Shown here: one piece after another, positions 1 through 64,000 of the stretch
How positions within the stretch are numbered: the first letter of the stretch is position 1
Layout of the letters: the number at the start of each line of letters is the position of its first letter
Virus record (IMG/VR): IMGVR_UViG_3300024259_000012
DNA: 64,000 nucleotides
Reading direction: 5' to 3' (one strand)
Origin: a virus
The notes under the pieces: generated by a model
What the model was told of the DNA's origin: nothing
The model's database searches: none
The model's input: only the letters and a program-made list of their open reading frames with translations
Position numbers and translations under genes: made by a program

Positions 1-48
1 TGTAACCACTTCTATTAATGTTTTTTTCTCATTCTCAGTCAAGGCCAT
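1..48 (-). CDS. 5' end of a hypothetical gene running off the window (MALTENEKKTLIEVVT...)
   Basis: ATG at 46-48 preceded by a GGAGA SD; open to window edge; TATTTAT-type motif upstream at 98-107. Confidence 0.6.
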   Translation of the reverse strand, partial: MALTENEKKTLIEVVT

Positions 49-97
49 CGTGGGAGTCTCCGATATTTATATATGGTTGTATGTGTCTGTATTCATA

Positions 98-107
98 TAT
101 AAATATC
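98..107 (-). promoter_or_regulatory. TATTTAT-type promoter motif (GATATTTATA)
   Basis: Same core recurs in intergenic gaps at 8857, 12488, 14008, 32602, 35784, 39761, 41230 and 48688. Confidence 0.5.
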
Positions 108-167
108 AAAGACCGCATTTATATGCTCAATATAACATAATAAAATTTAATATAAATTTTATCGTGT

Positions 168-299
168 TTACAGTTTGGTCACATAAACGCTAAGAAATAT
201 CAATGCGATTACCACGATAACTGCCCAGTCCTGAGTTTTGAATTTCTTCTTAGCTACTACAGGTGTAGCTTTTTTCTTTGCTACTGTCTTCTTTTCCAT
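168..299 (-). CDS. 43-aa small membrane protein (Lys-rich N-terminus, one TM helix)
   Basis: MEKKTVAKKKATPVVAKKKFKTQDWAVIVVIALIFLSVYVTKL; GGAG SD; below the ORF-track cutoff. Confidence 0.6.
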   Translation of the reverse strand: MEKKTVAKKKATPVVAKKKFKTQDWAVIVVIALIFLSVYVTKL

Positions 300-471
300 G
301 TCTTTCTCCTTGTATTTTGTTGTATGAATTTAACTTGATTTCCACTCTATCCATTGCTTTCCAAATCTCACCTATCTCTTCCATCGTTCCGATGTCAAGC
401 GGTGTGTCGCTGAGTAGCATTGCATTCATCAATGCCACAATGGTGTGAACCTTCTTTAAATCTTTGTCCAT
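250..471 (-). CDS. hypothetical protein
   Basis: ORF; TAATG coupling to the upstream gene favours the ATG at 469-471. Confidence 0.55.
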   Translation of the reverse strand: MDKDLKKVHTIVALMNAMLLSDTPLDIGTMEEIGEIWKAMDRVEIKLNSYNKIQGERHGKEDSSKEKSYTCSS

Positions 472-674
472 TAGTATGCCGATGACCTTTTGCCACAGCT
501 TTGACATATTTGATAGGTGTCCGAACCGGCACCATAAAAATCTTCGGATATAACGTGGTCGGTTTTTCGTCCACAGTCACTGCAATGTTCTTTGAACTTT
601 TTGGGTTCGGTGATATCATCCCACGTTTCTTTCATTGCTTGGCCGATTCTCCAACCTAAATATTTAAGTCCCAT
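471..674 (-). CDS. small Zn-ribbon protein (paralogue of 675-875)
   Basis: CSDC...H...CQSC. Confidence 0.65.
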   Translation of the reverse strand: MGLKYLGWRIGQAMKETWDDITEPKKFKEHCSDCGRKTDHVISEDFYGAGSDTYQICQSCGKRSSAY

Positions 675-875
675 TTATGCTCCATCTCCTATATTTTTTC
701 TATCACATGTGTTGCACCATGCCTGTGTGTCGGTCATATTGTAGGAATTCATCGTTTCAATACATCTGTGAGTTGTGTCTTTTTTACATCGTGTGCAGTA
801 AAATATGCTTTCATACGAACTAACTGAATCTATAAAATCACATACTTTTTCAAAAGCCCAACCGAATATTCCCAT
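675..875 (-). CDS. small Zn-ribbon protein (paralogue of 471-674)
   Basis: CTRC...H...CNTC; GGAGA SD. Confidence 0.65.
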   Translation of the reverse strand: MGIFGWAFEKVCDFIDSVSSYESIFYCTRCKKDTTHRCIETMNSYNMTDTQAWCNTCDRKNIGDGA

Positions 876-884
876 TTCTATCTC

Positions 885-959
885 CTAACTAAATATTATC
901 CAAATCACCATCATTATACACAATACAAATACAAAATCATCTTCATTGTCAAAGTCCAT
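885..959 (-). CDS. 24-aa hydrophobic peptide
   Basis: MDFDNEDDFVFVLCIMMVIWIIFS; GGAGA SD; fills the gap between genes. Confidence 0.45.
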   Translation of the reverse strand: MDFDNEDDFVFVLCIMMVIWIIFS

Positions 960-962
960 TTT

Positions 963-1505
963 CTATCTCCGTCAGTCTAAAATTACGTTAAAATTAATAC
1001 CATCATTCAATACGTTTACATAGACGCTGACCGTATCACCACGCTGTGTCAAGACCGGTGCAAATATTGTGTTGAACTCACCATCCGCATTTGACAATGA
1101 TACCGGATTGATAATTGGTACAAGGAATACTTCCTCACCAAAATATATGTAACTCGTGTCAATGGCAATATATGTCAAGTCGTCCGTATATGCATAGTCA
1201 ACCACATATCCGGCGGTGTCTGAAATGACCCAATAGAAATCGCTTTCCCATTCTGCTCGTATGTTTTCAACGGGCTTACCCTCTCGGTAAACATGTCCGG
1301 TGAACCGGTTGAAAGTTTGCCATCTATTATTGTCAAGGGTCATGTGAAAGTATCCATTGGAGTCCTGCTCCAATTGAGGGTCAACTTCAATGGTATATTC
1401 CACCATTGGATTTTCACAGCTTTGGAACATCATAACTATGATAATGAAAATAATCACTACCAATCCCCAATTTACGTTCTGCGCTATTCGGTCACGGCGG
1501 GTCAT
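963..1505 (-). CDS. membrane-anchored or lipoprotein-like protein
   Basis: Hydrophobic N-terminus ending FQSC; ends at TGA 972 in code 11, or TAG 963 if TGA=Trp. Confidence 0.7.
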
Positions 1506-1603
1506 TATTTGCCACCCATGAATACCATTGCAAATAATGCTACTACTGAAAGCAGTTCAATGACCATAATGCACTTTGCTTGCAATTGCGTTATCTTAAT
1601 CAT
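1505..1603 (-). CDS. 32-aa hydrophobic peptide
   Basis: MIKITQLQAKCIMVIELLSVVALFAMVFMGGK; TAATG coupling. Confidence 0.4.
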   Translation of the reverse strand: MIKITQLQAKCIMVIELLSVVALFAMVFMGGK

Positions 1604-1883
1604 CCCAATACCTCGTCATCGTTTGACCTCTTCCAGCACCATCTATAATATATTTCACACCTGTGAGGGTGTCTTGATAGATTACCCATGATGGATATGT
1701 TGCAGAAGACATTTTAATTGGTTTGAACATTTCAGGAGCACGCTGTCGGTTTAGAATGTTTCGCACGCCTCTCTCTCGCTCACTGCCTTGGTTGGAAACA
1801 CAGGCTGTAATTGTGATGCCCGCCATAATAGTAATTATGCCCCACATGAGTCCAACATAAGTTGCTCTACTAAGCTTTTTCAC
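1596..1883 (-). CDS. putative lipoprotein
   Basis: Basic N-terminus, hydrophobic stretch, ITAC lipobox-like motif. Confidence 0.6.
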   Translation of the reverse strand: MKKLSRATYVGLMWGIITIMAGITITACVSNQGSERERGVRNILNRQRAPEMFKPIKMSSATYPSWVIYQDTLTGVKYIIDGAGRGQTMTRYWDD

Positions 1884-2040
1884 TTTCTTTCCTTTTCTTT
1901 TGAAGGCGTTTTTTTGTTTCTTTTTTCTTCGTCGCCTTATTCATTTCCGACCATGATTTTTTAGGTGGTCTCCGTCCAAGTCGTTTCTTGGGAAGAGTCT
2001 TTTCTTCCTCTTCAAGTCGGTCATAATCTTCGTACTGCAT
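1870..2040 (-). CDS. 56-aa basic hypothetical protein
   Basis: MQYEDYDRLEEEEKTLPKKRLGRRPPKKSW...; TAATG coupling. Confidence 0.55.
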   Translation of the reverse strand: MQYEDYDRLEEEEKTLPKKRLGRRPPKKSWSEMNKATKKKETKKRLQKKRKESEKA

Positions 2041-2501
2041 TACATTTCCTCGTTTTGTAGTTCGGTTCGTATCTTCATTAACAAGCGGCAGAAATCAGAT
2101 TTTTTCAACGACGTGTTGTTATTTCTACCAATATTGTGTGTAAGTTTTGAGTCGTTGGTTGCAAGCAACGCTCGCTTGCTTCCGTCGTGCTGTGTGAATT
2201 TAGCACGCAGGGCACCCTCGATTAATCGCAAGTGTTGGTCGCCGTGTGCTTCAAAGCCGACGCCTTTCCAAAACAGTTGCTTATGCTGTGGCCGGTTCCA
2301 CCACTTAGGACCCGAACCCCAACGCTTTGCGCCGATACCAACAAGCATACATCCATAGTGTTGAATGCCCTCATCCTTACGCTTTAACGCTTGAATGAAT
2401 CCTTCCATGCTTGCGCATACAACATTATCAAACACGAACGGAGATACCGCAAAGTTTGATAGTTGGCGTGCTGGCCATTTTGATTTGCTACCGATGTCCA
2501 T
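2040..2501 (-). CDS. NADAR-family ADP-ribose glycohydrolase, T4 gp30.3/AdfN-like
   Basis: WPARQLSNFAVSPFVFD, SMEGFIQALK, LFWKG, ALLAT..KLTH match the recalled T4 30.3 pattern (WPSCALSNFA..PF.MDG, EGFLQ..K, LFW.G). Confidence 0.8.
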   Translation of the reverse strand: MDIGSKSKWPARQLSNFAVSPFVFDNVVCASMEGFIQALKRKDEGIQHYGCMLVGIGAKRWGSGPKWWNRPQHKQLFWKGVGFEAHGDQHLRLIEGALRAKFTQHDGSKRALLATNDSKLTHNIGRNNNTSLKKSDFCRLLMKIRTELQNEEM

Positions 2502-2503
2502 GA

Positions 2504-2677
2504 TTATTTGGTGGAGATTAACTCCTGCAGTCGGGTCAATTCCTTTTTAGAATTTCCACGGCGGGTTTTGATGAGAGCAATCTGCTTCTCAGTGCTTCGT
2601 TTTGAACGTGCTACTTTACGTTCCTCTGCTTCTTCTCTGCGCAATTCTTTGCGCCATTTAAAATTTTCACGTTTCAT
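2504..2677 (-). CDS. 57-aa basic hypothetical protein
   Basis: MKRENFKWRKELRREEAEERKVARSKRSTEKQIALIKTRRGNSKKELTRL. Confidence 0.6.
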   Translation of the reverse strand: MKRENFKWRKELRREEAEERKVARSKRSTEKQIALIKTRRGNSKKELTRLQELISTK

Positions 2678-2875
2678 TTACACGTCCTTATATTTGTCAT
2701 CCAATGACTTTGGTTTCTTATACTTGTTCAATTCTTTTGTAGCCCAACTGTCAGCAAGAAATTTAAGCAAAAATAAAAATGCAATCCATATTCCAAGTAG
2801 GATTGCGTTTTCAAGCAACCACACAATAGTGGGGTCATCTGATATTCTGCTCGTTATAAAGTCTAACCATTTCAT
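2678..2875 (-). CDS. small single-TM membrane protein
   Basis: Hydrophobic segment IVWLLENAILLGIWIAFLFLL. Confidence 0.6.
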   Translation of the reverse strand: MKWLDFITSRISDDPTIVWLLENAILLGIWIAFLFLLKFLADSWATKELNKYKKPKSLDDKYKDV

Positions 2876-2882
2876 TGCATGT

Positions 2883-2911
2883 AACTTAACCTATGTGATA
2901 CCCAAATGCAA
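2883..2911 (-). promoter_or_regulatory. sigma70-like promoter TTGCAT-N17-TAAGTT
   Basis: Exact 17-nt spacer; same -35 hexamer as promoters at 12490, 54059 and 59676; ATG 7 nt downstream. Confidence 0.55.
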
Positions 2912-2914
2912 GTA

Positions 2915-3154
2915 TTATTTATACACTTTCCAATTTTCTACCAAATCTAAAAAATCCATCACTTCATATGATTTACCCTGTTCATCCAAAATTGTAACAT
3001 CTTGAATAACCTCGGGGTGCTTATCAACTATATAATTCAATGCTTTGAACCCGTCGTCGTATATGAATTTTCCAAGTGATTCCTCACCCAATATATTTGA
3101 TGAATTCATGGCGTCGCTCGTGGTATCGCCTGGAAGTAGAATGAAGTATTGCAT
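2915..3154 (-). CDS. hypothetical protein
   Basis: ORF in operon with TAATG coupling. Confidence 0.7.
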   Translation of the reverse strand: MQYFILLPGDTTSDAMNSSNILGEESLGKFIYDDGFKALNYIVDKHPEVIQDVTILDEQGKSYEVMDFLDLVENWKVYK

Positions 3155-3501
3155 TATTTCACCACGTCCAATTCCAAAAGTTTCATCTTTGCAACGTGGA
3201 TGTTGCGTTCACAGCTTTCAATTGATTCTTCATGCTCTGAAATTATTCCTAAATTGAGGTCTATTAAGTTTTGCCAATACGATATAGGATATTTGGTCAA
3301 TGACCACCAATCACTTTCGGGTACGCCGGAGCCACCCGCCCACTCTATCGTAACATCCTCAGTAAAATTGCATGAGTGGCATTCGTACCAAGTTCTACCC
3401 ATGTCATATTCCATATTACTGGGTGCCGTGTTTTTACGCTCTACATTTGATGCTCCACATTTAGGACATCTATCAGGCTTGTTGTAATATTCAGGGTGCA
3501 T
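3154..3501 (-). CDS. Zn-ribbon protein
   Basis: CPKC...CHSC; TAATG-coupled start at 3501. Confidence 0.65.
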   Translation of the reverse strand: MHPEYYNKPDRCPKCGASNVERKNTAPSNMEYDMGRTWYECHSCNFTEDVTIEWAGGSGVPESDWWSLTKYPISYWQNLIDLNLGIISEHEESIESCERNIHVAKMKLLELDVVK

Positions 3502-3728
3502 TATTTTATACACAATTCAACTAAGGCAACCCATGAATCAAGATAGTCTTGGTCAGTCCACCCTTGACAATCGCCTGAAGATTTCATAAATCCAGTTATT
3601 TGCGTTCCATGATTGGGGTGCCATCCCTTTCCGGAATTTTTCGCTTCTCGCAAAAAATCAAGTCCGGATGTTCCCAAATATTGTTGTGCTTTGATAACCA
3701 ACATTGTTGGTATTGGTTTTTCTGCCAT
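3501..3728 (-). CDS. hypothetical protein
   Basis: ORF with AAGGAG SD. Confidence 0.65.
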   Translation of the reverse strand: MAEKPIPTMLVIKAQQYLGTSGLDFLREAKNSGKGWHPNHGTQITGFMKSSGDCQGWTDQDYLDSWVALVELCIK

Positions 3729-3729
3729 T

Positions 3730-3963
3730 TTATTTCTCCTTTAGTAATTCATCTACATCAATCAAATATCCATCTGGGAATTGAATACTTACAATATTTC
3801 ATCCACCAGATTCGTTTGATTCATATGTGTTGACCACACCATATCTGGTGGTGAATGAATATGATATTATTTCATCACCAATCTCTTGAGTGTGTACCAA
3901 CTTACAACCCACCGGAATTGGCAATCCATCATCCGGAAATAGTTTTTCAAAGGGACTGGTCAT
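3730..3963 (-). CDS. 77-aa hypothetical protein with one TGA=Trp
   Basis: MTSPFEKLF...SGG(TGA 3799-3801)NIVSIQF...KEK-TAA; fills the gap exactly only with readthrough. Confidence 0.65.
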
Positions 3964-4749
3964 TTAGAATTCCACCACGTCACCCATGCGGGCAATGCCT
4001 TTGAACCCATGAGCTTGAACATCTTCGTCGGTCATGTCAACACGCAAAGCATCTTGATAATGTGACAGATAGATTTTTGATTTGGTATTCTCATGGAGTG
4101 TACGCAAATCTTCATAGTGTGCATGAACCCCTGATTTCAGCGGCTTACCATCCATGTACAAGTACTCGGTGTCATGGAAAATTACATCTGCCATGTTGTA
4201 AAAGTCTTGAATCTGATATGGTGCATGTTGGGTGTCAAGCGTCAAGAAAATAGTCTTGTCGTTCTCGGTAATCAATAATCCATATGATGGAACGAACTGA
4301 AAGCCGTTCATAATATGAATTGTCTGCACAGGTTGCAGTTTAATACCGTTCCAATTAACCGCCTTGTTTACGTTCATTGCCTTGACATTGAAAAAGTCGT
4401 CAAGTTTACAAATCTTCCCTTGAAGTGAACCCATGCCTGCAGATAGTGCATTGTTCCAAAGGGGTGCTACCAAATCTTCTGCCAAATACATCGTTGGTCT
4501 TGGGAGTGTTGGGTTGAAGTATGTTGCAAATCCAAGCCATTCAAGGCCGCCGATATGGTCACCATGTAAATGTGAAATATACACGGCATCAATATCTCCG
4601 AGTCCGAGACCCGCTTCTTTGTATGCCCACTTTGCATCTGAGCCAAAATCAATCGCCAGACGTTTCCCATTCTTCGCTTCAAGCGTGTACATGGTATTGA
4701 AATAATTTTGTGAGAAAGCCGAGCCTTCTCCTAATACTGTAAGTTTCAT
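3964..4749 (-). CDS. MBL-fold hydrolase, Apyc1-like (anti-Pycsar cNMP phosphodiesterase)
   Basis: GxGSAFS, HLHGDHIGGLE, LVAPLWNN, LDDFF, IFHD, GVHA, LSHY follow the recalled Apyc1 motif order. Confidence 0.8.
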   Translation of the reverse strand: MKLTVLGEGSAFSQNYFNTMYTLEAKNGKRLAIDFGSDAKWAYKEAGLGLGDIDAVYISHLHGDHIGGLEWLGFATYFNPTLPRPTMYLAEDLVAPLWNNALSAGMGSLQGKICKLDDFFNVKAMNVNKAVNWNGIKLQPVQTIHIMNGFQFVPSYGLLITENDKTIFLTLDTQHAPYQIQDFYNMADVIFHDTEYLYMDGKPLKSGVHAHYEDLRTLHENTKSKIYLSHYQDALRVDMTDEDVQAHGFKGIARMGDVVEF

Positions 4750-4752
4750 AAT

Positions 4753-5040
4753 TTATCCCTCGTGGTTTTCGCCTTCCATAATCTTTTCAAATATTGGAAA
4801 GGCTTCAACTAATTTGTCTGCACACTTCTCACAGAATATTCCTTCAATCGGCCAGTGAGATGTCATATTGTCATGATACATTCCCCAGCCACCATGGAAT
4901 GTCATGTGCAATGCCCCATCATATTGAAATCCACTCTTGATGGAGCTTTCTGCGTAATGTAACTCCGCATTGCAGTTATCGCAAGTACAATTTATAATTT
5001 CTTCGGTTCGTGTGACCTCGCTCAAACTATGCTTTATCAT
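4753..5040 (-). CDS. Zn-binding hypothetical protein
   Basis: CDNC...CEKC. Confidence 0.65.
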   Translation of the reverse strand: MIKHSLSEVTRTEEIINCTCDNCNAELHYAESSIKSGFQYDGALHMTFHGGWGMYHDNMTSHWPIEGIFCEKCADKLVEAFPIFEKIMEGENHEG

Positions 5041-5194
5041 TGGTGAACCTATCTGGATATAACTCTCAGATTTTACTCCGGATTGGAAATTTTATTGCGT
5101 ATTCAAGTTGGTGTACATATTTGTACACGTCAGACGTGACCTCAACCTTTATCATTTTACCGGTGGAATCTAATACATTTAGCGTTTGGTTCAT
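5027..5194 (-). CDS. 55-aa hypothetical protein with one TGA=Trp
   Basis: MNQTLNVLDSTGK...RSKI(TGA 5066-5068)ELYPDRF. Confidence 0.5.
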
Positions 5195-5563
5195 TTACTT
5201 GCTCCCTGTTAATTCGTCAAAATATTGTTTGGTGTTTCTCTGGATTGCCCGTTCTCTAAATATCTCTGAGCGGGCATCCAATTCTGCTTTGGTATATGTG
5301 TCAACCATGCTACCACATTTGAAACACACCTTCATAACTTTCATTTTTGATATGTTTCCGTCGTATTCATATCGTCCCGCCGGTGGTTTCGGCGGTGGTG
5401 GTGGATTTTTCATTGATGGAATATATGACCCCGTGATTGCCCCACTTGGGCTTATCCGATTGTTCCAAGGTGCTTTTTTATTTGAGAAAAACGACGTTCA
5501 TTCTATGTACCCCTCGGATTGCCGTAGAATATGTATTCGTATCCATCTACCTAATTTAGTCAT
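5195..5563 (-). CDS. Pro-rich hypothetical protein with one TGA=Trp
   Basis: TAATG-coupled ATG at 5563; TGA 5498-5500 in frame with the track ORF 5195-5413. Confidence 0.6.
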
Positions 5564-6210
5564 TATATAATAATCTCCTTCAAATGTCCAATTCTCAATT
5601 GTGGAATAACAAGCGGCTTGATACCGGTGGCTTTGTAAGCATCCAAACAGAACGATACGTCCTCACTTGAATTGTCTTGATACTTTCCGACCTTGTGTAC
5701 ATGCTGTCTGAAATATGGGTATTCCATTTCCCTGAATATTGATGAATGAACTTTACAGAATCCAAATCCGACGTAGCTGACTTCAACTGGGTCTTTCTTC
5801 CCAATCAATTCATCTTCATGCAAGAATTGCATACTGCCATTTTTCTCAAAATATTCCTCATTCCAATGTGCCACCATTGCCTGCGGGCTTCGCTGACCCG
5901 CATGGTCTTTAATGTACCAACCACTTGTGAATTTCTCGGGCCTGTCCAATAGCATTTTGACTTGACCGATATTATATACTTGGTCAGCATCAAACCACAC
6001 GAGCCATTCCGCTTGGTCAATCAAATGGTGGGGCTTTTTGAATCCGCCTCCACCGGTTGCTAAGAAATTTCTCGCATCAACATGTGTGCGATTTGCAACC
6101 GTGATAATCTGAGCGTCCACTTGATTTGCGTAGTCGTGCAAATTGAGTAGCTGTGGAATCAGCTTGGCAGATATGTTATCTCCGATTGGAATTAGGAATG
6201 CGTATTTAAT
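5563..6210 (-). CDS. GT-A fold glycosyltransferase, probable ATT start
   Basis: WFDADQ (DxD), VGFGF, SEDVSFC, IGHLK; frame open upstream to GGAGG-N6-ATT AAA TAC GCA (MKYAFLIP). Confidence 0.75.
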   Translation of the reverse strand: MKYAFLIPIGDNISAKLIPQLLNLHDYANQVDAQIITVANRTHVDARNFLATGGGGFKKPHHLIDQAEWLVWFDADQVYNIGQVKMLLDRPEKFTSGWYIKDHAGQRSPQAMVAHWNEEYFEKNGSMQFLHEDELIGKKDPVEVSYVGFGFCKVHSSIFREMEYPYFRQHVHKVGKYQDNSSEDVSFCLDAYKATGIKPLVIPQLRIGHLKEIII

Positions 6211-7169
6211 TTTAGCCCTCCCCCTCGCATGAGGTCACTTTGTTGCTTTGTAGTCTCGGCGTTCGGTTCTTGAACCTCTCCCTCTCGGCTTATGGTATCA
6301 ATATCTTTTACATAATGCTCTTTCATTTCACGCTTTGAGTCCAATGTCCAAATGTAAAATTCTTCAGTTTGTCTAACATAGCCAACAACTGCTTTTCTTG
6401 GCAGTTCGGGCTTGCGTTGATATTGTGCGTATGTTTCTTTAGTTGGTGCAACCAGATTGAATCCACACACCCTATTGTATTCTTTTGCGAGCAACTTACC
6501 CATCGCTTCCACTTCTTCGGATACTTGCCAGACAACTTGAATTGGCATAGCCATTGAACCACTTACATTTGCCCACATTCTATATAATGCATTTGTTTCT
6601 GCACCGCATAATAAACAGTGAACATTATTTGTGAGGTATGCTAATTCTACCAAGTTTGGATTTCCTGTGGCGTAGCCGTCAAGCGTTTCCATAACAGATG
6701 GAACGTCCCATGGACGCAGTTTGGTTTGGAATTTAGGGTCTTCCATGGCGAGCGTCAAGATATCCTTGCGCCTAACAAAAGGTGATGGAAATTGTGCTCT
6801 ATCAACTACGGTTCCCCACAGTTCATTGTCTACCAATTTCACAAGATAATCTTTGTCCACGCTTGGCTTGAAGTGTGGATACACATTTTCATTCTGCTGG
6901 AAGTTCCGCATGAGTTGAAAATAGCGTGTAAGCTCGTTTGACTTGTAGTAATATCCTTCAATTGGATATGTCTCAAGTCTCGGACTTCCCGCTCTAACCC
7001 AAATACGTTCTGCCTTTGGAAGCAGTTCATTTGCTTCAAAGGTCATCATTTCACCACGAATCAGATTGTCCATCATGTAAAAATAATCATCGTTATTGAT
7101 GACTATGGTTTCACCATAAAATGTGGTGTTACTGTCAAAGTCAACTATATTATTTAGCACCGTGTCCAT
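6192..7169 (-). CDS. hypothetical protein (weak DUF3160-like segment)
   Basis: Long ORF; GYYYKSNELTRYFQLM resembles a recalled DUF3160 motif, with no other support. Confidence 0.6.
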   Translation of the reverse strand: MDTVLNNIVDFDSNTTFYGETIVINNDDYFYMMDNLIRGEMMTFEANELLPKAERIWVRAGSPRLETYPIEGYYYKSNELTRYFQLMRNFQQNENVYPHFKPSVDKDYLVKLVDNELWGTVVDRAQFPSPFVRRKDILTLAMEDPKFQTKLRPWDVPSVMETLDGYATGNPNLVELAYLTNNVHCLLCGAETNALYRMWANVSGSMAMPIQVVWQVSEEVEAMGKLLAKEYNRVCGFNLVAPTKETYAQYQRKPELPRKAVVGYVRQTEEFYIWTLDSKREMKEHYVKDIDTISREGEVQEPNAETTKQQSDLMRGGGLKLNTHS

Positions 7170-8043
7170 TTTCAATCTCCTCAATTTTCTCTTTTATAAA
7201 ATCTTTGACATTTCTATGCGGCTTCCAACCGTATCCATTGAACTCACCATCTGAAAGCGTGTCTGCCATCTCACCCTTGGGGCGGCTAACAAATTTAAAA
7301 GTTGCATCTGGGAACAGACTTGCAAGCTCATTCAATGAATGATTTTCACCTCTACCCAATTCAACCGGCGAATACATGCTACATAATTCATCATTATCAA
7401 CTGCTGTGAATAGCCAATCAACAATATCATCAACATGAGTATAATCCCTACGTTGGGCGCCGTCCCCCGTGATTGTCAATGGCAACCCTTGCTCGTATCT
7501 ATCCAACCAAATTCCAAGCACCGTTCCAAATTCAGTGTCGCCAACCATGTGGTCACCATATACATTGTAAAATCTAACTGACACAGCGTTGACATCATAT
7601 AGCGTATAATACATTCTACACAACTGCTCTCCAATTGCCTTGGATGTGGTGTATGGATTTGCATACATGTTGCCCGTCGTTGACGATGAGCTTGAAAATA
7701 TGACCGTTGCGCCGGTTGATTTAGCATATTCCAATATATTGATAGTTGAATCTATATTATTTTTCAAAAACAGTTTCGGATTCTTCAATGAAGGTTGAAT
7801 TCTTGGAAGTGCCGCCAAGTGAAATATCACATCAGGCTTCTCCATGAAATATGTATAATCCTGCACCGTTGTAAGGTCTGCATTGTAGTATTTAACATTC
7901 TTGTGGTCAATTTCATTTGACCTCGTGCCTGTACTGAGATTATCTATCCCAACTACGGTTCATCCAAATTCAACCAATTGCTTGATTAGATTGTATCCAA
8001 TGAATCCATTTGACCCCGTGACTATACATTTTTTATTTTTCAT
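7150..8043 (-). CDS. NAD-dependent nucleotide-sugar epimerase/dehydratase, TGA=Trp at codon 28
   Basis: The GSNGFIG Rossmann motif joins the catalytic YTTSK, RFYNVYG and RDYTHVDD only by reading through TGA 7960-7962. Confidence 0.9.
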
Positions 8044-8809
8044 TCAATATTACTCCCATGTTCTCTAAATCTTCCTTAAACAAAATCCGCAGTTTCAAGT
8101 CGGGATTTGATTTTCTAATAGCCTTAAATTTGTCCTCTTGCAAACTCCAATGGTATGCATTCTTTACATCCACATATGTATCCTCATCAATTAAATAGAA
8201 ATCTGGATAATATGAATGCTCTTCACCATCAATCACATATGGGATTCTACCACGATGACATTTGAATTTTACATCATTCTCATCCAAATGCTGTATGTAT
8301 GCACGTTCCCAAGTTCCTTGAGCTTTTACTGTGGTGCCGTCTTTCAATATGCAATCGTATCATTTGCAGCGTCCAACTTGAACTCCATCCATCTTGCCGT
8401 CCGCTCATGCCTTTTTAGTCATATCAATATGTCTTTGCATGAACTCGGGGTCTTTGAATAATTCTTTGCGGGTGGCACTTGCTTTAGCTCTCGCTTCTGG
8501 TGATTTCATGCCGTTCTTGTCACCAATATTCACAACACCCTTTGACGTTTCACTTATCTTTTTACTATGCTCTAACCACATTTCATGGGCTTTCTCAGCC
8601 CCGTGCTCTTCGGCTCATATACTTTCAACATTTTTACCAAACATACCACTTTGTTCTCCCGAGCGACCATACATTTTTGCTCGCTGTTCTTTAGTCATTT
8701 TAGCATTGTTAGCACGTTTGGTTTTGCCCAATTTACGGTTTCGCTCTGCCCACATTTCGTTTGCTTTTTCTTCGCCGTATTTCTCAATCCATATTTTCAA
8801 CACATTCAT
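8033..8809 (-). CDS. free-standing homing endonuclease (repeat DNA-binding N-terminus plus TnsA-like PD-(D/E)xK domain), 3 TGA=Trp
   Basis: YYPDFYL...VDVKN; TGA at 8615, 8405 and 8360 join two track ORFs; own GGAGA SD and promoter. Confidence 0.75.
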
Positions 8810-8856
8810 AATCTTTCTCCTATTTAAGCTATGGTAGTAACTGTTTCCCATCCATA

Positions 8857-8868
8857 TATAAATAGCAC
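8857..8868 (-). promoter_or_regulatory. GTGCTATTTATA promoter motif
   Basis: Identical 12-mer at 14008-14019 and 32602-32613. Confidence 0.6.
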
Positions 8869-8873
8869 GAAAG

Positions 8874-9802
8874 TTAATTTTCGTCTTGAGTTATTACACG
8901 ACCTTTTAGTTGTTCCCAGTCTTTTTCGGGCCTAACTTCAAGATTCTTTTCCCATGTAGCGTCAAGCATTGTGGTGGTCACTCCAAGCTCCTTTGCTAAG
9001 AATTTTATTGAGTTCAAATCTTTTGGCAGGCATGAAAGCCCGAAACCCAATTTACCATCAGGCCCAGGGACAGAATAGTGTGACTGCCCAATTCGTTTAT
9101 CATACATAACATACGAAACCATTTCATCATAATCAACCCCTAATTTATCACAAATCTGTTTCATTTCATTAAAAAATGATACCTTCGTAGCAAGAAATGT
9201 ATTGGCTACATATTTGACCATTTCTGCAGTGGTTGAATCGGTTAGTAAATACTGAGTCAACTTACTTTCATCTATATTATGATAACCCGTTAAATTCTCA
9301 GCATCAGTAAATATTTTACTATACATATCCTTGACCATTCTACATGCATCAGCATCTCCACCCAAGACAATTCTATCCTGATTCTTAAATTCCTCAATGA
9401 AATTTGCCTCTGTCAAAAATTCAGGGTTGAACACTACCGATAAATTCGGGCTTGTGATTTTATTGTTAATCCACTCCGTAAAGCCAGGAGTGATGGTGCT
9501 TTTGATGACAATCACCTTTCTGCTTTCCAAGTTTAGCATATCCAAAGCGATGATAACGGATTCAACGATTGATGTATTACAGCTACCGTCCTTATTCATT
9601 GGTGTATTCACCGCTATGAAAATAATGTCCGACTTTTCATACACCGTTTGATTGCTACCACATGAAAAATGCTTACTATCGCCGCTCCACGCATTGGCAA
9701 CGTGATTTAAGTCCGACGTATAAATTTCGTACTGCCCATTAAGCCCTCTCGGAGTGCGGTTCCTACGAACCCCATACCTATAACTCCAATTCTATATGTC
9801 AT
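8874..9802 (-). CDS. ugd: UDP-glucose/GDP-mannose 6-dehydrogenase family, with a 1-nt frameshift near 9740
   Basis: IGVIGMGFVG (ATG 9802) is one base out of frame with IKSTI, NPEFL, AEMVKY and GFGLSCLPKD. Confidence 0.8.
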
Positions 9803-10346
9803 TTTGCTCTTCAAAAGTTTGTGCGTACACATTTTTAATTGCATCTATGCCTCGCATTGTAATTGCACGGGTTCCCACGCCTGCGAAGTCGGTGGTCAGT
9901 TTTGGTGCGACCCAATGCATCATAAATTTATCATGACTCCACATATACCATAGGCAATGCTCCTGTTCAAATAAAAATACCGGCTTCAACTCATCAATTG
10001 CCATTTGAACTGTCCATCCGGTGCCACCGTCTACCATTGACTCGTTTACTAATTTTCCAACTGCATATACTGCGGTGGCGTTTTTGACTTGAAACCAATT
10101 CCGACTCAGTAGATTTTTCTCGTATGGCATCACAAGACTATCCACCCCACGCTTCAGCGTTTCGTCTGCCTTTTTAACGTGTTCCCACCCTTCAGTCAGT
10201 TCCGACATGGTAAGTAATTTTTGATTTTCTCCCTCTTGAACATGATTGTAAAACGAGTATGAAATTGATTCAACTCCGTGCTTATTTCCTTCGGTTTCCC
10301 AAGTCATATCTGCTCCTGGGCAACCACCTGAGTGATTTGTATACAT
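9792..10346 (-). CDS. SLOG-superfamily nucleotide-binding protein
   Basis: HSGGCPGAD, RNWFQV, GGTGWTV. Confidence 0.7.
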   Translation of the reverse strand: MYTNHSGGCPGADMTWETEGNKHGVESISYSFYNHVQEGENQKLLTMSELTEGWEHVKKADETLKRGVDSLVMPYEKNLLSRNWFQVKNATAVYAVGKLVNESMVDGGTGWTVQMAIDELKPVFLFEQEHCLWYMWSHDKFMMHWVAPKLTTDFAGVGTRAITMRGIDAIKNVYAQTFEEQNDI

Positions 10347-10828
10347 TAGAATTCTAACCTAAACATGATATCAACAATCAAACGGGGTAAAGATGGTAAA
10401 GGCCAAATGTTTTGCTGAAGACATTTGAACTCAATATATTTCATATTGGGCGCATCCTTTGGATATCCAAGCATAATTTTACTTGGGTCTTTTGCTAACC
10501 AATATCCGAACTCAATATTGGTAGTGAATGCGGGCATCTTCTCCAACTCTCGTGGAACCCAAAACATGACAACATCAGCCTTCTCCATGGCGTCCCGCTC
10601 CCAATCAATTTGGTCTGAATAATCAACCCCAGCTTTCCATCCTGTGCGTGGCTCTGGAATGAACAAGTCACCTTCAAATTCCATAGTTTCAAACAACTCT
10701 ATTGCTTTAGGTCTCCAACCCTCTGAATTATCTCGGGGTGTTGGACCTGCTAAAAATACGGATGGTCCATGGACATCTTCTATGATTTCCCCTGCATATA
10801 TTACTTCTAAATTACGTGTTACATTCAT
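10346..10828 (-). CDS. nucleoside 2-deoxyribosyltransferase-like protein
   Basis: SVFLAGPTPR, QIDWE, ADVVMFW, TTNIEFG; GGAGG SD before ATG 10828. Confidence 0.8.
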   Translation of the reverse strand: MNVTRNLEVIYAGEIIEDVHGPSVFLAGPTPRDNSEGWRPKAIELFETMEFEGDLFIPEPRTGWKAGVDYSDQIDWERDAMEKADVVMFWVPRELEKMPAFTTNIEFGYWLAKDPSKIMLGYPKDAPNMKYIEFKCLQQNIWPLPSLPRLIVDIMFRLEF

Positions 10829-10829
10829 T

Positions 10830-11087
10830 TTATTGTTCCTCCAAAACATGGTATATAAACAGCGGCGTGTGTTCACCAACATACGCCCCAGATACATTGA
10901 ACTCAAAGTATTCAATGGCTTCGTCGTAGCTCATTTTATCTCTCTCCATTAAAACCCCAACACACCATCCTGCGTCGTAAACTACTCGCTCGCTTTGAGG
11001 GTCATACCCAAGTATGGCGTCGTCAAATCCATCGGCTTGTAAAACTGTACAGTCTGGGAATCTCTCGGTGATATTATCTACTTTCAT
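10830..11087 (-). CDS. conserved phage hypothetical protein
   Basis: ADGFDDAILG...VVYD...EAIEYFEFNVSGAYVGEHTP, a pattern recalled from many phages. Confidence 0.75.
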   Translation of the reverse strand: MKVDNITERFPDCTVLQADGFDDAILGYDPQSERVVYDAGWCVGVLMERDKMSYDEAIEYFEFNVSGAYVGEHTPLFIYHVLEEQ

Positions 11088-11551
11088 TATGACACCGACG
11101 CATATCGTAATATTATTGCACGCCGTGGCTCAAATGTCGTTGGGTTGTATACAAGCGGTGAGCCGTGCGCTTCTAAAAAGAATAGAAATTTGACGTTGTG
11201 CTTTTTCATATGTTGTTTGACCTCGTTTACCAAATCATCTCCATTAAACGAGGGTGTCCAACTCGGACGCACAAGTGTTTTCATTTTCTTGGTTGCTATG
11301 GCGTAGCTCTTCCCACCCAATTTGGGCGTTGTCGTATGTACCCGTTTGTATGCTATCCCATGCTTATCAAATAAAGAAAGTACATTCTCTGTCATGTCAT
11401 ACTCAAGACCAAAATTATATTCCATGGCATCTTCAAGCTTGTTGTCGTCCACGGCTCTCATAATTTGATGGTCAATCATACCTTTTGAAATCAATCCGAC
11501 TGGTGCCAAAGCCACGCCGCCAAATATTTTTAATAAGTCTCTACGTTTCAC
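11087..11551 (-). CDS. hypothetical protein with a twin-arginine-like N-terminus
   Basis: GTG start 2 nt after the upstream TAA; KRRDLLKIFGGVALAP. Confidence 0.6.
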   Translation of the reverse strand: MKRRDLLKIFGGVALAPVGLISKGMIDHQIMRAVDDNKLEDAMEYNFGLEYDMTENVLSLFDKHGIAYKRVHTTTPKLGGKSYAIATKKMKTLVRPSWTPSFNGDDLVNEVKQHMKKHNVKFLFFLEAHGSPLVYNPTTFEPRRAIILRYASVS

Positions 11552-11553
11552 AA

Positions 11554-12120
11554 TTATACCTTCTTTAAATCCCAAATTTTGTTGAGAATATTATAGATTA
11601 GTTCCACCTGTTCATCTGTAAATTGCCACCTAACATTGACATTCATATCAGCCCAATCCTGTGGGCGTGAACTCAATTCCTCTGACATTGCCATCCAATC
11701 AGCACACATTTCTGCAATGTATACATCAGGCATAGCTGTTGCGTTTACCATTGTGTCGGGGATAGCATCTCGGTTATCTCGGTTGAACATGGACGGGTTG
11801 TAATCGGGGTCTCACTTCTCGGGGTGGTGACCGTTGTGTAAAATGTGATGCTCTGTAGCACCATTCATTTTGTCCTTCATAATCTGTGGCATATCAAATG
11901 GAACACCGTCTCGCTTACACTTATAGTCTCAGGTTATGAAAATATATGGAATGCGCTCGGGGTCTTCAAATTTAGATTGGTCATGCTTCTTAACAATTTT
12001 CCGTAGCTCTTGGAACTCGGGAAAGAAATCAGTTATTAAATATGCATACTTCTGCACCCGTTTGATGTGTGTATTTGTGCGCTCTTTGTACCACGCATTC
12101 ATGTCATTTGCTAATGTCAT
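11554..12120 (-). CDS. DUF5662-like HD-related protein, 2 TGA=Trp
   Basis: H...HDQSK...HH..N.HHPE(K)W...EMCADW is reconstituted only via TGA 11929 and 11812. Confidence 0.8.
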
Positions 12121-12468
12121 TTATTTCTCCTTATAAAAATTTCCGATGAATGAAACCTTATCATGGTCGGTGTTCATACCATAAATCATAACCACAACAT
12201 CCGTTAAATCGTTAACGTCGTACAACCTATCAACCTCTGATAATATATCAAGAGCAACAGATTTATATAGTTTTTTAGGGTCTACGTTTTCAACTTCCCA
12301 CGCAAAATTTAGATGCGCTCGGCCTCTATATATCTCACCGTGCGCCACCTGTTTGCAATAATTAAAACCATAGTCATTCCAACCCAAATGATATAGTAGC
12401 TCACGAGTGTGATATTCATCGGGTGCGTTTGAATAGCCGTCAGCTTGTCCTTGTGGGTATCGCTTCAT
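12121..12468 (-). CDS. hypothetical protein
   Basis: ORF with its own promoter. Confidence 0.65.
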   Translation of the reverse strand: MKRYPQGQADGYSNAPDEYHTRELLYHLGWNDYGFNYCKQVAHGEIYRGRAHLNFAWEVENVDPKKLYKSVALDILSEVDRLYDVNDLTDVVVMIYGMNTDHDKVSFIGNFYKEK

Positions 12469-12489
12469 ATTATAACCTTTTCTTTTATA

Positions 12490-12518
12490 TAAATAGCAGG
12501 CAGAAAGCCCAAATGCAA
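12490..12518 (-). promoter_or_regulatory. promoter TTGCAT-N17-TATTTA with TG extension
   Basis: Exact 17-nt spacer; combines both promoter motif classes. Confidence 0.6.
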
Positions 12519-12525
12519 TTTTATT

Positions 12526-13773
12526 TTATCGCAGTTCCCCACTCTTATCAACTTCAATCAACCAATCTTCATAGTGACCCATACCTCGTATATCAATGTT
12601 GAATATGTCCAAATCAAATTCACCTACATCGCCGCTGTCCTGTATGATTTCGGCTAACTTGGATATATAATTGATGTTGGATTGAGTGAGCTTGGTTGCA
12701 TCAAATGTAACCACTATTTCATTTGGAACATATTCTGGCAGTGCGCCGGTATGTATCCGCTTGCTCAAATCATACAGCGTATTTGGCTGTTCAATCTTAA
12801 GGTATTCATCAACTATACTTGGGTCAATGTCTGGTAAATATAAGCTCTCACACCATGGCTCAAGTGATACCATAATTTCCTTACTACAATTATTGATGAC
12901 AAATGCAATATCATATTTTGGAGTGATTATTGGGTGACCATATTCATTTTGGTTGACCATAACTCCATATTTTCTGATAAAATTGCGGGTGCTTCGTAGG
13001 TTCTGAGTCAACCATTCGTCAGTTTCACGACCCGCCATAAACACATCGCCATTTGGATTTCGTTTAGCACCGTCCGCCATTCTGCTTCCACGACATGTGA
13101 GGTGGTACACGTACCCCTCCCATGTTTGAATGAAGTTACCACCATTGAGCATAAATCTATTCCAGCAATCATCGTCCTCTTTGCTTTGGGGTGCGAAAAG
13201 TGGGTCATGTCCGCCAATATCTCTAAAATCTGATATATAACATATCCACGGGGCAAACACACTTTCAGTCGTTTTGCCTTTATGTTCTACTTTCAATTGC
13301 TCAACGTATTTATCAAAATCGGATGCCACGAACTCATTCGGCTCAATTCCGTAATCTTTAATGATTTTTTTGAGGGGTTCTTCAAAATGTAGAGGTGGTT
13401 CTATACGTGTAGCGGACACCATAACCTTTGGTGCCAAATGTTTTAGCATTGCAACATCCATACCTTTTGCCGCCCACATATCAGCGTGGAATATACACAT
13501 TATATCATTGGTCGCATATTCAAGTGCAAGGACATCATATAAAATGGTGTGGCCCTGGCGTTCTGGTCCTTCATTTCTATGTAGTTTGACACGGGCATCA
13601 TTTTTCTGGATGTCAAGCATCCATTCCCACGTTCCATCGGTAGATGCGTCGTCCGCCATGCAAATTTCATGGATGGGGTCTAAGTTTTCTCTAATAGATT
13701 TATATGCATTTTTTAAATATTTCAAATTTGTCCTGCTGGGTATGATAAATGATATTGGTTGTATTTTATCCAT
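12526..13773 (-). CDS. GT2-family glycosyltransferase
   Basis: ISFIIPS, ADDASTDGT, FHADM, IGGHD, KEDDD. Confidence 0.85.
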   Translation of the reverse strand: MDKIQPISFIIPSRTNLKYLKNAYKSIRENLDPIHEICMADDASTDGTWEWMLDIQKNDARVKLHRNEGPERQGHTILYDVLALEYATNDIMCIFHADMWAAKGMDVAMLKHLAPKVMVSATRIEPPLHFEEPLKKIIKDYGIEPNEFVASDFDKYVEQLKVEHKGKTTESVFAPWICYISDFRDIGGHDPLFAPQSKEDDDCWNRFMLNGGNFIQTWEGYVYHLTCRGSRMADGAKRNPNGDVFMAGRETDEWLTQNLRSTRNFIRKYGVMVNQNEYGHPIITPKYDIAFVINNCSKEIMVSLEPWCESLYLPDIDPSIVDEYLKIEQPNTLYDLSKRIHTGALPEYVPNEIVVTFDATKLTQSNINYISKLAEIIQDSGDVGEFDLDIFNIDIRGMGHYEDWLIEVDKSGELR

Positions 13774-13861
13774 TACGTTTTCCTTTTTTAATATTTTCAA
13801 TTGCTGGGATAAATTTACAGCGTGGATTATCCGTCGGGTTCGGGCATTCTCTACTCCACAT
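13766..13861 (-). pseudogene. internally deleted homing-endonuclease remnant (31 aa)
   Basis: MWSRECPNPTDNPRC joined to FIPAIENIKKG; N-terminus resembles KWERVCPNC of the HEG at 38949-39620, C-terminus resembles an HNH ending. Confidence 0.55.
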
Positions 13862-13991
13862 TTTTCTTATCCTTGTAATACCGTTCCATGCGTTTGCGAT
13901 TTAACTCATCCTTATTCTTGTCATAAAATCGCTTCTGTCGCTTGCGATTGGTCTCCCGCTTTTCTTCATCTGTTTTCTTTTTTCTACCCAT
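13851..13991 (-). CDS. 46-aa basic MGRKK-family protein
   Basis: MGRKKKTDEEKRETNRKRQKRFYDKNKDELNRKRMERYYKDKKNVE; paralogues at 39577 and 50357; AAGGGAG SD. Confidence 0.75.
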   Translation of the reverse strand: MGRKKKTDEEKRETNRKRQKRFYDKNKDELNRKRMERYYKDKKNVE

Positions 13992-14007
13992 TTGTCTCTC
14001 CCTTTAC

Positions 14008-14019
14008 TATAAATAGCAC
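14008..14019 (-). promoter_or_regulatory. GTGCTATTTATA promoter motif
   Basis: Identical 12-mer at 8857 and 32602. Confidence 0.6.
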
Positions 14020-14041
14020 GTTAGGGAAAAGGCGTTAGGGA

Positions 14042-14497
14042 TTATAAAAAATCATCACATATTTCAGCAAAATCTTCAGAAATATCATCAAAATTGTGTG
14101 TTTTAAAAAACATATATTCGGTCATCCAATCTTCGTCTGAATCTTTTAGTTTCCATTTATTTTTCTTTAATCTCACCAAGGCAACATCATTAACTACCGC
14201 CATACCTGTACCATATGGGGTCACACCAAATCCCTTATAGACCAAGCGTATCATATCGTTAATTCTGGCTGACTGAGCGGCATACGCATCGTATACGCCC
14301 CAATCCGAGTCAGGCCGTGGGTCAATAACTGGATTTAATCGCTCTTGTTTTTTAATATCATCCAATTCTGCATATAATATAGATACGTTTTTACGAGTAA
14401 TTATTAACTTTGATGACTCTACCGGTTCCTCCGAAAGACCATTTGCAATCATGTCAACCTTCAAGGCACGTTTCACCATATCATACAAATTATCCAT
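14042..14497 (-). CDS. hypothetical protein
   Basis: ORF with AGGAG SD. Confidence 0.7.
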   Translation of the reverse strand: MDNLYDMVKRALKVDMIANGLSEEPVESSKLIITRKNVSILYAELDDIKKQERLNPVIDPRPDSDWGVYDAYAAQSARINDMIRLVYKGFGVTPYGTGMAVVNDVALVRLKKNKWKLKDSDEDWMTEYMFFKTHNFDDISEDFAEICDDFL

Positions 14498-14543
14498 TGT
14501 TGTATTCTCCTATTAATTGCTGTACCATTGGATTTGAACTCCT

Positions 14544-15008
14544 TTATATAATATATTCCCATACCATATCAACCGATTCCTCAATTGTATGTTTTCCTGT
14601 ATCTATGTCCAAAAATTCTTCTGTTGGTGGCTCGTATCCATCCACAAAATAATGCTCACGACCTCTAATTTCATCAGTGTGTACATAAATTTCATAAAAG
14701 TCATCAGCCGATTTCTTTATAATCTCTCGGACTTCCTTGTACGGTGCCACAATAGACACCACAGGAACAAATCCCTTGAACTCTAAAAATCTACACAAGT
14801 TGATTGCACCTTCCATATTATTCTTGCGACCTTCCTTTGAATAATCTTTGTTGTTGAATAGCTCCCTCAATTCGTCTCCGTCCACATGAACAAATTTTCC
14901 AAGCTCGATTGTTAATTTTGTCAATTTCAATGACCGGCGACCGTTAACCAATTCTTTTGCTAATGTCGTCTTGCCCGATGCGGGCTGTCCTGTAAACCAT
15001 ACTATCAT
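14544..15008 (-). CDS. cysC: adenylylsulfate (APS) kinase-like P-loop kinase
   Basis: WFTGQPASGKTTLA, VDGDELR, YSKEGRKNN, SIVAPY, YEPP; lid region shortened. Confidence 0.8.
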   Translation of the reverse strand: MIVWFTGQPASGKTTLAKELVNGRRSLKLTKLTIELGKFVHVDGDELRELFNNKDYSKEGRKNNMEGAINLCRFLEFKGFVPVVSIVAPYKEVREIIKKSADDFYEIYVHTDEIRGREHYFVDGYEPPTEEFLDIDTGKHTIEESVDMVWEYII

Positions 15009-15322
15009 TATGCTTCCTCCAACATTGGAAATTGTTCAATCGTATCAAGCACTTCAATCTGCCCCTTAGCACGTTCCACTATATCATCCAAAACGCCAAT
15101 ACTATATGAAGTTGCAACACCATATCCAAGCTTGTGACATTGATAACAACTGCCACTGAATCCATTGAAATAATAGTACTCTTCATCTTGGGTGACGCTC
15201 TGTATTCCCGAGTTTAGTTTCCATCTGTCACCATCTAAATAACCACCCGCCCACGAACCGAAGACCTTATACTGATTATCTGGCAATTTAAGTAATACCC
15301 ACCTATCTGGAAATTCATTCAT
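15008..15322 (-). CDS. conserved T4-like phage hypothetical protein
   Basis: PDRWVLLK...YKVFGSWAGGYLDGDRWKLNSGI. Confidence 0.7.
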   Translation of the reverse strand: MNEFPDRWVLLKLPDNQYKVFGSWAGGYLDGDRWKLNSGIQSVTQDEEYYYFNGFSGSCYQCHKLGYGVATSYSIGVLDDIVERAKGQIEVLDTIEQFPMLEEA

Positions 15323-15324
15323 AT

Positions 15325-16254
15325 TTATAACCCTTCTATTGATTTGTCCCACTGCTTCAGAAATGCTTCCTCTGAATAGTGTAGTTCATACAAGTTGCGT
15401 GCCATCTTTGAGCAATCATTGTAGAAATGCTCATCGGTTTTCAATCTACGTGCTATTTCTTTGGCTTTGGCGATATCACCCACCTTAACACTTGTATATG
15501 GGTGCAGTCGCTGTGTATTCACATTGTCGTACCCAATGCATGGAATTCCCTGATACGCACAATTCAAGTTGAAGGTGCCTGCCGATGGCGTTCCCATTTG
15601 AATGCCATACTTGAACCCACCCAACAATTCTATCCATTCCGACCACCGCATCCATGGATGGTGCGTAATGTCCAACATGTCTTCCTCCGGCTTCATCCTG
15701 CCAGTTGTCAAAGCGTGCACCTCTGTGTCCAATTCTAAGGCCACCTGATATGAATCAAACCCACCATAAGCCTGTACCATGTTGCCGCCCATCATGACCC
15801 CTTTACGGACGCCTACGTGCGGTTTTACATAGTCTGTAATCATTAATGAGTGTAGCAGTTCAGTGCGTACACCGGTCAATCCTTCATAGTAAAGTCTATC
15901 AGAATCGTTGTGGGCGAATAAAACGTCCATCTCGGTCAATAGGTTGAAATACCAAATTTGTTCTGCTATCTCATTGTCTTGCCAATATGTACAGGTTCCC
16001 TCTTGCATGGCTCCAACCTTCTTACAAGCTCGCTTCATGTGTTCAAGGATTGGCCATTCCAAAAGGTAATCCTTTTGCTTTGGAATGATTATAATTCCGA
16101 TATCAAACGAATCGTCCGGAATCCCATCTATCACATTGAGTGGAATGTGGACAGCTTTAAGACTTGCAATTCATGCCAATTCCGTTCGCATGTTAACTTG
16201 TTCTCGTGGAATCATCCCCGTGTAACCAGCTTCTGAAAAGAATGCTATTTTCAT
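15325..16254 (-). CDS. GT-B fold glycosyltransferase-like protein, TGA=Trp at codon 28
   Basis: TAATG-coupled MKIAFFSE...MRTELA(TGA 16171)IASL; C-terminal GTFNLNCAYQGIPCIG. Confidence 0.75.
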
Positions 16255-16880
16255 TATAAATATGCTCCTAATATTCTGAAGGATTCTATTGCGGTCAACC
16301 CTCGTTTTTGACATTGATAATCTATGTGAAATGCCATCAAGCTCATCTCATCAAAATAAAAATTTGGTATTTGAGATTTGAATAATTGTAGCAATTCAAA
16401 TTTGCGTGGCAAGTGTACAGCAACATCAACATACACGTTTGGCGTCCAAGTGCTCAATGTGCTTGGTGTCTTATATTCAATCACTGCTATTTTGGATTTA
16501 CGGGCGAGTGCCACCCCGACATTATAAATTTTCCGGTGTTCAACGTGTGAATCCAAATTTGGTGTAATCATGACACAATCGTATTCAATATCCTTTTTCT
16601 CAATTATGTTGATTAGCTCAGATTCCTTCCGGTGTTCAACCGTACTGTGATATGTGGTCAGCACATTGTGATACCTTGTATTTTTAACACGTACCAATAT
16701 ATCGGACAACTCATTTAATCTGTTGCCACCGCTGGTAGAATCAAAATCTCCGCCTGGACTCATACATATCATGTGGAACATGGTATCGCTGTGCTTGAGT
16801 ATTGTTCCAAGCATTCCATATTCTGCATCATCGGGATGTGCGCTCAGGCACAGTACATTATCGTATCCTAAAAATTTCAT
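16254..16880 (-). CDS. PIG-L/LmbE-family N-acetyl-sugar deacetylase
   Basis: AHPDDAE, DSHVEH. Confidence 0.85.
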   Translation of the reverse strand: MKFLGYDNVLCLSAHPDDAEYGMLGTILKHSDTMFHMICMSPGGDFDSTSGGNRLNELSDILVRVKNTRYHNVLTTYHSTVEHRKESELINIIEKKDIEYDCVMITPNLDSHVEHRKIYNVGVALARKSKIAVIEYKTPSTLSTWTPNVYVDVAVHLPRKFELLQLFKSQIPNFYFDEMSLMAFHIDYQCQKRGLTAIESFRILGAYL

Positions 16881-16937
16881 TATTTCAAGTCTCCATCTGA
16901 CATTCCAACAATATTCCAAGATATCCCATCCTTGACA

Positions 16938-17834
16938 TTACATACTCCTAAATGGTTTGTCGGTATAAATCTTTATACCTCTTCTTCTTAAATAGTCTCG
17001 GAAATCCTCAGAAACGTCATTACTTTCACCCGTCATCGTTTTGTTATAAACATTGTACAATGTGGTCAATCCACCATACATCAATTCAACGTTCTCGGAC
17101 GCAATAACTCTAAACTGTCCACCGGTGATTCCCTTGTGCTTTGCAAGCCGAACCCAATCAACTATGATAGTTCTCAACATTGCTTCAGTCTCACCCTCTG
17201 TGACCTGAACTGGATACGCATTTTCCTTGATGACTTTGCAAGGTGACCCTGCGGCAAATGCTCCGCTTGGTATGTTACGATTGATTGTTGAATTAATTCC
17301 AATGACCGTATCATGTCCAATCGTGACATTCGGCAATACAATACATCTTGCGGGCAACCACACATTGTCTTCAATGGTAACGGGTCCGAAGTCTGAAGGA
17401 AATCCTTTGGTGATATCAAGCCATGCTCCATGTGTCCAAATCATAACCTCTGCGCCGATACCAACATTGTCTCCAATTGTTATTGAATCGGATGGATTGA
17501 GAATCGTACCTTCAAATATACCAACGTGCTTTCCAATGTTCACCTTTGAATTTGGTCCGTTGCATCCACCTCTACCAACCTCAACCCTTGAAGTCATGTA
17601 TAACCACTCATCTGCAATGAACTCGGTGCATGTGATTGTCACGTTGTCTCCAATATATGACAAGGCTCCAAGTTCAAAGGTGACATCTACATCAATAGTA
17701 ACATTGTCACCTATAACACAATCCTTACCAATGATTACTTGACCCGCATTGATGGTGGAGTTTTTACCCATTTTCAATGTTGGGTGAATACTCCGTGTGC
17801 CCAACTCATCTGTTTTAATATTACGATAACTCAT
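16938..17834 (-). CDS. hexapeptide-repeat (left-handed beta-helix) sugar acyltransferase
   Basis: Repeated IG.. hexapeptides, WTHG, PVTIEDNVW, AGSPCKVIK. Confidence 0.85.
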   Translation of the reverse strand: MSYRNIKTDELGTRSIHPTLKMGKNSTINAGQVIIGKDCVIGDNVTIDVDVTFELGALSYIGDNVTITCTEFIADEWLYMTSRVEVGRGGCNGPNSKVNIGKHVGIFEGTILNPSDSITIGDNVGIGAEVMIWTHGAWLDITKGFPSDFGPVTIEDNVWLPARCIVLPNVTIGHDTVIGINSTINRNIPSGAFAAGSPCKVIKENAYPVQVTEGETEAMLRTIIVDWVRLAKHKGITGGQFRVIASENVELMYGGLTTLYNVYNKTMTGESNDVSEDFRDYLRRRGIKIYTDKPFRSM

Positions 17835-19110
17835 TGTAAAACCTTTCTATCCAATAATTAGCATCCCGCTTTAAATTTCCATCCTCAATCGCATTGAAGT
17901 GTACAATGTAGCACGCCTTCCGCAGATTGTCCAATGAGTCCGGCCACCACTGCCTGTCATCCGTTTTCAATAGTGTCTTTCTGCAAGGGTCTTGAAGGTT
18001 GAACGCTTCAGGCAATAATTTCACAGGCACTCCATGTTGCTTCAATAAAAAATTGATGGGTGTTTGGTCTGTACTCGCTCGCACCAATTCATTCTGTGCT
18101 TTCAGTAGCATCTCTTGATTGTCCCAATAGAACTTCACCACCGATTCAAAAAATGTCCTGTGATACTTGTGTACTATTTGAAATCCACCGTTGATATATT
18201 CCCATGGATGAACCGTGATATCTGGCCAAAATAATTTGCGGTAACCCTCAATGCTCCGGCTTAACCATTCATAGCATCCGTTCGCTTGAACCCCTACATA
18301 TTTACCTTCAGTCATTTCAAAGAAATTTGGGGTGTGTGGTTGAATCACCATGTCAGCATCTGCCATTAATACTCTGTTGAATCCAACTCCGCTGTTTTCC
18401 AACATTTCAAACAGCATGTAGCGTTGCCATGTAATCTTCATGTCTTCTATTGGATGCACCAAGTCTTCCATTACAAGCACGTCCGCATTATTTGCATCAG
18501 CCCATTGTTTCCAACTATTGATTGCCAACTCGTATGACCCTGACCTACCATTATCAAGCTTGATATTTGGTATGAAAATGATGTCCTTTGGTGGTGGACC
18601 CATTCGCTCAATGAGGTGTTCCATTAAAATTAGCGGCTTCAGTTTGGCGTTGTGGCTCGGCATCTCACCCAACTTCTCAAGTGGATAAATGCTCTCCAAA
18701 TCAATCAAGCTCAGTTCACCACCAATCTTAATGATGTTGGGTGGTACAAAATCATAAAAAACCAAGCCGGTTCGTAGCATCGCCTTTTCTACAATGCGCC
18801 AAAATGAAGTTGGAACCAACTGTTGGTCGTATTCATTGTCGGACAACACCTCACCAATCGGCAATTTGTATCCAACCACCTCACCATCTTCATAAATATA
18901 TTCAATGTCTGGGTGAACCAACCCATCAAAAAAGTTAGCGGCGAGTGCTTGGCGAAAATAGGGTAGCCTTACATACTCAGGGTGGAATACTTTGTAATAG
19001 TGTGTAGCATCCTTGTAGATGGCACGCCCGTGATTTACAAATTTAACATAGTGGTTGTATTTGTCACGAACCACTTCCAATTTACTTAGGTCTAAATCTT
19101 TACGTTGCAT
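17821..19110 (-). CDS. fusion of a kinase-like domain and a GT-A glycosyltransferase
   Basis: YYKVF, YDFVPPNII, LIDLE (kinase fold); MADAD, YINGG, TDQTPIN (GT8/GT34-like). Confidence 0.7.
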   Translation of the reverse strand: MQRKDLDLSKLEVVRDKYNHYVKFVNHGRAIYKDATHYYKVFHPEYVRLPYFRQALAANFFDGLVHPDIEYIYEDGEVVGYKLPIGEVLSDNEYDQQLVPTSFWRIVEKAMLRTGLVFYDFVPPNIIKIGGELSLIDLESIYPLEKLGEMPSHNAKLKPLILMEHLIERMGPPPKDIIFIPNIKLDNGRSGSYELAINSWKQWADANNADVLVMEDLVHPIEDMKITWQRYMLFEMLENSGVGFNRVLMADADMVIQPHTPNFFEMTEGKYVGVQANGCYEWLSRSIEGYRKLFWPDITVHPWEYINGGFQIVHKYHRTFFESVVKFYWDNQEMLLKAQNELVRASTDQTPINFLLKQHGVPVKLLPEAFNLQDPCRKTLLKTDDRQWWPDSLDNLRKACYIVHFNAIEDGNLKRDANYWIERFYNELS

Positions 19111-20186
19111 ATATCTCCTACTAATTGTCCCATAATGAATAATTCCTGTATCTCCGGAAGCTCTGACATGTCCGGCCCTATCGTCAATCTAATCCAATTT
19201 TCTCGTGGGTCATGTGGTATTGAAACCCCACCTCTGTACGCAATATTGGGGTGCGCATCCAACACTGTTGTAGCAAATGTATTATCAAATTCATCGTTGA
19301 AGTGTATCCAATTGGAATTTGTATTCATAACTTCATATCCGGATTCCACCAACAACTGACACATTTTCATTTTCTCTTTCAAGACACCGGCCACATACCC
19401 GTCTATCACCCGTGGGTGGTCTAAGACATATGAACCCCACCTTGCAGAAATGCCGGTGACCTCATGCATCAGTCTCCATTTTGAAATATATTCCATCAAA
19501 TTATCATGTGCAATAATGTATCCAATTCGTGCGCCTGCACTTCCTAATCCTTTGGAAAATGTCCTGCAGATTGCGACATTCTCATAACGTAGTGTAAAAG
19601 CATGTTGTGGTCGCATCAAAAATTCATCGTATGCTTCATCAATCAATAGCGGGATGCCCAATCGGTGTGTTTCCTTTACAAGCGGTAACAATCCGCCGGT
19701 TCCCTTGGCATCTCCGATTGGATTATTTGGGTTGGCAACCATCACAAGTGACGTGTTTGAATTCAGCTTGGAAATCATGTCTGCTACCGACCATTCCATT
19801 TCTTCACTGTATTCTACACCCACAAATTTAGCACCATACAATTCCGAATACACTTTGTACATTGGAAAGCACGGGTCGGTTGAAACAACCTCACTACCGT
19901 GAGTGACTGAAACATCAAACATGGTGCGGATGGCAACATCGGAGCCAGGTGTTAAAAATACGTTTTTAACCTCAACCCCATTCAATTCCGCAATCTTCTG
20001 CTTAAGCTCAAGGACATACGGATATGCTATGATATCTGTCTGCTTGATGCTGTCCAAGAAAGTATTAAAAAACTTATCAGAATATAATTCTGTGCGTTCG
20101 CTTTGGTCAAACCGATACTCTATTGAGCTTTTATCAACGTGGTCATCCTTGCGGTATATGCCTTGTAACCATGGCTTTACTCTCAT
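19092..20186 (-). CDS. HisC/CobD-like PLP aminotransferase or decarboxylase
   Basis: GSDVAI, NPNNPIG, IDEAY, RTFSKGLG.AGARIGY, IRLTIG. Confidence 0.85.
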   Translation of the reverse strand: MRVKPWLQGIYRKDDHVDKSSIEYRFDQSERTELYSDKFFNTFLDSIKQTDIIAYPYVLELKQKIAELNGVEVKNVFLTPGSDVAIRTMFDVSVTHGSEVVSTDPCFPMYKVYSELYGAKFVGVEYSEEMEWSVADMISKLNSNTSLVMVANPNNPIGDAKGTGGLLPLVKETHRLGIPLLIDEAYDEFLMRPQHAFTLRYENVAICRTFSKGLGSAGARIGYIIAHDNLMEYISKWRLMHEVTGISARWGSYVLDHPRVIDGYVAGVLKEKMKMCQLLVESGYEVMNTNSNWIHFNDEFDNTFATTVLDAHPNIAYRGGVSIPHDPRENWIRLTIGPDMSELPEIQELFIMGQLVGDICNVKI

Positions 20187-21097
20187 TAGTTATTTACTCC
20201 CAATTCTGTTAATATTGGAACCAACTCTTTGTATGAGCAATTCTTGCAATGGTCGGTTGGTTCGTTGGTCATGCAACCATGCTTGATTTTCATGAATGCA
20301 TCGGTCTCTCGGATTTCATCAATGCTATCCACAAATATGTTTCCAACTGGGGTCGCCCCTGTATTCATGCAACATATTTTCACATCACCACTAACAGTCA
20401 TGTACATTCCATTGTGTACCCAAAAGCAATCTTCAAAATCCCAAACAGATTTTCCCTTGATTGCAGGTAAGTATGTTTTCAAAAATGCAATTTGCTCGGG
20501 TATATAGCCCAGCGAGTCCTCAGCAGAAATCGTTGAATCTTCATCCCACGACTGAACAATATTTAACCGCAACTCACCTAAATCGTATTTTTCAATCAGA
20601 CGTTCAACGTGTGGAATCTCAAACACATTGTCTGGATTCACGGTGTAGTTTACAACAACCTCACATCCCTGTCGGTCAATGTCTTTGAAATCCTCTAAGA
20701 ATTTAATCAGCGTTGTCCATTTTGCAGGTGACCGGTCACGCTCATAGCTCTCTTCAAATCCATCTATTGAAAAATATAATTCATCAATGTATTCCAGCGA
20801 GCGTTTAAATTTGTCGCCCAATTTGTATTGACAATTTGTAGCAACTATGACCTTACACTTTGGGAAGGTTTGTTTGAATCTCTTACAAACCTCATCAAAT
20901 TGAGGGTGCAATAATGGTTCACCCATTCCCATTAATTTGGCTTCTGCAATTGGGTGGTGCTTCAGCTTTTCCAGCACGATGTCCCATTTAACCAATGACA
21001 TGTGGGAAAGCTTGCCAATAACCTCATGCCGATTACAGAATGAGCAATTGAGATTGCAATAATTTGTGGTTTCTAAATATGCGTATGTTATGCTCAT
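20186..21097 (-). CDS. radical SAM/SPASM-twitch protein
   Basis: CNLNCSFC, GEPLLHP, VKICC, CKNC. Confidence 0.9.
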   Translation of the reverse strand: MSITYAYLETTNYCNLNCSFCNRHEVIGKLSHMSLVKWDIVLEKLKHHPIAEAKLMGMGEPLLHPQFDEVCKRFKQTFPKCKVIVATNCQYKLGDKFKRSLEYIDELYFSIDGFEESYERDRSPAKWTTLIKFLEDFKDIDRQGCEVVVNYTVNPDNVFEIPHVERLIEKYDLGELRLNIVQSWDEDSTISAEDSLGYIPEQIAFLKTYLPAIKGKSVWDFEDCFWVHNGMYMTVSGDVKICCMNTGATPVGNIFVDSIDEIRETDAFMKIKHGCMTNEPTDHCKNCSYKELVPILTELGVNN

Positions 21098-21810
21098 GTT
21101 GTGGTGGCTCCCCATTGGTTACCAAATTCGTAATTAAACATTTCTATATCTTTAGCGAATCGGGTTTCAACAATGTGTCGTCCCTCATTGCTATACATTT
21201 CATGGTATGAATCTATTTTCTGAAAATACCCATCATGCGTTCTAATGTTGCTTCTCATTTGTGGCAACTCCGGCAATTCAAACATAGGCAGTCCCAGCCC
21301 CTCAAATAACTCAGCACAATTGGCTTCCAAATTTTCAAAGTGAACAATATAGTCAACCATTAGCTTGCCATCATCGCCTGTAATCCAATCCGCACATGGA
21401 CTTAAAATTCTGCGATTTGTGTGAGTCAATCCATCAATCGTTCGCTCTTCATAATCCGGTGAAATGTCGTGTGTAAATGCGTCTCTCAACCAATCATCAA
21501 ATGATGCCTTCACATACGATAAGCTTTTTGGATTGCACACGTTCTTTCTGTACTGAGACAGCATTCTGTCCCATGGATTACGGACGATTGCAAATTTAAT
21601 ATAATCTTCCCAAGTTTCTCCGAGTGCCAACTTATACTCGTGAGCATCCCAATGTTGAGAATGTGGGAATTTGATATCAGGATGACCGAATCCTTCGGTT
21701 GCCGCATACTTGAAACCATATGGCTCCAATGCTTGATTTACCGAATTTCCACCGGTCTTATTAATGTGTACAAACACAAATTTGATTGGTGCGTTTTCAT
21801 TAGCTATCAT
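21088..21810 (-). CDS. sulfotransferase (Sulfotransfer_2 family)
   Basis: FVHINKTGG (5'-PSB), VRNPWDRMLS (3'-PB), HFENL; ends at TGA 21094 or TAA 21088. Confidence 0.85.
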
Positions 21811-22327
21811 TGAAAATTACTCCATGTAATTTTAGCAGGGAAACGTTGTGGTCTACACACACATCTTCAACCCTACCGTTTAAATATAAATACAAATCTA
21901 CGTCGTTCAACACGTTGGTATACAAGTCTTCCGAATCCAACATGATATGTTTTATTAACCCCGTGGCCAATAGGCTGTCCAAATTTAATACACCCTTCAA
22001 GGTCTCAATCTTGGGCACGAACCCAACACCATCAGGCAGTGCATCACATATCACTTTTACTTCGGTCACGTCCTCAACATTGGATACTGCGAAATATTCA
22101 ATGTTGTCATGCTTGGCCATTTCAGTCAAAGTTTCGTTCAATGGAATTGTGGGAACGGGTGGTTTGGTTCTACCCTTTGGATAGTCCAAAAATACAGGGT
22201 GCCCGCACTTCAAAAATTTACGCAACTCCGCCATATCCTTGACATGCGCCATGTTGATACGAACCACCACATCTTCCAACTTTTGAAATTGTGGTAGTCC
22301 TAACAAGTGATTAGATATTAGTATCAT
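21800..22327 (-). CDS. pyruvate-kinase/HpcH-like TIM-barrel protein
   Basis: VRINMAH, FLD.P..R.K, VPKIET, IMLD.EDL. Confidence 0.65.
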   Translation of the reverse strand: MILISNHLLGLPQFQKLEDVVVRINMAHVKDMAELRKFLKCGHPVFLDYPKGRTKPPVPTIPLNETLTEMAKHDNIEYFAVSNVEDVTEVKVICDALPDGVGFVPKIETLKGVLNLDSLLATGLIKHIMLDSEDLYTNVLNDVDLYLYLNGRVEDVCVDHNVSLLKLHGVIFNDS

Positions 22328-22664
22328 TTAATGCCTCCCGTATTTTCGTAGCCGAAATAGCTTCAATTTCTGCAGGCGGCTCATGTTCTATAATACCATA
22401 CCCAACATCTCTACCATAATTAACCGATTCAATCGCCGGAATTACTGTCAACGATACAAGGTCAGCTTCAATTTCAGCTTCATATCGTTTTTGCAAATTC
22501 CCATACACCTCTCATGATGTGTAAATGTTTTTCTCACCATCGGGTTCCAAGTCCATAATAGCAATTGCTACAAACTTACCCTCGTTCAACATCTTTGTAA
22601 CCATTCACGCATGTCCATCATGGAACGGTTGAAATCTACCAATATACAATGACCACTTTTTCAT
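22311..22664 (-). CDS. HxGH cytidyltransferase-like nucleotidyltransferase, 2 TGA=Trp
   Basis: IGRFQPFHDGHA(TGA 22605)...(TGA 22512)...YGRDVGY...ISATKIR. Confidence 0.85.
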
Positions 22665-23455
22665 TATTCAACGTCTCCTTTGTATTCGCCCTTTAAAAAT
22701 TCTATAAATGTGTCCACTTGAACAAACAACTGATTGTGTATTTCTGCGGACATCTCTTCATTTTCATCTTGGATATCTTCAAGTGACCTACCGGATTCTT
22801 CAGCCAATTTTCTGTCGGGTCGGGTTATCATATCCCGTGACCCTGCCCAATGATGATATATTTTATCCTCATACAATCCAAAATACAATGGATGGTAATT
22901 TACAACATTGCTCCGCTGTACTGGATAGTAATTAAATTTATCATTGTCCTTTAACCATTGCACAACACCACCGAGCCAGTTACCTTGCGCACTTGTCATT
23001 TTTCTGCTCATTGGATAATCAATACCCTCGTTCAAATATTCTGCGGGGAAGCACCAAAAGGCACAGTGTGGAATCTTATGGTTTTGGTCCCACTCGTGGT
23101 TTGGCTCTTCCAGTCCAACAAATGGATACTCTTTCAACTTTCCAAGTGCCCACTCATCTATATCCTCTACCGGAAATGCATCAGAATCAAACACCATAAT
23201 GGTGTCGCCATCTTCCATGGCTTCCTTTACAATCGGAATCAATAATTTGAATGCGTCGCTTTGATGTGAAACTTCACCAACCTTGCCTTGTAAACATACG
23301 TCAAATTTGAAGCTGTTTCGCTCATACTCTCCCTCAGACATATTACCCAACCGAGTGTATGTTCTATAATCTTGTTTGATATGTCGGGCGAAAGCACGGG
23401 TCTGAATATCAATCCAATGTTCAGATGCCCAATGTACTGTTAAAATATGAATCAT
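22664..23455 (-). CDS. GT-A fold glycosyltransferase-like protein
   Basis: FDSDAFP, IYHHWAGSR. Confidence 0.6.
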   Translation of the reverse strand: MIHILTVHWASEHWIDIQTRAFARHIKQDYRTYTRLGNMSEGEYERNSFKFDVCLQGKVGEVSHQSDAFKLLIPIVKEAMEDGDTIMVFDSDAFPVEDIDEWALGKLKEYPFVGLEEPNHEWDQNHKIPHCAFWCFPAEYLNEGIDYPMSRKMTSAQGNWLGGVVQWLKDNDKFNYYPVQRSNVVNYHPLYFGLYEDKIYHHWAGSRDMITRPDRKLAEESGRSLEDIQDENEEMSAEIHNQLFVQVDTFIEFLKGEYKGDVE

Positions 23456-23463
23456 AATTTTCC

Positions 23464-24381
23464 TTACTGTATTGGCATGTCATTGAAACCGGACTTGCTC
23501 TTATCCAATTTTGATTGGTCTGCATCCACAAGCCTAAATCTTGCTTGAACCTCTGTATTTTGCCGAACATACTCTTCCTCAAATCGCTCAAAATTGGCGA
23601 TGTCAAATTTGGTGTTCGGTATGTATTCGGGATTCTTAAAGTATGCCCGCAATGCTTCCGTTTCAGTCTCCTGAAAAAATTCAAATTTTATTGCTTCTGC
23701 CAAGCCGCTCCTTTGCAACTGTGAATATATTTCATCATGTGGACTATGCAACACATCCGATACTGTCATGTGTTCATACACGCCCGCTATCTTATTCACG
23801 TTAGCAGAACTTGAAAAGAAAAATGCGTCGTATAATCTCAATCGTTCAGCCTGAAATGCCTGTAGCCACTTTTTAGTGTGGCAGTCGCAGGTTGTGTCTG
23901 TCCAATCACGGCTTTGAAATTCAGGTGCTCTAACACCATCAACCCAACCGTGCGGTTTGGTGTGTCTGAAATACACATATTGGTTATCAAATTTTTCAAA
24001 ATTCAGGGGAACAAAAAACACATGGTCAAATCTATATACCATAACCCAATCATACTCAAATCCGTGTTCTTTCTCATACTCAGTTTTCAAATTTACAGAC
24101 ATTGCCGTTGAATACCAACGACTCGCTATTGCGTTGTCTCTAATTGTAGATTGCCCGAAATTTATCTGTGGCTCTACAATATAGTCTTTTGGATTGTATA
24201 AGTCAAGTAGTATTTTCTCATGGTCAACACTCCAACTGTGAATGAATACATCCACATCATTGTGCTCAAATATATTTTTGTTGTGGAAGTAGTGCCCTAA
24301 TCGTGGGTCAATGTCCTTACCCAACCCCATTCCGAAATTGGATGCCCCGACGATTCCTGGCAAGCATAGTGCGATTCTCAT
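23464..24381 (-). CDS. polysaccharide-cluster GT-like protein
   Basis: RIALCLPG, DVFIHSW, SRWYS, YDWVMVYRFD. Confidence 0.6.
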   Translation of the reverse strand: MRIALCLPGIVGASNFGMGLGKDIDPRLGHYFHNKNIFEHNDVDVFIHSWSVDHEKILLDLYNPKDYIVEPQINFGQSTIRDNAIASRWYSTAMSVNLKTEYEKEHGFEYDWVMVYRFDHVFFVPLNFEKFDNQYVYFRHTKPHGWVDGVRAPEFQSRDWTDTTCDCHTKKWLQAFQAERLRLYDAFFFSSSANVNKIAGVYEHMTVSDVLHSPHDEIYSQLQRSGLAEAIKFEFFQETETEALRAYFKNPEYIPNTKFDIANFERFEEEYVRQNTEVQARFRLVDADQSKLDKSKSGFNDMPIQ

Positions 24382-25454
24382 TATATCAATTCCTTTAGGT
24401 CATGTGAATTTCTAACCATGTTCACCGCTGTGGCTGTTGGGAATGAATTTGTTGGCGAGTAGTCGTTCACCAATACCCTCTCACAATGCATCAGGTCAAA
24501 TATAATTTGATGATAACGAATGTCCAATCTATCCAATTGCTTCAAGGTCACCTCTTTGAATGAACTCTTCCTGCTTGTGGTAATTATGACCCTCACTGTC
24601 CCACTATCATACATTTCATTGATGATATCCACATTTTCCTGTATAGCTCCGGTGGTGCCCCAAATTGGTTCAAACATCTCACTTGAACTGTTTACAAGCA
24701 CACCATCCAAGTCAATGAATATCGTCTTGTAGCGTTCTTTGTATTTGTTCCAATCTGCAAGGGTGCCCCAATCTTCATAGTTGGTAACCTTAGAAGTTTT
24801 AAACAGTTTCCCATCAAGCACTTGCTCAAAAATAACGTGCGATATAAAAATTTCAGGGTCGGTGGACTGTGCGGGTCTACTGAATGATTGTGTAGCCTTC
24901 AGAGCCTTGAAGGTTTCCACGAACTGTTCTGCGCTACTGAAGCTATATCCACCACAACAAAACTTGTCGCTGATTATACGCTTCTCTACAATATTTGTGA
25001 CGTTCTCCAAGTGGTCAACGGTTACATAGCTTTTGTTCTTGGCTATGACCTCTTCCATGTCATACAATGAATAAACCGATACCATGTTTGGTTCAATGGG
25101 TCCGGTAACAAAGTAGTCATCACAATCCTTGATGTAAATTTCACCTTCAATATTAGCCTTCTGAATTGTTATTGCTACCGTCTCGCTCTGTGAAGATGTT
25201 GGGGTGTCAAGACCAATCAATTCAAATGGTAGACCAAACTTTTCAAATGAGTCATATATTGCGGTTTGTAATCCATATTTTACAACATCATATCGCATGG
25301 CAGTCATCACAATCCTGTCAAAATTAGACAAGTCAATTCCAGACATACCTTCAACAATCATCAGTTCACCATTTGGGTGAGTCAGTGACCATTTAGGTCG
25401 CATATTAGGATATCTTGTGCTTGCACCGGCGGCGGGTAATATTAACGTAAACAT
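24381..25454 (-). CDS. sugar nucleotidyltransferase fused to a HAD phosphatase
   Basis: ILPAAGASTRYP...PK, DCD, DWGT; C-terminal DLDGVL, TTSR, VND. Confidence 0.85.
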   Translation of the reverse strand: MFTLILPAAGASTRYPNMRPKWSLTHPNGELMIVEGMSGIDLSNFDRIVMTAMRYDVVKYGLQTAIYDSFEKFGLPFELIGLDTPTSSQSETVAITIQKANIEGEIYIKDCDDYFVTGPIEPNMVSVYSLYDMEEVIAKNKSYVTVDHLENVTNIVEKRIISDKFCCGGYSFSSAEQFVETFKALKATQSFSRPAQSTDPEIFISHVIFEQVLDGKLFKTSKVTNYEDWGTLADWNKYKERYKTIFIDLDGVLVNSSSEMFEPIWGTTGAIQENVDIINEMYDSGTVRVIITTSRKSSFKEVTLKQLDRLDIRYHQIIFDLMHCERVLVNDYSPTNSFPTATAVNMVRNSHDLKELI

Positions 25455-26257
25455 AGTAAATTTATCTCCTTTAATAACATATCAATTATAACCTTGTCTG
25501 TTGCATACGGCACGATTCTCATCAAATTCAAAATCTGAAATGGAACGTAGTATTTTTTGTAATACTCCTCATCAGAAAACGTGGCCGTGAATTGCCTGTC
25601 TATGTATGTAAAAACCTGTTGCAGTCGTACTCTATGCTCCATGTTCCCCAATAGATACAATGACCAAAAATAATGCGTGTCCTGCCTGACCTTAACAATG
25701 TCTTGCAATGGGCTGTCCAAGAAGGTATCCAAAAAATCTATTAATGCAACCTCATTATTATAAAACAGCATATTTGAGAATGTCAAGTCTCCATGGCAAT
25801 ATCCCATTGGAATATCAATGGTGTCATCAAGCTCATAAAATAGTCAATCCAAATGGCTCATGACAATTCCATGCGCTTTGAAAATATCAGTCTTCACCGA
25901 CTCAAACTTGTCAACCACAACCTTGCGACTAACCGACCCAACCGATTCAATGTTGGAACTAACAAATGCACAAAGTCTTCCAATGAAAGCATCCAACTGG
26001 TCTTTTGTTGCTACTATGAAAAATTGGTCAAATGACTGATATGGTAATAATTCCATTTCAAATGAAAATATACCATCATCGGTAATATCAAAATCATAAA
26101 CTTCAGGACAGCCGAAATACTCACTCTGAAACCGCTCCTGTTTTATTCATTGGTTTTTCAACCGATTTGAATATTTGGGCGAACCCGACCGTTTTACCAA
26201 ATGGTCATTTACTATCTCAAATGTACAGCCGGAATGACTGAGTGCATCAAATTTCAA
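25442..26257 (-). CDS. APH/choline-kinase-like phosphotransferase, 2 TGA=Trp
   Basis: TTG start; TGA 26147 and 25844 join HSGC..LVKR, FEME, CHGDLTFSN and LIDF into one kinase. Confidence 0.85.
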
Positions 26258-26258
26258 A

Positions 26259-27329
26259 TTAGACCTTTTCCCAAAAATCATCACCCGTTTGGGTGGTTGT
26301 CCAAAAAATAGCGGTCATCTCTCCAATGCCCGTGTTTGTAATATCATGCGTGTAAAATGTTGGCATGTCTATAACCTTAATATTGGTGCCGCTCACATCA
26401 TATTCCAACACCTCGTCAGTACCAATTTTACGCATCCGTATAGTCGCTTCGCCCGAGACAACACAAAACCTCTCAAATTTATGCAAATGGTAATGCCCAC
26501 CTCGTGTAAATCTTGGGTTGGTGGTTGATGTAAAAACCTTGCCCCGTGACCCGAATTCAATAACTTCATTTAGCGTTCCCCTGGTGTCACTATGTGGAAC
26601 CGTAGGGAATGGTCTATTTTTAGGCAAAATAAAACTCCTAAAAGTATTGAACAATTTCAAATCAAAATGTGAAGAAAATTCAGGAACTACGCCGCCTTGA
26701 GAATATGTATCATGCCACCTATTGAATGTCCGCAACACTTCACTTACCATCATTCCTTGACCTCTGAATGGAAGGGATTGACCATGTTCAATATAATATT
26801 TGAATGTCTTAACGACATCACTTACATGGGTCAGCCGAACATAAGCGTCTTCCAAAATCGTAGGCTCTTCACCATTGCAAATCTTGTGTGCAAATGTAGC
26901 AACAAATGAATTGTAATTGGGCTTGCCGAATTCACCAAATACATTTGGAATCCTAAAGGATTTGTGTTCATGTAACACATGCTCAGCCTCTCGCTTACCT
27001 GCTCCGTATGCTTCACCATCTGCCAAGTATTTGCTCAACAACTCTGGCAACTCGTCAACCTTAGTTGAGGATGCAAATATTATTTTACAGTCGGGACTTA
27101 CAGCATCCCTCAATTTATGAGCCAATAAAACATTAGTGCGATATATGCCTTGAGCAGAACCACGATTTTTACCTGCTAAGTGGATGACCCAATCACATTC
27201 TTTAATTTTGGGGTCGTCCCAAAAGTTCCGTTGGTTAAATGGGATGACTTCCCAATCGGTTGTAAGCCTCAGAGTGTGATACATGTGGTAACCAATGAAC
27301 CCACCGGCTCCTGTGATTCCTACTTTCAT
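26259..27329 (-). CDS. FnlB/CapF/WbjC-like SDR plus cupin (3-epimerase/4-reductase)
   Basis: TGAGGFIG, YGAGK, PNVFGEFGKPNYNSFVATF, RGGHYH..KFERF. Confidence 0.9.
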   Translation of the reverse strand: MKVGITGAGGFIGYHMYHTLRLTTDWEVIPFNQRNFWDDPKIKECDWVIHLAGKNRGSAQGIYRTNVLLAHKLRDAVSPDCKIIFASSTKVDELPELLSKYLADGEAYGAGKREAEHVLHEHKSFRIPNVFGEFGKPNYNSFVATFAHKICNGEEPTILEDAYVRLTHVSDVVKTFKYYIEHGQSLPFRGQGMMVSEVLRTFNRWHDTYSQGGVVPEFSSHFDLKLFNTFRSFILPKNRPFPTVPHSDTRGTLNEVIEFGSRGKVFTSTTNPRFTRGGHYHLHKFERFCVVSGEATIRMRKIGTDEVLEYDVSGTNIKVIDMPTFYTHDITNTGIGEMTAIFWTTTQTGDDFWEKV

Positions 27330-28315
27330 TATCCATTCTCCGCAAAATCTTTGACTTTATTTAACAGGGCTTGCAATTCGTCACCTTCAGCTAAATGTAA
27401 ATCAGACCGGTATGGCACCGCATCATAACTTTCCGTTGTGCGACCTTGACCAATTACATAATAATTCTGACTGAATGGCCCGAATGTATGCATTAAAAGT
27501 CGTTGAAATTCAAACTTGCTAATCATTTCTTCATGAAGTTTTTCACCATCACGTATAGGAATCTTCTTAAATTCAATATCAGGGTTGCCCGAAGCTTCAC
27601 CGATGGCTCGCATCATATCAACTATTTTCACAGCTTTAACCTTCGGGACAACAATATTTCCTTCAGATTTATCTGGATTATCAAGTGACCAATCTATGGT
27701 CGCTATTGCCTCATCCAAAGTTAATAGAAACCGTGTCATCTCCATATCCGTAATTGTAATGTAGTCTTGACCTTCCATAATCAAACGCCTGAACAGTGGT
27801 ATAATTGAACGTGTTGAATTCATGACATTACCATACCTGACAATGTGAACCTTTGTGTCTAATTGTCTTTTTGAAAAGTCAACATAAAGTTGTTCTGAAA
27901 TTGCCTTACACATTCCATATACATTTATTGGATTACATGCCTTGTCTGTGGATACGAACACTAAACGCTGGACTGGATTTGGACTTTCCTCAACCGCATC
28001 AATTACATTTTGATGACCAATAATATTTGTCTTGACCGACTCATATGGGTTTGCTTGGCAAGTCCACACAGTTTTGAGTGCGGCGGCTTGAATAACAATA
28101 TCAGGTTGGAATGATAGCAATGCTCTGTCAATACTTTCACGGTCTTTTACATCACCCAAAATGCATCTGACATCAGGCCATTTCAATTTTAAATCTTCTT
28201 GTTTATGCTCGTCCCTTGAAAAAACGCACACCACATTATCCTCTTTGTATCTTGCAACCAATGCTTGACCCAATGCTCCGGAACCACCAATTATGAGTAT
28301 CCGTTTATCTATCAT
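27329..28315 (-). CDS. FnlA/CapE/PseB-like UDP-GlcNAc 4,6-dehydratase
   Basis: GGSGALG, SRDEHKQ, STDKA, YGMCK, RYGNV, MTRF, GEKLHE. Confidence 0.9.
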   Translation of the reverse strand: MIDKRILIIGGSGALGQALVARYKEDNVVCVFSRDEHKQEDLKLKWPDVRCILGDVKDRESIDRALLSFQPDIVIQAAALKTVWTCQANPYESVKTNIIGHQNVIDAVEESPNPVQRLVFVSTDKACNPINVYGMCKAISEQLYVDFSKRQLDTKVHIVRYGNVMNSTRSIIPLFRRLIMEGQDYITITDMEMTRFLLTLDEAIATIDWSLDNPDKSEGNIVVPKVKAVKIVDMMRAIGEASGNPDIEFKKIPIRDGEKLHEEMISKFEFQRLLMHTFGPFSQNYYVIGQGRTTESYDAVPYRSDLHLAEGDELQALLNKVKDFAENG

Positions 28316-28326
28316 GTAACCTCCAA

Positions 28327-29235
28327 TTAAATATTTATATAATTTGTTGCTCTCACGTAATTTCCACTTTTCCAAGTGTTCCGCTCAACCTTCTCGGGCG
28401 TCCACAAATGAGCTAACATATACGATGGCGAGTATCTTGCTGTGGCCTCATTCATGCCGGTTTCATTCCCACAATTCATCTTTGCATTTGCCTTCAGATA
28501 CAATTGCTGTCTAAGGTTCAATTTCATATCCTTTACGCTTATGAGATTCTTTAGAAAATCAAACTGCTTCATAACCTGTTCATCTTCACAGTAATATAAC
28601 CAAGTGTCAATGGTGTTGTTCTCTTTCATGAAGTCCAAAAGGGGCTTAGCATGTGATGTCAATTCATAGGTAGATGACAGCATTAAATAACCATATTCCT
28701 TTGCAGGAATCAATTTTGAAAACTCAGCTTCCTCTTCCTCACTAAAATAAATATCAGGTGAAGAGTCCAAACGCTCATCTTTTTTGAAATTCCAGAAAAT
28801 TAACATTTGTTCCAACAATGGAACCTTCCAATCGGTCTCATCATAAATGTGGTAATGGTCGTGAAACACTTCTCCTGCAAATTCATCTACAAATTCATCC
28901 ACATATGGGTTGTTAGCAAATATCAATTCAGGAACTATTGAAGCGTCAAATGTACCATAACCCCAAGTGCCCAAATATTCACCGAACACTTCCTTTAGCA
29001 TTTTACCGGACGGCACAACTACTTTACAATTTGGATACTTTTGTTTAAGCAACCTTGGCATGGCGGATAAAATAACCCAATCACCAATTCCATGTGATGC
29101 TCGCATAACCATAAATTCTTGACGTTCTAAATACTCGGGCGGGATGCCGTAAGCCTCATCTGCAGGCCAACCCAACATTTCAACCTCACCTGCTGAATAA
29201 ACTGTGTTGTCATATATTCTAAAAAATACAGGCAT
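28327..29235 (-). CDS. GT9 (heptosyltransferase-like) glycosyltransferase
   Basis: HGIGDWVILSAMPRLLKQKYP, NNPYVD, GNETG. Confidence 0.7.
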   Translation of the reverse strand: MPVFFRIYDNTVYSAGEVEMLGWPADEAYGIPPEYLERQEFMVMRASHGIGDWVILSAMPRLLKQKYPNCKVVVPSGKMLKEVFGEYLGTWGYGTFDASIVPELIFANNPYVDEFVDEFAGEVFHDHYHIYDETDWKVPLLEQMLIFWNFKKDERLDSSPDIYFSEEEEAEFSKLIPAKEYGYLMLSSTYELTSHAKPLLDFMKENNTIDTWLYYCEDEQVMKQFDFLKNLISVKDMKLNLRQQLYLKANAKMNCGNETGMNEATARYSPSYMLAHLWTPEKVERNTWKSGNYVRATNYINI

Positions 29236-29427
29236 TTATACCTTCCTTATGAACGTAGCAAGCCTATCATTGCAAGACAATTCAATTGAAGATGTGTTGT
29301 CTTTAATGTAGCGCATGTCTTCGGGTGTTAAAAATGGGGTGTCAATAAACTCCCCACTTATTAGTGATGCAGTTACATAACAGTCTTTACCCTGCAGTAT
29401 TGAATTGTCTCTACCTTTTACTGGCAT
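29236..29427 (-). CDS. small hypothetical protein
   Basis: ORF fills the gap in the operon. Confidence 0.5.
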   Translation of the reverse strand: MPVKGRDNSILQGKDCYVTASLISGEFIDTPFLTPEDMRYIKDNTSSIELSCNDRLATFIRKV

Positions 29428-30992
29428 TTGACCAACCATTGCTCATCATTGAACACGTTGAATGGATACCCTTTATGGCTTTCCAACTCAAAGAATTCAT
29501 GGATAGCTTCCCAATCTGAAACATCTCGGGGCGTGTTGTCAATATGCTTGCGTGAAAAATAGAAGCGGGGTTCTAAGAAATTATATCCAAGTGCGTTGCC
29601 GCTGAAATCAGAAATGGCTTCCTCATCGGTCGTGCATCCGAACTGCTTAAATTTATCATAATCCTTTGGAAACACCTCAATACCTCTACCAATTTTAAAT
29701 CCCTCCGGCCCTCGCTTTAATGCTTCTCTCAATTTATCAGTTATGATAATATCCAAGTCATCATTTTTGCGAATACCCATGAGTGCTAAAATACCACTTT
29801 GGCACACGGTGTATTCACTGCGTGGAATTCCAAGTTGGTCAATCTCCTTTAGTCTGTCAACATGAAGTATCGGATTTTCTATTCTGATTTTACCATCCTT
29901 GAATGGCGTGTCATACACATTCTCTCGCTTCATGTAAAATGGAATATATTTCTTACCCTCTGTGAGTCTGCCAATCATTGCACATGCCCTGTGATATCCA
30001 TGCTTGACTATACCATTTTCAAAATCAACCGGATTCTCTTTCAAAAACTGAGCAATCTCTTCGTCTGACATTTCCTCAAGTGATGCGTAATATTCCTCTG
30101 ACATGTTTTCCCAACCATGCTTGTGATGGTCTGCCACATTCTTTCTGAAGCCACCTCGCATAGCATTGTAGTATTGCCAAACCTGCGGGGTCAACATATT
30201 GCCGACTCCCATCTCCCCAGTCCAAAATTTAACCACTTCTTCAACGGTTCCTAAGCGACCTTCGGGGCGTTCATCTTGAGTTATAATCTCTTTCCCACCG
30301 CCACCTTTTGCAAGCTCCATTCCTAAGAAATACTCAAGACTAATTGGCACATATTCATCAGACCCATTGATGGTGTCATAAAATAAATTTTGACTCACTT
30401 GTTTATCAATAGCTTTAATGTGCATCATACACCATTCTTCCTCAGCGGGCAGTCTTCCGATAACCTTCGCTCCGGTAATAAATTCATGCACTTTGTTTTT
30501 CCATTTGATGTGAGGGGCATTGCGATAGATGCGGGCTTGATAGTCGGGGAAATTCACCCAACCACTGTCATTAACTTTCCAACCCCATTTAGTGATGTGT
30601 TCCTGTCTAAGACCATTTACAATATTTATGCGTGGAACCCAAATCATGTCAACTTCCGTATTGCCCGACATAACGCCGTGTAAATTTTCAATCAAATCCG
30701 GTTGGAAATATTCATCAGCGTCCACGTTCACAATATATTCACCGATACACTTAGAATTTGCAAAATTCTTTTGGCTTGCAAAGTCTTTATTTAAGTGACG
30801 TTTGAATATCTGAACCGTGTCCAAGGTTGCATAGTGTTCTAATATATTGAGGGTTTTCTCATCGGTGCTGTAATCATCAACGATAATTATTTCATGTTTA
30901 TACAGCGGGGATGACACAGTTGTAATTTGGTTTAATAATTTTTCAAGTACATTACCTTCGTTATGCACCAATATACTAAATGAAATGTCCAT
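29418..30992 (-). CDS. GT2 glycosyltransferase fused to ParB/Srx-like and minimal nucleotidyltransferase-like domains
   Basis: VDDYSTD, VDADE, PDYQARIY; HGYHR; SGILALMGIRKNDDLD. Confidence 0.75.
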   Translation of the reverse strand: MDISFSILVHNEGNVLEKLLNQITTVSSPLYKHEIIIVDDYSTDEKTLNILEHYATLDTVQIFKRHLNKDFASQKNFANSKCIGEYIVNVDADEYFQPDLIENLHGVMSGNTEVDMIWVPRINIVNGLRQEHITKWGWKVNDSGWVNFPDYQARIYRNAPHIKWKNKVHEFITGAKVIGRLPAEEEWCMMHIKAIDKQVSQNLFYDTINGSDEYVPISLEYFLGMELAKGGGGKEIITQDERPEGRLGTVEEVVKFWTGEMGVGNMLTPQVWQYYNAMRGGFRKNVADHHKHGWENMSEEYYASLEEMSDEEIAQFLKENPVDFENGIVKHGYHRACAMIGRLTEGKKYIPFYMKRENVYDTPFKDGKIRIENPILHVDRLKEIDQLGIPRSEYTVCQSGILALMGIRKNDDLDIIITDKLREALKRGPEGFKIGRGIEVFPKDYDKFKQFGCTTDEEAISDFSGNALGYNFLEPRFYFSRKHIDNTPRDVSDWEAIHEFFELESHKGYPFNVFNDEQWLVKCQ

Positions 30993-30995
30993 TTC

Positions 30996-31460
30996 CTAAT
31001 CCTTTATTATTTTTTTACCAACGAAACGTGGTGGATAATCATATGCAACCAAATAGATTGCGTTCATTTTCAATACGTCTGTATCAAATTTTCGGTAGAT
31101 GTCCGTGCCTGCAAGTTTTGGGCTTAACTGTGGGTATGAATTTTTGATATTCCCGATTACGATATGTTGGTATTCTAAATTCTCGTGTTCCGACAGAATC
31201 GTTCCCCTAAAGTGATTCAGCATTCTATTGAGCTTCGGTCCCCGAATCTTCGGCTTACGACTCTCTTCCAACTGCAATGCATGAATTACTTTCATGCGGG
31301 TTCCATCTTTTTTTCGTGTCCATGATAGTGAATCCAATGGATGTGTCAGCACCAATACGGTTCGTATCCTCTTGCGCTTGTCACGACCATACATAAATTG
31401 TATAGTCATTCCTGGCTCAATTTGGTTCATGTTTATTTTAACTCTTTTTTCCCTTGGCAT
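30996..31460 (-). CDS. hypothetical basic protein
   Basis: ORF in operon. Confidence 0.65.
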   Translation of the reverse strand: MPREKRVKINMNQIEPGMTIQFMYGRDKRKRIRTVLVLTHPLDSLSWTRKKDGTRMKVIHALQLEESRKPKIRGPKLNRMLNHFRGTILSEHENLEYQHIVIGNIKNSYPQLSPKLAGTDIYRKFDTDVLKMNAIYLVAYDYPPRFVGKKIIKD

Positions 31461-31930
31461 TACATATCCTTAGCTATGCCCATATCTCTTAAGGCATCTA
31501 AAAAGTTGAATTGCTCATATACAGCGGCGGATTCCAAGTCCAAAAAGCTGGTGTGGAATTTACCTTCTTCACCCTCTACTGGATATTTCTCTTCATCACC
31601 TTCAGGAACCGGATTTACCTTTGCGTATTTCCAATTCCAACTGTTCATGGCACCCTCGGGAAATATGATTCCCAGTTTTCCCATATTGATAACACTTGGA
31701 TACCAATATATCTCTCGCTCGGAATCAAAAATTTCCAAGTCATTTACTATTTTGGCAGTTGTCTCTTTGTGCTGTGCCAAATGTTTTGAACCGTCAGTGA
31801 AATATGAATTGCTCGTATATCCACAGTTGATACACAAATACGATTTCATGGTATTTCCGTCACCCTCAAGGATGTCCTCAAAACACTTGTCTTGGTTAAA
31901 ACATATCGGGCAGTCTATTACTCTTTCCAT
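31460..31930 (-). CDS. Zn-finger hypothetical protein
   Basis: CPIC...CINC; AAGGA SD before ATG 31930. Confidence 0.7.
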   Translation of the reverse strand: MERVIDCPICFNQDKCFEDILEGDGNTMKSYLCINCGYTSNSYFTDGSKHLAQHKETTAKIVNDLEIFDSEREIYWYPSVINMGKLGIIFPEGAMNSWNWKYAKVNPVPEGDEEKYPVEGEEGKFHTSFLDLESAAVYEQFNFLDALRDMGIAKDM

Positions 31931-31932
31931 AA

Positions 31933-32577
31933 TTATTCCTTTATTTCTATAAATTGACACCTAAGATGTTCAATTATTTCTTGCTTTCTACGCTTATCCC
32001 GTTCCACTTGATTTTGGTGAAAGGGTTCGTAGTATTCCAATACTATATTTTTCTCTTTGCTATAACCATCAACCCAATATCCCAACTCTTTAATATGAAA
32101 CTCACCACCATTTTCGGCGTGCTGTAAGTCTGTTATTCCAAGCTCTATTGCCATTGACTCAAGTATTGGAATTGCCTTGGGATTGTAGTTTGGAAATATT
32201 TGGCCTTCTCTTTTTTCAATCCTCGCTATGGCACTTATTCGCTGTCTGCGTTTGGACTCATTTAAGTATTCAGTGCCGTTGTTCCGTCTGGTATCTCATA
32301 TCTTTGCAACGCTATCCGGATTATTCATTGGATTTCATTTTAGCATTCGCTCCCTCTTCTTCTGGCGAGTCTCGTCGCTTTCTGTAAACCCAAATTTACT
32401 ATGTGCATCTCCAAACTTACCATACATTGGATGTTTGGTTTTATCTTCTAATAGCTTCCTTCGCCCACAACTTTTACATCGCAATCTATTCATTTTAATA
32501 GCCCGATTCATTATATACTTGGAGCCGAATTCTCTATCGGCTCCACAGTCAATGCATTGCAATTTATATATGTCCAC
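31933..32577 (-). CDS. free-standing homing endonuclease (Zn ribbon, NUMOD3-like segment, Vsr-like nuclease), 2 TGA=Trp
   Basis: CIDC/CKSC, HPMYGK, SDETRQK; PNYNPKA, HAENGGE, YWVDGY, LEYYEPFH; TGA at 32335 and 32296. Confidence 0.75.
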
Positions 32578-32601
32578 TTTACTTCTCCTGTTAGATTCAT
32601 A

Positions 32602-32613
32602 TATAAATAGCAC
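32602..32613 (-). promoter_or_regulatory. GTGCTATTTATA promoter motif
   Basis: Identical 12-mer at 8857 and 14008. Confidence 0.6.
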
Positions 32614-32624
32614 ATAATTAAATT

Positions 32625-33983
32625 TTACACCTTTTTAAGTTTGGGTAAAACTTTCTTTTGCGGCACACCTTTTAACTTTGGAAGCTTTAGGTCAGGTATT
32701 GCGCCTTTCTTTTTCAACTTGGGTAGTGCCAGTGGAGCCTCGTGCGTAAACTCTGGGAGATGCTTGTCCAAAATAGCCTCAAAAGCTTTAGTCATTGCAT
32801 CCAATGAAAACCGGCTCTTGGTTATATTGGCGAACGTCTTGAGATTTTTATTATATTTGCCATAGTTCTTATGTATGTCTTTCAACACATTTTTAGCAAA
32901 TCCATAGTTCACAGTATACCATTGCGCCCCATCAACAACCAATCCTTTTTGAAGGCTGTCCTTTGGAACGTCTGTCATTGCTCCTGGTAATAGCGTGACA
33001 AATTTTGAATTTAGGAAATCCACATGCCCACTCCAATTTGGAGCTACAATTGGTTTTTCACTAAAGATTGCTTCTGCCAATGGACGACCATATCCTTCAC
33101 CGTGTGTGAATGAAATATGAGCCTTTACCTTTGGTTGGTTATACAGGTCATTCATTTCTTCATCCGTGAAGTCTCCATGTATCAAGTAAACATTTGGTAG
33201 GGTTGTAGCTTCTACCGTGTTTTTGATTTGCTCAATTTTTGTCAACAAATCTTCACGGTCTAAAATGGAGAACCCTGCGCCGCTTGTTTTCATCAACAAT
33301 GCCGGTGCCTTGGTTTGATTCTTGAACGTTTCCAAGAATGTCTTAACCATCATGCCGGTGTCCTTTCGGTCACGACCCATTCCACCTTGCAACCAATGAC
33401 CCACGTATAAAAATACAAATGACTCTTTTATTGCAGACAATTCCTTTTTCAACGCCACGTCATGCTTGACAACCTTCTTATAAATGTTGGTGTCTGCGCC
33501 TTCAAATAGAACTTCCATTGGCTTATTCAATTTATGCTCACTCAATATTTTGTCGGTGTTATTCTTATCACGCTCTTGAATTACAATAGACTCAAACATA
33601 TTCTTACCGAACTTGGACGGGACGATATTCAGATTCATTCGGTTGAGTCCTGCTATCCAATCTGCGGGGCATAGGGTTGTTTCCAGCCCAGCCGTTATAC
33701 CTATGTTATATGTTCCCATTGGTCTAAATTCGTTTGGAACCGACATTTGAATAAATACATCGGGCAGTCTTTCAATCACACCATCCAAAACCAAGCTGTC
33801 AATTATCTGCTTGTCGGTTTCCGGATTTAATGCATCTCGGGCGGTTGTGCCTCAAGGCATTGGCAAGATTTTAATATCAAATTTGTCCATATCAAATAGA
33901 GACCTTGCGATATCACGCATGTGGTTTCCATATCCGGAGCGGGTTTCAATTGGACCCATAAGTGCTACAAATGTTCGCTTCAT
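32625..33983 (-). CDS. GT4-family glycosyltransferase, TGA=Trp at codon 44
   Basis: TRSGYG, P(TGA 33852)GTT, GEGYGRPLAEA. Confidence 0.85.
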
Positions 33984-33984
33984 A

Positions 33985-35586
33985 TTATGCTCCCTTTCTA
34001 TTGGGTATCGTTATGTTACCCTCAACTATGTCTTTTGTGGTCTGTAATCCGGCGTTCATTGATTTATGTGGCTTTGGGATTTCAAACAATTTATATCGCT
34101 GTCTTGGTTTCCAAGTTTTGAATGTGGTATCCATGTCTTTCAAAAACCGAGAACACATTTCTGTGGCGGTCATACCCACTTCGGGAATTTGTACAAATTC
34201 ATGCCCCTTCATTCCGGCTTCGGCTCTGTCTTCGGGTGACGTGTTATACCATTCCAACATTCTAATTGCAATGTCTTGCCAATCACACCTATCATCGGCA
34301 ATATATGGAGTTGGAACCGAACCAACTATACTCCGTGTCAATGGCCATACGGGCTTTGCCCACTCACCATGCTTGGTGTATTTTGCATCATGGTTGGAAC
34401 CCCAATTGCCCTCGTAATCGTTTGCTGTTAAATATTCCCCCTTATCAGTTTTGAATCCCATTTGGTCTTGCATTCCACCGGTGGTGTTTGCAATTATCGG
34501 GACGCCTGCGGACAATGATTCTGCAAGTGCCAATCCAAACCCTTCATTTGAACTTGCCATGGCTGTAACGTCCGCCATGTTGTACAAATAATTCAACTGT
34601 GCAGTGTGCAATTTATTTGCTGAAAATAGCACATTGTAGTCAGGACACAACTCTGCAATAACTGCAGGTAAATCTGTTCCATTCTCATCTACCGGTGTGG
34701 TATGTAGCAACAACACACATTTGTCAGCTTCCTCTTTGGATAGCGTATCACAAAATGTCTTGTATGCATAAATTAAGTCAGTAGTCATTTTCCTACGGAT
34801 ATTTCTACTGTTGTAAAATATAATAAACTCAGGCTTTGCGTCACCCAACATCTGCTTCTTAAACTCCGAGTATTTGTCCCACTCAGGATGCAATGCATCA
34901 ATGGGGTAAAATTCGTCTTGATTAATACCATGCGGCACATAGCTAACATTTACAGTTTCACCCGACCGCTTGGTGGAAACTTCACCGTGCATCAAATCAA
35001 TAACTTCAACGGCGGTGTTGTCTGCCAAAACCTTTTTATGGATGTAATGAGACTGCTTTGAAATGCCCATGATTAGGTCACAGCTTTCATAAAATCTTGC
35101 ATTGTAACTTGGCGTTGGGATGTCATCCCAAATAGCATAATAAAAAATTGGAATGTGCTGTCTAATCTCGTGCTCCATCTGATACAACCAACCCCAAAAT
35201 CTTGGGTCTGTGTAGTGAAGAATAGCGTCCGGCTTTGGGTCGTAATTTGACAAAATTTCTCTTACGAGTTGTGGGTTGCCGTATCCACTAACTGGAAATA
35301 TTTTAACATCACAATCTGGGACGCCCGTTTCATCGCCCATTGATTCTGATATGTCCATGACCTTACCGGCATCGGGGTGATTGATTGCACCACCAACTTG
35401 AATTATGTTATATTGATGTACAATGCCCATTACAATTTCACGGGTCATTGTACCGATTCCGCTATGCATTCTTAAATCATCTGCTAAGACTAATAATGTT
35501 TGGCGTTCGGATTTTGGCAACACCGGATATCCGTTTCGCATTGCTCCGATTTCAAATTTTGCTATATTATTCACTTTCTTTACCAT
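33985..35586 (-). CDS. GT4-family glycosyltransferase
   Basis: DDLRMHSGIG, SRNIRRK, NEGFGLALAESL. Confidence 0.9.
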   Translation of the reverse strand: MVKKVNNIAKFEIGAMRNGYPVLPKSERQTLLVLADDLRMHSGIGTMTREIVMGIVHQYNIIQVGGAINHPDAGKVMDISESMGDETGVPDCDVKIFPVSGYGNPQLVREILSNYDPKPDAILHYTDPRFWGWLYQMEHEIRQHIPIFYYAIWDDIPTPSYNARFYESCDLIMGISKQSHYIHKKVLADNTAVEVIDLMHGEVSTKRSGETVNVSYVPHGINQDEFYPIDALHPEWDKYSEFKKQMLGDAKPEFIIFYNSRNIRRKMTTDLIYAYKTFCDTLSKEEADKCVLLLHTTPVDENGTDLPAVIAELCPDYNVLFSANKLHTAQLNYLYNMADVTAMASSNEGFGLALAESLSAGVPIIANTTGGMQDQMGFKTDKGEYLTANDYEGNWGSNHDAKYTKHGEWAKPVWPLTRSIVGSVPTPYIADDRCDWQDIAIRMLEWYNTSPEDRAEAGMKGHEFVQIPEVGMTATEMCSRFLKDMDTTFKTWKPRQRYKLFEIPKPHKSMNAGLQTTKDIVEGNITIPNRKGA

Positions 35587-35750
35587 TCCATGCTCCCTGT
35601 AATTTCTGCATATTTTTCATTAATCAATTCCACAACCGCTTCTCGCACGGATACTATTTTTTGCCTATCTTTACTGTAGTGTGCCAAAATCTTCAAGAAC
35701 TTATTATACTCAACGTCTTGCAAATCAAATGGCGAAATTTTCTTACTCAT
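35580..35750 (-). CDS. 56-aa hypothetical protein, possibly ribbon-helix-helix
   Basis: MSKKISPFDLQDVEYNKFLKIL...SVREAVVELI; GGAG SD; TATTTAT motif at 35784. Confidence 0.55.
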   Translation of the reverse strand: MSKKISPFDLQDVEYNKFLKILAHYSKDRQKIVSVREAVVELINEKYAEITGSMEW

Positions 35751-35816
35751 ATTTTCTCCAATCTATATTCTTTATATTACACATATAAATAGTATAAAAC
35801 TTAAAAATATGACCAA

Positions 35817-36011
35817 TTAAAATTTAGAATCATCTTCATCTGGTACTGGCTGTGACAGCAACTCCTCCCGAAATGCCGCATCGTGAACGAATTTATGTAA
35901 TGTTCTATTTACCAGCTTCTGAAGCGTAAAATCATTGGTAATTGATTGTATCTTGAATTTCCGATAACAACCATCAAGAACTTTTACTGTGGTTAATTTT
36001 GTCTTATCCAT
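35817..36011 (-). CDS. small ribbon-helix-helix-like protein
   Basis: LTTVKV...YRKFK...TLQKLVNRTL. Confidence 0.6.
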   Translation of the reverse strand: MDKTKLTTVKVLDGCYRKFKIQSITNDFTLQKLVNRTLHKFVHDAAFREELLSQPVPDEDDSKF

Positions 36012-36021
36012 ACTACCCTTT

Positions 36022-36432
36022 CTAATCAAACACAAGAGTCTTTTTATTTGATTTTTCAGCACACTCTAAAGCGTGTGCGGTTCCGGAAGTAACCTCTCCG
36101 TTGGTGACAAATGCTAATACAATGTCACTGTATTCCACAAGCTGTTTATTGCGAGTGAAAAAATATCGTACATGGTATGGTTTCCCATACTTTGTGTGCT
36201 CCAAGATGCAATGCTGATTCCATTGAAAATGAGCAGGTGGAAACTCAACATATTTCATGTTCAAGTCCAGTGCGGCTTTCTTTGCAATCCCATCTGCACC
36301 CTTTGGTTGACCGCCGCTTACAATTTCAACCTCTGCGCCATACTTATTCTTAAGCTTGTATAGCATGTCTTTAATTTTTCGACGATTATCATACGTGCGA
36401 CTGCCAACAAATGCAACTTTAAGCATAATCAT
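36022..36432 (-). CDS. SLOG-family (DUF2493/YspA-like) protein
   Basis: FVGSR, IVSGG..GAD, RNKQLVEYSD, SGT. Confidence 0.8.
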   Translation of the reverse strand: MIMLKVAFVGSRTYDNRRKIKDMLYKLKNKYGAEVEIVSGGQPKGADGIAKKAALDLNMKYVEFPPAHFQWNQHCILEHTKYGKPYHVRYFFTRNKQLVEYSDIVLAFVTNGEVTSGTAHALECAEKSNKKTLVFD

Positions 36433-36841
36433 TCCTCTTCTGCTTTCTAACTGTTTTGTCAGAATAACAAAATGTTACAGCGTGAGCAAACTTATCCAAC
36501 CCCGTATGAATTCCCTCTATTACGTTACCGGTGAACACATATTCAAAATTATAATGCAACTTTGGATTTGTGTATTTTTGACCAACAATGTTGAAAAATA
36601 TAGACTCATTAAATTTAACGGTATCGGTTGCAACCACCCGAGTTTTATTTTTTAGCCGTGATTCCCACGTCTTCAAAAAATCACCAACACGAGTCGCAGA
36701 AAGGTGACCTTCAGGATACCACAACAATAATTCAAATGCCATTGGCAACGATACATGCAAATCACAAATTTTCAACATGATATCATCCTCGGCAGTCGTG
36801 CCTATAAAGTCTGACAATTTCAAACGTAGTTTAAGTGACAT
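36419..36841 (-). CDS. hypothetical protein
   Basis: ORF in operon. Confidence 0.7.
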   Translation of the reverse strand: MSLKLRLKLSDFIGTTAEDDIMLKICDLHVSLPMAFELLLWYPEGHLSATRVGDFLKTWESRLKNKTRVVATDTVKFNESIFFNIVGQKYTNPKLHYNFEYVFTGNVIEGIHTGLDKFAHAVTFCYSDKTVRKQKRNDYA

Positions 36842-36843
36842 AA

Positions 36844-37734
36844 TTACTCCTTCAATCTATCAATTGGGTCGCAGTGTTCTGGTTGGTCAGCGAATTCACA
36901 CCAGCGACAATTCTTTTTATTTTTACCGGCGACTGCGATATAATTTCGCTCAGTTTTATATGCTCCACTTTCATCAAATGCCGCATCCAAAAATGCTTCA
37001 AAGGTTCGCAATACTTTACCAATTGACGGCTTTCCGCTTGCCGGTTTTACCTTTTGGAAACGCTTTTGATAGTAGTCAACATTTTCATACAATTTGCGCT
37101 TCACTATTAAGAATTCAACCTCGATATCTTTCAACTCTACTTCATATAATTTTGAATAAAAATGCTTGTATAGCAACAATTGATTTGTCTTGCCCTTGTC
37201 GGCCTTCTGCCATTTATTCCAACCATTGGTTGAGGTTTTCAAGTCCATTATTTTGATTGTGTTTGTTGCCTCATTTAATATAACAACATCCAAATACCCG
37301 ATGAAATTCAGACCATCATTGATGGGGTCACTCAGAGATTTTTCGATGCCAAGCAATCTGTGATTCTTTTTTGGGAAATATTCATTTTGATGGGAAACCA
37401 AATAATTCAATATTTTTTCACCATCATAGAAAAACTCCAACATCTCCTCTTTGGTTGCTGGGAATGTACCCTGCTTTTCATATGCACTTGTGAACCGCTT
37501 TTTCATATCGGTCTCCAACATTTCCATAAGTGGAAGCTCATTGGCCTCTCGCACTGTGGACGCATATAGAGTTTTCAAATATGACTGTATCACATTATGC
37601 ATGGCGATTCCAAATATAAGATGAATACTTGATTCTCGCTTTGCTAATTTATCTATGTACGATAATTTCCATTGTCTTGGACACGCATCATACATTGATA
37701 ACTGTGACCATGATACTACTTTTTTACGTGGCAC
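36844..37734 (-). CDS. PD-(D/E)xK RecB/Cas4-like exonuclease
   Basis: SWSQL..Y..CP, G.AMH, E, GYLD, IMDLKTS, QLLLY, CRWCEF....C. Confidence 0.85.
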   Translation of the reverse strand: MPRKKVVSWSQLSMYDACPRQWKLSYIDKLAKRESSIHLIFGIAMHNVIQSYLKTLYASTVREANELPLMEMLETDMKKRFTSAYEKQGTFPATKEEMLEFFYDGEKILNYLVSHQNEYFPKKNHRLLGIEKSLSDPINDGLNFIGYLDVVILNEATNTIKIMDLKTSTNGWNKWQKADKGKTNQLLLYKHFYSKLYEVELKDIEVEFLIVKRKLYENVDYYQKRFQKVKPASGKPSIGKVLRTFEAFLDAAFDESGAYKTERNYIAVAGKNKKNCRWCEFADQPEHCDPIDRLKE

Positions 37735-38341
37735 TTTGCCCTCCTATCGCATCAATCATACCGTATTTCAAGCATGTCTCTGCATCTAAATATAACTCCT
37801 TTGTTAAGCCATCAGTCCAAAACTTCTTGGTCTTTTTTGTATGCTTAACAAGCATTGTCAACATGGTGTCTCGAATCCACTGCATTTGAGTTGCTGTGCT
37901 TATCATGTCCGACGTTTTACCGTCCATGGCCGTGGCACCCTCGTGAATCAGCAATGTGGCATTTTTGCCCATGTAGCGTTTTCCAGTCAAACAGGTCAAT
38001 AACCATGCACCGGATGACATTGCCGCACCAAATGCAAACCCATTTACCTTTACTGGAAGTGAGTGAATATAATCAATCAAACTAAACAATGCATACGCCT
38101 CTCCACCATAAGATGATATGCGCAGGTTGATGTCCATTTCTGGGTTGTGCAACATTAGGAAATCCATACGAATCATTAACGCCTCAACGGTTTCCAATGT
38201 GAATTCACCAGAAAAATTTACGGTGTTGGTCACCAAATTAATAAAATAATCCAAATGCAATGCTGTTAAATCAATATGTGCTTCAATTGCGGTTGGGATG
38301 CCAGCATCTTCTTCTACTTTTTCTACTTTTTCTGTTGTCAT
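37724..38341 (-). CDS. clpP: ClpP-family serine protease
   Basis: ISSYGGE, AAMSSG (Ser), LIHE (His), YLDAETCLKYGMIDAI. Confidence 0.85.
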   Translation of the reverse strand: MTTEKVEKVEEDAGIPTAIEAHIDLTALHLDYFINLVTNTVNFSGEFTLETVEALMIRMDFLMLHNPEMDINLRISSYGGEAYALFSLIDYIHSLPVKVNGFAFGAAMSSGAWLLTCLTGKRYMGKNATLLIHEGATAMDGKTSDMISTATQMQWIRDTMLTMLVKHTKKTKKFWTDGLTKELYLDAETCLKYGMIDAIGGQSAT

Positions 38342-38343
38342 AT

Positions 38344-38520
38344 TTACAGTTTCAACTTTCTAATTTGTTTTGGGTCAACTCCACTTTTTATAAGAATCCC
38401 ACGAATTTCTTGTCTACCTTGTTCTGTCATCATATAAGCCTCTACATGCTGTAAGGCTTCTTCATCTGTTAAATTCCAATATCTTTGTATCGGCTCTACC
38501 ACCCATCTTGGATATCCCAT
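38344..38520 (-). CDS. 58-aa protein resembling the C-terminus of the clamp-loader small subunit
   Basis: EIRGILIKSGVDPKQIRK versus EIERIIGLYGLDDKQKKK in 38522-38956. Confidence 0.6.
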   Translation of the reverse strand: MGYPRWVVEPIQRYWNLTDEEALQHVEAYMMTEQGRQEIRGILIKSGVDPKQIRKLKL

Positions 38521-38521
38521 G

Positions 38522-38956
38522 TTAAAGCCCTTTCAAATATTTCTTTTTCTGTTTGTCATCAAGACCATATAAACCAATTATACGCTCTATTTCAGTTTTG
38601 TCCATCAATTCTATATATGCTCGGACATCCGACGTGCCCAATTCAAAGTATTTGCACAACAACTCAATCAATTCCGAACTGTAGTTTACCGATTTCTTAC
38701 CCTTTATATATTTGAGCCATATCCGGCTTTTTGGTAATACATCAATATAAAATGCATACATCAATTTAGGTGAAACGTCCAAGGTCTGCGCATAATTTAC
38801 AACACCTGCCCAATCCGGATTCATAGATAGAAATCTATGTACCATATAACTTGACCATGTTTTTTTATCACCATCTGTCAAGGTGTCCCAATAGTTGGGG
38901 TCTTGCGTTTGCGTTATAGCTGTTATGTGATTGAATAACGTTTTTATTTTAGTCAT
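38522..38956 (-). CDS. clamp loader small subunit (T4 gp62-like)
   Basis: WSSYMVHRFLSM, LPK..IWLKY; adjacent to the RFC ATPase. Confidence 0.75.
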   Translation of the reverse strand: MTKIKTLFNHITAITQTQDPNYWDTLTDGDKKTWSSYMVHRFLSMNPDWAGVVNYAQTLDVSPKLMYAFYIDVLPKSRIWLKYIKGKKSVNYSSELIELLCKYFELGTSDVRAYIELMDKTEIERIIGLYGLDDKQKKKYLKGL

Positions 38957-39620
38957 TATTCATCTCCCACGCTTTAAGTTCAATAAACTTACACCCATAT
39001 GTTTTCATAATTCACCGTTTTCTATTTTTGTCATATATACTATTACGTTGTTTTTTATGAAATGGTTCATAATATTCTATAACAACATTATTTTCTTTAT
39101 CATAACCATCAACAAAATACCCACCCAAAGTAACTTCTCCACCATTCATTGCATGTTGAAAGGTATAGCCATGTTTTTTGCCAAATTCATCAATAATTTT
39201 GCACGCTTTTGGGTTAAAACTTGGAACAATGGGAGCACCCATCTTTTCAACCTGTTTAGCTCATGCAAGTTGATGTTTTTTTCGTGTTTCATCACTTACT
39301 TTTCTACCAACCATCACATTTAATCAATTCTTATTTGTTGTATTTCTCTTGATTGACATACAACTTCTACACAAACTGTGTTTTCTATCGGCACGAAGCA
39401 ATGAATCTTTTAATTTATATGTAATAGTATTGTGACAAGATGGACATTCTCTTACCAATTTCTCAATGTGATATTTCACTGTAAATTTACCATCTTCTCT
39501 AATAACAGTTTTCCTGGAACAACTTCTACATAATTCAGAATTTGACCACTGCTCGGTAATAATGACATGGGCGCAGTTAGGACACACCCTCTCCCATTTC
39601 CCGTCGTTTCTTCTCTTCAT
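38949..39620 (-). CDS. free-standing homing endonuclease (2 Zn ribbons, NUMOD3-like segment, Vsr-like nuclease), 3 TGA=Trp
   Basis: CPNC/CRSC twice, SDETRKK, PSFNPKA, HAMNGGE, YFVDGY, IEYYEPFH; TGA at 39324, 39261 and 39012; paralogue of 31933-32577. Confidence 0.75.
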
Positions 39621-39741
39621 AATACTTCTCCATTTTTTTACGATTGAGTTCTTTCTTATTGCGATGGTAGTATTCAAGAGCTTTCTTACGATTAGCATTT
39701 TTTAATTCTTCTTCTGTTTTATATTTCTTTTTACGACCCAT
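39577..39741 (-). CDS. 54-aa basic MGRKK-family protein
   Basis: MGRKKKYKTEEELKNANRKKALEYYHRNKKELNRKKMEKYYEE; GAGGAG SD. Confidence 0.75.
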   Translation of the reverse strand: MGRKKKYKTEEELKNANRKKALEYYHRNKKELNRKKMEKYYEEKKRREMGEGVS

Positions 39742-39793
39742 TATACTACTCCTCTCAATAATAAATATCAGTAAAGTAAAAAAAGTAAAGTAA

Positions 39794-39988
39794 TTATTTA
39801 TTTTTTTTAGGATAATCTGTGATGTGAAACCCTGTACCTCTGAATTGAGGTCTCCCAACTTGAGACACCGACCGTTTCATTGGAAGCATACAATCCACAC
39901 ATATCGGAAAATTATTCCGGTCATCATACGAACATATGCGCTCCGCTTTATAGTCACACGTCGTACAATAGTATTCGTATATGGGCAT
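39794..39988 (-). CDS. FmdB-family Zn-ribbon protein
   Basis: MPIYEYYC..C...C..C...FRGTGFHITDY. Confidence 0.85.
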   Translation of the reverse strand: MPIYEYYCTTCDYKAERICSYDDRNNFPICVDCMLPMKRSVSQVGRPQFRGTGFHITDYPKKNK

Positions 39989-40263
39989 TAGCCAATCCGT
40001 GCTTCAGACGCAATCTTTAAAAATCGTTCGGGGACGGCACCACATGCTACACAGCTAAATACTGGGACCGGTGCAATTTCCTCATTCCCAGTACCACTCA
40101 TGATGGGTGATATAATTTTTAAAATTACGCTGTCTTCAAACAGCCCACTTCCACATTCTGTACATACCACACTATCACATTTTGACAGGTCTACCTTTGG
40201 TGGCGTCGCCGACGATGCATGTGGTAAGTTCTCTAAAAAATTATTATCTACTGGTGTATCCAT
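39988..40263 (-). CDS. Zn-ribbon hypothetical protein
   Basis: CTEC...CVAC. Confidence 0.7.
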   Translation of the reverse strand: MDTPVDNNFLENLPHASSATPPKVDLSKCDSVVCTECGSGLFEDSVILKIISPIMSGTGNEEIAPVPVFSCVACGAVPERFLKIASEARIG

Positions 40264-40274
40264 TATTCTATCTC

Positions 40275-41195
40275 CTATTTAATCTCGTTTAATATTTCAA
40301 TTAGTGTTGCCATAAAGCAAATTTCTTTATCTATAACCAAGGCGTCCGCCTTTTGTCCTTCATTTAAAATCATAATAATCTGCGCCAAATGGTCGGTTGC
40401 AAAGTCATCAAGATTGCTATATAAAAATGCATACATCTCGCTAAATTGTGTTATGGAGTTGTCTGCGAGCAGTTGTCTTGAATTTTTGAATGCATCCTTC
40501 TTATTGTCCGTTTTCAATATTTCAAGTATTTTCAATTTGTAATCATTTTCGATAACTGCGTGCGTATCCACAGTTAATGTCCCATCAACAGACTGCTTTT
40601 GTAAGTTATTGATAACCCGCCTGATATCTGGATAACTACTGTTCACAATCAACGCAATATCCTTGATGTCAAATTCAACATTTTCCCGAGCTAACACGGA
40701 CGTGGCGTGAACCGCAACTTCCTTCTTTGATGGTGGAATGATTTCAAATATTTGACATCTACTTTGTACGGGGTCGATTATGCGCTCCACATAATTGCAA
40801 GTCAAAATGAATCGAGTTGTTCTACTGAACGTCTCCATGGTATTTCTAAGTGCGGCCTGTGCATTCGGCGTTAAGAAATCAGCTTCATCTAAAATAACAA
40901 GCTTCAAATCTTTAAAGCCAACTGAGCTTGCAAATGGTATAATCTCATTTCGAATGAAATCAACCCCACCCTTATCGGATGCATTGATATACATGTGGTC
41001 ACACTCTATCGAATTGTGAAGCATTTTTCCAAGAGTTGTCTTGCCTGTTCCGGCTGGTCCATATAACAATAAATGTGGAACGTCCCCACTGTCTAAGAAA
41101 CGTTGAAGTTTCTCTTTGAGGTGAACATTGCCCACGAATGTGTCCAATGTTGTTGGGCGATACTTCTCCGCCCAAAGTGAATTTTCTCTAACCAT
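40275..41195 (-). CDS. clamp loader AAA+ subunit (T4 gp44/RFC-small-like)
   Basis: WAEKYRP, GPAGTGKTT, LDEAD, SRC. Confidence 0.95.
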   Translation of the reverse strand: MVRENSLWAEKYRPTTLDTFVGNVHLKEKLQRFLDSGDVPHLLLYGPAGTGKTTLGKMLHNSIECDHMYINASDKGGVDFIRNEIIPFASSVGFKDLKLVILDEADFLTPNAQAALRNTMETFSRTTRFILTCNYVERIIDPVQSRCQIFEIIPPSKKEVAVHATSVLARENVEFDIKDIALIVNSSYPDIRRVINNLQKQSVDGTLTVDTHAVIENDYKLKILEILKTDNKKDAFKNSRQLLADNSITQFSEMYAFLYSNLDDFATDHLAQIIMILNEGQKADALVIDKEICFMATLIEILNEIK

Positions 41196-41258
41196 AACTG
41201 TTCTTCCTTTATAACCTTATATACTTATATATAAATAGTGTGTCAATTCCTCAAACGA

Positions 41259-43751
41259 TTAAAAAAATCGGTCAAGCGTGTATTTTTTATTTTGGGGCAT
41301 GTCCCAATCCAATGCATCATACAATTTCTGAATCTTGCCGTTCAACAGCTTTTCATACATTTTGCCATAATCAATATATTCATTGAGGAATGTTAAGATT
41401 TCCTTGGGGTCTTCGTAGCCCTTGTATGCAAGCGAGTTAATTTTAAATATGTTGTCCTTGAGATATACAACCTTTATCTTATCACCGCCTCGTATTGGAA
41501 GGTATGACCCTCCGATGTTCATGTGTACCAATAAGTCATTATATGCCAAGGCAGACTTCACATGAATTGGCGTTCCCTTTTTATATTTATGAAATAACCC
41601 ACCCTTTGCATTCTGATATTTTTTAAGAGTTTTGACCCCCGTTGGCCCTGCGATATCATCCACCGGTAAAAATTCAACCCCGTCTTTAAAATCAATAATA
41701 CGCTCATCTATTTTATCCTTTGGAACATTGGCTAAAATATCTTCAAGTATGTTTTGCAGGTTGCCCCTGAAAGCGGATGGAAAATTACTACGAACCGTAT
41801 CAAGCCCCTTAACCTCAAGCTTATCGACCTTAACACCATTGTCATTGATAATTCTCAGACCATAGCGTTTTTTGGTTACGAAAAACCCAGACTTGGCAAT
41901 CAATTCTTGCTTAATCTCAAACCGGTGCGCCCCTCGAACATTGCAAAACCTCTGCGCAAAATAATTATACGAATTATTGATATACGCCTGAACTTCACCG
42001 GCAATCAGCCGGATATTTTCGGCCATTAGCACATCATTCATTTTCTTCTTCGGAAACTTATGTTTTATAAGTGGAACCGAGCTTAAAAATAAGGAATCAG
42101 TATCAACGTATATTACATAATCCTTATCCGTTCCCAACGTGTCATTATAATAATGATTTGCAATTTTCTTGGAAAATTTAATTAAATCCACCCCCGTTGC
42201 AGTTACTGCAAGGGCATTGTCAAGGTCATAAAATCTAAATCCTGGGAGTCCCAATGTTCCATACAAAGAATTCAATAGAATCTTTTGAATATGCTGTCTG
42301 CGATTGAAATAATCGTACTTAACATTGTCGCCCGCATCGGCATATTTCTTGGCAAGTTTTCGAAACTCTACACGACTCTCAAACCAATCAACAAGCAGTG
42401 ATGGAACCAATCCACGTTTTGTGGTTTTGTATAGTATTCCATTAGACGAAATTGAACATGGCGTTCGCTTAAAAAACGTTTTCAATTCGTCCGATGATAG
42501 ATGTTGCATGGCGGCAGTTTTGTATTTAACATCATATATCGCCTCAGTGTCCCCGACAAAGTTTCCAGTATCCCAATTTTTCACATATCCAACTTTAGTC
42601 TCTGGAGAAATATTAAGGGACATAATGATGCTTGGATACATGGACGTTAAATCCAAATCGTATATCCAATCCCATCTACCCTTTTGGGGTGGTTGGATAT
42701 ATGCTCCGGCGAAGTGCGAATCTTCATTATCATTGGCCACTCGATTTGGTGCTACGATACCGTGGCGTTTTAAATACACGAGCATTGCACCTTCCAAGAA
42801 GCGGCTTGAAAAATATACGTCCTCGTATGGAACGTGCCCCAAATGGCATGTTCCTCGTGCGATTTCAATGAAATTCAACTTATCATCAAGCAGTTTTATT
42901 AGCCTAACATCATGAATATTGTATTCCACGAATTTCTCAATATCATCTTCATAAAGCGTTACCAACGTGCCGTCATATTCAATTTTTTGGCCAACCTTTT
43001 CGTGCTGTCCAACAGCGTCCAATCGGTAGCTACTTAACTGACTGAATGTAAAATTCTTGTACAGTTTCAAATAATCTAAGCATGACACGCCCGCAATCTT
43101 ATACCCACCTTTGAAATCATTCCACTCCACTATCCCGATAGGTGATAACGAATTGGCTATTTCATGGTCAACCACTTGAAGTGACCTGTTATAAATGTAT
43201 GGTATATCAAATCCATCAATGTTCCATCCAGTTAAAATGGTCGGAGCCAATTCATCATAAATCTGATAGAACCTATGCAACAAATCCTTCTCAGTGTCAA
43301 ACACTTCTATAGACTCATTCTCGGTTTGCGAATCATGAATGCGATTATGCTCGTCCAACACAACGGTATAATATTTATCAGCCGCCATGTCACATAATGT
43401 TATGGCATTAATTCTATCTGAAGCGATTTCAGGATATGGAAACCCATCCGTTACCTCAACTTCAATATCAAGCGCAACAACGGTGTGGCCGGTGGACGGC
43501 TCATCATCCGCCATATATGTGTCAATTAGCACACGAGTTGCGGGCGAAACATCACTTTCAAACAAATCTTTATCAGTTTTGTTCCATTGAGTTACCCGCT
43601 GTAATTTATCACCATACAATGAAACGGCAGTGCCATTTGAACTTTTCTTGTATGCATATTTTTTATACGGAAACGTCGTATATCCATCTACATCGTCCCA
43701 TAGATGAACCTTTGGACGACCGCTGTAATCCACGTAAATATTTTTATAAAT
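41259..43751 (-). CDS. family B DNA polymerase, probable ATT start
   Basis: DIE, WNIDGFD, YNIHD, DLTSMYPS, KILLNSLYG, YVDTDS, KKRY; GGAG-N6-ATT TAT AAA AAT (MYKNIY). Confidence 0.95.
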   Translation of the reverse strand: MYKNIYVDYSGRPKVHLWDDVDGYTTFPYKKYAYKKSSNGTAVSLYGDKLQRVTQWNKTDKDLFESDVSPATRVLIDTYMADDEPSTGHTVVALDIEVEVTDGFPYPEIASDRINAITLCDMAADKYYTVVLDEHNRIHDSQTENESIEVFDTEKDLLHRFYQIYDELAPTILTGWNIDGFDIPYIYNRSLQVVDHEIANSLSPIGIVEWNDFKGGYKIAGVSCLDYLKLYKNFTFSQLSSYRLDAVGQHEKVGQKIEYDGTLVTLYEDDIEKFVEYNIHDVRLIKLLDDKLNFIEIARGTCHLGHVPYEDVYFSSRFLEGAMLVYLKRHGIVAPNRVANDNEDSHFAGAYIQPPQKGRWDWIYDLDLTSMYPSIIMSLNISPETKVGYVKNWDTGNFVGDTEAIYDVKYKTAAMQHLSSDELKTFFKRTPCSISSNGILYKTTKRGLVPSLLVDWFESRVEFRKLAKKYADAGDNVKYDYFNRRQHIQKILLNSLYGTLGLPGFRFYDLDNALAVTATGVDLIKFSKKIANHYYNDTLGTDKDYVIYVDTDSLFLSSVPLIKHKFPKKKMNDVLMAENIRLIAGEVQAYINNSYNYFAQRFCNVRGAHRFEIKQELIAKSGFFVTKKRYGLRIINDNGVKVDKLEVKGLDTVRSNFPSAFRGNLQNILEDILANVPKDKIDERIIDFKDGVEFLPVDDIAGPTGVKTLKKYQNAKGGLFHKYKKGTPIHVKSALAYNDLLVHMNIGGSYLPIRGGDKIKVVYLKDNIFKINSLAYKGYEDPKEILTFLNEYIDYGKMYEKLLNGKIQKLYDALDWDMPQNKKYTLDRFF

Positions 43752-43760
43752 GTTCGACTC

Positions 43761-44069
43761 CTATTCGTTGATAAATAACATTCCTGGGTAGTGCTCCACA
43801 AGTATGTCATGCTGGTCAATGTCACTTTCGAAATATGTATCCATTAGTGGCAGTGATTCCAACACTGCGAGTTTATGTTCAACAATTGTTTTAAATGTAA
43901 CCAGTGAGTTTGGTGCGGGGTTATAATATACAACATTATAAATGCCCTTTGAATATAATAGCTTATTAAATTTGATAGCTTCTTCATAACTGATGCCAGT
44001 TATAATAATGTCATCATCCTTTAAAGTGTTATATTTTCCTTCCAAGCTTGGAAATGAAAATCCTCTCAT
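43761..44069 (-). CDS. hypothetical protein, possibly a degenerate HAD fold
   Basis: IITG.S.EE, HK, YFESD..Q; lacks the N-terminal DxD. Confidence 0.5.
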   Translation of the reverse strand: MRGFSFPSLEGKYNTLKDDDIIITGISYEEAIKFNKLLYSKGIYNVVYYNPAPNSLVTFKTIVEHKLAVLESLPLMDTYFESDIDQHDILVEHYPGMLFINE

Positions 44070-44071
44070 TC

Positions 44072-46072
44072 TTACTCCTCGTTTTCTGGCTGTGCAACAA
44101 CATCTTCAATTAAGCACGTCTGTGAATCACAGAATCGCTCAATTTCAGCTTCTTCCCCTCTGACCTTAACAAAGCTAAGGTATTTCAAATTGCTACGTTG
44201 TTTGGCGTACTCTTCTTCTGTAATCTCTTCGTATGGCATCTGCTTGTAGGCACCTACCTCAGTCTTTGGTAAGAAGGAAATTCCCTTCAATTGATACTGA
44301 AAAAAGTTCAGTGCAAATGGCAGTTGGTGACCTTCGGTTTCTGGGTCAAATGTAATGGTTGAACTAACCTGATTGTCCGACCAATATTTTTGCATGAAAG
44401 CTGTCAATGACAACTGTTCCCACATTGATAGGTCGCTTACCGTGCGTATTCCAGCACCAACATCAACCGGAATCTCAACTACAACCGTTGACTGCTCTGA
44501 GCCAAAGGCGGGTTCAATTTTATACCCCGCATTTTTCAATGGCGTCAACAATTTACTGTGATTAGATAACCTAACCCTGCGAATATAAAATCGTGATTCC
44601 GGATAGTGTAATCCAGGGGTGGCACCTGCTAATAATGATACTGTCCCGCTTGGCTTGATAGACGTTAATTTAATGCTCCGTGGTATTGCAAACCAATCGG
44701 AATAAACTTCATCCCACCGTTGCAACTCTTCATACCCATGTTCTGCCCAATCCTTTAATTCATGGATGCCACGGTTCGTAATGAACTGAGCAATGCCACT
44801 CATTGAAGTTCCTATTCTGCGATTTCTGAGCATGACTCTATTTGTCTCAGGCCAATGAGTTTGTCCTAATGTGACAGTTTTGGCATACAGATACGCATAC
44901 TTTAATGTTCGTAAATAATCTTCTCTTGATGTATGATTTTCGGGAAATGTTTCAACGAGACAACAAAGCTCGTATGATTCTAACGACTGTTCAAGGCAAG
45001 GGTTCCCACCTTTTACTCGCTTGTCTTTCCAATCTTTTCCATTCCGCATACGGGAATAGCTTTGCATGTTTTCCAACCATGCAAATCCTGGCTCTCCATT
45101 GTCATTGATTCTCTCACATACTGGAGCATAATCCATGCCAAGTTCTGCGAATATAGAATTATTTGATGTCCACCCATATTCTTCTCGCTGTGGGTTTACT
45201 TCATAATTTTTAAGGTCAAGGTATTCATCATCTGTGGGGTCACCAAATACAATTTCAGCAGTGCGTCTCACATTGCCTGCCACAACACATTTTCCAATAA
45301 GATTCATAATGTCCACAATTGTCGTAATCGTAAGCGGGCTTCCGGAATTTCCATCCAATGTTTTACGCACAGTTTCAATAGCCTCTTCTAAGGGCTTGTA
45401 GCCGCTACTGGTGCCACCGAACCCTTTAATGGGGTCTCCCTCTGGCCTCACCAACGAATAGTCGTATTCGAGCACTGAGGTGCCTTGAAAGTAACTTTCA
45501 ATCAACAGCTTCATTGCTTCAACCCAACCTTCACGAGTATCCGGAACTTGAAACGTCTCCACCTGCCTCGTTGCGTTTGGTCCTTTTACAATAATCTTAC
45601 CTGCACCCTTGGTATCAAATCCAACTCCAACTCCAAGCATCGAAGCGTCCATGAGAAAGGTGAATGGCTTTGCCAAATCGTCTTTGATTGTTTCGGTGGA
45701 TACAAATGCACAGTTATTGAGTGCCGCATACAAATTCTTCTCTTCAGTAATCGGCGTCCCCATTGCCCACAATCCACGACCTGGCGGTAAAAATTTCATC
45801 TCGAAAATACGCTCATACATCTCTTGCGCCGACCTCTGCGCTTGCCAAGCGTTCCATTGCAATTGCATACCATCAATCCATTTTTTCTGCATGTTGTATG
45901 TACCTTCAACTACACGCTTGACGGTTTCCCACCATTGTTCATTTGAACCATCTTCTTTAATACGTGAATAGGTTCTCATGTATACCAATGCACCCAACCC
46001 GTTAAACCCAAATGGTGCTCTTTTTCTTTTATACCCATTCAGAAAATTATCTGATAAGCTAAATTTTGTCAT
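44072..46072 (-). CDS. nrdJ: class II (adenosylcobalamin) monomeric ribonucleotide reductase
   Basis: LPPGRGLW, NNCAF, NPCLEQ, CCLVE, SIKPSGT, C-terminal CDSQTC. Confidence 0.95.
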   Translation of the reverse strand: MTKFSLSDNFLNGYKRKRAPFGFNGLGALVYMRTYSRIKEDGSNEQWWETVKRVVEGTYNMQKKWIDGMQLQWNAWQAQRSAQEMYERIFEMKFLPPGRGLWAMGTPITEEKNLYAALNNCAFVSTETIKDDLAKPFTFLMDASMLGVGVGFDTKGAGKIIVKGPNATRQVETFQVPDTREGWVEAMKLLIESYFQGTSVLEYDYSLVRPEGDPIKGFGGTSSGYKPLEEAIETVRKTLDGNSGSPLTITTIVDIMNLIGKCVVAGNVRRTAEIVFGDPTDDEYLDLKNYEVNPQREEYGWTSNNSIFAELGMDYAPVCERINDNGEPGFAWLENMQSYSRMRNGKDWKDKRVKGGNPCLEQSLESYELCCLVETFPENHTSREDYLRTLKYAYLYAKTVTLGQTHWPETNRVMLRNRRIGTSMSGIAQFITNRGIHELKDWAEHGYEELQRWDEVYSDWFAIPRSIKLTSIKPSGTVSLLAGATPGLHYPESRFYIRRVRLSNHSKLLTPLKNAGYKIEPAFGSEQSTVVVEIPVDVGAGIRTVSDLSMWEQLSLTAFMQKYWSDNQVSSTITFDPETEGHQLPFALNFFQYQLKGISFLPKTEVGAYKQMPYEEITEEEYAKQRSNLKYLSFVKVRGEEAEIERFCDSQTCLIEDVVAQPENEE

Positions 46073-46286
46073 TATTATTTCTCCTCGTTTCTCCGCCTAT
46101 TAATATTTGCTCAGCCATCTTTTTCAATCGCTGTCTATCTCGTTCTATTTGGTCTGGATGTGGAATAGATGTCGGCTTCCCCATATATGCCTTCGGAACC
46201 GCAAGCGACTCCAACATTTTCTTTTGAAGATATTCTATATCAGATATTGGAACAACTTCATACATCCTATAATTACACCACGCCAT
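46059..46286 (-). CDS. small protein with a portal-like motif
   Basis: DIEYLQKKMLESLAVPKAYMG. Confidence 0.55.
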   Translation of the reverse strand: MAWCNYRMYEVVPISDIEYLQKKMLESLAVPKAYMGKPTSIPHPDQIERDRQRLKKMAEQILIGGETRRNNNDKI

Positions 46287-47665
46287 TATTCAAATCCACC
46301 CGTTTTCTCCTCATCAACAACAAGCGTTTGATATTTCTTTGACAATTCTCTACGCTTGAATTCTTCTCGGTCATCCATGCGACCCTGTTGCTTTTGACCG
46401 TTATGTGACAGCTCCTCATACATCTCAAAGATGCCCGAGTCGGTATTCATCTTCATTGGTAGTGTTATTCCGTCCCGACCAAAGCGATTTTTGATTATGT
46501 GACACCTTCCAGTGTCCGCAATCTTATCTTCAACTTTACGACTGATTGACATTACAAAATCTGCGGTCATCACCTTTGAATAATCTTCGGCGATTTTCTC
46601 TGCACCAATTATGTCCTCTTCCAATGAACTCCTTGAGGACTGTGAAGCTGTCCAAACTGGAACTCCAAGTTCTCCGGCCATTCCACGTAAATCTTCATAA
46701 ATACGTCGTAATTGAAATCTTAAATCTTTTGCTCCGGATGTGTCTCTGAGCAAATCAGCATAGTCCACGACAATCAAATCGGGCTGTATTTGCTGTAATT
46801 CCATTTGCTTGATATGCGCCATCAGTGTAGTCACTCCGGCACCACGCTGTGGATAATATTTAACAGTCATGTTACCGGCCAAACCACTGAGTGCCTTTGC
46901 AACATCTTCTTTGTGATATTTAATATTCGCCGTTGGGACGTGACTAAAAATAGTATCGAACCGTGTACCCACATAATGCTCATTCAATTCCAACGTATAA
47001 TAAACTACCTTCAATCCGGCTCTAATCCCTGCGGCGGCGATTGCTTGAAGTATCCACGACTTACCAATACCTGCGGGTGCAACCACAACCCCAAGTTCTC
47101 CGGCGGCCAGCCCACCGTCCATCAATTCTGAAAGTGCATTCCATGGTGTCGCTATTGTATCTCTTACATTTTTTGTCAATCTTGCTTCCAATCCTGTTAT
47201 ATAATCATGTCCCAAATCTCTCGGGGCACCCGCCTTCATGGCTTCATCAATCAAACCTTTGATTGCGTCGTATTCTCCTGATTCCAACAAATCTACCGAA
47301 TCAATAATTGCAGTTTTTAACACCTGATTTTTACAGAATTCAAGTATCTTTTCCTGCACAAATTCCAAGTCGGTTGCTTCCAACTGAGACCACGCCGCTT
47401 TCAGTTTCTCTATAACTGATACCTGTAAGATATCATTCTCAATATCATCGACCTGAATCTTTAATACGTCCAATGTTGGAATGTGCTTATACTTGAAAAA
47501 GTATTCTGAAATGTGCTCGACCAACCATTTGTTGCCGTCGCTGTCAAACATATCAGGATTGAGAATATCACCTATTTGTTGAATAAAAGATGTGTCCTTC
47601 AGCAGTGATGTTACAACTTTGGTTTGGAATGAATTTCCAAATCTGCTTAGAGTTTCCTCTGACAT
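46286..47665 (-). CDS. DnaB-like replicative helicase (T4 gp41-like)
   Basis: APAGIGKS, VDYADL, WTASQ, KNRFG. Confidence 0.95.
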   Translation of the reverse strand: MSEETLSRFGNSFQTKVVTSLLKDTSFIQQIGDILNPDMFDSDGNKWLVEHISEYFFKYKHIPTLDVLKIQVDDIENDILQVSVIEKLKAAWSQLEATDLEFVQEKILEFCKNQVLKTAIIDSVDLLESGEYDAIKGLIDEAMKAGAPRDLGHDYITGLEARLTKNVRDTIATPWNALSELMDGGLAAGELGVVVAPAGIGKSWILQAIAAAGIRAGLKVVYYTLELNEHYVGTRFDTIFSHVPTANIKYHKEDVAKALSGLAGNMTVKYYPQRGAGVTTLMAHIKQMELQQIQPDLIVVDYADLLRDTSGAKDLRFQLRRIYEDLRGMAGELGVPVWTASQSSRSSLEEDIIGAEKIAEDYSKVMTADFVMSISRKVEDKIADTGRCHIIKNRFGRDGITLPMKMNTDSGIFEMYEELSHNGQKQQGRMDDREEFKRRELSKKYQTLVVDEEKTGGFE

Positions 47666-47669
47666 ACCA

Positions 47670-48266
47670 TTACCTATTTTTTACGTTGCACATGGTGGTT
47701 GCTTTTTGTCGCTCACACTCAAATACAAATCGCCAAATTCGTTTTACCTTCTGCACATCAACCAACTTAATCAAATACCAGTTCCTAAGTGCCATATCGG
47801 TTAGCACGCCGGTAACATCACCTATAGTTGGGCGGGATGACCGCCAAAAATTTATGAAGTGTTGCTCCATAATTCCATTCAAACAGTTGACCCCGACCAC
47901 AGGAAATGTAAATACTAAACCGGCTTTGGGCTTCATCATTTCAAAGACAACAGGAAAAAATAGGTCTGGATACCCATATGAATCAATATCAATAAAATCA
48001 TATTTTTTTCGCTCTCCACGCAATTTGTAAATTGCATCGAAACTGCTCCCAAATTCTTCCTTGGTCATCGGCGTAACCTTACCATGCTCTTGATAATATT
48101 TTGTTAAATTTCCCTGCCCCGCAAAGACTTCCAAAATGTTGCCATGTATCAAATCTAAGTGATTATCTAACTGCGCCATCTTTTCATCTGGGTGGTGGTA
48201 CTCATCCTCGTTTCCCGCTTGCTTAGCTCGGGTTTCCTTGTGTGTCTCTTTAGTGTGCCCTACCAT
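47670..48266 (-). CDS. SAM-dependent methyltransferase-like protein
   Basis: ILEVFAGQG, YDFIDIDSYG. Confidence 0.7.
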   Translation of the reverse strand: MVGHTKETHKETRAKQAGNEDEYHHPDEKMAQLDNHLDLIHGNILEVFAGQGNLTKYYQEHGKVTPMTKEEFGSSFDAIYKLRGERKKYDFIDIDSYGYPDLFFPVVFEMMKPKAGLVFTFPVVGVNCLNGIMEQHFINFWRSSRPTIGDVTGVLTDMALRNWYLIKLVDVQKVKRIWRFVFECERQKATTMCNVKNR

Positions 48267-48663
48267 CGGTATCCTCTTCAAGCACGTCTAAAATTTTACG
48301 TGCGTATACTCTATCGTATTCTTTAATTTCGTCTGTTAATTCTTCATATGGAACCCAATAGGATTCCCAGTTTTTTAATTTATCAGAAATTTTCTTTTTC
48401 ATTCTTAGTGATGCCCTATTATTCTGCCCGTCGGGGAGTGAATCATGTGCTTCCTGTAATAATTCTGCAATTGACTTGCTCCAAGCTTCCCACTGTTGGT
48501 GTTCTAAATCTGATAATTTTTCTAACATATCAGCACTTTTTAATAACTCTATAACGTCGGTAAATTTAACATATGCTCCTCCGCCATACTTGCCAAATTC
48601 TGTTTCATCGGTGCCGCCGTAAACATCACTAACACCGTGCATTCCATATCTTTGTAGTTTCAT
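48250..48663 (-). CDS. hypothetical protein with a RyR-like motif
   Basis: LEHQQW...VPYEELTDEIKEYDR. Confidence 0.6.
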   Translation of the reverse strand: MKLQRYGMHGVSDVYGGTDETEFGKYGGGAYVKFTDVIELLKSADMLEKLSDLEHQQWEAWSKSIAELLQEAHDSLPDGQNNRASLRMKKKISDKLKNWESYWVPYEELTDEIKEYDRVYARKILDVLEEDTDGRAH

Positions 48664-48714
48664 AACATTTCTCCTTGTTTCTTTGCGTATAAATACTTAT
48701 CATATATACTGTTA

Positions 48715-50367
48715 TTAAACGACCTTAAATTCATTTTTCCATTTATTTTTCGGACTGAAAAACAATCGAGCAATGTTGCTGTCCAATGCGTATGACATTG
48801 AGAAGTCTTTGTTATTTCGTGTTGACCTCCCCAATCCCTGTATGATTTTGTATATGGTCATTAGCTCATATATGTCAGGATAATTATCAAATATGTATCG
48901 TATCCTCTTATCACCCAATGACGGGTATGGTGCCTTCGTAAGAATTTGAAACCGTGATTCATCGTCAGGCAAATCAATACCCTCAAATAACGACGGTGAT
49001 ATCAAAACCGACGGCTTGCCGTTTGTCTTGTGGTCATGCACAGAATCAGCCAATAAGCTTCCACGCTCATGCTCAACCAAGTTTCCCGCCCTGCGTTTTC
49101 TAATTACATTCGCCACCTGCTCGGTAAGCTTAAATGATGATGTCAATATTATACCATTCACATCAGCATGTTCTTTGATAATGTCCGCTACAACGTTTCC
49201 GACCTGATTCACAAAGGCGGGGTTGTTCAAATTTTTATAATTGTAACTACCGTGCTTCAAAAATGCTACACTCTTACTCTCCTGCTTGAACACCGGCGAT
49301 GACTTAATAAATTTTATGTCACTGCGTGGGATTCTCAATGTCTGTGAAATAAATGAAGCATCAATCGTAGCAGACATAAATAATGAATAATCTGTTGTGC
49401 GAAGACGCTTGAACATGCTACCAACAAAAATTGGAGTTATGATGAGTCCATTATCTTGAATGTCGATTGCATATTCATTTTTCTGTGTTTGCACTTCAAA
49501 AATATTACCGGATATGCTCTTAAACATCTTGATAATTTTAGCATAAGATGTATACGCTTTCATATTATTTGCACCAAAATATCGCTTGGCCTGTTCCTCA
49601 TATTCTGCGATGATTTCCTCACATAGCTGTTTCATGGCTTCAATGTATGTGCCATAATTTGACAGGGTGACCCTGCCGGTGTGCAACGCCGATGAAAATT
49701 TATCAATGCGTGGAGCGAAGCCGTCAAATCCCTCAGTCTGGAAGGTATTCATCCGAGACTTCCAAAATTTCAAATTGGACATGGTGAGCTTAAGTGCCAT
49801 ATGATTGCTAAACGTGTCGTTAATTAAATGCGCTTCGTCAAATACTGCTATTTGCCGTTGTTGAAATTGTTGGTTGTACATCGCTGATATGAAGTAGTAT
49901 GAATAATTTGTGATAAAATGGCTCGCCTTGTATTTGCGCTCCTTTAATTCTTTAAACTCACATGCATCACATTTCAGCCTATTGACACCTTTCAATTCTT
50001 TCATAATGCAGTGCTCAGCGGTGTCCTGCAATACAGCACACCCATAGTTGTTGGCACCCTTCACCGTAACAAAGGCATTTCCATACTTTGAAAATGATTC
50101 CCTATACTGCTTGGTCAGCGTATTTGTGCTCATTAAAATGTATGAGCTTGGTGCAGGAACGTCTGTTAATTTTGCTATACATTCCGCTACAATCACAGCA
50201 ACGATAGATTTACCGGTTCCCGTTGGGGCGGACAGCACCACATATTCCTTCTTTTCGTCAATATATGCCACTACAATATCATTGACTAAAGACAACTGAT
50301 TATCTCTTGGCTTCAAATCAAATTTTCTGAAGCAATCCAGTATCAATTTTTCATATTTAATCTTCAT
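48715..50367 (-). CDS. DinG/XPD-family SF2 helicase
   Basis: RDNQ, APTGTGKS, Cys cluster, DEAH, MSAT, EGIDL, QGLGRSTR. Confidence 0.9.
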   Translation of the reverse strand: MKIKYEKLILDCFRKFDLKPRDNQLSLVNDIVVAYIDEKKEYVVLSAPTGTGKSIVAVIVAECIAKLTDVPAPSSYILMSTNTLTKQYRESFSKYGNAFVTVKGANNYGCAVLQDTAEHCIMKELKGVNRLKCDACEFKELKERKYKASHFITNYSYYFISAMYNQQFQQRQIAVFDEAHLINDTFSNHMALKLTMSNLKFWKSRMNTFQTEGFDGFAPRIDKFSSALHTGRVTLSNYGTYIEAMKQLCEEIIAEYEEQAKRYFGANNMKAYTSYAKIIKMFKSISGNIFEVQTQKNEYAIDIQDNGLIITPIFVGSMFKRLRTTDYSLFMSATIDASFISQTLRIPRSDIKFIKSSPVFKQESKSVAFLKHGSYNYKNLNNPAFVNQVGNVVADIIKEHADVNGIILTSSFKLTEQVANVIRKRRAGNLVEHERGSLLADSVHDHKTNGKPSVLISPSLFEGIDLPDDESRFQILTKAPYPSLGDKRIRYIFDNYPDIYELMTIYKIIQGLGRSTRNNKDFSMSYALDSNIARLFFSPKNKWKNEFKVV

Positions 50368-50539
50368 CGTATAACCTTTTCATTCGCTCCTGCTTGCCCT
50401 TTTCGAGCTTTTTGCGTTGATACGTTTCTCTCGCCTTGCGAAGGATTTCACTTTTATTTCGTTCGTAATGTTCCGCTTGTCATTTGCGCTGAGCCTTTCG
50501 GCGTTCCGCATCTGACTTATATTTAAGCTTTCTACCCAT
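50357..50539 (-). CDS. 60-aa basic MGRKK-family protein, TGA=Trp at codon 20
   Basis: MGRKLKYKSDAERRKAQRK(TGA 50480)QAEHYERNKSEILRKARETY. Confidence 0.7.
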
Positions 50540-51584
50540 TATGCTCTTTCGCAAATTTGTCCAACCCAATAAAACACATGGTTAGTCACGTTTCCAAATT
50601 TGGCAATGCTTGATGGATTTGGTCTTCAAGTACCATCTTCTCAAATGCAAATTTATTCAGCGTTGGTATGTCACCCTTGACCAAGCCTCTCAGTGTAGAT
50701 TTGGCGTGCGAGCTTATGTCAACATCATGCAATTGCATCAATTTATAATTGAGACCAAGCACATCCTTGCTGTTCAATATGTTCTCATGTACAGCCAACG
50801 AGCCGGTCTCAGCCGCTTCAAATAAATCATTCACCGTAAATACTGCAGGTTCAACAATTTCAGGAAACCTCTTAACCAGCGTTTTCAGTCCGACGCCTTT
50901 GACGCCAGGAATATTATCAGATTTGTCACCCTCAAGAATTCTATACATCAAAAAATTGTGTGGTGGAATTTCATAATCCCGTTGCACAGCAAGTGGATTG
51001 TATAAAACCTTTTTGGTTGGAGACCACACGGAAATCCGGTCATTTACAAGTTGTAAGAAATCCTTGTCCGTGCTCATTATAACTATATTACTTTCGGTCA
51101 GCAACTGCTTGGAAATATAAGCCATTGAATCATCGGCTTCTATATTTTCAATCGTCACAATTGTCATTGGAAGATGTTTGAGATATTCCAATGCTCGCTG
51201 AATCTGCATGTACATGGACTGTTTTTCATCCTCAACAGAACTGAATTCATCCGACCTATTTACTTTTGATGCAATCTTGCGATTTGCTTTATATTCGGGA
51301 AATAGTTTCTTGCGCCGCTTTGACCCGCCCTTACCATCAAATGTGATAATGACACGAGTTGGTTGTATGGTTTTTATTGCATACCCAACCGAGCGTAAAA
51401 ATCCCGTGATGCCACCCACATGAACCCCATTTACATTGGTAGTTGGGGTCACCGCAAAAGCACGGATAAATGTGTTTAGACCATCTATTATTAAAACCTT
51501 GCTGTCAGTTTCAAGGCTGTCAGCGTTTTCATGCTCATCTTTTAACTGAGTCATGATATTATTAAAAATCTTTCTATCAATCAT
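50532..51584 (-). CDS. 5'-3' exonuclease/flap endonuclease (T4 RNase H-like), TGA=Trp near the C-terminus
   Basis: IDGLN, FDG, YKANR, EADD, STDKD, GDKSDNIPGV; LPNLET(TGA 50586)L. Confidence 0.92.
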
Positions 51585-51587
51585 ATT

Positions 51588-51730
51588 ATACCCGTTTCCA
51601 AGACAAACGAACGGGTATTTTATACTTTTTTATGTAACCATATATTTATACAAGAACATACAACCTAATAAAATACCCTATTTCGTTTATCACCTAAGTA
51701 GATTTTCTTAGCCGCCAAGCCTTCTACTTA
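51588..51730 (-). promoter_or_regulatory. structured intergenic leader with competing hairpins
   Basis: Stems 51588-96/51610-18, 51605-23/51668-88 and 51695-702/51723-30. Confidence 0.5.
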
Positions 51731-51733
51731 ATT

Positions 51734-52825
51734 TTATTCATCAACGATTTCAATATCCTCTTCATCATGGACTTCGGCATCGCTTTTGTATTCCATTATT
51801 AAAGCACCACATATCAAATCATATATGTACTCTTCAAGACCTTCATTCTCTGCAAGAGCTTCTTTAAATTTCGCAGGGGTGAATTTAATCACCTTATCGT
51901 TGAACTCAACAACATACGAATTTTTCTCTTTCTTACACAATTTGTAGTCTTTTAGCACCACAAGCCAACTCGCATAATCATCTATACCAGAATCAAAATA
52001 CATGTGGAACTCCGCTTTTCTTAACGGTGGACCCAATCTGTTTTTTGTGATTTCACACTTGGTTTTCATACCAACGATTTCTTCACTTTTCTTAATTCTT
52101 CCAAGATTTGAAAGACGGATGCGAACCGATGCGTGGAATGGCAATGCTTTACCACCCGATGTTGTATATTTATCACCGAACATTGCACCTAATTTGTCAC
52201 GCAATTGATTAGTAAAAACTATTGCAATTTTTTCTTTGCTGATTAAATTGGTAATTTTTCTCATAGCCTTAGACATGATAATTGCTTTTGCCGTAGCCCA
52301 GCCTTCCTTATCAAAATCTTGCTCCATTTCTACCTTTGTGGATGCGCCCGCCACGCTATCAACTAAAATAGCAACAAGCCTGTCGCTATCACCTTCACGA
52401 ACCTTGGCAATAATGTCTTCAATTGTTTCAAAAACATCTTCCATAGTTTCCGCTGGGACATACACCATCTCTTGTGTATTAACACCAATTGCATTTAAAA
52501 ATTGTCGGCTAACCGCAGATTCAGTATCAATGTATACTGCGATTCCACCTTTTTTCTGACACTCTGCCAGAATGTGTGCGCCAACCAAACTTTTACCGGA
52601 CGCTTCAAGGCCATTAATTTCACATATTCTACCAACTGGTATTCCACCATGTGGCATATTTGCAATGCGTAAATCTAATATACTTGAGCCGGTTGAAATT
52701 CAATCGGAAATATCAGCGGGATTTTCATCATCAAGAAAATGTGCAACCTTTAGTCCGCCACCTGAATTCAAGGAATCTGCAATTGAATTAACAAGCACAT
52801 CTTCCCTATCTATTGTATCTGTCAT
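51734..52825 (-). CDS. recA: RecA/UvsX recombinase, TGA=Trp at codon 42
   Basis: D(TGA 52700)ISTGSSILD, GLEASGKS, IDTE, VDSVA, TNQLR, SGGKAL.F. Confidence 0.95.
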
Positions 52826-52846
52826 ATTTTTCTCCATCATGTAATT

Positions 52847-52868
52847 GGGGCGAAGTTGCCTCCGCCCC
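52847..52868 (-). terminator. GC-rich hairpin with a GCAA tetraloop between SSB and recA
   Basis: GGGGCGGAG-GCAA-CTTCGCCCC; no U-tract, so possibly a stabiliser or processing stem rather than a terminator. Confidence 0.5.
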
Positions 52869-52885
52869 TGTTATTACTTTACCGT

Positions 52886-53665
52886 TTATGCTGTTGCCTT
52901 GGCCTTGTTGAACAGGTCATCGAAATCAGCGGCGGTTGCAGACTGGGATGTAACCTCAGCCTGTTGTGGTGATGGAGTGTCGGTTACTTCAGTATCTTCT
53001 TCTTCATCCGTTGGATTCAGATATTGGACTAAAGCATCCTTCAAGTCATCATATGTTAATTCCTGATAGACTTCCCTAATATCCTTTTGGTTATTAAGTA
53101 GTGCATCCAACTGAGCTTTGTTCTCAGTCAATGGTGTCTGATTAGGTTTAACACGGATTGTTGTTTTTGGAAAGTTTGCGCCGGTTTCTTCCTTTGGAAT
53201 GAATTTCACCGTGATGTCACGACCGTTTAACGGGTCTGAAATATCACCATAATCTTCATCAAGAAAGAATTCCATTAGCTCAGTATTAACTAACTTTCCA
53301 AAGCCCCAAAACTTAACACCTTGAGCTTCTTCACCACGAACAACTACAGGTAGAAATGTACGTGTTTTGGCCTCAAGTTTACGAGCCATTTGATAAGAAT
53401 CCTTATCTCCGTTTGCTCTTAGTTTAATTGCGAATTCTTCGATTGGGTCAGGACGACCGAATGAAAGGGGTGACAAGTATGTTTTTCCACCAATGTCATA
53501 GTGGAATTGCATTTCAATAAATGGATTATCCGGTACGTGCTTATATGGTACTACACGAATGACCGTTTCACCATTAGTTGGTTTTCACAGGCTTGTGGTT
53601 TTGTTTGACTCGCTGTTTAATTGTGTTAGTTTTTTACGAAGTGCATCAAGATTGATTGCTCCCAT
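52886..53665 (-). CDS. single-stranded DNA-binding protein (T4 gp32-like), TGA=Trp at codon 27
   Basis: L(TGA 53585)KP...IRVVPY...PFIE..FHY, VVVRGEE, FWGFGK, GRDI, acidic tail; GAGGAG SD. Confidence 0.88.
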
Positions 53666-53679
53666 GGGTGTTCTCCTCT

Positions 53680-53706
53680 TTTGTTATTTGTCATTTGTCT
53701 TTTGTC
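53680..53706 (-). repeat. four 7-nt-period (G/A)ACAAA repeats abutting the SSB SD
   Basis: GACAAA-A-GACAAA-T-GACAAA-T-AACAAA-A-GAGGAG. Confidence 0.7.
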
Positions 53707-53746
53707 GATGGCCATTAGTTGTCTTGCAACCTTTTCCATACATTAA

Positions 53747-53775
53747 TATATAGCATATATATTCGCCAAATGCAC
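53747..53775 (-). promoter_or_regulatory. promoter GTGCAT-N17-TATATA with TG extension
   Basis: 17-nt spacer; upstream AAAATAATTCAAAA tracts. Confidence 0.55.
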
Positions 53776-53815
53776 GTTTATTTTGGGTTTTTTTGAATTA
53801 TTTTTGAATTATTTT

Positions 53816-54004
53816 TTAGTAAATCTGGGATAGGATGCTTTCATAAACAAAGTCAGCGTCCTCGTTAACCCAATCAAGCTCCTGCTCAGTTAGGTCACGT
53901 CCGTCTATACTCGCCTGTGAAATGAACGCATCACAATAATCTGGGGCGTCTTTGGAATTGATATCTTCTACATAAACATCTTCTAATTTTGATAAGTCTA
54001 CCAC
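53816..54004 (-). CDS. conserved phage hypothetical protein
   Basis: DAPDYCDAFISQA...LTEQEL; start codon uncertain. Confidence 0.65.
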   Translation of the reverse strand: MVDLSKLEDVYVEDINSKDAPDYCDAFISQASIDGRDLTEQELDWVNEDADFVYESILSQIY

Positions 54005-54058
54005 GAACCATGTTCTCCTATAATTACACCACATATGTTGTCATTTCCCTCACACCCT

Positions 54059-54087
54059 ATAATACAACATTTTTCTGCGATATGCAA
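54059..54087 (-). promoter_or_regulatory. sigma70-like promoter TTGCAT-N17-TATTAT
   Basis: 17-nt spacer; A-rich UP-like tract. Confidence 0.7.
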
Positions 54088-54106
54088 GAACTATTTTGAA
54101 TTATTT

Positions 54107-54298
54107 TTATACAATCCATTCTTCATCTACTCGTGTTTTGCCACATTTAACGCATGTGTAAGTAACCGCAAATCCACGCTTCCTTACATACGTCCCAAAC
54201 AGCGACACATAGCCGTACGAACGTTCCAATGAACGGGAGTCAGTTTTCTCATAGATGTGTGAATAGCACCTATTTTTGAACCAATTTAGTCCCAACAT
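54107..54298 (-). CDS. small Cys/His protein
   Basis: CYSH...CVKC. Confidence 0.55.
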   Translation of the reverse strand: MLGLNWFKNRCYSHIYEKTDSRSLERSYGYVSLFGTYVRKRGFAVTYTCVKCGKTRVDEEWIV

Positions 54299-54630
54299 GA
54301 TTTCGTCCATTCCCATTGACCATCTTCACGGAGTTGAATTCGCACGTCACCTTCGGAGTAATCCTTCTGACCTTCAAAATATGCATATTCCATCGCTTTG
54401 CGAACGCTTGCTTTGATGGTTGTTGAATTTGAGGCATCTACTTCTATGGCCGATGACTCGCTGATAATATCATCAGTTACTATAATTGTAGTTACCGGTG
54501 CCGTAGACGTGAGCGTACCATTAATGATTCCAATATGGTCGTGCGACCCATCACATCCAGCACTCTGCGCAGTTATCGCCGATGTGAACCCTATAAAGCG
54601 TGCTATCAGGCTCGTCCCATTCATAACCAT
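54286..54630 (-). CDS. hypothetical protein, start uncertain
   Basis: The C-terminal AYFEGQKD..GDVRI...WTKS.WD looks genuine; the 5' part overlaps the upstream ORF. Confidence 0.5.
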   Translation of the reverse strand: MVMNGTSLIARFIGFTSAITAQSAGCDGSHDHIGIINGTLTSTAPVTTIIVTDDIISESSAIEVDASNSTTIKASVRKAMEYAYFEGQKDYSEGDVRIQLREDGQWEWTKSCWD

Positions 54631-54733
54631 TGTGCTTATTGATGTGATGTCCTGGCTCTATTTCTTCTCGGATTTTCTTGTCAACTCTCGCTTTATGAAA
54701 GTCCGACAAGTCCCTATAATCGGTCATTGTCAT
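54521..54733 (-). CDS. hypothetical protein
   Basis: GGAG SD; ends at TGA 54551 or TAA 54521. Confidence 0.45.
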
Positions 54734-54980
54734 TGTGCACTCCATTTTTAGGCTTCTCAAGCAACTGCTTCACAACATCAACAATTGCCAATAGTTCATC
54801 TATTTCCTCAAACTTCAAAACTTGGTCGCCCTCATCATTCAGTTGAGTGAGCTTAATAATTTCACCGCCGCCCTCATCATCCAATGCGACCTCAGTTACG
54901 AGGTCGCCGAATATTGGACTTGTTTCAGACATTGGGAACACATTAATTTGTATCACCTTTGATTTATATTTTTTAGACAT
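54714..54980 (-). CDS. hypothetical protein
   Basis: ORF in operon. Confidence 0.6.
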   Translation of the reverse strand: MSKKYKSKVIQINVFPMSETSPIFGDLVTEVALDDEGGGEIIKLTQLNDEGDQVLKFEEIDELLAIVDVVKQLLEKPKNGVHNDNDRL

Positions 54981-55461
54981 CTTCAACCTTCGTTAAAGCA
55001 ACACCATCTGGGTGCTCATGAGAAAGCTTCGCAAGCTTGCCCACACGGGTGCTAAGTCTAATCACCATTCGCATGATGTATAGTCCTGCCCAAACTGCTC
55101 CGATGAGTAAGAATAGCGGCCATATCAAGAATACGATAATCCAACTCACTCCGCCGCCAAGGCCAACCAACATCAAACCAAGAGCGTCCCATGTATATTG
55201 TGTAGGTGCCCCTGAGTCTGAATAATTTCCATAGGGTTCAACGCCCATTTGCAGTCCGTATTCATCCTTGAAAAACCACTTGAACGGGGTGGCGTAAATT
55301 GAAACCTGCTTCCACCAATTTGGTGCAAAGGCACGGTCACCATCATAAAGATATTGTTTCAGTTTTGACAGCATTGGCAACACTATGGTCAAAAATGCTA
55401 AAACTGTGGTGGACACTATTATACCATACATACCAAGTGTATCATAAATTTCAAATAACAT
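54973..55461 (-). CDS. membrane protein (tandem paralogue of 55463-55936)
   Basis: Shared QY..DG..A..P.WW, P.KW, WPL, RL...V.KLA...H.HP. Confidence 0.75.
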   Translation of the reverse strand: MLFEIYDTLGMYGIIVSTTVLAFLTIVLPMLSKLKQYLYDGDRAFAPNWWKQVSIYATPFKWFFKDEYGLQMGVEPYGNYSDSGAPTQYTWDALGLMLVGLGGGVSWIIVFLIWPLFLLIGAVWAGLYIMRMVIRLSTRVGKLAKLSHEHPDGVALTKVEDV

Positions 55462-55462
55462 A

Positions 55463-55936
55463 TTAATCTCCTACCATTGTGTGTTCAACATCCTTTGGAT
55501 GCTTGTGTGCAAATTGTGCGAGCTTGACAACTTTCTTGGTGAGTCTGGTGACTGCACGTAAAAGGTACAGGGCACCCCATAATGACAAGCATACAATCAC
55601 AAGTGGCCATAAAAGAATTACAGCCGCCCAAGAAATCGCATTTAACATACTTACAAACATTTCCTCACCGTCCCAGCTTGCGGGCGATGGCGTGTCCGTA
55701 TCATCATAATCATACTTTGGACTGACCCCATAATACTTATCGTCCTCTATCCACTTATACGGAAATACAAATCGTGAGAGGGGAACCCACCATTTTGGAA
55801 CGTGGGCATAGGTGCCATCATTGATATACTGTACAAGCTTGGTGGCTATTGGCACCAACATTGTCATGAATATCATTGCTGACCCCGCTACAATAGCGGC
55901 GTATTCAGCTACGGCTTTGTAAATTTCTTGGTACAT
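55463..55936 (-). CDS. membrane protein (tandem paralogue of 54973-55461)
   Basis: Same shared motifs; AAGGAG SD. Confidence 0.75.
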   Translation of the reverse strand: MYQEIYKAVAEYAAIVAGSAMIFMTMLVPIATKLVQYINDGTYAHVPKWWVPLSRFVFPYKWIEDDKYYGVSPKYDYDDTDTPSPASWDGEEMFVSMLNAISWAAVILLWPLVIVCLSLWGALYLLRAVTRLTKKVVKLAQFAHKHPKDVEHTMVGD

Positions 55937-56067
55937 GTTGTTTTCTCCTTTATTTGTTTTAGCAAGTCGCTTGCCTCTGTCAACCCATAGTTGAAAAGCA
56001 TTTCTTCAAGCGGTGCTATCAGTTTTTTCAATTTCCGAACTTGATGTGGGCTTAGTCCGCTTTTCAT
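55909..56067 (-). CDS. 52-aa hypothetical protein
   Basis: MKSGLSPHQVRKLKKLIAPLEEMLFNYGL; fills the gap. Confidence 0.4.
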   Translation of the reverse strand: MKSGLSPHQVRKLKKLIAPLEEMLFNYGLTEASDLLKQIKEKTTCTKKFTKP

Positions 56068-56078
56068 TTCATACCACG

Positions 56079-57029
56079 TTAGAATTGGCCGTACTCCACT
56101 TGGAAAGTTGGTATTCCAACTACCTCTCTCCAGTGTTCAATCATTTGGTCACGGTCATCCAAAATGAACAACACATTGTATTTGCCCTTGATTTCAGCTT
56201 CATACAATTCATCCTTGATAATTGAATCTCTCCTTGAATCGTTTGGTGCTCTCATAAATAAGTTGTCACCATACTTTACAGTAAAGGCGGTCTTATCTCT
56301 GAACCACCGAAGTGTTTCGTCACGGGCGTTTCCATCACGACCTGATAAGAATATGATTTTAACTCGTTCATGCTGTTCATCCCATGGTAACATATCATTG
56401 TGAAATTGATATGTTTCTAATATATGTTGAACTGGGGCATTCACATCATCCTCGTACACAGCAGACCAATCAAATGGACTTCTACCAGTCATCTTAGCGA
56501 TGGTTCCGTCAATGTCAACCAAGATACATTTTGGCAATGACTCATCTTGGTCAATGTAAAATGACTCATTCTTTGTTGGTGGATAGTATGTCTCAGGAAC
56601 CAACAAAAGCTTTCCTGGCTTGATATACTTGTTATAGAACGTATCTACCACATCCGGTGGAACTGCATCTTCACGGTTGTCATTCCGCCTGTGAGCCTCT
56701 TTCAAGGTCACTTCAACCATTGTTTCAACTACCTTCACATCACCAACTTTTTGAGCGATGGCGTGCCATTCGTTGACAGTCTTTTGACGCAAGTTTGTAT
56801 CATCGGTTACAACATTCAACCCCTTTTTCAAAGCGTCAAACGCCATAGCTTGGGTTGCCTTCGTGATTATGGTCTCATTTTTCTGAGTGAAAACTGACAT
56901 GTTCATCATTTTTCTAAACTCATCACGATTGATTCTAACCCAAGATTTTGGGTTTTTAGCAACAAATTTACGTGCTTCTGTTGATTTTCCGGATGCCGGA
57001 ATTCCTCTATATATTCTAAGTGTCTGCAT
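56079..57029 (-). CDS. pseT: polynucleotide 5'-kinase/3'-phosphatase (T4 PseT-like)
   Basis: GIPASGKST, RINRD, DDTNL; DIDGT, LSGR, K, LDDR. Confidence 0.92.
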   Translation of the reverse strand: MQTLRIYRGIPASGKSTEARKFVAKNPKSWVRINRDEFRKMMNMSVFTQKNETIITKATQAMAFDALKKGLNVVTDDTNLRQKTVNEWHAIAQKVGDVKVVETMVEVTLKEAHRRNDNREDAVPPDVVDTFYNKYIKPGKLLLVPETYYPPTKNESFYIDQDESLPKCILVDIDGTIAKMTGRSPFDWSAVYEDDVNAPVQHILETYQFHNDMLPWDEQHERVKIIFLSGRDGNARDETLRWFRDKTAFTVKYGDNLFMRAPNDSRRDSIIKDELYEAEIKGKYNVLFILDDRDQMIEHWREVVGIPTFQVEYGQF

Positions 57030-57252
57030 TTATAATTCCCGCCTCCAAATCCTTAATATATTCAACCGCCAAGTCAATGGCTTTCATGGCACACCCCTGT
57101 CTTGACTGTGTGCCGTCTTTATGTGTCCGCAACTCACCGTTGCCATCCATTGGGTCGTATTCAAATTCTGCGAGTGGAATCTTTGAATCTTCACTCTCAA
57201 CTATAATAGTGTCGTTAGCTTCAAAATCCCACCAATATTTACTTGACATCAT
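57016..57252 (-). CDS. hypothetical protein
   Basis: ORF with GGAG SD. Confidence 0.6.
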   Translation of the reverse strand: MMSSKYWWDFEANDTIIVESEDSKIPLAEFEYDPMDGNGELRTHKDGTQSRQGCAMKAIDLAVEYIKDLEAGIINADT

Positions 57253-57782
57253 GCTATCTCCTTGTATTCAAACAATTCGTCCAGCATTTTCCACGCTTTG
57301 GCAAACTGATTTCCACGCTTCAGTGCAAACCTGAATACCGGATATTCTCTACGATACTGCGAATATAGTCGGTGACCCTCAGCTTTTGAATTACTTCCAT
57401 TTGCATAGCGGTCACACATTTTCAAAAAGGTTCCCAATCGGCTATCACGGGTCTTTGGCAGGGTCTTGAACATGCGTTCAATTCTGTTCTTCCCAGATTC
57501 ATCTGTGACTGAGAAAATAACATCGGCTTCGTCTGTACCAAACTTAGATTCAACCTTGTTGTATGACATACCAGTGTCTTCAATCAAATCGTGACCAAAT
57601 ACAGCCCGAATTAAAATCTCATAATCGTGCTTCGAAAGACTGTCATCCATGAATAAATCAATAATTTCACGAACCATATCCAAATGAACACTGTATGATT
57701 TTCCAGTACCATATGTCTGTTTAACTTGGTCGTGCTTACTCTTAGCAAACGCTCTCAATTCTTTGATGTCATTTATTATCAT
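57249..57782 (-). CDS. HD-domain hydrolase, SpoT/Mesh1-like small alarmone hydrolase
   Basis: H..V.Q..G...Y..HL, GHDLIEDT, VTD, K.CDR..N; ends at TGA (57201 if read through). Confidence 0.8.
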   Translation of the reverse strand: MIINDIKELRAFAKSKHDQVKQTYGTGKSYSVHLDMVREIIDLFMDDSLSKHDYEILIRAVFGHDLIEDTGMSYNKVESKFGTDEADVIFSVTDESGKNRIERMFKTLPKTRDSRLGTFLKMCDRYANGSNSKAEGHRLYSQYRREYPVFRFALKRGNQFAKAWKMLDELFEYKEIA

Positions 57783-58644
57783 AAAGCACATCCAATAACT
57801 TTTTGTAAAATGCCAATGGGTTGGCAGTTGTTGCTAAGCCAGATACCTCTCCGGCTCCTGTCTCTAATATAAACGGTTTTTTGTCTCCTGCAAGTGCAAA
57901 ATCAATTGTCATGAATGTTGAGTCAAGTTCATTTGCGATGCGTAATAAAATATTTGGAACAATCGGGTCAAAGTGAACACCCTCTTCATTGTTCGCATCA
58001 ATGGAAATTATTTGACCATTGAGAATGAACGCACGAAATTCCTGCTTGATACCATCTATTTCATTTATAGGGATGTATTCCTTTGAAACGATGCCTTTAT
58101 TGAAGCCGTACATTTTCCGACTTTCAATCATATTTTCAATTGTACGTCTTGCCGCCTTGGCATCCATTGGTTTTTTCACATGCATGGCGTTTTCAACACC
58201 CTTTGCAGACTTGACCCAATCCTTGACAATATACGGCTTGTAATCAAGATGTATTGCTATGGACTGCGTGTGAAATTCCTCTCCAACAATTATGTCAGTG
58301 TTTGGGGAATATTGGTGCAGGGTGTCGGAATATTTGTATGCGTATGGAAAATAATGCACAGTTACATATTGGTCAGTTCGTTGCAACGTCGTAAATCCAA
58401 CCCCTCTAAGACCATTTTCAAATCTATTGTATTGCTCTTCGGTCAGCATCCAACCCCGATACAAAATTGTAGTAGCCTGTGCTCTAACCCTGAAAGGATT
58501 TACCCACTCTTCGTCGTTTAGCAGTGCATCATAATCAAATAATATAACCGCTTCACCGAGCAATTGTAGGGCTTCCCACTCAGCGTGGAAATCGTAATCC
58601 GGCTGTCGCTTGTTTATCGGGTTCCATGGCATTGCAAAAATCAT
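57769..58644 (-). CDS. R2K-clade ATP-grasp ligase
   Basis: YRGWML, IVKDWVKS.K, EFRAFIL, TIDFA, ILE.G.GEVSGL; ends at TGA (57742 if read through). Confidence 0.8.
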   Translation of the reverse strand: MIFAMPWNPINKRQPDYDFHAEWEALQLLGEAVILFDYDALLNDEEWVNPFRVRAQATTILYRGWMLTEEQYNRFENGLRGVGFTTLQRTDQYVTVHYFPYAYKYSDTLHQYSPNTDIIVGEEFHTQSIAIHLDYKPYIVKDWVKSAKGVENAMHVKKPMDAKAARRTIENMIESRKMYGFNKGIVSKEYIPINEIDGIKQEFRAFILNGQIISIDANNEEGVHFDPIVPNILLRIANELDSTFMTIDFALAGDKKPFILETGAGEVSGLATTANPLAFYKKLLDVLYDNK

Positions 58645-58648
58645 AATG

Positions 58649-58868
58649 TTACCAATCTATTTTATTTGATTGTATTGAGGCAATTCCCCATATACATGTG
58701 ACTGCGATATCTTCCAATTCCGCAATAATTTTCTCATGGTCATTTGCATGAATTTCATCTTTGAATTCACGAACTTCCTCATCTAAAACTCCCGAGATTT
58801 CATGAATGGTCTACAGCTACAATCGCATATTCTCGGATTGTTATTTCCTCGTGTTTACATTCACCCAT
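58649..58868 (-). pseudogene. out-of-frame chimera: unrelated N-terminus joined to a MazG-like C-terminal half
   Basis: MGECKHEEITIREY... lies in one frame; HEISGVLDEEVREFKDEI...ELEDIAV...IDW-TAA lies in another, blocked upstream by TAGs. Confidence 0.55.
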
Positions 58869-59110
58869 TATCTGCTCCCGTCCTTAAATGCTTCTTTTGT
58901 CTTGTCTGAAAATTTCTTGATGTCTTCCATTTCCATGTCAAATTTACGCCAAACGTATTGTTCTATGGCCCCGTACAAATCTGCCAATTCACATAATTGA
59001 AGTACCAAATCGTCCTGCTCCCAAGCATCTTCAAGCTCAACAAACTCTTCCTTGATTTTTGAAAAGTGTCCGTACTTGCCTCTTGGTATGTCTTTCTTGT
59101 GGTAGCCCAT
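58868..59110 (-). CDS. MazG-like NTP pyrophosphatase
   Basis: KIKEEFVELEDA...ELADL. Confidence 0.75.
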   Translation of the reverse strand: MGYHKKDIPRGKYGHFSKIKEEFVELEDAWEQDDLVLQLCELADLYGAIEQYVWRKFDMEMEDIKKFSDKTKEAFKDGSR

Positions 59111-59670
59111 TATTTATCCCGTTTTGTGTTTTTGTTCATTATAACCCTTGACAGCCTTGGCTCCGCACATCCCGTGCCGTAAATCCAAGTCAAAAATTCT
59201 GATTGTCGGATTCCATAGCTCCCAAGTTCATAGCCATTGTATTTGATATCATACCCATCAGCGGTTACGAATCTCTCAAATTTGTTTGGCGTCTTGAGGT
59301 ATTTCGCAAAGAAATCTTCTGCCGCAATCAACACTTGCATAAGTGCATCCCGAGACACATCATCGGTTTTTATCAATTCATTTTTTAAGAAATATTTACC
59401 ATGCATGGCGTCTCGTGGGTCTCTCCTAAAACATGGGGTGACCGTTTGAAATTGCCCAAGTGGAAGAAAGCCCTTGAGATACAATTCAAGAAATGACTGT
59501 TCACCCGATGCAACTAAATTTTTTCCGGTTGATACTTGGTATGGCAAAGTGTGTTCTGGCCTCGTGATACTATCTATGTATTCAGAGACCGTCCACGGGG
59601 CTTCTATGCGCTTAAAACCGCATTCCTCGTAGTATGTTATGGACTCTGCTATGTATTTATAATTTATCAT
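59110..59670 (-). CDS. minimal class II aminoacyl-tRNA synthetase-like protein (SerRS-like catalytic core only)
   Basis: Motif 1 GF..IEAP, ASGEQ, motif 2 PCFR....F.K.E, ELGS, motif 3 GTG.A..R. Confidence 0.75.
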   Translation of the reverse strand: MINYKYIAESITYYEECGFKRIEAPWTVSEYIDSITRPEHTLPYQVSTGKNLVASGEQSFLELYLKGFLPLGQFQTVTPCFRRDPRDAMHGKYFLKNELIKTDDVSRDALMQVLIAAEDFFAKYLKTPNKFERFVTADGYDIKYNGYELGSYGIRQSEFLTWIYGTGCAEPRLSRVIMNKNTKRDK

Positions 59671-59675
59671 GCTGT

Positions 59676-59704
59676 ATAATACAAAAAAATCCCTGCAGAT
59701 GCAA
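59676..59704 (-). promoter_or_regulatory. sigma70-like promoter TTGCAT-N17-TATTAT, likely leaderless
   Basis: 17-nt spacer; ATG only 5 nt after the -10; no SD. Confidence 0.7.
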
Positions 59705-59738
59705 GGATTATTTTATTAGGTTGTGTTGTGTGATGTTA

Positions 59739-60152
59739 TTAAATGTTGTTCTCCCATTCAATCGTATTGATGATAGTGTGAATCTTGGTGTGAATGTGCT
59801 TGAATCCATCTTTGGTGGTGAGCAACAAACTGTTCTGAAATTCACTTCAATCAATCGGAAATGACTTGTCCAAGACGCCATTGTTTTTTCTCCGTATAAC
59901 TTCGTTTAGGCTATTGATGGTGTATAGCGTGTTGGTCTGCTTTTTCCTGTGCAACGATATTGTGTCGCTATTGGTTATGAAATCATCACCTGCAAATTCA
60001 ACATTGTATGTGCATACCAACTGAGTAGGTTCGGCCACATTATAGAATACATATATTTTATTAAATACAATATTATGATATCCAACTATTACATCAATCG
60101 TATCATTCAATTGTTCTACTTTAGAAAACGTCGCCAACAAACTTGTACGCAT
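59739..60152 (-). CDS. conserved large-phage hypothetical protein, one TGA=Trp
   Basis: TISLHRKKQTNTLYTINSLN...FPID(TGA 59847)SEFQNSLLLT. Confidence 0.8.
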
Positions 60153-60631
60153 TAGTCAGTTACCTCTATATCATCTACTGATACCCATTCAGAACCAGGC
60201 TTCTCTTCTTTAAGAATGCCGGTTGAAGTTTCTGAATCATCCGAGCCTGTGATTTGATAATCAGGAAACGGGCTATCGGCAACAACAAAAGTGGAACCTG
60301 TGATTTGGATTTCCGTTCCATCAATTAGTGCATCAGATTCTACAAGACCCGCTTCACCCAATTCTATGGATTCTTCAAGCGTAGTTCCAATTCCAACAAA
60401 AAGGTTTTCACCAAGAATTGGTATTGGTGGTGTGGCAGGAATCGGTTCCACACGGTCACCCTTCAAATTTGTAATAAATTCATTTATCGCTTGAACCGGC
60501 CATTCAAATTCAACCAATACTTCTCGCAATAACATTTGATGTCCGAAATTTTTTGGGTCGGGCTTTCCATCAGATACTTTAAACGCTCACTCTGTTAATA
60601 TGTTCTCCAACATTCCTTCATAATCAGTCAT
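60152..60631 (-). CDS. acidic hypothetical protein, TGA=Trp at codon 15
   Basis: AAGGAG SD; ILTE(TGA 60587)AFKVSDGKPDPKN in frame with the track ORF. Confidence 0.75.
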
Positions 60632-60652
60632 AACTTTCTCCTTTGTATATAA

Positions 60653-61954
60653 CTATTGAGTAAAATAATTATCAATGTTTTTCATGTCACCGTAATTTTT
60701 ACCCATCTTAGCACTCACCCGCTTGTTTCCGAACTCCAATATTCTCTTGATTTCAAACAATGTTTCAGACCCATCATCGGGGTGAAAATCAAATAACATT
60801 GAATCATACAGATACAATATAAATTTGGTTTGCCTTGGTCTCAAGAAGGAATTCAGTTCAGCAAAGGTGTCTTGCATTTCTTCAAATTCTATCAATTGAA
60901 GCAGGTAATTAAATAATTTCTGTGAATTCATTTTGTCAAGGTTTCGTGACAGTATCCGCTTTTTAGTAATCGGAGATTCAATATAACCTTGAGCCTTGTA
61001 CGTGCTCCATAGCTTTCGTATATACATATTAACTTTTTTAAAAAAGTCTATTTTTTCAAACTCTTCATCAATTCCACCGTATAACAACCTAAATGAAATC
61101 ACCTTTGAATCGGTGTACTGCTCGGGCGTTAATTCGTCTACATCAAAATACAGCTTCCCAAGATATTTATGTGGGTTGACACCTTCGGGGAATGCGTGTC
61201 CAACCAACTCAGAAATAATCATCAAGTGATTTGCGGTGTAATCAAAATCCACAAGATATCCACTCTCATGTCTTGAAATATATTTGTTGCGGGTTTCGTC
61301 CTTTTTGTTCATTGCTGAGAAGTTGACCCCACCATATCTATTTGATGCACGACCGGTTGCCGTGAACATATTGTAGTTTGTATATGTCAGTCCTGTTGCG
61401 GTCTGCAATCCTTGCGTTTCAAGCTCCCACAAATTTTCAACTATCGTATCGTTATAAATCTCCATATAATATTTATCATCAATAAACCGCTCAAGCTCGG
61501 TCACCAATTTGCGGCAATATTCCAAGTGCTTTGTTAGTGGAATAATGCTGTTCACATTGGCAACATTATAATATTTGACGTGGAAAAATTGATGTGCGGT
61601 TGTGGAGATGTGGTCTATTTCAAGTGCTTTGTTTGTTCTCATATAATGCATCAGATTGACATCAACCAACCCATTAAGTGCAAGGGTGTGTAGCATGAAT
61701 TTTTTGTCAAATACATACTTGCGATTATCAACATTTAATTGTGTCATGTAACTCGGTGGAAGGTTCAATGATTCGCTGTGCTTGAATGGTAAAATGTAGT
61801 CCGACTCGCACCCTATCAGTTTTACATACAATGCACAGATTGAGTTTTCAAGCGGGTGCAATTTGGTGTCGGACAAAATGGGTATAAGAATCCAGTCATG
61901 CTTTGCGGCACGTTCTATGAATTTATCAAATTGTGTGAGGGTTTCAACAATCAT
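60653..61954 (-). CDS. compact family A DNA polymerase-like protein
   Basis: TATGRAS, motif A DFDY..NH, motif B SK..SF.LLYG, NYLLQ, motif C LYDS. Confidence 0.8.
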   Translation of the reverse strand: MIVETLTQFDKFIERAAKHDWILIPILSDTKLHPLENSICALYVKLIGCESDYILPFKHSESLNLPPSYMTQLNVDNRKYVFDKKFMLHTLALNGLVDVNLMHYMRTNKALEIDHISTTAHQFFHVKYYNVANVNSIIPLTKHLEYCRKLVTELERFIDDKYYMEIYNDTIVENLWELETQGLQTATGLTYTNYNMFTATGRASNRYGGVNFSAMNKKDETRNKYISRHESGYLVDFDYTANHLMIISELVGHAFPEGVNPHKYLGKLYFDVDELTPEQYTDSKVISFRLLYGGIDEEFEKIDFFKKVNMYIRKLWSTYKAQGYIESPITKKRILSRNLDKMNSQKLFNYLLQLIEFEEMQDTFAELNSFLRPRQTKFILYLYDSMLFDFHPDDGSETLFEIKRILEFGNKRVSAKMGKNYGDMKNIDNYFTQ

Positions 61955-61989
61955 CCCAATATAACCTTTTTAGTAAATATACTACATTT

Positions 61990-62574
61990 TTATAGCAGAT
62001 GCAACCTTTTTAATGTTTCTTCTTTTGGTGTTAATTCGTGTTGCCAATATTTCAAAATATCCAAATTGAACCTCTCCGAATCAAAATACTCCTGCACCTC
62101 TTGAAGTGCAATATAGTTGTTCTTGGAAACTACACTTTTTTCACCAACAATCAACCATTTTATTTTCAATTTTGAATAAAATGTCAATGGGGTGGAATAT
62201 GCGCTATCCTTGATTTCAATTATCGGGGCGAGTTTATTATTGGCCTGTCTAACAAAATACCTATACATGAATCCACCCTTCCTATTTTTCTTAGTAACCT
62301 TTGGCTCATATGGTGTGGCAAATTTAGTTGGTGTTAACGTATTGGACGATGATGCTTTATATCGTGTGAATGCGCTTCGGGACTTCATATTGTATATCCT
62401 GCGTGGAATAATACTATCGGTTATGTAAAACTCTTCCATATCAGATGTGTAATATATGGTGTATGCAGTGTCCGGCTTGACCCACGAAACCGTAGTATAT
62501 CTGAATTCATTCTCACCGGCGATTCCCGCTATTTTGCGAGTAGCACTGTCCATTATTTCTTGTAAGGTTTTCAT
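61990..62574 (-). CDS. hypothetical protein, probably structural or baseplate-associated
   Basis: P.VT......G...RYFV...N...IIEI; position downstream of the hub-like gene. Confidence 0.55.
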   Translation of the reverse strand: MKTLQEIMDSATRKIAGIAGENEFRYTTVSWVKPDTAYTIYYTSDMEEFYITDSIIPRRIYNMKSRSAFTRYKASSSNTLTPTKFATPYEPKVTKKNRKGGFMYRYFVRQANNKLAPIIEIKDSAYSTPLTFYSKLKIKWLIVGEKSVVSKNNYIALQEVQEYFDSERFNLDILKYWQHELTPKEETLKRLHLL

Positions 62575-63999
62575 TTAACCCTCCTGTGGCAATATTGCAT
62601 CGCCCCATGGATTTCCCTGCTCTTCAGGTGCGGGTGGCCCCGTCTCACCGTCTGCCGGTTCAACATTCTGTGCAGGTTGCGCAAGTGGTGGACCCGCTGG
62701 ACGTTGTGGCGGTGGGGTGTTTGGGTTCAGCTTGGACATATCAACTCTGATTTGACCACTAATTGTAGTTTTCCAACCGGAGCTATCAATTTCATGGGTA
62801 GCCGACGTTATTTGAAATAGTGTTTTTTCCTTGTATGATTTTGGGACATAATCGCTTCCAAAACAATTTCCAGGATATACTCCGCTTATACCATCCAATG
62901 TCAATTCCAAACTAAGTGGAATCAGTGGTGCCGAATCATACATGACCGAATCTTTGGGGTCACCATTGATTAAATACTTCATTGTATCCAAGTATTTATA
63001 GTCCGCCGTATTGAGCATTGTTCCATCCTCGTTATATGTTACATTTTTTAATTTTTTTGCAGATTTCCAAGCATACAGATTTTCTGCGGTCAATGTGATT
63101 TTCTTGCTTTCTTCCGTAACTTCAGTCACTGCTTCTTTAGTACCAGATGTTACTGCCTCCTCCGGTGGGTTCAACTTAGCCAAAAGTTCCGAATCGTGTG
63201 GTGGTAAGAAAAATCCATTATCGGTTTTTAGCGGCACATTTGCCGAACCAACCTTACTTCCAAATCGTATAAATTTATATGCGGGCTTCAGGTCTGCCAA
63301 TATTTTATCCTTTGAACGCTTGCTCATTCCTCCCAAAGCAATTCCTTGTATTCCACCTGCTTTACCCAAGTCCGGAGTACCACTATTGCCGGAGTACATC
63401 GACGCCACCGCCATGGAGCTTGGGAGCTTGCCTGATAATTGCTGGGACAATACAATACTACCCTTTCCCCACGTAGGAAACATGAATAGTGCGCCGGTTG
63501 CATCTTCTCAGTTTGAGGATATTGCGCTTTCATTTTCAAGTAAGGTTGTAATTGAAATTGGGGTCAAGGCCATATCAATCACCTTAAGCCGTGACTCATC
63601 ATCCGGCGCAGAAATCACCGACAAGTCCCATAATCCAACTTCCGTATTCATTTTCGTAAATAGAGATTTCAAAACCGATGACATATCATTGGCACCCTTG
63701 AAAATGTTGTCCATTAAATATTGCCAATTGAATAAAATGTTCCTAACATATCCATGTGTGCGAGCACTATTATGTGACGGCACTTCAGCACTTGCATCAA
63801 AAAATGCAGTTTTCGGTAAATTTAATATTGGGTGTTCCAACACATCCCGAGTACTTTTAAGATGCTGACCTGGCAATATGAAAAATTTATAATTTGGTGC
63901 CATCAATTGGGCGTGATTTGAAATGGTGGATGACCGATATGCAGTTTGTGATTCATCAATTTTATGTTTCTTCAACTCATCTTTTTCCCACGGTGGCAT
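62575..63999 (-). CDS. 3' part of a large baseplate-hub-like structural gene, one TGA=Trp
   Basis: Track ORFs 63508-63999 and 62575-63483 are in frame across TGA 63508; LELTLDGISG..PG...FQIT...HEID..GWKTTI.G. Confidence 0.6.
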
Positions 64000-64000
64000 T

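Follow-up and report, generated by a model that had tools for sequence, protein, structure and literature searches.

Closest described systems

TGA-recoded gut phages of the Agate, Jade and Sapphire clades (Borges et al., bioRxiv 10.1101/2021.08.26.457843) read TGA as tryptophan while keeping TAA and TAG as stops. Part of the genome can be read in the standard code and part contains in-frame TGA, they have close relatives with the standard code, and in many members no suppressor tRNA is detectable. An early part in standard code and a recoded later part are known from gut phages (bioRxiv 10.1101/2021.08.26.457843; 10.1101/2022.06.29.495998). In crAss-like phages with two-code blocks (Mgcod, bioRxiv 10.1101/2022.06.29.495998) the recoded stop, mostly TAG read as Gln, is a terminator in some genes and a sense codon in others. 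The phages of Mycoplasma and Spiroplasma, which are small, use table 4 by way of their host and match it throughout, also read TGA as Trp and do not need a suppressor tRNA (PMC11210395).

The 64,000-nucleotide stretch analysed here (the window) is the middle part of a T4-like myophage genome of ~146 kb (~146.5 kb) that is found in many aquatic metagenomes, from seawater and from lakes including Antarctic ones, and reaches high abundance in over 20 samples. It holds 97 genes. The T4-like replisome proposed in an earlier sequence-only reading of this DNA is indeed present, with PolB, clamp loader, DnaB-like helicase, gp32-like single-strand DNA-binding protein (SSB) and RNase H-type exonuclease all identified inside the window, while sheath, gp19, gp13 and baseplate genes lie just outside. 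The genome was examined as a composite of ~140.5 kb (96%; ~6 kb were not recovered), one separate scan being made on a 104-kb composite. For comparison we used a 39-kb contig of a sister phage (G003) and a standard-code relative that is 98% complete (G001). Relatives at 45–57% identity use the standard code, with TGA accounting for ~20% of stops (G001). By family-B DNA polymerase, the closest cultured relatives are Microcystis phage Mel-JY01 (44% identity) and T4-like cyanomyophages (~31%), which likewise have a T4-type replisome and a contractile-tail module but show no DNA-level similarity to this phage. Recoding is not known from either.

The phage shares the traits listed for the Agate, Jade and Sapphire phages, but it belongs with the T4-like phages, and its source is seawater and Antarctic-lake metagenomes rather than animal guts. 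Its recoding is sparse and includes SSB, RecA and RNase H, not just structural and lysis genes, and the 96% of the genome examined yielded no tRNA of any kind, RF1 or TrpRS. As in the crAss-like phages, which belong to another phage order, the recoded stop has both uses; here, however, these are interleaved at operon scale instead of forming two large blocks, and the reassigned codon lies within ATGA start-stop overlaps of the standard-code part. Unlike in the Mycoplasma and Spiroplasma phages, TGA accumulates at gene ends and avoids some gene blocks, and the relatives use the standard code. It is well supported that this is a new member of an already described kind of recoded phage, in an unusual lineage and habitat; the setting is unusual, the phenomenon itself is not new.

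In-frame TGA codons

The plus strand reads TCA at all 27 positions that the sequence-only reading had listed, which gives minus-strand TGA, in every case in frame within a minus-strand ORF bounded by TAA or TAG. The claim of SD-led starts held in 27/27 cases, a GGAG-type SD and a start being found upstream of the TGA, while the first table-11 start past the TGA is mostly without an SD. Genes are interrupted by TGA only, as had been noted, and across the genome TAA and TAG keep their function as stops. The motifs quoted in that reading were all recovered in translation: the repeat NVLKIW/NVESI(TGA), L(TGA)KP, (TGA)GT, HHPEK(TGA) and D(TGA)ISTGS. Pfam or PHROG domains span the TGA in RecA, SSB, epimerase, DUF5662 protein, APH-type kinase, cytidylyltransferase and glycosyltransferase.

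At 12 of the 27 sites the bases could be re-examined in 3–7 independent assemblies (ENA, JGI, Logan); TGA stood in every copy and no TGG variant was seen. As the assemblies agree on each TGA and differ by only 7 mismatches in 112 kb aligned, sequencing error is ruled out. ORFs of at least 200 aa cover 79.0% with TGA as sense, 75.8% with TAA as sense, 68.8% with TAG as sense and 64.5% for table 11; such coverage does not decide the code by itself. The frames opened by table 4 are also open under table 25.

The 27 sense TGAs fall in ~19 of the 97 genes and make up ~8% of Trp codons. The genes concerned include those for SSB, RecA, the RNase H-type exonuclease, sugar/nucleotide-modification enzymes, a homing-type endonuclease and structural proteins.

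Identity of the amino acid

Two lines of evidence, the homologue columns and the exchange of TGA for TGG with the sister phage, strongly support UGA as a Trp codon in the TGA-bearing genes. The aligned column is Trp or mostly Trp at 17 of the 27 sites, and Gly is absent from all columns at TGA sites; six sites lie in variable or poorly aligned columns, and homologue evidence is absent for 5066, 3799 and 5498. In the sister phage, 17 of 18 window TGA columns hold a Trp codon (TGA 9, TGG 8, other 1), and window TGG corresponds to TGA 15, TGG 72 and other 19 times, so the two phages swap TGA and TGG at shared columns.

The following genes all lie on the minus strand. In the right part of the window, 62575..63999 is the 3' part of an 820-codon structural-region gene whose single frame is open under code 4 from a start outside the window (~65037) to TAA at 62575; its TGA 63508 faces TGG in G003 and is TGA in 7/7 independent assemblies, and five further TGAs upstream of the window bring the gene to up to 6. 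Two genes without assigned function follow. The first (60152..60631, 159 aa) has the SD AAAGGAGAAA ahead of ATG 60631, and its TGA 60587 (codon 15) is TGG in G003 and TGA in 5/5 assemblies; in the second (59739..60152, 137 aa), TGA 59847 (codon 102) corresponds to TGG in 18/19 relatives and to TGA in G003, and is again TGA in 5/5 assemblies. The gp32-like SSB (52886..53665; SD AAGAGGAGAA) matches PHROG SSB families over residues 5–242, and the column of its TGA 53585 (codon 27) holds W 19 times, Y once and TGA in the sister (Trp in 19/21). The RecA-family recombinase (51734..52825) has a Pfam RecA match over residues 32–282 (E 4e-59). Its TGA 52700 (codon 42) is TGG in 22/24 relatives, TGA in the sister and GTG in one distant locus; the RecA motif, earlier taken as a Trp motif, holds as such within the phage clade but is not universal, the E. 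coli RecA column being Thr. In the 5'-3' exonuclease of RNase H type (50532..51584; Pfam 5_3_exonuc_N and C domains), TGA 50586 (codon 333/350) falls in a column that is W in 18/18, and the tail behind it, LDKFAKEHNG, is kept in G003. A small gene of 60–70 aa (50357..50569) has a G003 homologue of 72% identity with TGG at the column of TGA 50480.

Further left, the 223-aa gene 38949..39620 (TGAs 39324, 39261 and 39012) is poorly conserved and repeat-like; it forms one frame from an SD-led ATG, and its only two relatives, distant and poorly aligned, give mixed columns (W/I, R/T and E) that do not identify the residue. The glycosyltransferase (32625..33983, 452 aa) matches a PHROG glycosyltransferase over residues 7–408, and at its TGA 33852 (codon 44) the stop-free G001 homologue (E 3e-122) has TGG. 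The 214-aa gene 31933..32577 (TGAs 32335 and 32296; SD-led GTG 32577) has weak relatives only and uninformative columns. For the APH-type kinase (25442..26257, 271 aa; TGAs 26147 and 25844), full-length homologues of 270–273 aa cover 99–100% of the read-through protein and the Pfam APH match spans codon 138; both TGA columns are variable (C/Y/H and others; S/E/K and others), without Gly. The cytidylyltransferase-like protein (22311..22664, 117 aa) has W at TGA 22605 in 119/119 homologues and a variable column (Q/I/E) at TGA 22512. In a conserved 309-aa protein without assigned function (15325..16254), TGA 16171 (codon 28) is W in 81/89 full-length representatives and TGG in G001. The DUF5662 protein (11554..12120, 188 aa; Pfam match over residues 9–180) has W in 4/4 at TGA 11929 and W 2, H 2 at TGA 11812. 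The Endonuclease-I-like gene of homing-endonuclease type (8033..8809, 258 aa) has W in 47/49 at TGA 8405 and in 49/49 at TGA 8360, while TGA 8615 belongs to an internal repeat and is matched by TGG in the other copy. In the NAD-dependent epimerase/dehydratase (7150..8043, 297 aa; Pfam Epimerase over residues 7–217), the column of TGA 7960 (codon 28) is W and Y in two G001 paralogues.

Three small genes complete the set. The 122-aa gene 5195..5563 (SD-led ATG 5563) and the 77-aa gene 3730..3963, which has no homologues, carry TGA 5498 (codon 22) and TGA 3799 (codon 55), each being TGA in 4/4 assemblies; in the latter, read-through fills a 70-nt gap and ends at a TAA adjoining the following start. 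The 55-aa gene 5027..5194 has no homologues, and as TAG follows 12 codons on, its TGA 5066 could be either sense or a true terminator.

TGA as terminator and uneven placement of internal TGA

TGA is not purely a sense codon: ~30 phage genes, including four of the window, seem to end at it, and the genome is not uniformly "code 4". The earlier statement that genes end in TAA, with a few in TAG, is incomplete, as four minus-strand genes end at TGA in table 11, and these TGAs look like true terminators. In the R2K ATP-grasp gene (57769–58644; apparent terminator 57769..57771), the start of the next gene, in a different frame, lies 11 nt upstream of the TGA, and the tail of 8 codons behind it has no coding signal. 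The 180-aa gene 57249–57791 (57249..57251) appears to end at a TGA that overlaps the next start as ATGA, and its G003 homologue ends one codon earlier, at TAA. The apparent terminator of gene 21094–21810 (21094..21096) is also in an ATGA overlap, with TAA two codons on, and that of gene 972–1505 (972..974) is followed by TAG after 2 codons.

Of 75 in-frame TGAs, 25 fall within the last 20 codons of code-4 ORFs, whereas only 59 of 475 TGGs do so (p 2e-5). Sixteen TGA-ending table-11 ORFs overlap the start of the next called gene by exactly ATGA (140.5-kb composite); a separate scan of the 104-kb composite gave 17 such cases, some of them spurious. TGA-ended genes are mostly in blocks of small early-type genes, the terminal TGAs clustering in the left-arm small-gene blocks and at 57.2–58.6 kb, where internal TGA is absent. 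Many are followed by TAA or TAG within 0–8 codons, and their tails are weakly shorter than the control (median 7 vs 16 codons, p 0.045).

Internal TGAs are overdispersed among genes (p 0.002) and lie nearer the N-terminus (median relative position 0.35 vs 0.47, p 0.012); among 24 genes, 16 have TGA as their first Trp codon, where 10.5 would be expected (p 0.013). The core replisome genes at 40–50 kb have 0 TGA and 40 TGG, and together with the small-gene blocks they hold ~170 TGG and no internal TGA.

Decoding machinery and promoters

No gene for tRNA-Trp(UCA), TrpRS or RF1 was found in ~140.5 kb of the ~146.5-kb genome: ARAGORN returned no tRNA gene in the composite or in single loci, Rfam gave no tRNA match, and no release-factor or synthetase Pfam family appears in public gene-call tables. 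G001 is likewise without a tRNA gene, which indicates that the clade depends on host tRNAs. The sigma70-type promoters proposed earlier do not exceed chance (48 consensus matches vs 44 expected), and scans for these and for the T4 late-promoter motif gave no usable early/late partition.

About 15.3 kb to the left of the window lies a ~210-nt promoter-to-terminator RNA (promoter TTGACA-17-TATTAA, strong terminator) with a T-arm, GUGAG-UUCGAGC-CUCAC, and an acceptor-like strand at its 3' end. ARAGORN found nothing in it, also with introns allowed; a 321-nt segment gave no Rfam match to tRNA, tmRNA or tRNA-Sec at E up to 10; no 7-nt loop carries a UCA anticodon, the 7-nt loop of its 5-bp hairpin being GAGGAGA; and no homologue occurs in G001 or G003–G005.

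A proposed code switch during infection and its alternatives

Of several possible explanations, we favour, at a probability of about 0.85, one in which TGA is Trp in ~19 window genes of this T4-like aquatic phage and still seems to act as a terminator in ~30 genes. A code switch during infection, as proposed for recoded gut phages (bioRxiv 10.1101/2021.08.26.457843), is the most likely, though inferred, working model. Early genes, so called only for their size, their strand blocks and their content, would be translated with the standard code of the host; later in infection UGA would be read as Trp, and TGA-bearing genes, often with TGA as their first Trp codon, would be made at full length only after the switch. 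Counted against this model are TGAs in SSB, RecA and RNase H, whereas in the gut-phage model only structural and lysis genes are recoded; the up to 6 TGAs of a single structural gene, whose efficient decoding in a standard-code host is hard to explain with no suppressor tRNA found; and terminal TGAs, which might be relics, with translation continuing into short tails.

A possible but rather unlikely alternative is that UGA is Trp in the host's own code (table 4, without RF2) and the phage matches it, gene-end TGAs being relics of a standard-code ancestor at which translation now continues as far as the next TAA or TAG. The proximity of TAA or TAG to many terminal TGAs speaks for it, as do the lack of tRNA, RF1 and TrpRS genes in 140.5 kb, the lack of tRNA genes in G001, the TGAs in essential, abundant proteins (SSB, sheath and the 820-codon product) and the finding that the hosts of table-4 phages in culture are mostly table-4 bacteria themselves (PMC11210395). 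Against it stand the enrichment of TGA at the ends of genes and within exact ATGA overlaps, the standard-code relatives with TGA stops, and the small-gene blocks and core replisome: internal TGA is missing there beside ~170 TGGs, which would not be expected if the two codons were freely interchangeable. Moreover, the known table-4 bacteria are Mollicutes and insect endosymbionts, unlikely hosts for a 146-kb T4-like phage, and we know of no free-living aquatic one. It is less likely still that the phage has a suppressor tRNA-Trp(UCA) or another dedicated RNA, either within the unrecovered ~6 kb or in a form that evades tRNA finders. One candidate is the ~210-nt RNA with its promoter, terminator, T-arm and acceptor-like strand, and suppressor tRNAs are detected in only 15–35% of TGA-recoded phages, non-canonical ones being suspected (PMC11210395; 10.1101/2021.08.26.457843); the ARAGORN, Rfam and anticodon-loop results and the missing homologues argue against this candidate.

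Two further readings are highly improbable. Glycine (table 25, with a Gracilibacteria or Absconditabacteria host) would open the same frames, and such hosts occur in stratified marine waters, but no column holds Gly, Cys appears in only one variable kinase column (8/36), the conserved columns are Trp and sister phages exchange TGA with TGG; for selenocysteine, 27 sites in 19 genes are far too many. Equally hard to credit are real stops in split genes, pseudogenes or assembly errors. Public gene calls do split genes in this way (SSB 208 aa, RecA 307 aa), but the TGAs are identical in independent assemblies, no other stop interrupts genes, fragments behind the TGA mostly have no SD-led starts, and the phage is abundant in many samples, with domains and conserved tails continuing across the TGA.

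Identity and gene content of the phage

The window (G+C 39.8%, with nearly all genes on the minus strand) carries a T4-type replication module consisting of a family-B DNA polymerase, a clamp loader, a DnaB-like helicase and a second helicase, together with ribonucleotide reductase, a gp32-like SSB, an RNase H-type 5'-3' exonuclease and a RecA-family recombinase. These core genes bear out the T4-like replisome proposed in the sequence-only reading. Sheath, gp19, gp13 and baseplate genes lie directly past the right edge, and the whole set (gp43, gp44, gp41-type helicase, gp32-type SSB, sheath (gp18), gp19, gp13 and baseplate) identifies a T4-like myophage. By its DNA polymerase, the nearest cultured relative is Microcystis phage Mel-JY01 (44%), followed by cyanomyophages (~31%). 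Searches of cultured phages by blastn returned patches of 50–70 nt only and no DNA-level match, and the SSB had no match in PDB. The recombinase is RecA-like, not UvsX-like; the RecA motif cited earlier in favour of tryptophan holds within the phage clade but not for bacterial RecA, where the E. coli column is Thr. Enzymes of sugar and nucleotide metabolism (glycosyltransferases, epimerase, kinase, cytidylyltransferase) are numerous in the window.

The same phage is present at 99.98–100% identity in more than 20 independent assemblies (ENA, JGI, Logan); an exact-pattern search of IMG/VR and JGI metagenome contigs with the window or its left end gave no match. By walking public contigs we stitched a composite of 140.5 kb, which spans window coordinates -58.4 kb to +82.06 kb and lacks ~5.6 kb at the presumed left end of a ~146.5-kb genome.

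TGA codons within conserved genes

All 27 coordinates listed in the sequence-only reading are minus-strand TGA codons, in frame within ORFs that are closed by TAA or TAG. The TGAs are preceded by starts with GGAG-type Shine-Dalgarno (SD) sequences; most starts that the standard code (table 11) places after them have no SD. Pfam and PHROG matches cross the TGA in RecA, SSB, epimerase, DUF5662, kinase, cytidylyltransferase and glycosyltransferase, so that in-frame TGA occurs within conserved genes whose domains and homology continue past it. Sequencing error can be ruled out, because 12 of the sites are covered by 3–7 independent assemblies and every copy has TGA (7 mismatches in 112 kb). Neither TAA nor TAG interrupts genes, table-11 ORFs of the window ending at TAA in 75 and at TAG in 12 cases, and reading TAG as sense in window ORFs brings almost no gain.

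Further genes of this kind were seen outside the window. At 62575–65037 (loci L046, L025), reaching past the right edge, a single 820-codon ORF of the structural region is obtained only if six TGAs are read through, and at 67748–70555 (same loci), right of the window, a 935-codon structural-region ORF requires three; public calls split these into 3–4 genes each. The tail sheath gene, also to the right, has a TGA at codon 49. A 201-codon gene at window coordinates ~-12116 to -11511 encodes all four of its Trp codons as TGA and none as TGG; it is invisible under table 11, and its neighbours are small genes ending in TGA.

TGA is read as tryptophan

The column at each site was taken from protein databases and, codon by codon, from related viral contigs. 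As claimed earlier, the residue is tryptophan: 17 of the 27 sites have a column that is entirely or mostly Trp. Large columns were found at 22605 (W 119/119), 16171 (81/89), 8360 (49/49), 8405 (47/49), 52700 (TGG in 22/24), 53585 (W 19/21), 59847 (18/19) and 50586 (18/18, with a conserved tail after the TGA). Smaller ones occur at 11929 (W 4/4) and at 63508, 60587, 50480 and 33852 (1/1 each), while 11812 has W 2 and H 2, and 7960 has W and Y from two paralogues. At 8615 the evidence is an internal repeat, the other copy of which carries TGG. At 39324 and 32296, W stands in one relative out of two, both distant and poorly aligned; the columns at 26147, 25844, 22512, 39261, 39012 and 32335 are variable or poorly aligned and hence uninformative, and 5498, 5066 and 3799 have no homologues.

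The best single piece of evidence is a codon-by-codon comparison with a 39-kb sister contig, G003 (IMGVR_UViG_3300035698_011925), with ~70% protein identity. Window TGA codons align with TGA in 9, TGG in 8 and another codon in 1 case, and window TGG codons with TGA in 15, TGG in 72 and others in 19, so the two codons are used synonymously in both phages. We have very little doubt that TGA means tryptophan in these genes. A reading as glycine (table 25) is rejected, Gly being absent from every homologue column read; so is selenocysteine, given the Trp columns and as many as 27 sites spread over 19 genes. The pseudogene reading was likewise rejected.

The sister contig is the more heavily recoded phage, ORFs of at least 200 aa accounting for 37% of its length under table 11 and for 69% with TGA as Trp (table 4). 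Its source, metagenome 3300035698, is Ace Lake, Antarctica (PMC8542988, PMC9324843). The standard code is used by the 165.6-kb relative G001 (IMGVR_UViG_3300025168_000034) and by contigs G004 and G005. An 11.5-kb JGI contig carries split kinase and cytidylyltransferase forms at 80–94% identity, suggesting that a third relative is recoded.

TGA probably also terminates genes

The earlier statement that genes end at TAA or TAG is incomplete: four window genes end under table 11 at a TGA outside the 27 (57769, 57249, 21094 and 972). In the 140.5-kb composite, table-11 ORFs end at TAA in 185, TAG in 39 and TGA in 62 cases. Of these 62, at least 19 plainly result from split genes and about 30 resemble genuine ends, 16 of which form an exact ATGA overlap with the next SD-led start and are followed by tails devoid of coding signal. 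Among in-frame codons of a shorter, 104-kb composite, TGA is enriched toward the ends of code-4 ORFs, 25/75 falling within the final 20 codons (vs 59/475 for TGG; p 2e-5).

Terminal TGAs cluster in small-gene blocks left of the window and in the operon at 57.2–58.6 kb, where internal TGA is absent; TGA seems to terminate a distinct set of genes that has no internal TGA, as if two codes operated in one genome. We infer that this set is expressed early. In the core replisome (40–50 kb) there are 40 TGG and no TGA codons. TGA stops are ancestral in the clade, as G001 uses TGA for ~20% of its stops; the homologue of the 57249 gene in the sister contig ends one codon earlier, with TAA. The idea of a “backup stop”, with short tails after terminal TGAs, was set aside, as the tails are only weakly shorter (p 0.045).

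Placement and context of sense TGA codons

Internal TGAs are overdispersed among genes (p 0.002) and shifted toward the N-terminal part (p 0.012), and the first Trp codon is TGA in 16 of 24 genes, where 10.5 are expected (p 0.013); the N-terminal shift and the first-Trp preference hold moderately. In the composite, A follows a sense TGA in 26/50 cases (52%) vs 30% for TGG (p 0.002), and in the sister contig in 15/27 (56%) vs 33% (p 0.04), a purine following in 80–89% in both. A 3' A favours reading of UGA by the normal tRNA-Trp. The T4 late-promoter motif TATAAATA was tried as a marker of TGA-bearing genes and rejected, as sites were too few and showed no association. The sigma70-type promoters noted earlier did not rise above shuffled sequence in a consensus scan.

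Decoding machinery

No suppressor tRNA(UCA), RF1 or TrpRS is present in 140.5 kb of the ~146.5 kb. ARAGORN detected neither tRNA nor tmRNA, whether in the composite or in the single loci, Rfam had no tRNA match, and public gene-call tables list no release-factor or synthetase family. G001 (98% complete) has no tRNA gene either, a lack that is unusual among T4-like phages of this size. The missing machinery does not exclude membership among recoded phages, because suppressor tRNAs are also undetected in 65–85% of published TGA-recoded phages (PMC11210395; bioRxiv 10.1101/2021.08.26.457843).

A ~210-nt RNA unit lies ~15.3 kb left of the window start (L056:16790–17005, minus strand), with a TTGACA-17-TATTAA promoter and a strong intrinsic terminator. 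It has a canonical-looking T-arm, an acceptor-like 3' strand, a 5-bp hairpin with the loop GAGGAGA, and two occurrences of the motif CUGAAACCGA. No homologue was found in G001 or G003–G005, and no tRNA, tmRNA or Rfam family was recognised. As a suppressor tRNA it was rejected, since it lacks a UCA anticodon loop and is negative by ARAGORN (introns allowed, low threshold) as well as by Rfam with E values up to 10.

Origin of the mixed code

Of the possible explanations, we favour, with a probability of about 0.6, a published model in which early genes follow the standard code and later genes are recoded (10.1101/2021.08.26.457843; Mgcod, 10.1101/2022.06.29.495998), because the mixed use of TGA fits it. 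The main rival, that the host itself reads UGA as Trp, would agree with a phage in which no decoding gene was found. It would not lead one to expect TGA to be enriched at gene ends and in ATGA overlaps, nor internal TGA to be excluded from whole gene blocks, and the relatives use the standard code; we regard it as unlikely. Should the host prove to be such a bacterium and to be free-living in water, that would itself be new.

Also unlikely is a reading in which a T4-like lineage changes the meaning of UGA in an infected standard-code cell without any tRNA gene. RF2-dependent termination might then be disabled, or the host tRNA-Trp altered to read UGA, and TGA at the first Trp codon could gate the translation of certain middle and late genes. 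Such a process would fit the preference of sense TGA for a following A in both sister phages and its tendency toward the first Trp codon.

A mixed-code, stop-recoded phage is of a known kind. TGA-to-Trp recoding is known from gut phages, and its range now takes in T4-like phages from marine-type waters. New are the lineage and the habitat (seawater-type metagenomes and, for the sister contig, Ace Lake), a sparse recoding that reaches SSB, RecA and RNase H, and a clade devoid of any tRNA gene. In the full-text literature that we searched, with incomplete coverage, no recoded phage of T4-like type was described. With sparse recoding in this phage, heavy recoding in its sister and the standard code in their relatives, the clade offers a clean comparison set for the onset of recoding. 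Its lack of tRNA genes also suits it to studies of how UGA can be reassigned when the phage supplies no suppressor tRNA. Public gene calls for this abundant phage split SSB, RecA, sheath-region genes and many enzymes at TGA and need to be redone under a mixed code.

Other genes

RNA-repair-type genes occur in the window (PNKP-like, 56079–57029; R2K ATP-grasp, 57769–58644) and ~48–51 kb to its left (T4 Rnl1-like, Rnl2-like and RlaP nucleotidyltransferase, L067:17490–20354). A 186-aa gene at 59110–59670, the first of its operon, was considered as class II aaRS-like and rejected, having no Pfam match. At the left end of the window, a metallo-beta-lactamase-fold protein matching Pfam Anti-Pycsar_Apyc1 (3964–4749) and a Phage_30_3 (T4 gp30.3-like) protein (2040–2501) may form a cluster directed against host defence.

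A TET-associated glycosyltransferase (Pfam TAGT, E 8.5e-44) is encoded ~28 kb left of the window (L063:1418–2293). Together with the many sugar enzymes at 5–35 kb, it suggests that the DNA bases of this phage are hypermodified and glycosylated. Finally, ~25 small paralogous genes (50–90 aa) are arranged in tandem 6–11 kb left of the window (L051:17500–20500 and L056:7500–12800), where public gene calls leave a 1.5-kb gap; each begins M-x-Y-K-Q-Y and has a C-x-C...C...LNG motif and a variable middle.

Follow-up and report, generated by a model that had tools for sequence, protein, structure and literature searches.

Does the placement of in-frame UGA codons near the starts of selected genes act as a translational switch in this phage, or does it follow from an ordinary change of code? 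The question arises from a preliminary description of the 64,000-nucleotide stretch of DNA analysed here (the window), in which TGA was noted as a rare Trp codon skewed towards the 5′ ends of genes, and one early UGA was proposed to make SSB, RecA, glycan enzymes and endonucleases dependent on a phage suppressor tRNA. The window belongs to a marine T4-like myophage of ~146 kb that carries RecA, PolB, NrdJ and T4-type genes for sheath and baseplate. The observation itself is partly confirmed and its interpretation partly supported: the facts hold, but the special meaning proposed for them mostly does not, and the best fit is the simpler alternative that the description itself offered, recent reassignment combined with A/T bias at 5′ ends.

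In a curated gene set the window contains 31 TGA and 316 TGG codons for Trp (9% TGA). Between positions 7960 and 60589 we count 26 in-frame TGAs where 27 had been reported, and PolB (9 TGG), NrdJ (16 TGG) and the glycosyltransferase at 33985-35586 (10 TGG) indeed have none. Eight TGA sites correspond to TGG/Trp in standard-code relatives, as aligned to the 98%-complete, standard-code genome G002: SSB codon 27, RecA codon 42, exonuclease codon 333, GT4 codon 44, codon 28 of both gene 16254 and the epimerase, codon 102 of gene 60152, and one in a gene outside the window. Four of the eight are TGG/Trp also in about 20 further relatives, in which in-frame TGA is essentially absent (at most one, in two loci). 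Judged from these aligned homologues, UGA is a sense codon for Trp in this phage, at about one in ten Trp codons. Since the TGAs occupy conserved Trp positions, full-length SSB, RecA, glycan enzymes and others would require UGA decoding. The TGA share of Trp codons (~9-12%) lies far below the 55-64% share of A-ending codons in other NNR pairs, which suggests that TGA is young or still selected against. TGA is clustered in some genes.

The genes concerned are collected in the table below.

Features of the window, with in-frame TGA codons (c, codon number; all on the minus strand)
Feature	Position	Strand	TGA codons and remarks
NAD-dependent sugar epimerase	7150..8043	-	c28 (7960-7962); Pfam Epimerase domain, residues 7-217
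Endonuclease-I-like gene (8809)	8033..8809	-	c65, c135, c150 (8615-8617, 8405-8407, 8360-8362); AGGAG-supported start at 8809
DUF5662 gene (12120)	11554..12120	-	c64, c103 (11929-11931, 11812-11814)
Putative glycan-cluster gene 16254	15325..16254	-	c28 (16171-16173), then 7 TGG; AGGAG start at 16254
Gene 21810	21088..21810	-	c239 (21094-21096); ATGA overlap with next gene's ATG (21095-21097)
Cytidylyltransferase-like gene (22664)	22311..22664	-	c20, c51 (22605-22607, 22512-22514); AGGAG start
APH-like kinase (26257)	25442..26257	-	c37, c138 (26147-26149, 25844-25846); APH domain
Gene 32577	31933..32577	-	c81, c94 (32335-32337, 32296-32298); GTG start with AGGAG
GT4-type glycosyltransferase	32625..33983	-	c44 (33852-33854), then 4 TGG
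Uncertain ORF (39698), earlier called 'HEG'	38949..39698	-	c125, c146, c229; tentative gene model
TGA-free block	40275..50367	-	Helicase, small genes, DnaB-like helicase/primase, NrdJ, PolB and one further gene
Conserved 60-aa 'MGRK' ORF	50357..50539	-	c20 (50480-50482); end overlaps true helicase start (50367)
5'-3' exonuclease	50532..51584	-	c333 (50586-50588), late sense TGA
RecA	51734..52825	-	c42 (52700-52702), then 2 TGG
SSB-like gene	52886..53665	-	c27 (53585-53587), then 1 TGG
Operon without internal TGA	56079..59670	-	TGA stops in genes 58644 and 57782 (57769-57771; 57249-57251)
Gene 60152	59739..60152	-	c102 (59847-59849)
Gene 60631	60152..60631	-	c15 (60587-60589), then 2 TGG; AGGAG start
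820-codon ORF, C-terminal part	62575..64000	-	Start outside window (~65037); 6 TGA

The early codon numbers given previously were reproduced, with Shine-Dalgarno-supported starts, for the epimerase (28), gene 16254 (28), the cytidylyltransferase (20), the kinase (37) and GT4 (44), and likewise for RecA (42), SSB (27), gene 60631 (15), the MGRK ORF (20) and gene 5563 (22), most being validated by homology. The kinase start at 26257 was placed from gene packing, and coding potential 5′ of codon 37 is ambiguous. At RecA codon 42 over 20 standard-code relatives all have Trp (TGG), and every recoded relative examined (L001, L028 and G006) has TGA. SSB codon 27 is TGG/Trp in standard-code relatives, TGA in L001 and TGG in G006. 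Codon 28 of gene 16254 and codon 44 of GT4, in both cases aligned from residue 1, are TGG/Trp in G002, and in G006 they are TGA and TGG, respectively. The epimerase TGA lies within the Rossmann fold, aligned to Tyr in PDB 3icp and to TGG/Trp in G002. Pfam matches span codon 20 of the cytidylyltransferase-like gene (CTP_transf_like, residues 6-47) and both TGAs of gene 12120 (DUF5662, residues 9-180), and gene 32577 has an orthologue in G006. The MGRK ORF shares ~70% identity with its L001 orthologue, where codon 20 is TGG; an extended helicase N-terminus that would contain 'TGA 44' was rejected as a by-product of frames overlapping this ORF. Gene 60631 has TGG/Trp at codon 15 in both L001 and G006. 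Codon 102 of gene 60152 is TGG/Trp in ~17 standard-code relatives and TGA in L001 and G006, while codon 333 of the exonuclease is TGG/Trp in L001 and ~15 standard-code relatives, with the 17 C-terminal residues beyond it conserved. The 820-codon ORF, pieced together from identical contigs, has TGA sites inside alignments to G001 and G006. Genes 8809, 39698 and 12120 do hold the eight TGAs attributed earlier to three 'HEGs', but only the first has an endonuclease domain (Phage_endo_I, residues 182-260 of the longer reading); homologues gave no validation of its mid-gene TGAs at codons 65, 135 and 150, and ORF 39698 has no Pfam match and weak coding potential. In gene 21810 a TAA follows one codon past TGA 239; this TGA is more likely to be a stop, either relict or still in use, than a Trp codon.

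The positional skew was assessed after curation of gene starts, automatic calls having inflated the number of early TGAs; four of these proved spurious. Curation lowered the early-versus-late odds ratio (OR) from 3.1 to 1.6-1.8 (p ~0.2). Divided at codon 50, the window gives an OR of 1.77 (p=0.19) and the 82-kb main block 1.58 (CI 0.82-3.0, p=0.21), the latter indistinguishable (p=0.47) from the NNA/NNG control of 1.23 (range 1.2-1.3). The TGA share falls from 19% at codons 11-50 to 6% beyond codon 400 and codons 1-10 contain no TGA, but log(position) has no significant predictive value, and its sign becomes positive when 'first Trp' is added to the model. The list of early sites, although accurate, was selective: 20 of the 31 window TGAs lie past codon 50. 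The 5′ skew is weak and roughly of the size expected from the general preference for A-ending codons near the start of genes. Nor did the reported purine excess after TGA (22 of 27, with two T) distinguish these codons: the same span has 19 purines and three T among 26, and purines follow 73% of TGA, 67.5% of TGG and 64.5% of all codons (p=0.25-0.53).

There is also a division at the level of the genome. Of the 55 genes that lie beyond the main block, 19 (35%) have TGA stops, 11 of which form ATGA overlaps; standard-code G002 has TGA stops in 42 of 200 genes (21%), mostly ATGA overlaps. In the main block stops are mostly TAA, and just two or three TGA stop/start overlaps are left. The phage is a dual-code system of a known kind, in which early clusters keep TGA stops. 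Such stops, so often in ATGA, argue for a standard-code host in which TGA-bearing genes would be fully read only after a switch, and it is from this layout that we infer both the host's code and the timing of the switch. Within the window the operon at 56079..59670 resembles a standard-code unit in which TGA probably acts as stop; the stop of gene 57782 lies in an ATGATG overlap, the next start being preceded by AAGGAG. Replication genes, rather than the structural genes usually implicated, had been named as targets of the proposed switch, and here the data point the other way. Of the 96 Trp codons in structural genes adjoining the window 21 are TGA (22%), against 31 of 347 (9%) within it (p=0.001), and all 40 Trp codons of the helicase-primase-NrdJ-PolB block are TGG (P=0.007 at the genome-wide TGA share); more TGA in structural genes is the usual pattern of recoded phages. 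The postulated suppressor tRNA was not found in the ~103 of ~146 kb (~70% of the genome) searched, and neither a release factor nor TrpRS turned up there.

In-frame TGA is shared by a recoded clade comprising L028 (90% nucleotide identity), G001/L001 (77%) and G006 (140 kb), within which individual sites turn over. Orthologues do keep some TGAs at the same codons, nine being shared with G001 and five with G006, but seven and 13, respectively, occur only in the window, while 14 are peculiar to G001 and 11 to G006. Sharing nevertheless exceeds that of K/E/Q third positions (OR 6.1 vs 2.0 for G001, 4.7 vs 1.7 for G006).

On an adaptive reading, selection would place and retain one UGA at the first Trp of particular middle and late genes (RecA, SSB, sheath, glycan enzymes), pre-switch ribosomes halting after a short, cheap and harmless peptide and later ones reading through. 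TGA does occupy the first Trp in 16 of 28 mixed genes (10.6 expected, p=0.02; OR 2.59, CI 1.36-4.92), an effect that remains with position controlled (p=0.013); the window alone gives nine genes against 7.2 expected (p=0.25), and the 64-82 kb block, unseen by the earlier reader, seven against 3.4 (p=0.009). About ten genes carry one TGA, at the first Trp, and only TGG afterwards, RecA has TGA as its first Trp in every recoded genome examined, and the first Trp of the sheath is TGA in two lineages at different codons (49 here, 133 in G006). We nonetheless regard this reading as quite unlikely. Control pairs show a like first-occurrence bias towards A (OR 1.35 for Gln, 1.59 for Lys, 1.32 for Glu, 1.36 for Leu and 1.84 for Arg AGR); the Trp value numerically exceeds every one of these, by a rough calculation lying ~1.8 standard errors over their mean, but its confidence interval overlaps them. 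In G001 and G006 the effect is small (1.60 and 1.44), individually non-significant and matched by their controls, and the between-gene trend is reversed. The same class of gene has many mid-gene or late TGAs (exonuclease 333, 60152 codon 102, the 820-aa and 935-aa structural genes), and SSB-27, GT4-44, epimerase-28, 60631-15 and MGRK-20 are all TGG in G006. Moreover, position alone is not diagnostic, because a gate works anywhere in a gene. Somewhat less improbable, though still unlikely, is a gradient of cost: if UGA decoding competes with release factor 2, each TGA would bring some premature termination, with waste rising with distance, and TGG-to-TGA changes would be tolerated best early and in weakly expressed genes, the skew being a by-product of purifying selection with no switch. 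The falling TGA share along genes is consistent with this, as are the low share relative to other NNR pairs, the TGAs found anywhere in endonuclease-like genes, and the long, presumably abundant sheath with TGA at its first Trp followed by nine TGG; the behaviour of log(position) speaks against it, and neither G001 nor G006 has a positional gradient.

Two further readings were considered. If the host itself used code 4, with UGA read as Trp and RF2 absent, and the phage merely followed it, TGA as Trp, the predominance of TAA stops in the main block and the failure to find a suppressor tRNA would all fit; the TGA stops of the early clusters, the small TGA share despite A-ending preference elsewhere, the standard code of the nearest relatives and the cyanobacterial host of the nearest cultured one make this very improbable. 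Scarcely credible is an artefact of annotation, with early TGAs lying 5′ of true starts or in broken genes and no recoding. Automatic calls were indeed wrong for four TGAs in a false '3343' gene, for the helicase 'TGA-44' and for the 56119 start, and their correction removed most of the apparent skew. Against this, 11 of 15 early TGAs lie within alignments or Pfam domains with Trp at the site in relatives, and the sequence recurs in independent samples at 99.97-100% identity; an artefact is refuted for the validated sites, among which 80799-26, 26257-37, 5563-22 and 5194-43 do not figure.

The explanation we favour, and think probable, is a fairly recent shift of UGA from stop to Trp in middle and late genes, with early clusters still terminating genes with UGA. 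TGA would have arisen from ancestral TGG by G-to-A change at ordinary, often conserved Trp positions, with turnover between relatives. The slight first-Trp tendency would mainly reflect the preference for A- over G-ending codons near starts, as in every NNR pair; selection against a leaky codon may also be weaker where early termination is least costly, adding a little to the tendency. A gene with in-frame UGA would reach full length only when UGA is decoded, and to this extent the idea of a translational gate stands, as does the existence of two codes; 5′ placement as a designed gate is not supported. As any in-frame UGA requires decoding, the real gate would be the genome-wide two-code layout and not codon position within genes.

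Near the start of bacterial genes, rare or A/U-rich codons and weakly structured mRNA are favoured, an N-terminal bias reportedly treated by Eyre-Walker and Bulmer in 1993, Tuller and colleagues in 2010 and Goodman and colleagues in 2013. As there, A-ending codons are favoured early and at their first occurrence in all NNR families of this phage (OR 1.3-1.8) and TGA goes in the same direction, but the Trp point estimate is somewhat larger (2.6) and codons 1-10 are free of TGA. Mycoplasma and Spiroplasma (code 4), like their phages, use UGA as the principal Trp codon and never to terminate; in the present phage it is the less frequent Trp codon and still ends early genes. The closest cultured relative, Microcystis phage Mel-JY01 (PP395634.1), is a distant one, with identity over almost the whole length of 53% for RecA and 48% for the tail sheath. 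The TAG-to-Gln recoded crAss-like and Lak phages (Yutin et al. 2021, PMC7886860; Peters et al. 2022, PMC9523058) are reported likewise to reassign a stop within the phage genome, with early/late separation of translation proposed, but differ in codon, amino acid, Bacteroidota hosts and common suppressor tRNAs. Closest are the TGA-to-Trp phages of standard-code hosts, such as those of the Jade and Agate clades (Borges et al., bioRxiv 10.1101/2021.08.26.457843; Nat Microbiol 2022), with standard-code early regions, variably recoded replication genes, close standard-code relatives and a suppressor tRNA detectable in just 35% of cases. Those are gut phages whose relatives are pre-adapted and depleted of TGA stops; the present phage belongs to a marine T4-like myophage lineage with RecA, its standard-code relatives, with 21% TGA stops in G002, are not so depleted, its TGA share is low, and the 103 kb read held neither suppressor tRNA nor release factor nor TrpRS. 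The two systems are alike in reading in-frame TGA as Trp, in having close relatives that use the standard code, and in keeping part of the genome readable under that code; in both, recoded codons are most frequent in structural genes, replication genes are recoded to varying degrees, and a suppressor tRNA often escapes detection. The two-code layout has already been described for recoded phages.

The focal phage is a dual-code phage of a kind already known, in which UGA is reassigned to Trp, and belongs to a marine T4-like clade. In the window every long ORF lies on the minus strand, G+C is around 0.40 and AGGAG-type ribosome sites precede the starts. The sequence recurs at 99.97-100% identity across many ENA, JGI and Logan assemblies (samples containing the phage include ERZ27250154, ERZ27250230 and JGI 3300072015), and identical assemblies were joined into a 103,356-bp composite that spans window coordinates 82060 down to -21295 (negative values and those above 64000 lie outside the window). 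T4-type gp13, sheath, gp19 and baseplate genes are found upstream of the window and small-gene clusters, on both strands, downstream. Contig L033 was considered as a variant strain and rejected, being 99.97% identical with identical TGA states, which leaves no variation within the population to draw on. Among cultured phages the nearest is Microcystis phage Mel-JY01, with around 50% amino-acid identity in RecA and sheath; Megablast against GenBank phages and a PolB scan of IMG/VR gave no match, and a metagenome scan with SSB gave a single distant one. Precomputed Pfam matches of identical proteins place an Anti-Pycsar Apyc1/metallo-beta-lactamase-fold protein at 3964-4749 and a Phage_30_3 (T4 gp30.3-like) protein at 2040-2501, both possible anti-defence genes.

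Standard-code relatives (45-57% identity; loci L002-L023 and L029, and the 98%-complete genome G002) are essentially without in-frame TGA in aligned genes, L013 and L016 having one each and the others none. The recoded records other than the focal phage are L028 (90% at the nucleotide level), G001/L001 (77%, 39 kb) and G006 (140 kb), the last with a sheath 70% identical to that of the focal phage. IMG/VR contains several further recoded members of the clade, L048-L054 having an in-frame TGA in their sheath genes.

Comparison with these sequences shows that TGA is a Trp codon in the window phage. The TGA at codon 42 of RecA aligns with an invariant Trp that over 20 contigs of related marine phages encode by TGG, and those at codon 27 of SSB, codon 333 of the exonuclease and codon 102 of the gene at 60152 likewise face TGG/Trp in about 20 standard-code relatives. 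Against G002, TGG/Trp is also found opposite codon 44 of the GT4 gene, codon 28 of both the gene at 16254 and the epimerase, and codon 193 of the gene at 79804, giving eight Trp sites overall; the remaining five aligned sites face Phe (3), Ile (1) and Leu (1). Since no site lies opposite Gly or Cys, code 25 (UGA=Gly) and selenocysteine were ruled out. The epimerase TGA falls inside the Rossmann fold, opposite Tyr in PDB 3icp, both the DUF5662 gene and the cytidylyltransferase have Pfam domains that run across their TGAs, and the late exonuclease TGA must be sense rather than stop, since 17 conserved residues come after it. Codon 20 of the short MGRK ORF is TGA here and TGG in L001. The TAA of this ORF overlaps the helicase start codon region, and a TGA proposed for codon 44 of a long helicase N-terminus was rejected as its out-of-frame shadow, so the codon numbers of the preliminary description prove correct.

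Some genes hold clusters of TGAs (dispersion p<0.0002). The two structural ORFs listed in the table are cut into 3-4 same-frame pieces by standard-code gene callers, and endonuclease-like and DUF5662 genes hold 2-3 TGAs each. Among standard-code early genes outside the window (about -11511 to -12116; L035/L036) there is also a 201-codon ORF with TGA at codons 7, 58, 75 and 149 and no TGG.

Features associated with TGA use and RNA genes in the focal phage and its relative G006 (window coordinates unless another record is named)
Feature	Coordinates	Strand	Description
ATGA/TGATG stop-start overlap	57249-57252		Gene-end in-frame TGA over SD-supported (AAGGAG) next start
ATGA/TGATG stop-start overlap	21094-21097		Gene-end in-frame TGA over SD-supported next start
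Possible third TGA stop/start overlap	57769		Perhaps an overlap of the same kind
820-codon structural ORF	~65037 to 62575 (crosses upper window edge)		6 in-frame TGAs
935-codon structural ORF	about 70555-67748 (outside window)		3 in-frame TGAs
MGRK ORF, conserved, basic, 60 aa	50357-50539		Between exonuclease and helicase genes; ~70% identical in L001
Three tandem tRNA genes	G006:C1:81817-82058 (L128:1333-1574)		Between NrdJ and PolB; Gly-type acceptor stems, U73
Stand-alone RNA, ~200 nt	L036:6290-6540; about -15240 to -14990 (outside window)	minus	TTGACA-17-TATTAA promoter, strong terminator

In other parts of the same genome TGA serves as a stop. Of the 55 genes in the small-gene clusters that lie outside the main block, 19 terminate in TGA, 11 through ATGA stop/start overlaps, and in G002 TGA ends 42 of 200 genes, 34 as ATGA. 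Within the 82-kb main block, comprising the window and the structural genes at 64-82 kb, TAA terminates nearly all genes and just two or three TGA stop/start overlaps are left. At the two SD-supported overlaps of the table TGA has probably kept its role as a stop, in a genome that reads it as Trp elsewhere; the operon at 56079-59670 has TGA at gene ends only. A 141-codon gene outside the window (~76063-75638, in L032) ends in tandem TGA TGA with TAA three codons on, apparently a reinforced stop or a relic one. As a share of Trp codons, TGA makes up 21 of 96 (22%) in the 64-82 kb structural block versus 31 of 347 (9%) in the window (p=0.001), with none among 40 in the helicase-to-PolB block and an overall fraction of 9-12%.

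A gene with an in-frame UGA depends on UGA decoding for its full-length protein. Early genes ending in UGA make it most likely that the host terminates there; these stops and the relatives together suggest a host with the standard code, whose reading of UGA the phage would change during infection. ARAGORN and Rfam found no tRNA, UCA suppressors included, between window coordinates -21295 and 82060 (~70% of an inferred 146 kb), no tRNA or Rfam family within the window, and nothing on contigs L030 and L032-L036 or in G001. Relaxed ARAGORN runs allowing introns gave false positives only, with kilobase 'introns', and the standard-code G002 has no tRNA whatsoever. G006 carries three tRNA genes, with anticodons UCC and ACC and, in the third, an irregular 6- or 8-nt anticodon loop (UUUCCA); UCA is present in none, and the syntenic interval of the window phage (43761-44069) contains no tRNAs. 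The stand-alone RNA on L036 ends 3' in a perfect T-arm (GTGAGTTCGAGCCTCAC) followed by the acceptor strand CGGACAG, with a 7-bp variable-arm-like hairpin before the T-arm. Neither Rfam nor DNA comparison with G001, G002, G003, G005 and G006 gave a match for it, and a link between this tRNA-like RNA and UGA decoding was sought and none established.

The preliminary description had proposed that UGA-Trp is rare and concentrated towards gene 5' ends, possibly acting as a translational gate on chosen genes. Automatic gene calls did give a strong 5' skew (odds ratio (OR) 3.1, p=0.004; OR 2.65, p=0.002), which was withdrawn after gene starts had been curated by homologues, independent code-11 gene calls and frame-specific coding potential. 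Seven early TGAs turned out to stem from over-extended starts (four in a false '3343' gene, the helicase codon 44, one in an HEG fragment and codon 5 of the gene at 71339), and the start of the 56119 gene, also over-extended, was corrected in the same way. In the curated set of 52 TGA and 391 TGG codons, the TGA share is 0% at codons 1-10, 19% at both 11-25 and 26-50, 14% at 51-100, 11.5% at 101-200, 9.5% at 201-400 and 5.6% beyond 400. Divided at codon 50, the early excess has an OR of 1.58 (p=0.21) in the main block, or 1.77 (p=0.19) with the window taken alone; the Lys/Glu/Gln/Leu NNA/NNG control gives 1.23, from which Trp does not differ significantly (p=0.47); in regression, log(position) does not predict TGA. 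Significance rises when TGAs within the final 5-20 codons are left out as relic stops, a filter not relied on because exonuclease codon 333, a proven sense codon, lies inside that zone. The purine preference claimed for the base following TGA (73%, versus 67.5% after TGG and 64.5% after all codons) is likewise not significant. The original observation was accurate in its particulars and overstated as a pattern.

Under correction of the GC3 type, named by the preliminary description as a refuting test, the positional skew is essentially lost; an effect of order may narrowly survive it. Being the first Trp codon of a gene predicts TGA in regression (OR 2.59, CI 1.36-4.92, p=0.006); 16 of 28 mixed genes have TGA as first Trp, against 10.6 expected, and in the 64-82 kb block, which had played no part in the initial observation, the figures are 7 and 3.4 (p=0.009). 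Control codons, however, also favour A-ending forms at first occurrence (OR 1.35 for Gln, 1.59 for Lys, 1.32 for Glu, 1.36 for Leu (TTR) and 1.84 for Arg (AGR)), and the Trp value falls within each relative's own control range in G001 (1.60) and G006 (1.44), where the between-gene trend is reversed. Most of the pattern, and perhaps all of it, can therefore be put down to the general favouring of A-ending codons near gene 5' ends. Relatives do keep TGA at the same codons more often than Lys, Glu and Gln third positions would lead one to expect (OR 6.1 vs 2.0 in G001, 4.7 vs 1.7 in G006), but turnover is large, with 9 sites shared and 21 unshared in G001, and 5 and 24 in G006.

The plain reading, which we consider probable, is recent reassignment with drift from TGG and a general 5' A-bias. 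An adaptive gate seems doubtful beside it. Selection in the clade would then keep a single UGA at the first Trp of certain middle or late genes (RecA, sheath, SSB and several glycan enzymes), whose synthesis would wait for a UGA-reading switch, a proposal to which we give little credence; the switch would be tRNA-independent and phage-induced, for example RF2 inhibition letting host tRNA-Trp read UGA, and a UGA placed early would limit the length of abortive products. Its best points are anecdotal: all recoded genomes examined have TGA as the first Trp codon of RecA, and two lineages have it as that of the sheath, at different codons (49 in the focal phage, 133 in G006). Residue 49 of the sheath (L032:3534-5882, outside the window) is Phe in 72 related phages, TGG-encoded Trp in L052 and TGA-encoded Trp here and in G001; the L052 state implies that Phe was replaced by Trp before TGG changed to TGA. 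Against the gate stand the A-bias of the control codons (1.3-1.8) and the small Trp effect in the relatives (1.4-1.6), where some sites are kept and many are not. A position-coded gate does not clearly stand out from ordinary codon bias, and we know of no described family that has one.

A cost gradient under leaky decoding, which the falling binned shares favour and the regression on position does not, is unlikely, though less so than the gate. That the host itself uses code 4 is very improbable: TGA is a frequent stop in the early clusters and a minor Trp codon, and a layout with early TGA stops and TGA-Trp elsewhere argues against such a host. Slighter still is the chance of an annotation artefact, to which the seven miscalled early TGAs belong and the conserved Trp sites do not.

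The low TGA share and the free use of TGA stops in standard-code relatives suggest that reassignment in the lineage may still be in an early phase. Such a lineage lends itself to studying the capture of a stop codon and the means by which UGA is decoded without a visible suppressor tRNA. It can be compared directly with standard-code G002 and recoded G001 and G006, and single TGG-to-TGA changes can be traced at conserved Trp positions. A position-coded gate, if true, would add a further layer of phage gene timing, on evidence that does not rise above ordinary 5' codon bias.

Dual-code phages have so far been described mainly from gut metagenomes, and the present lineage is marine and T4-like. 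Borges et al. (bioRxiv 10.1101/2021.08.26.457843) describe the same layout in recoded phages whose hosts use the standard code. As in those phages, in-frame TGA occurs at the Trp positions of homologues, part of the genome keeps the standard code with the codon as stop, the recoded codon is densest in structural or late genes, and close standard-code relatives exist. Phages of code-4 (Mollicutes-type) hosts, by contrast, use TGA as their principal Trp codon and never to terminate genes, whereas in the focal phage it accounts for 9-12% of Trp codons and frequently terminates genes in the early clusters.
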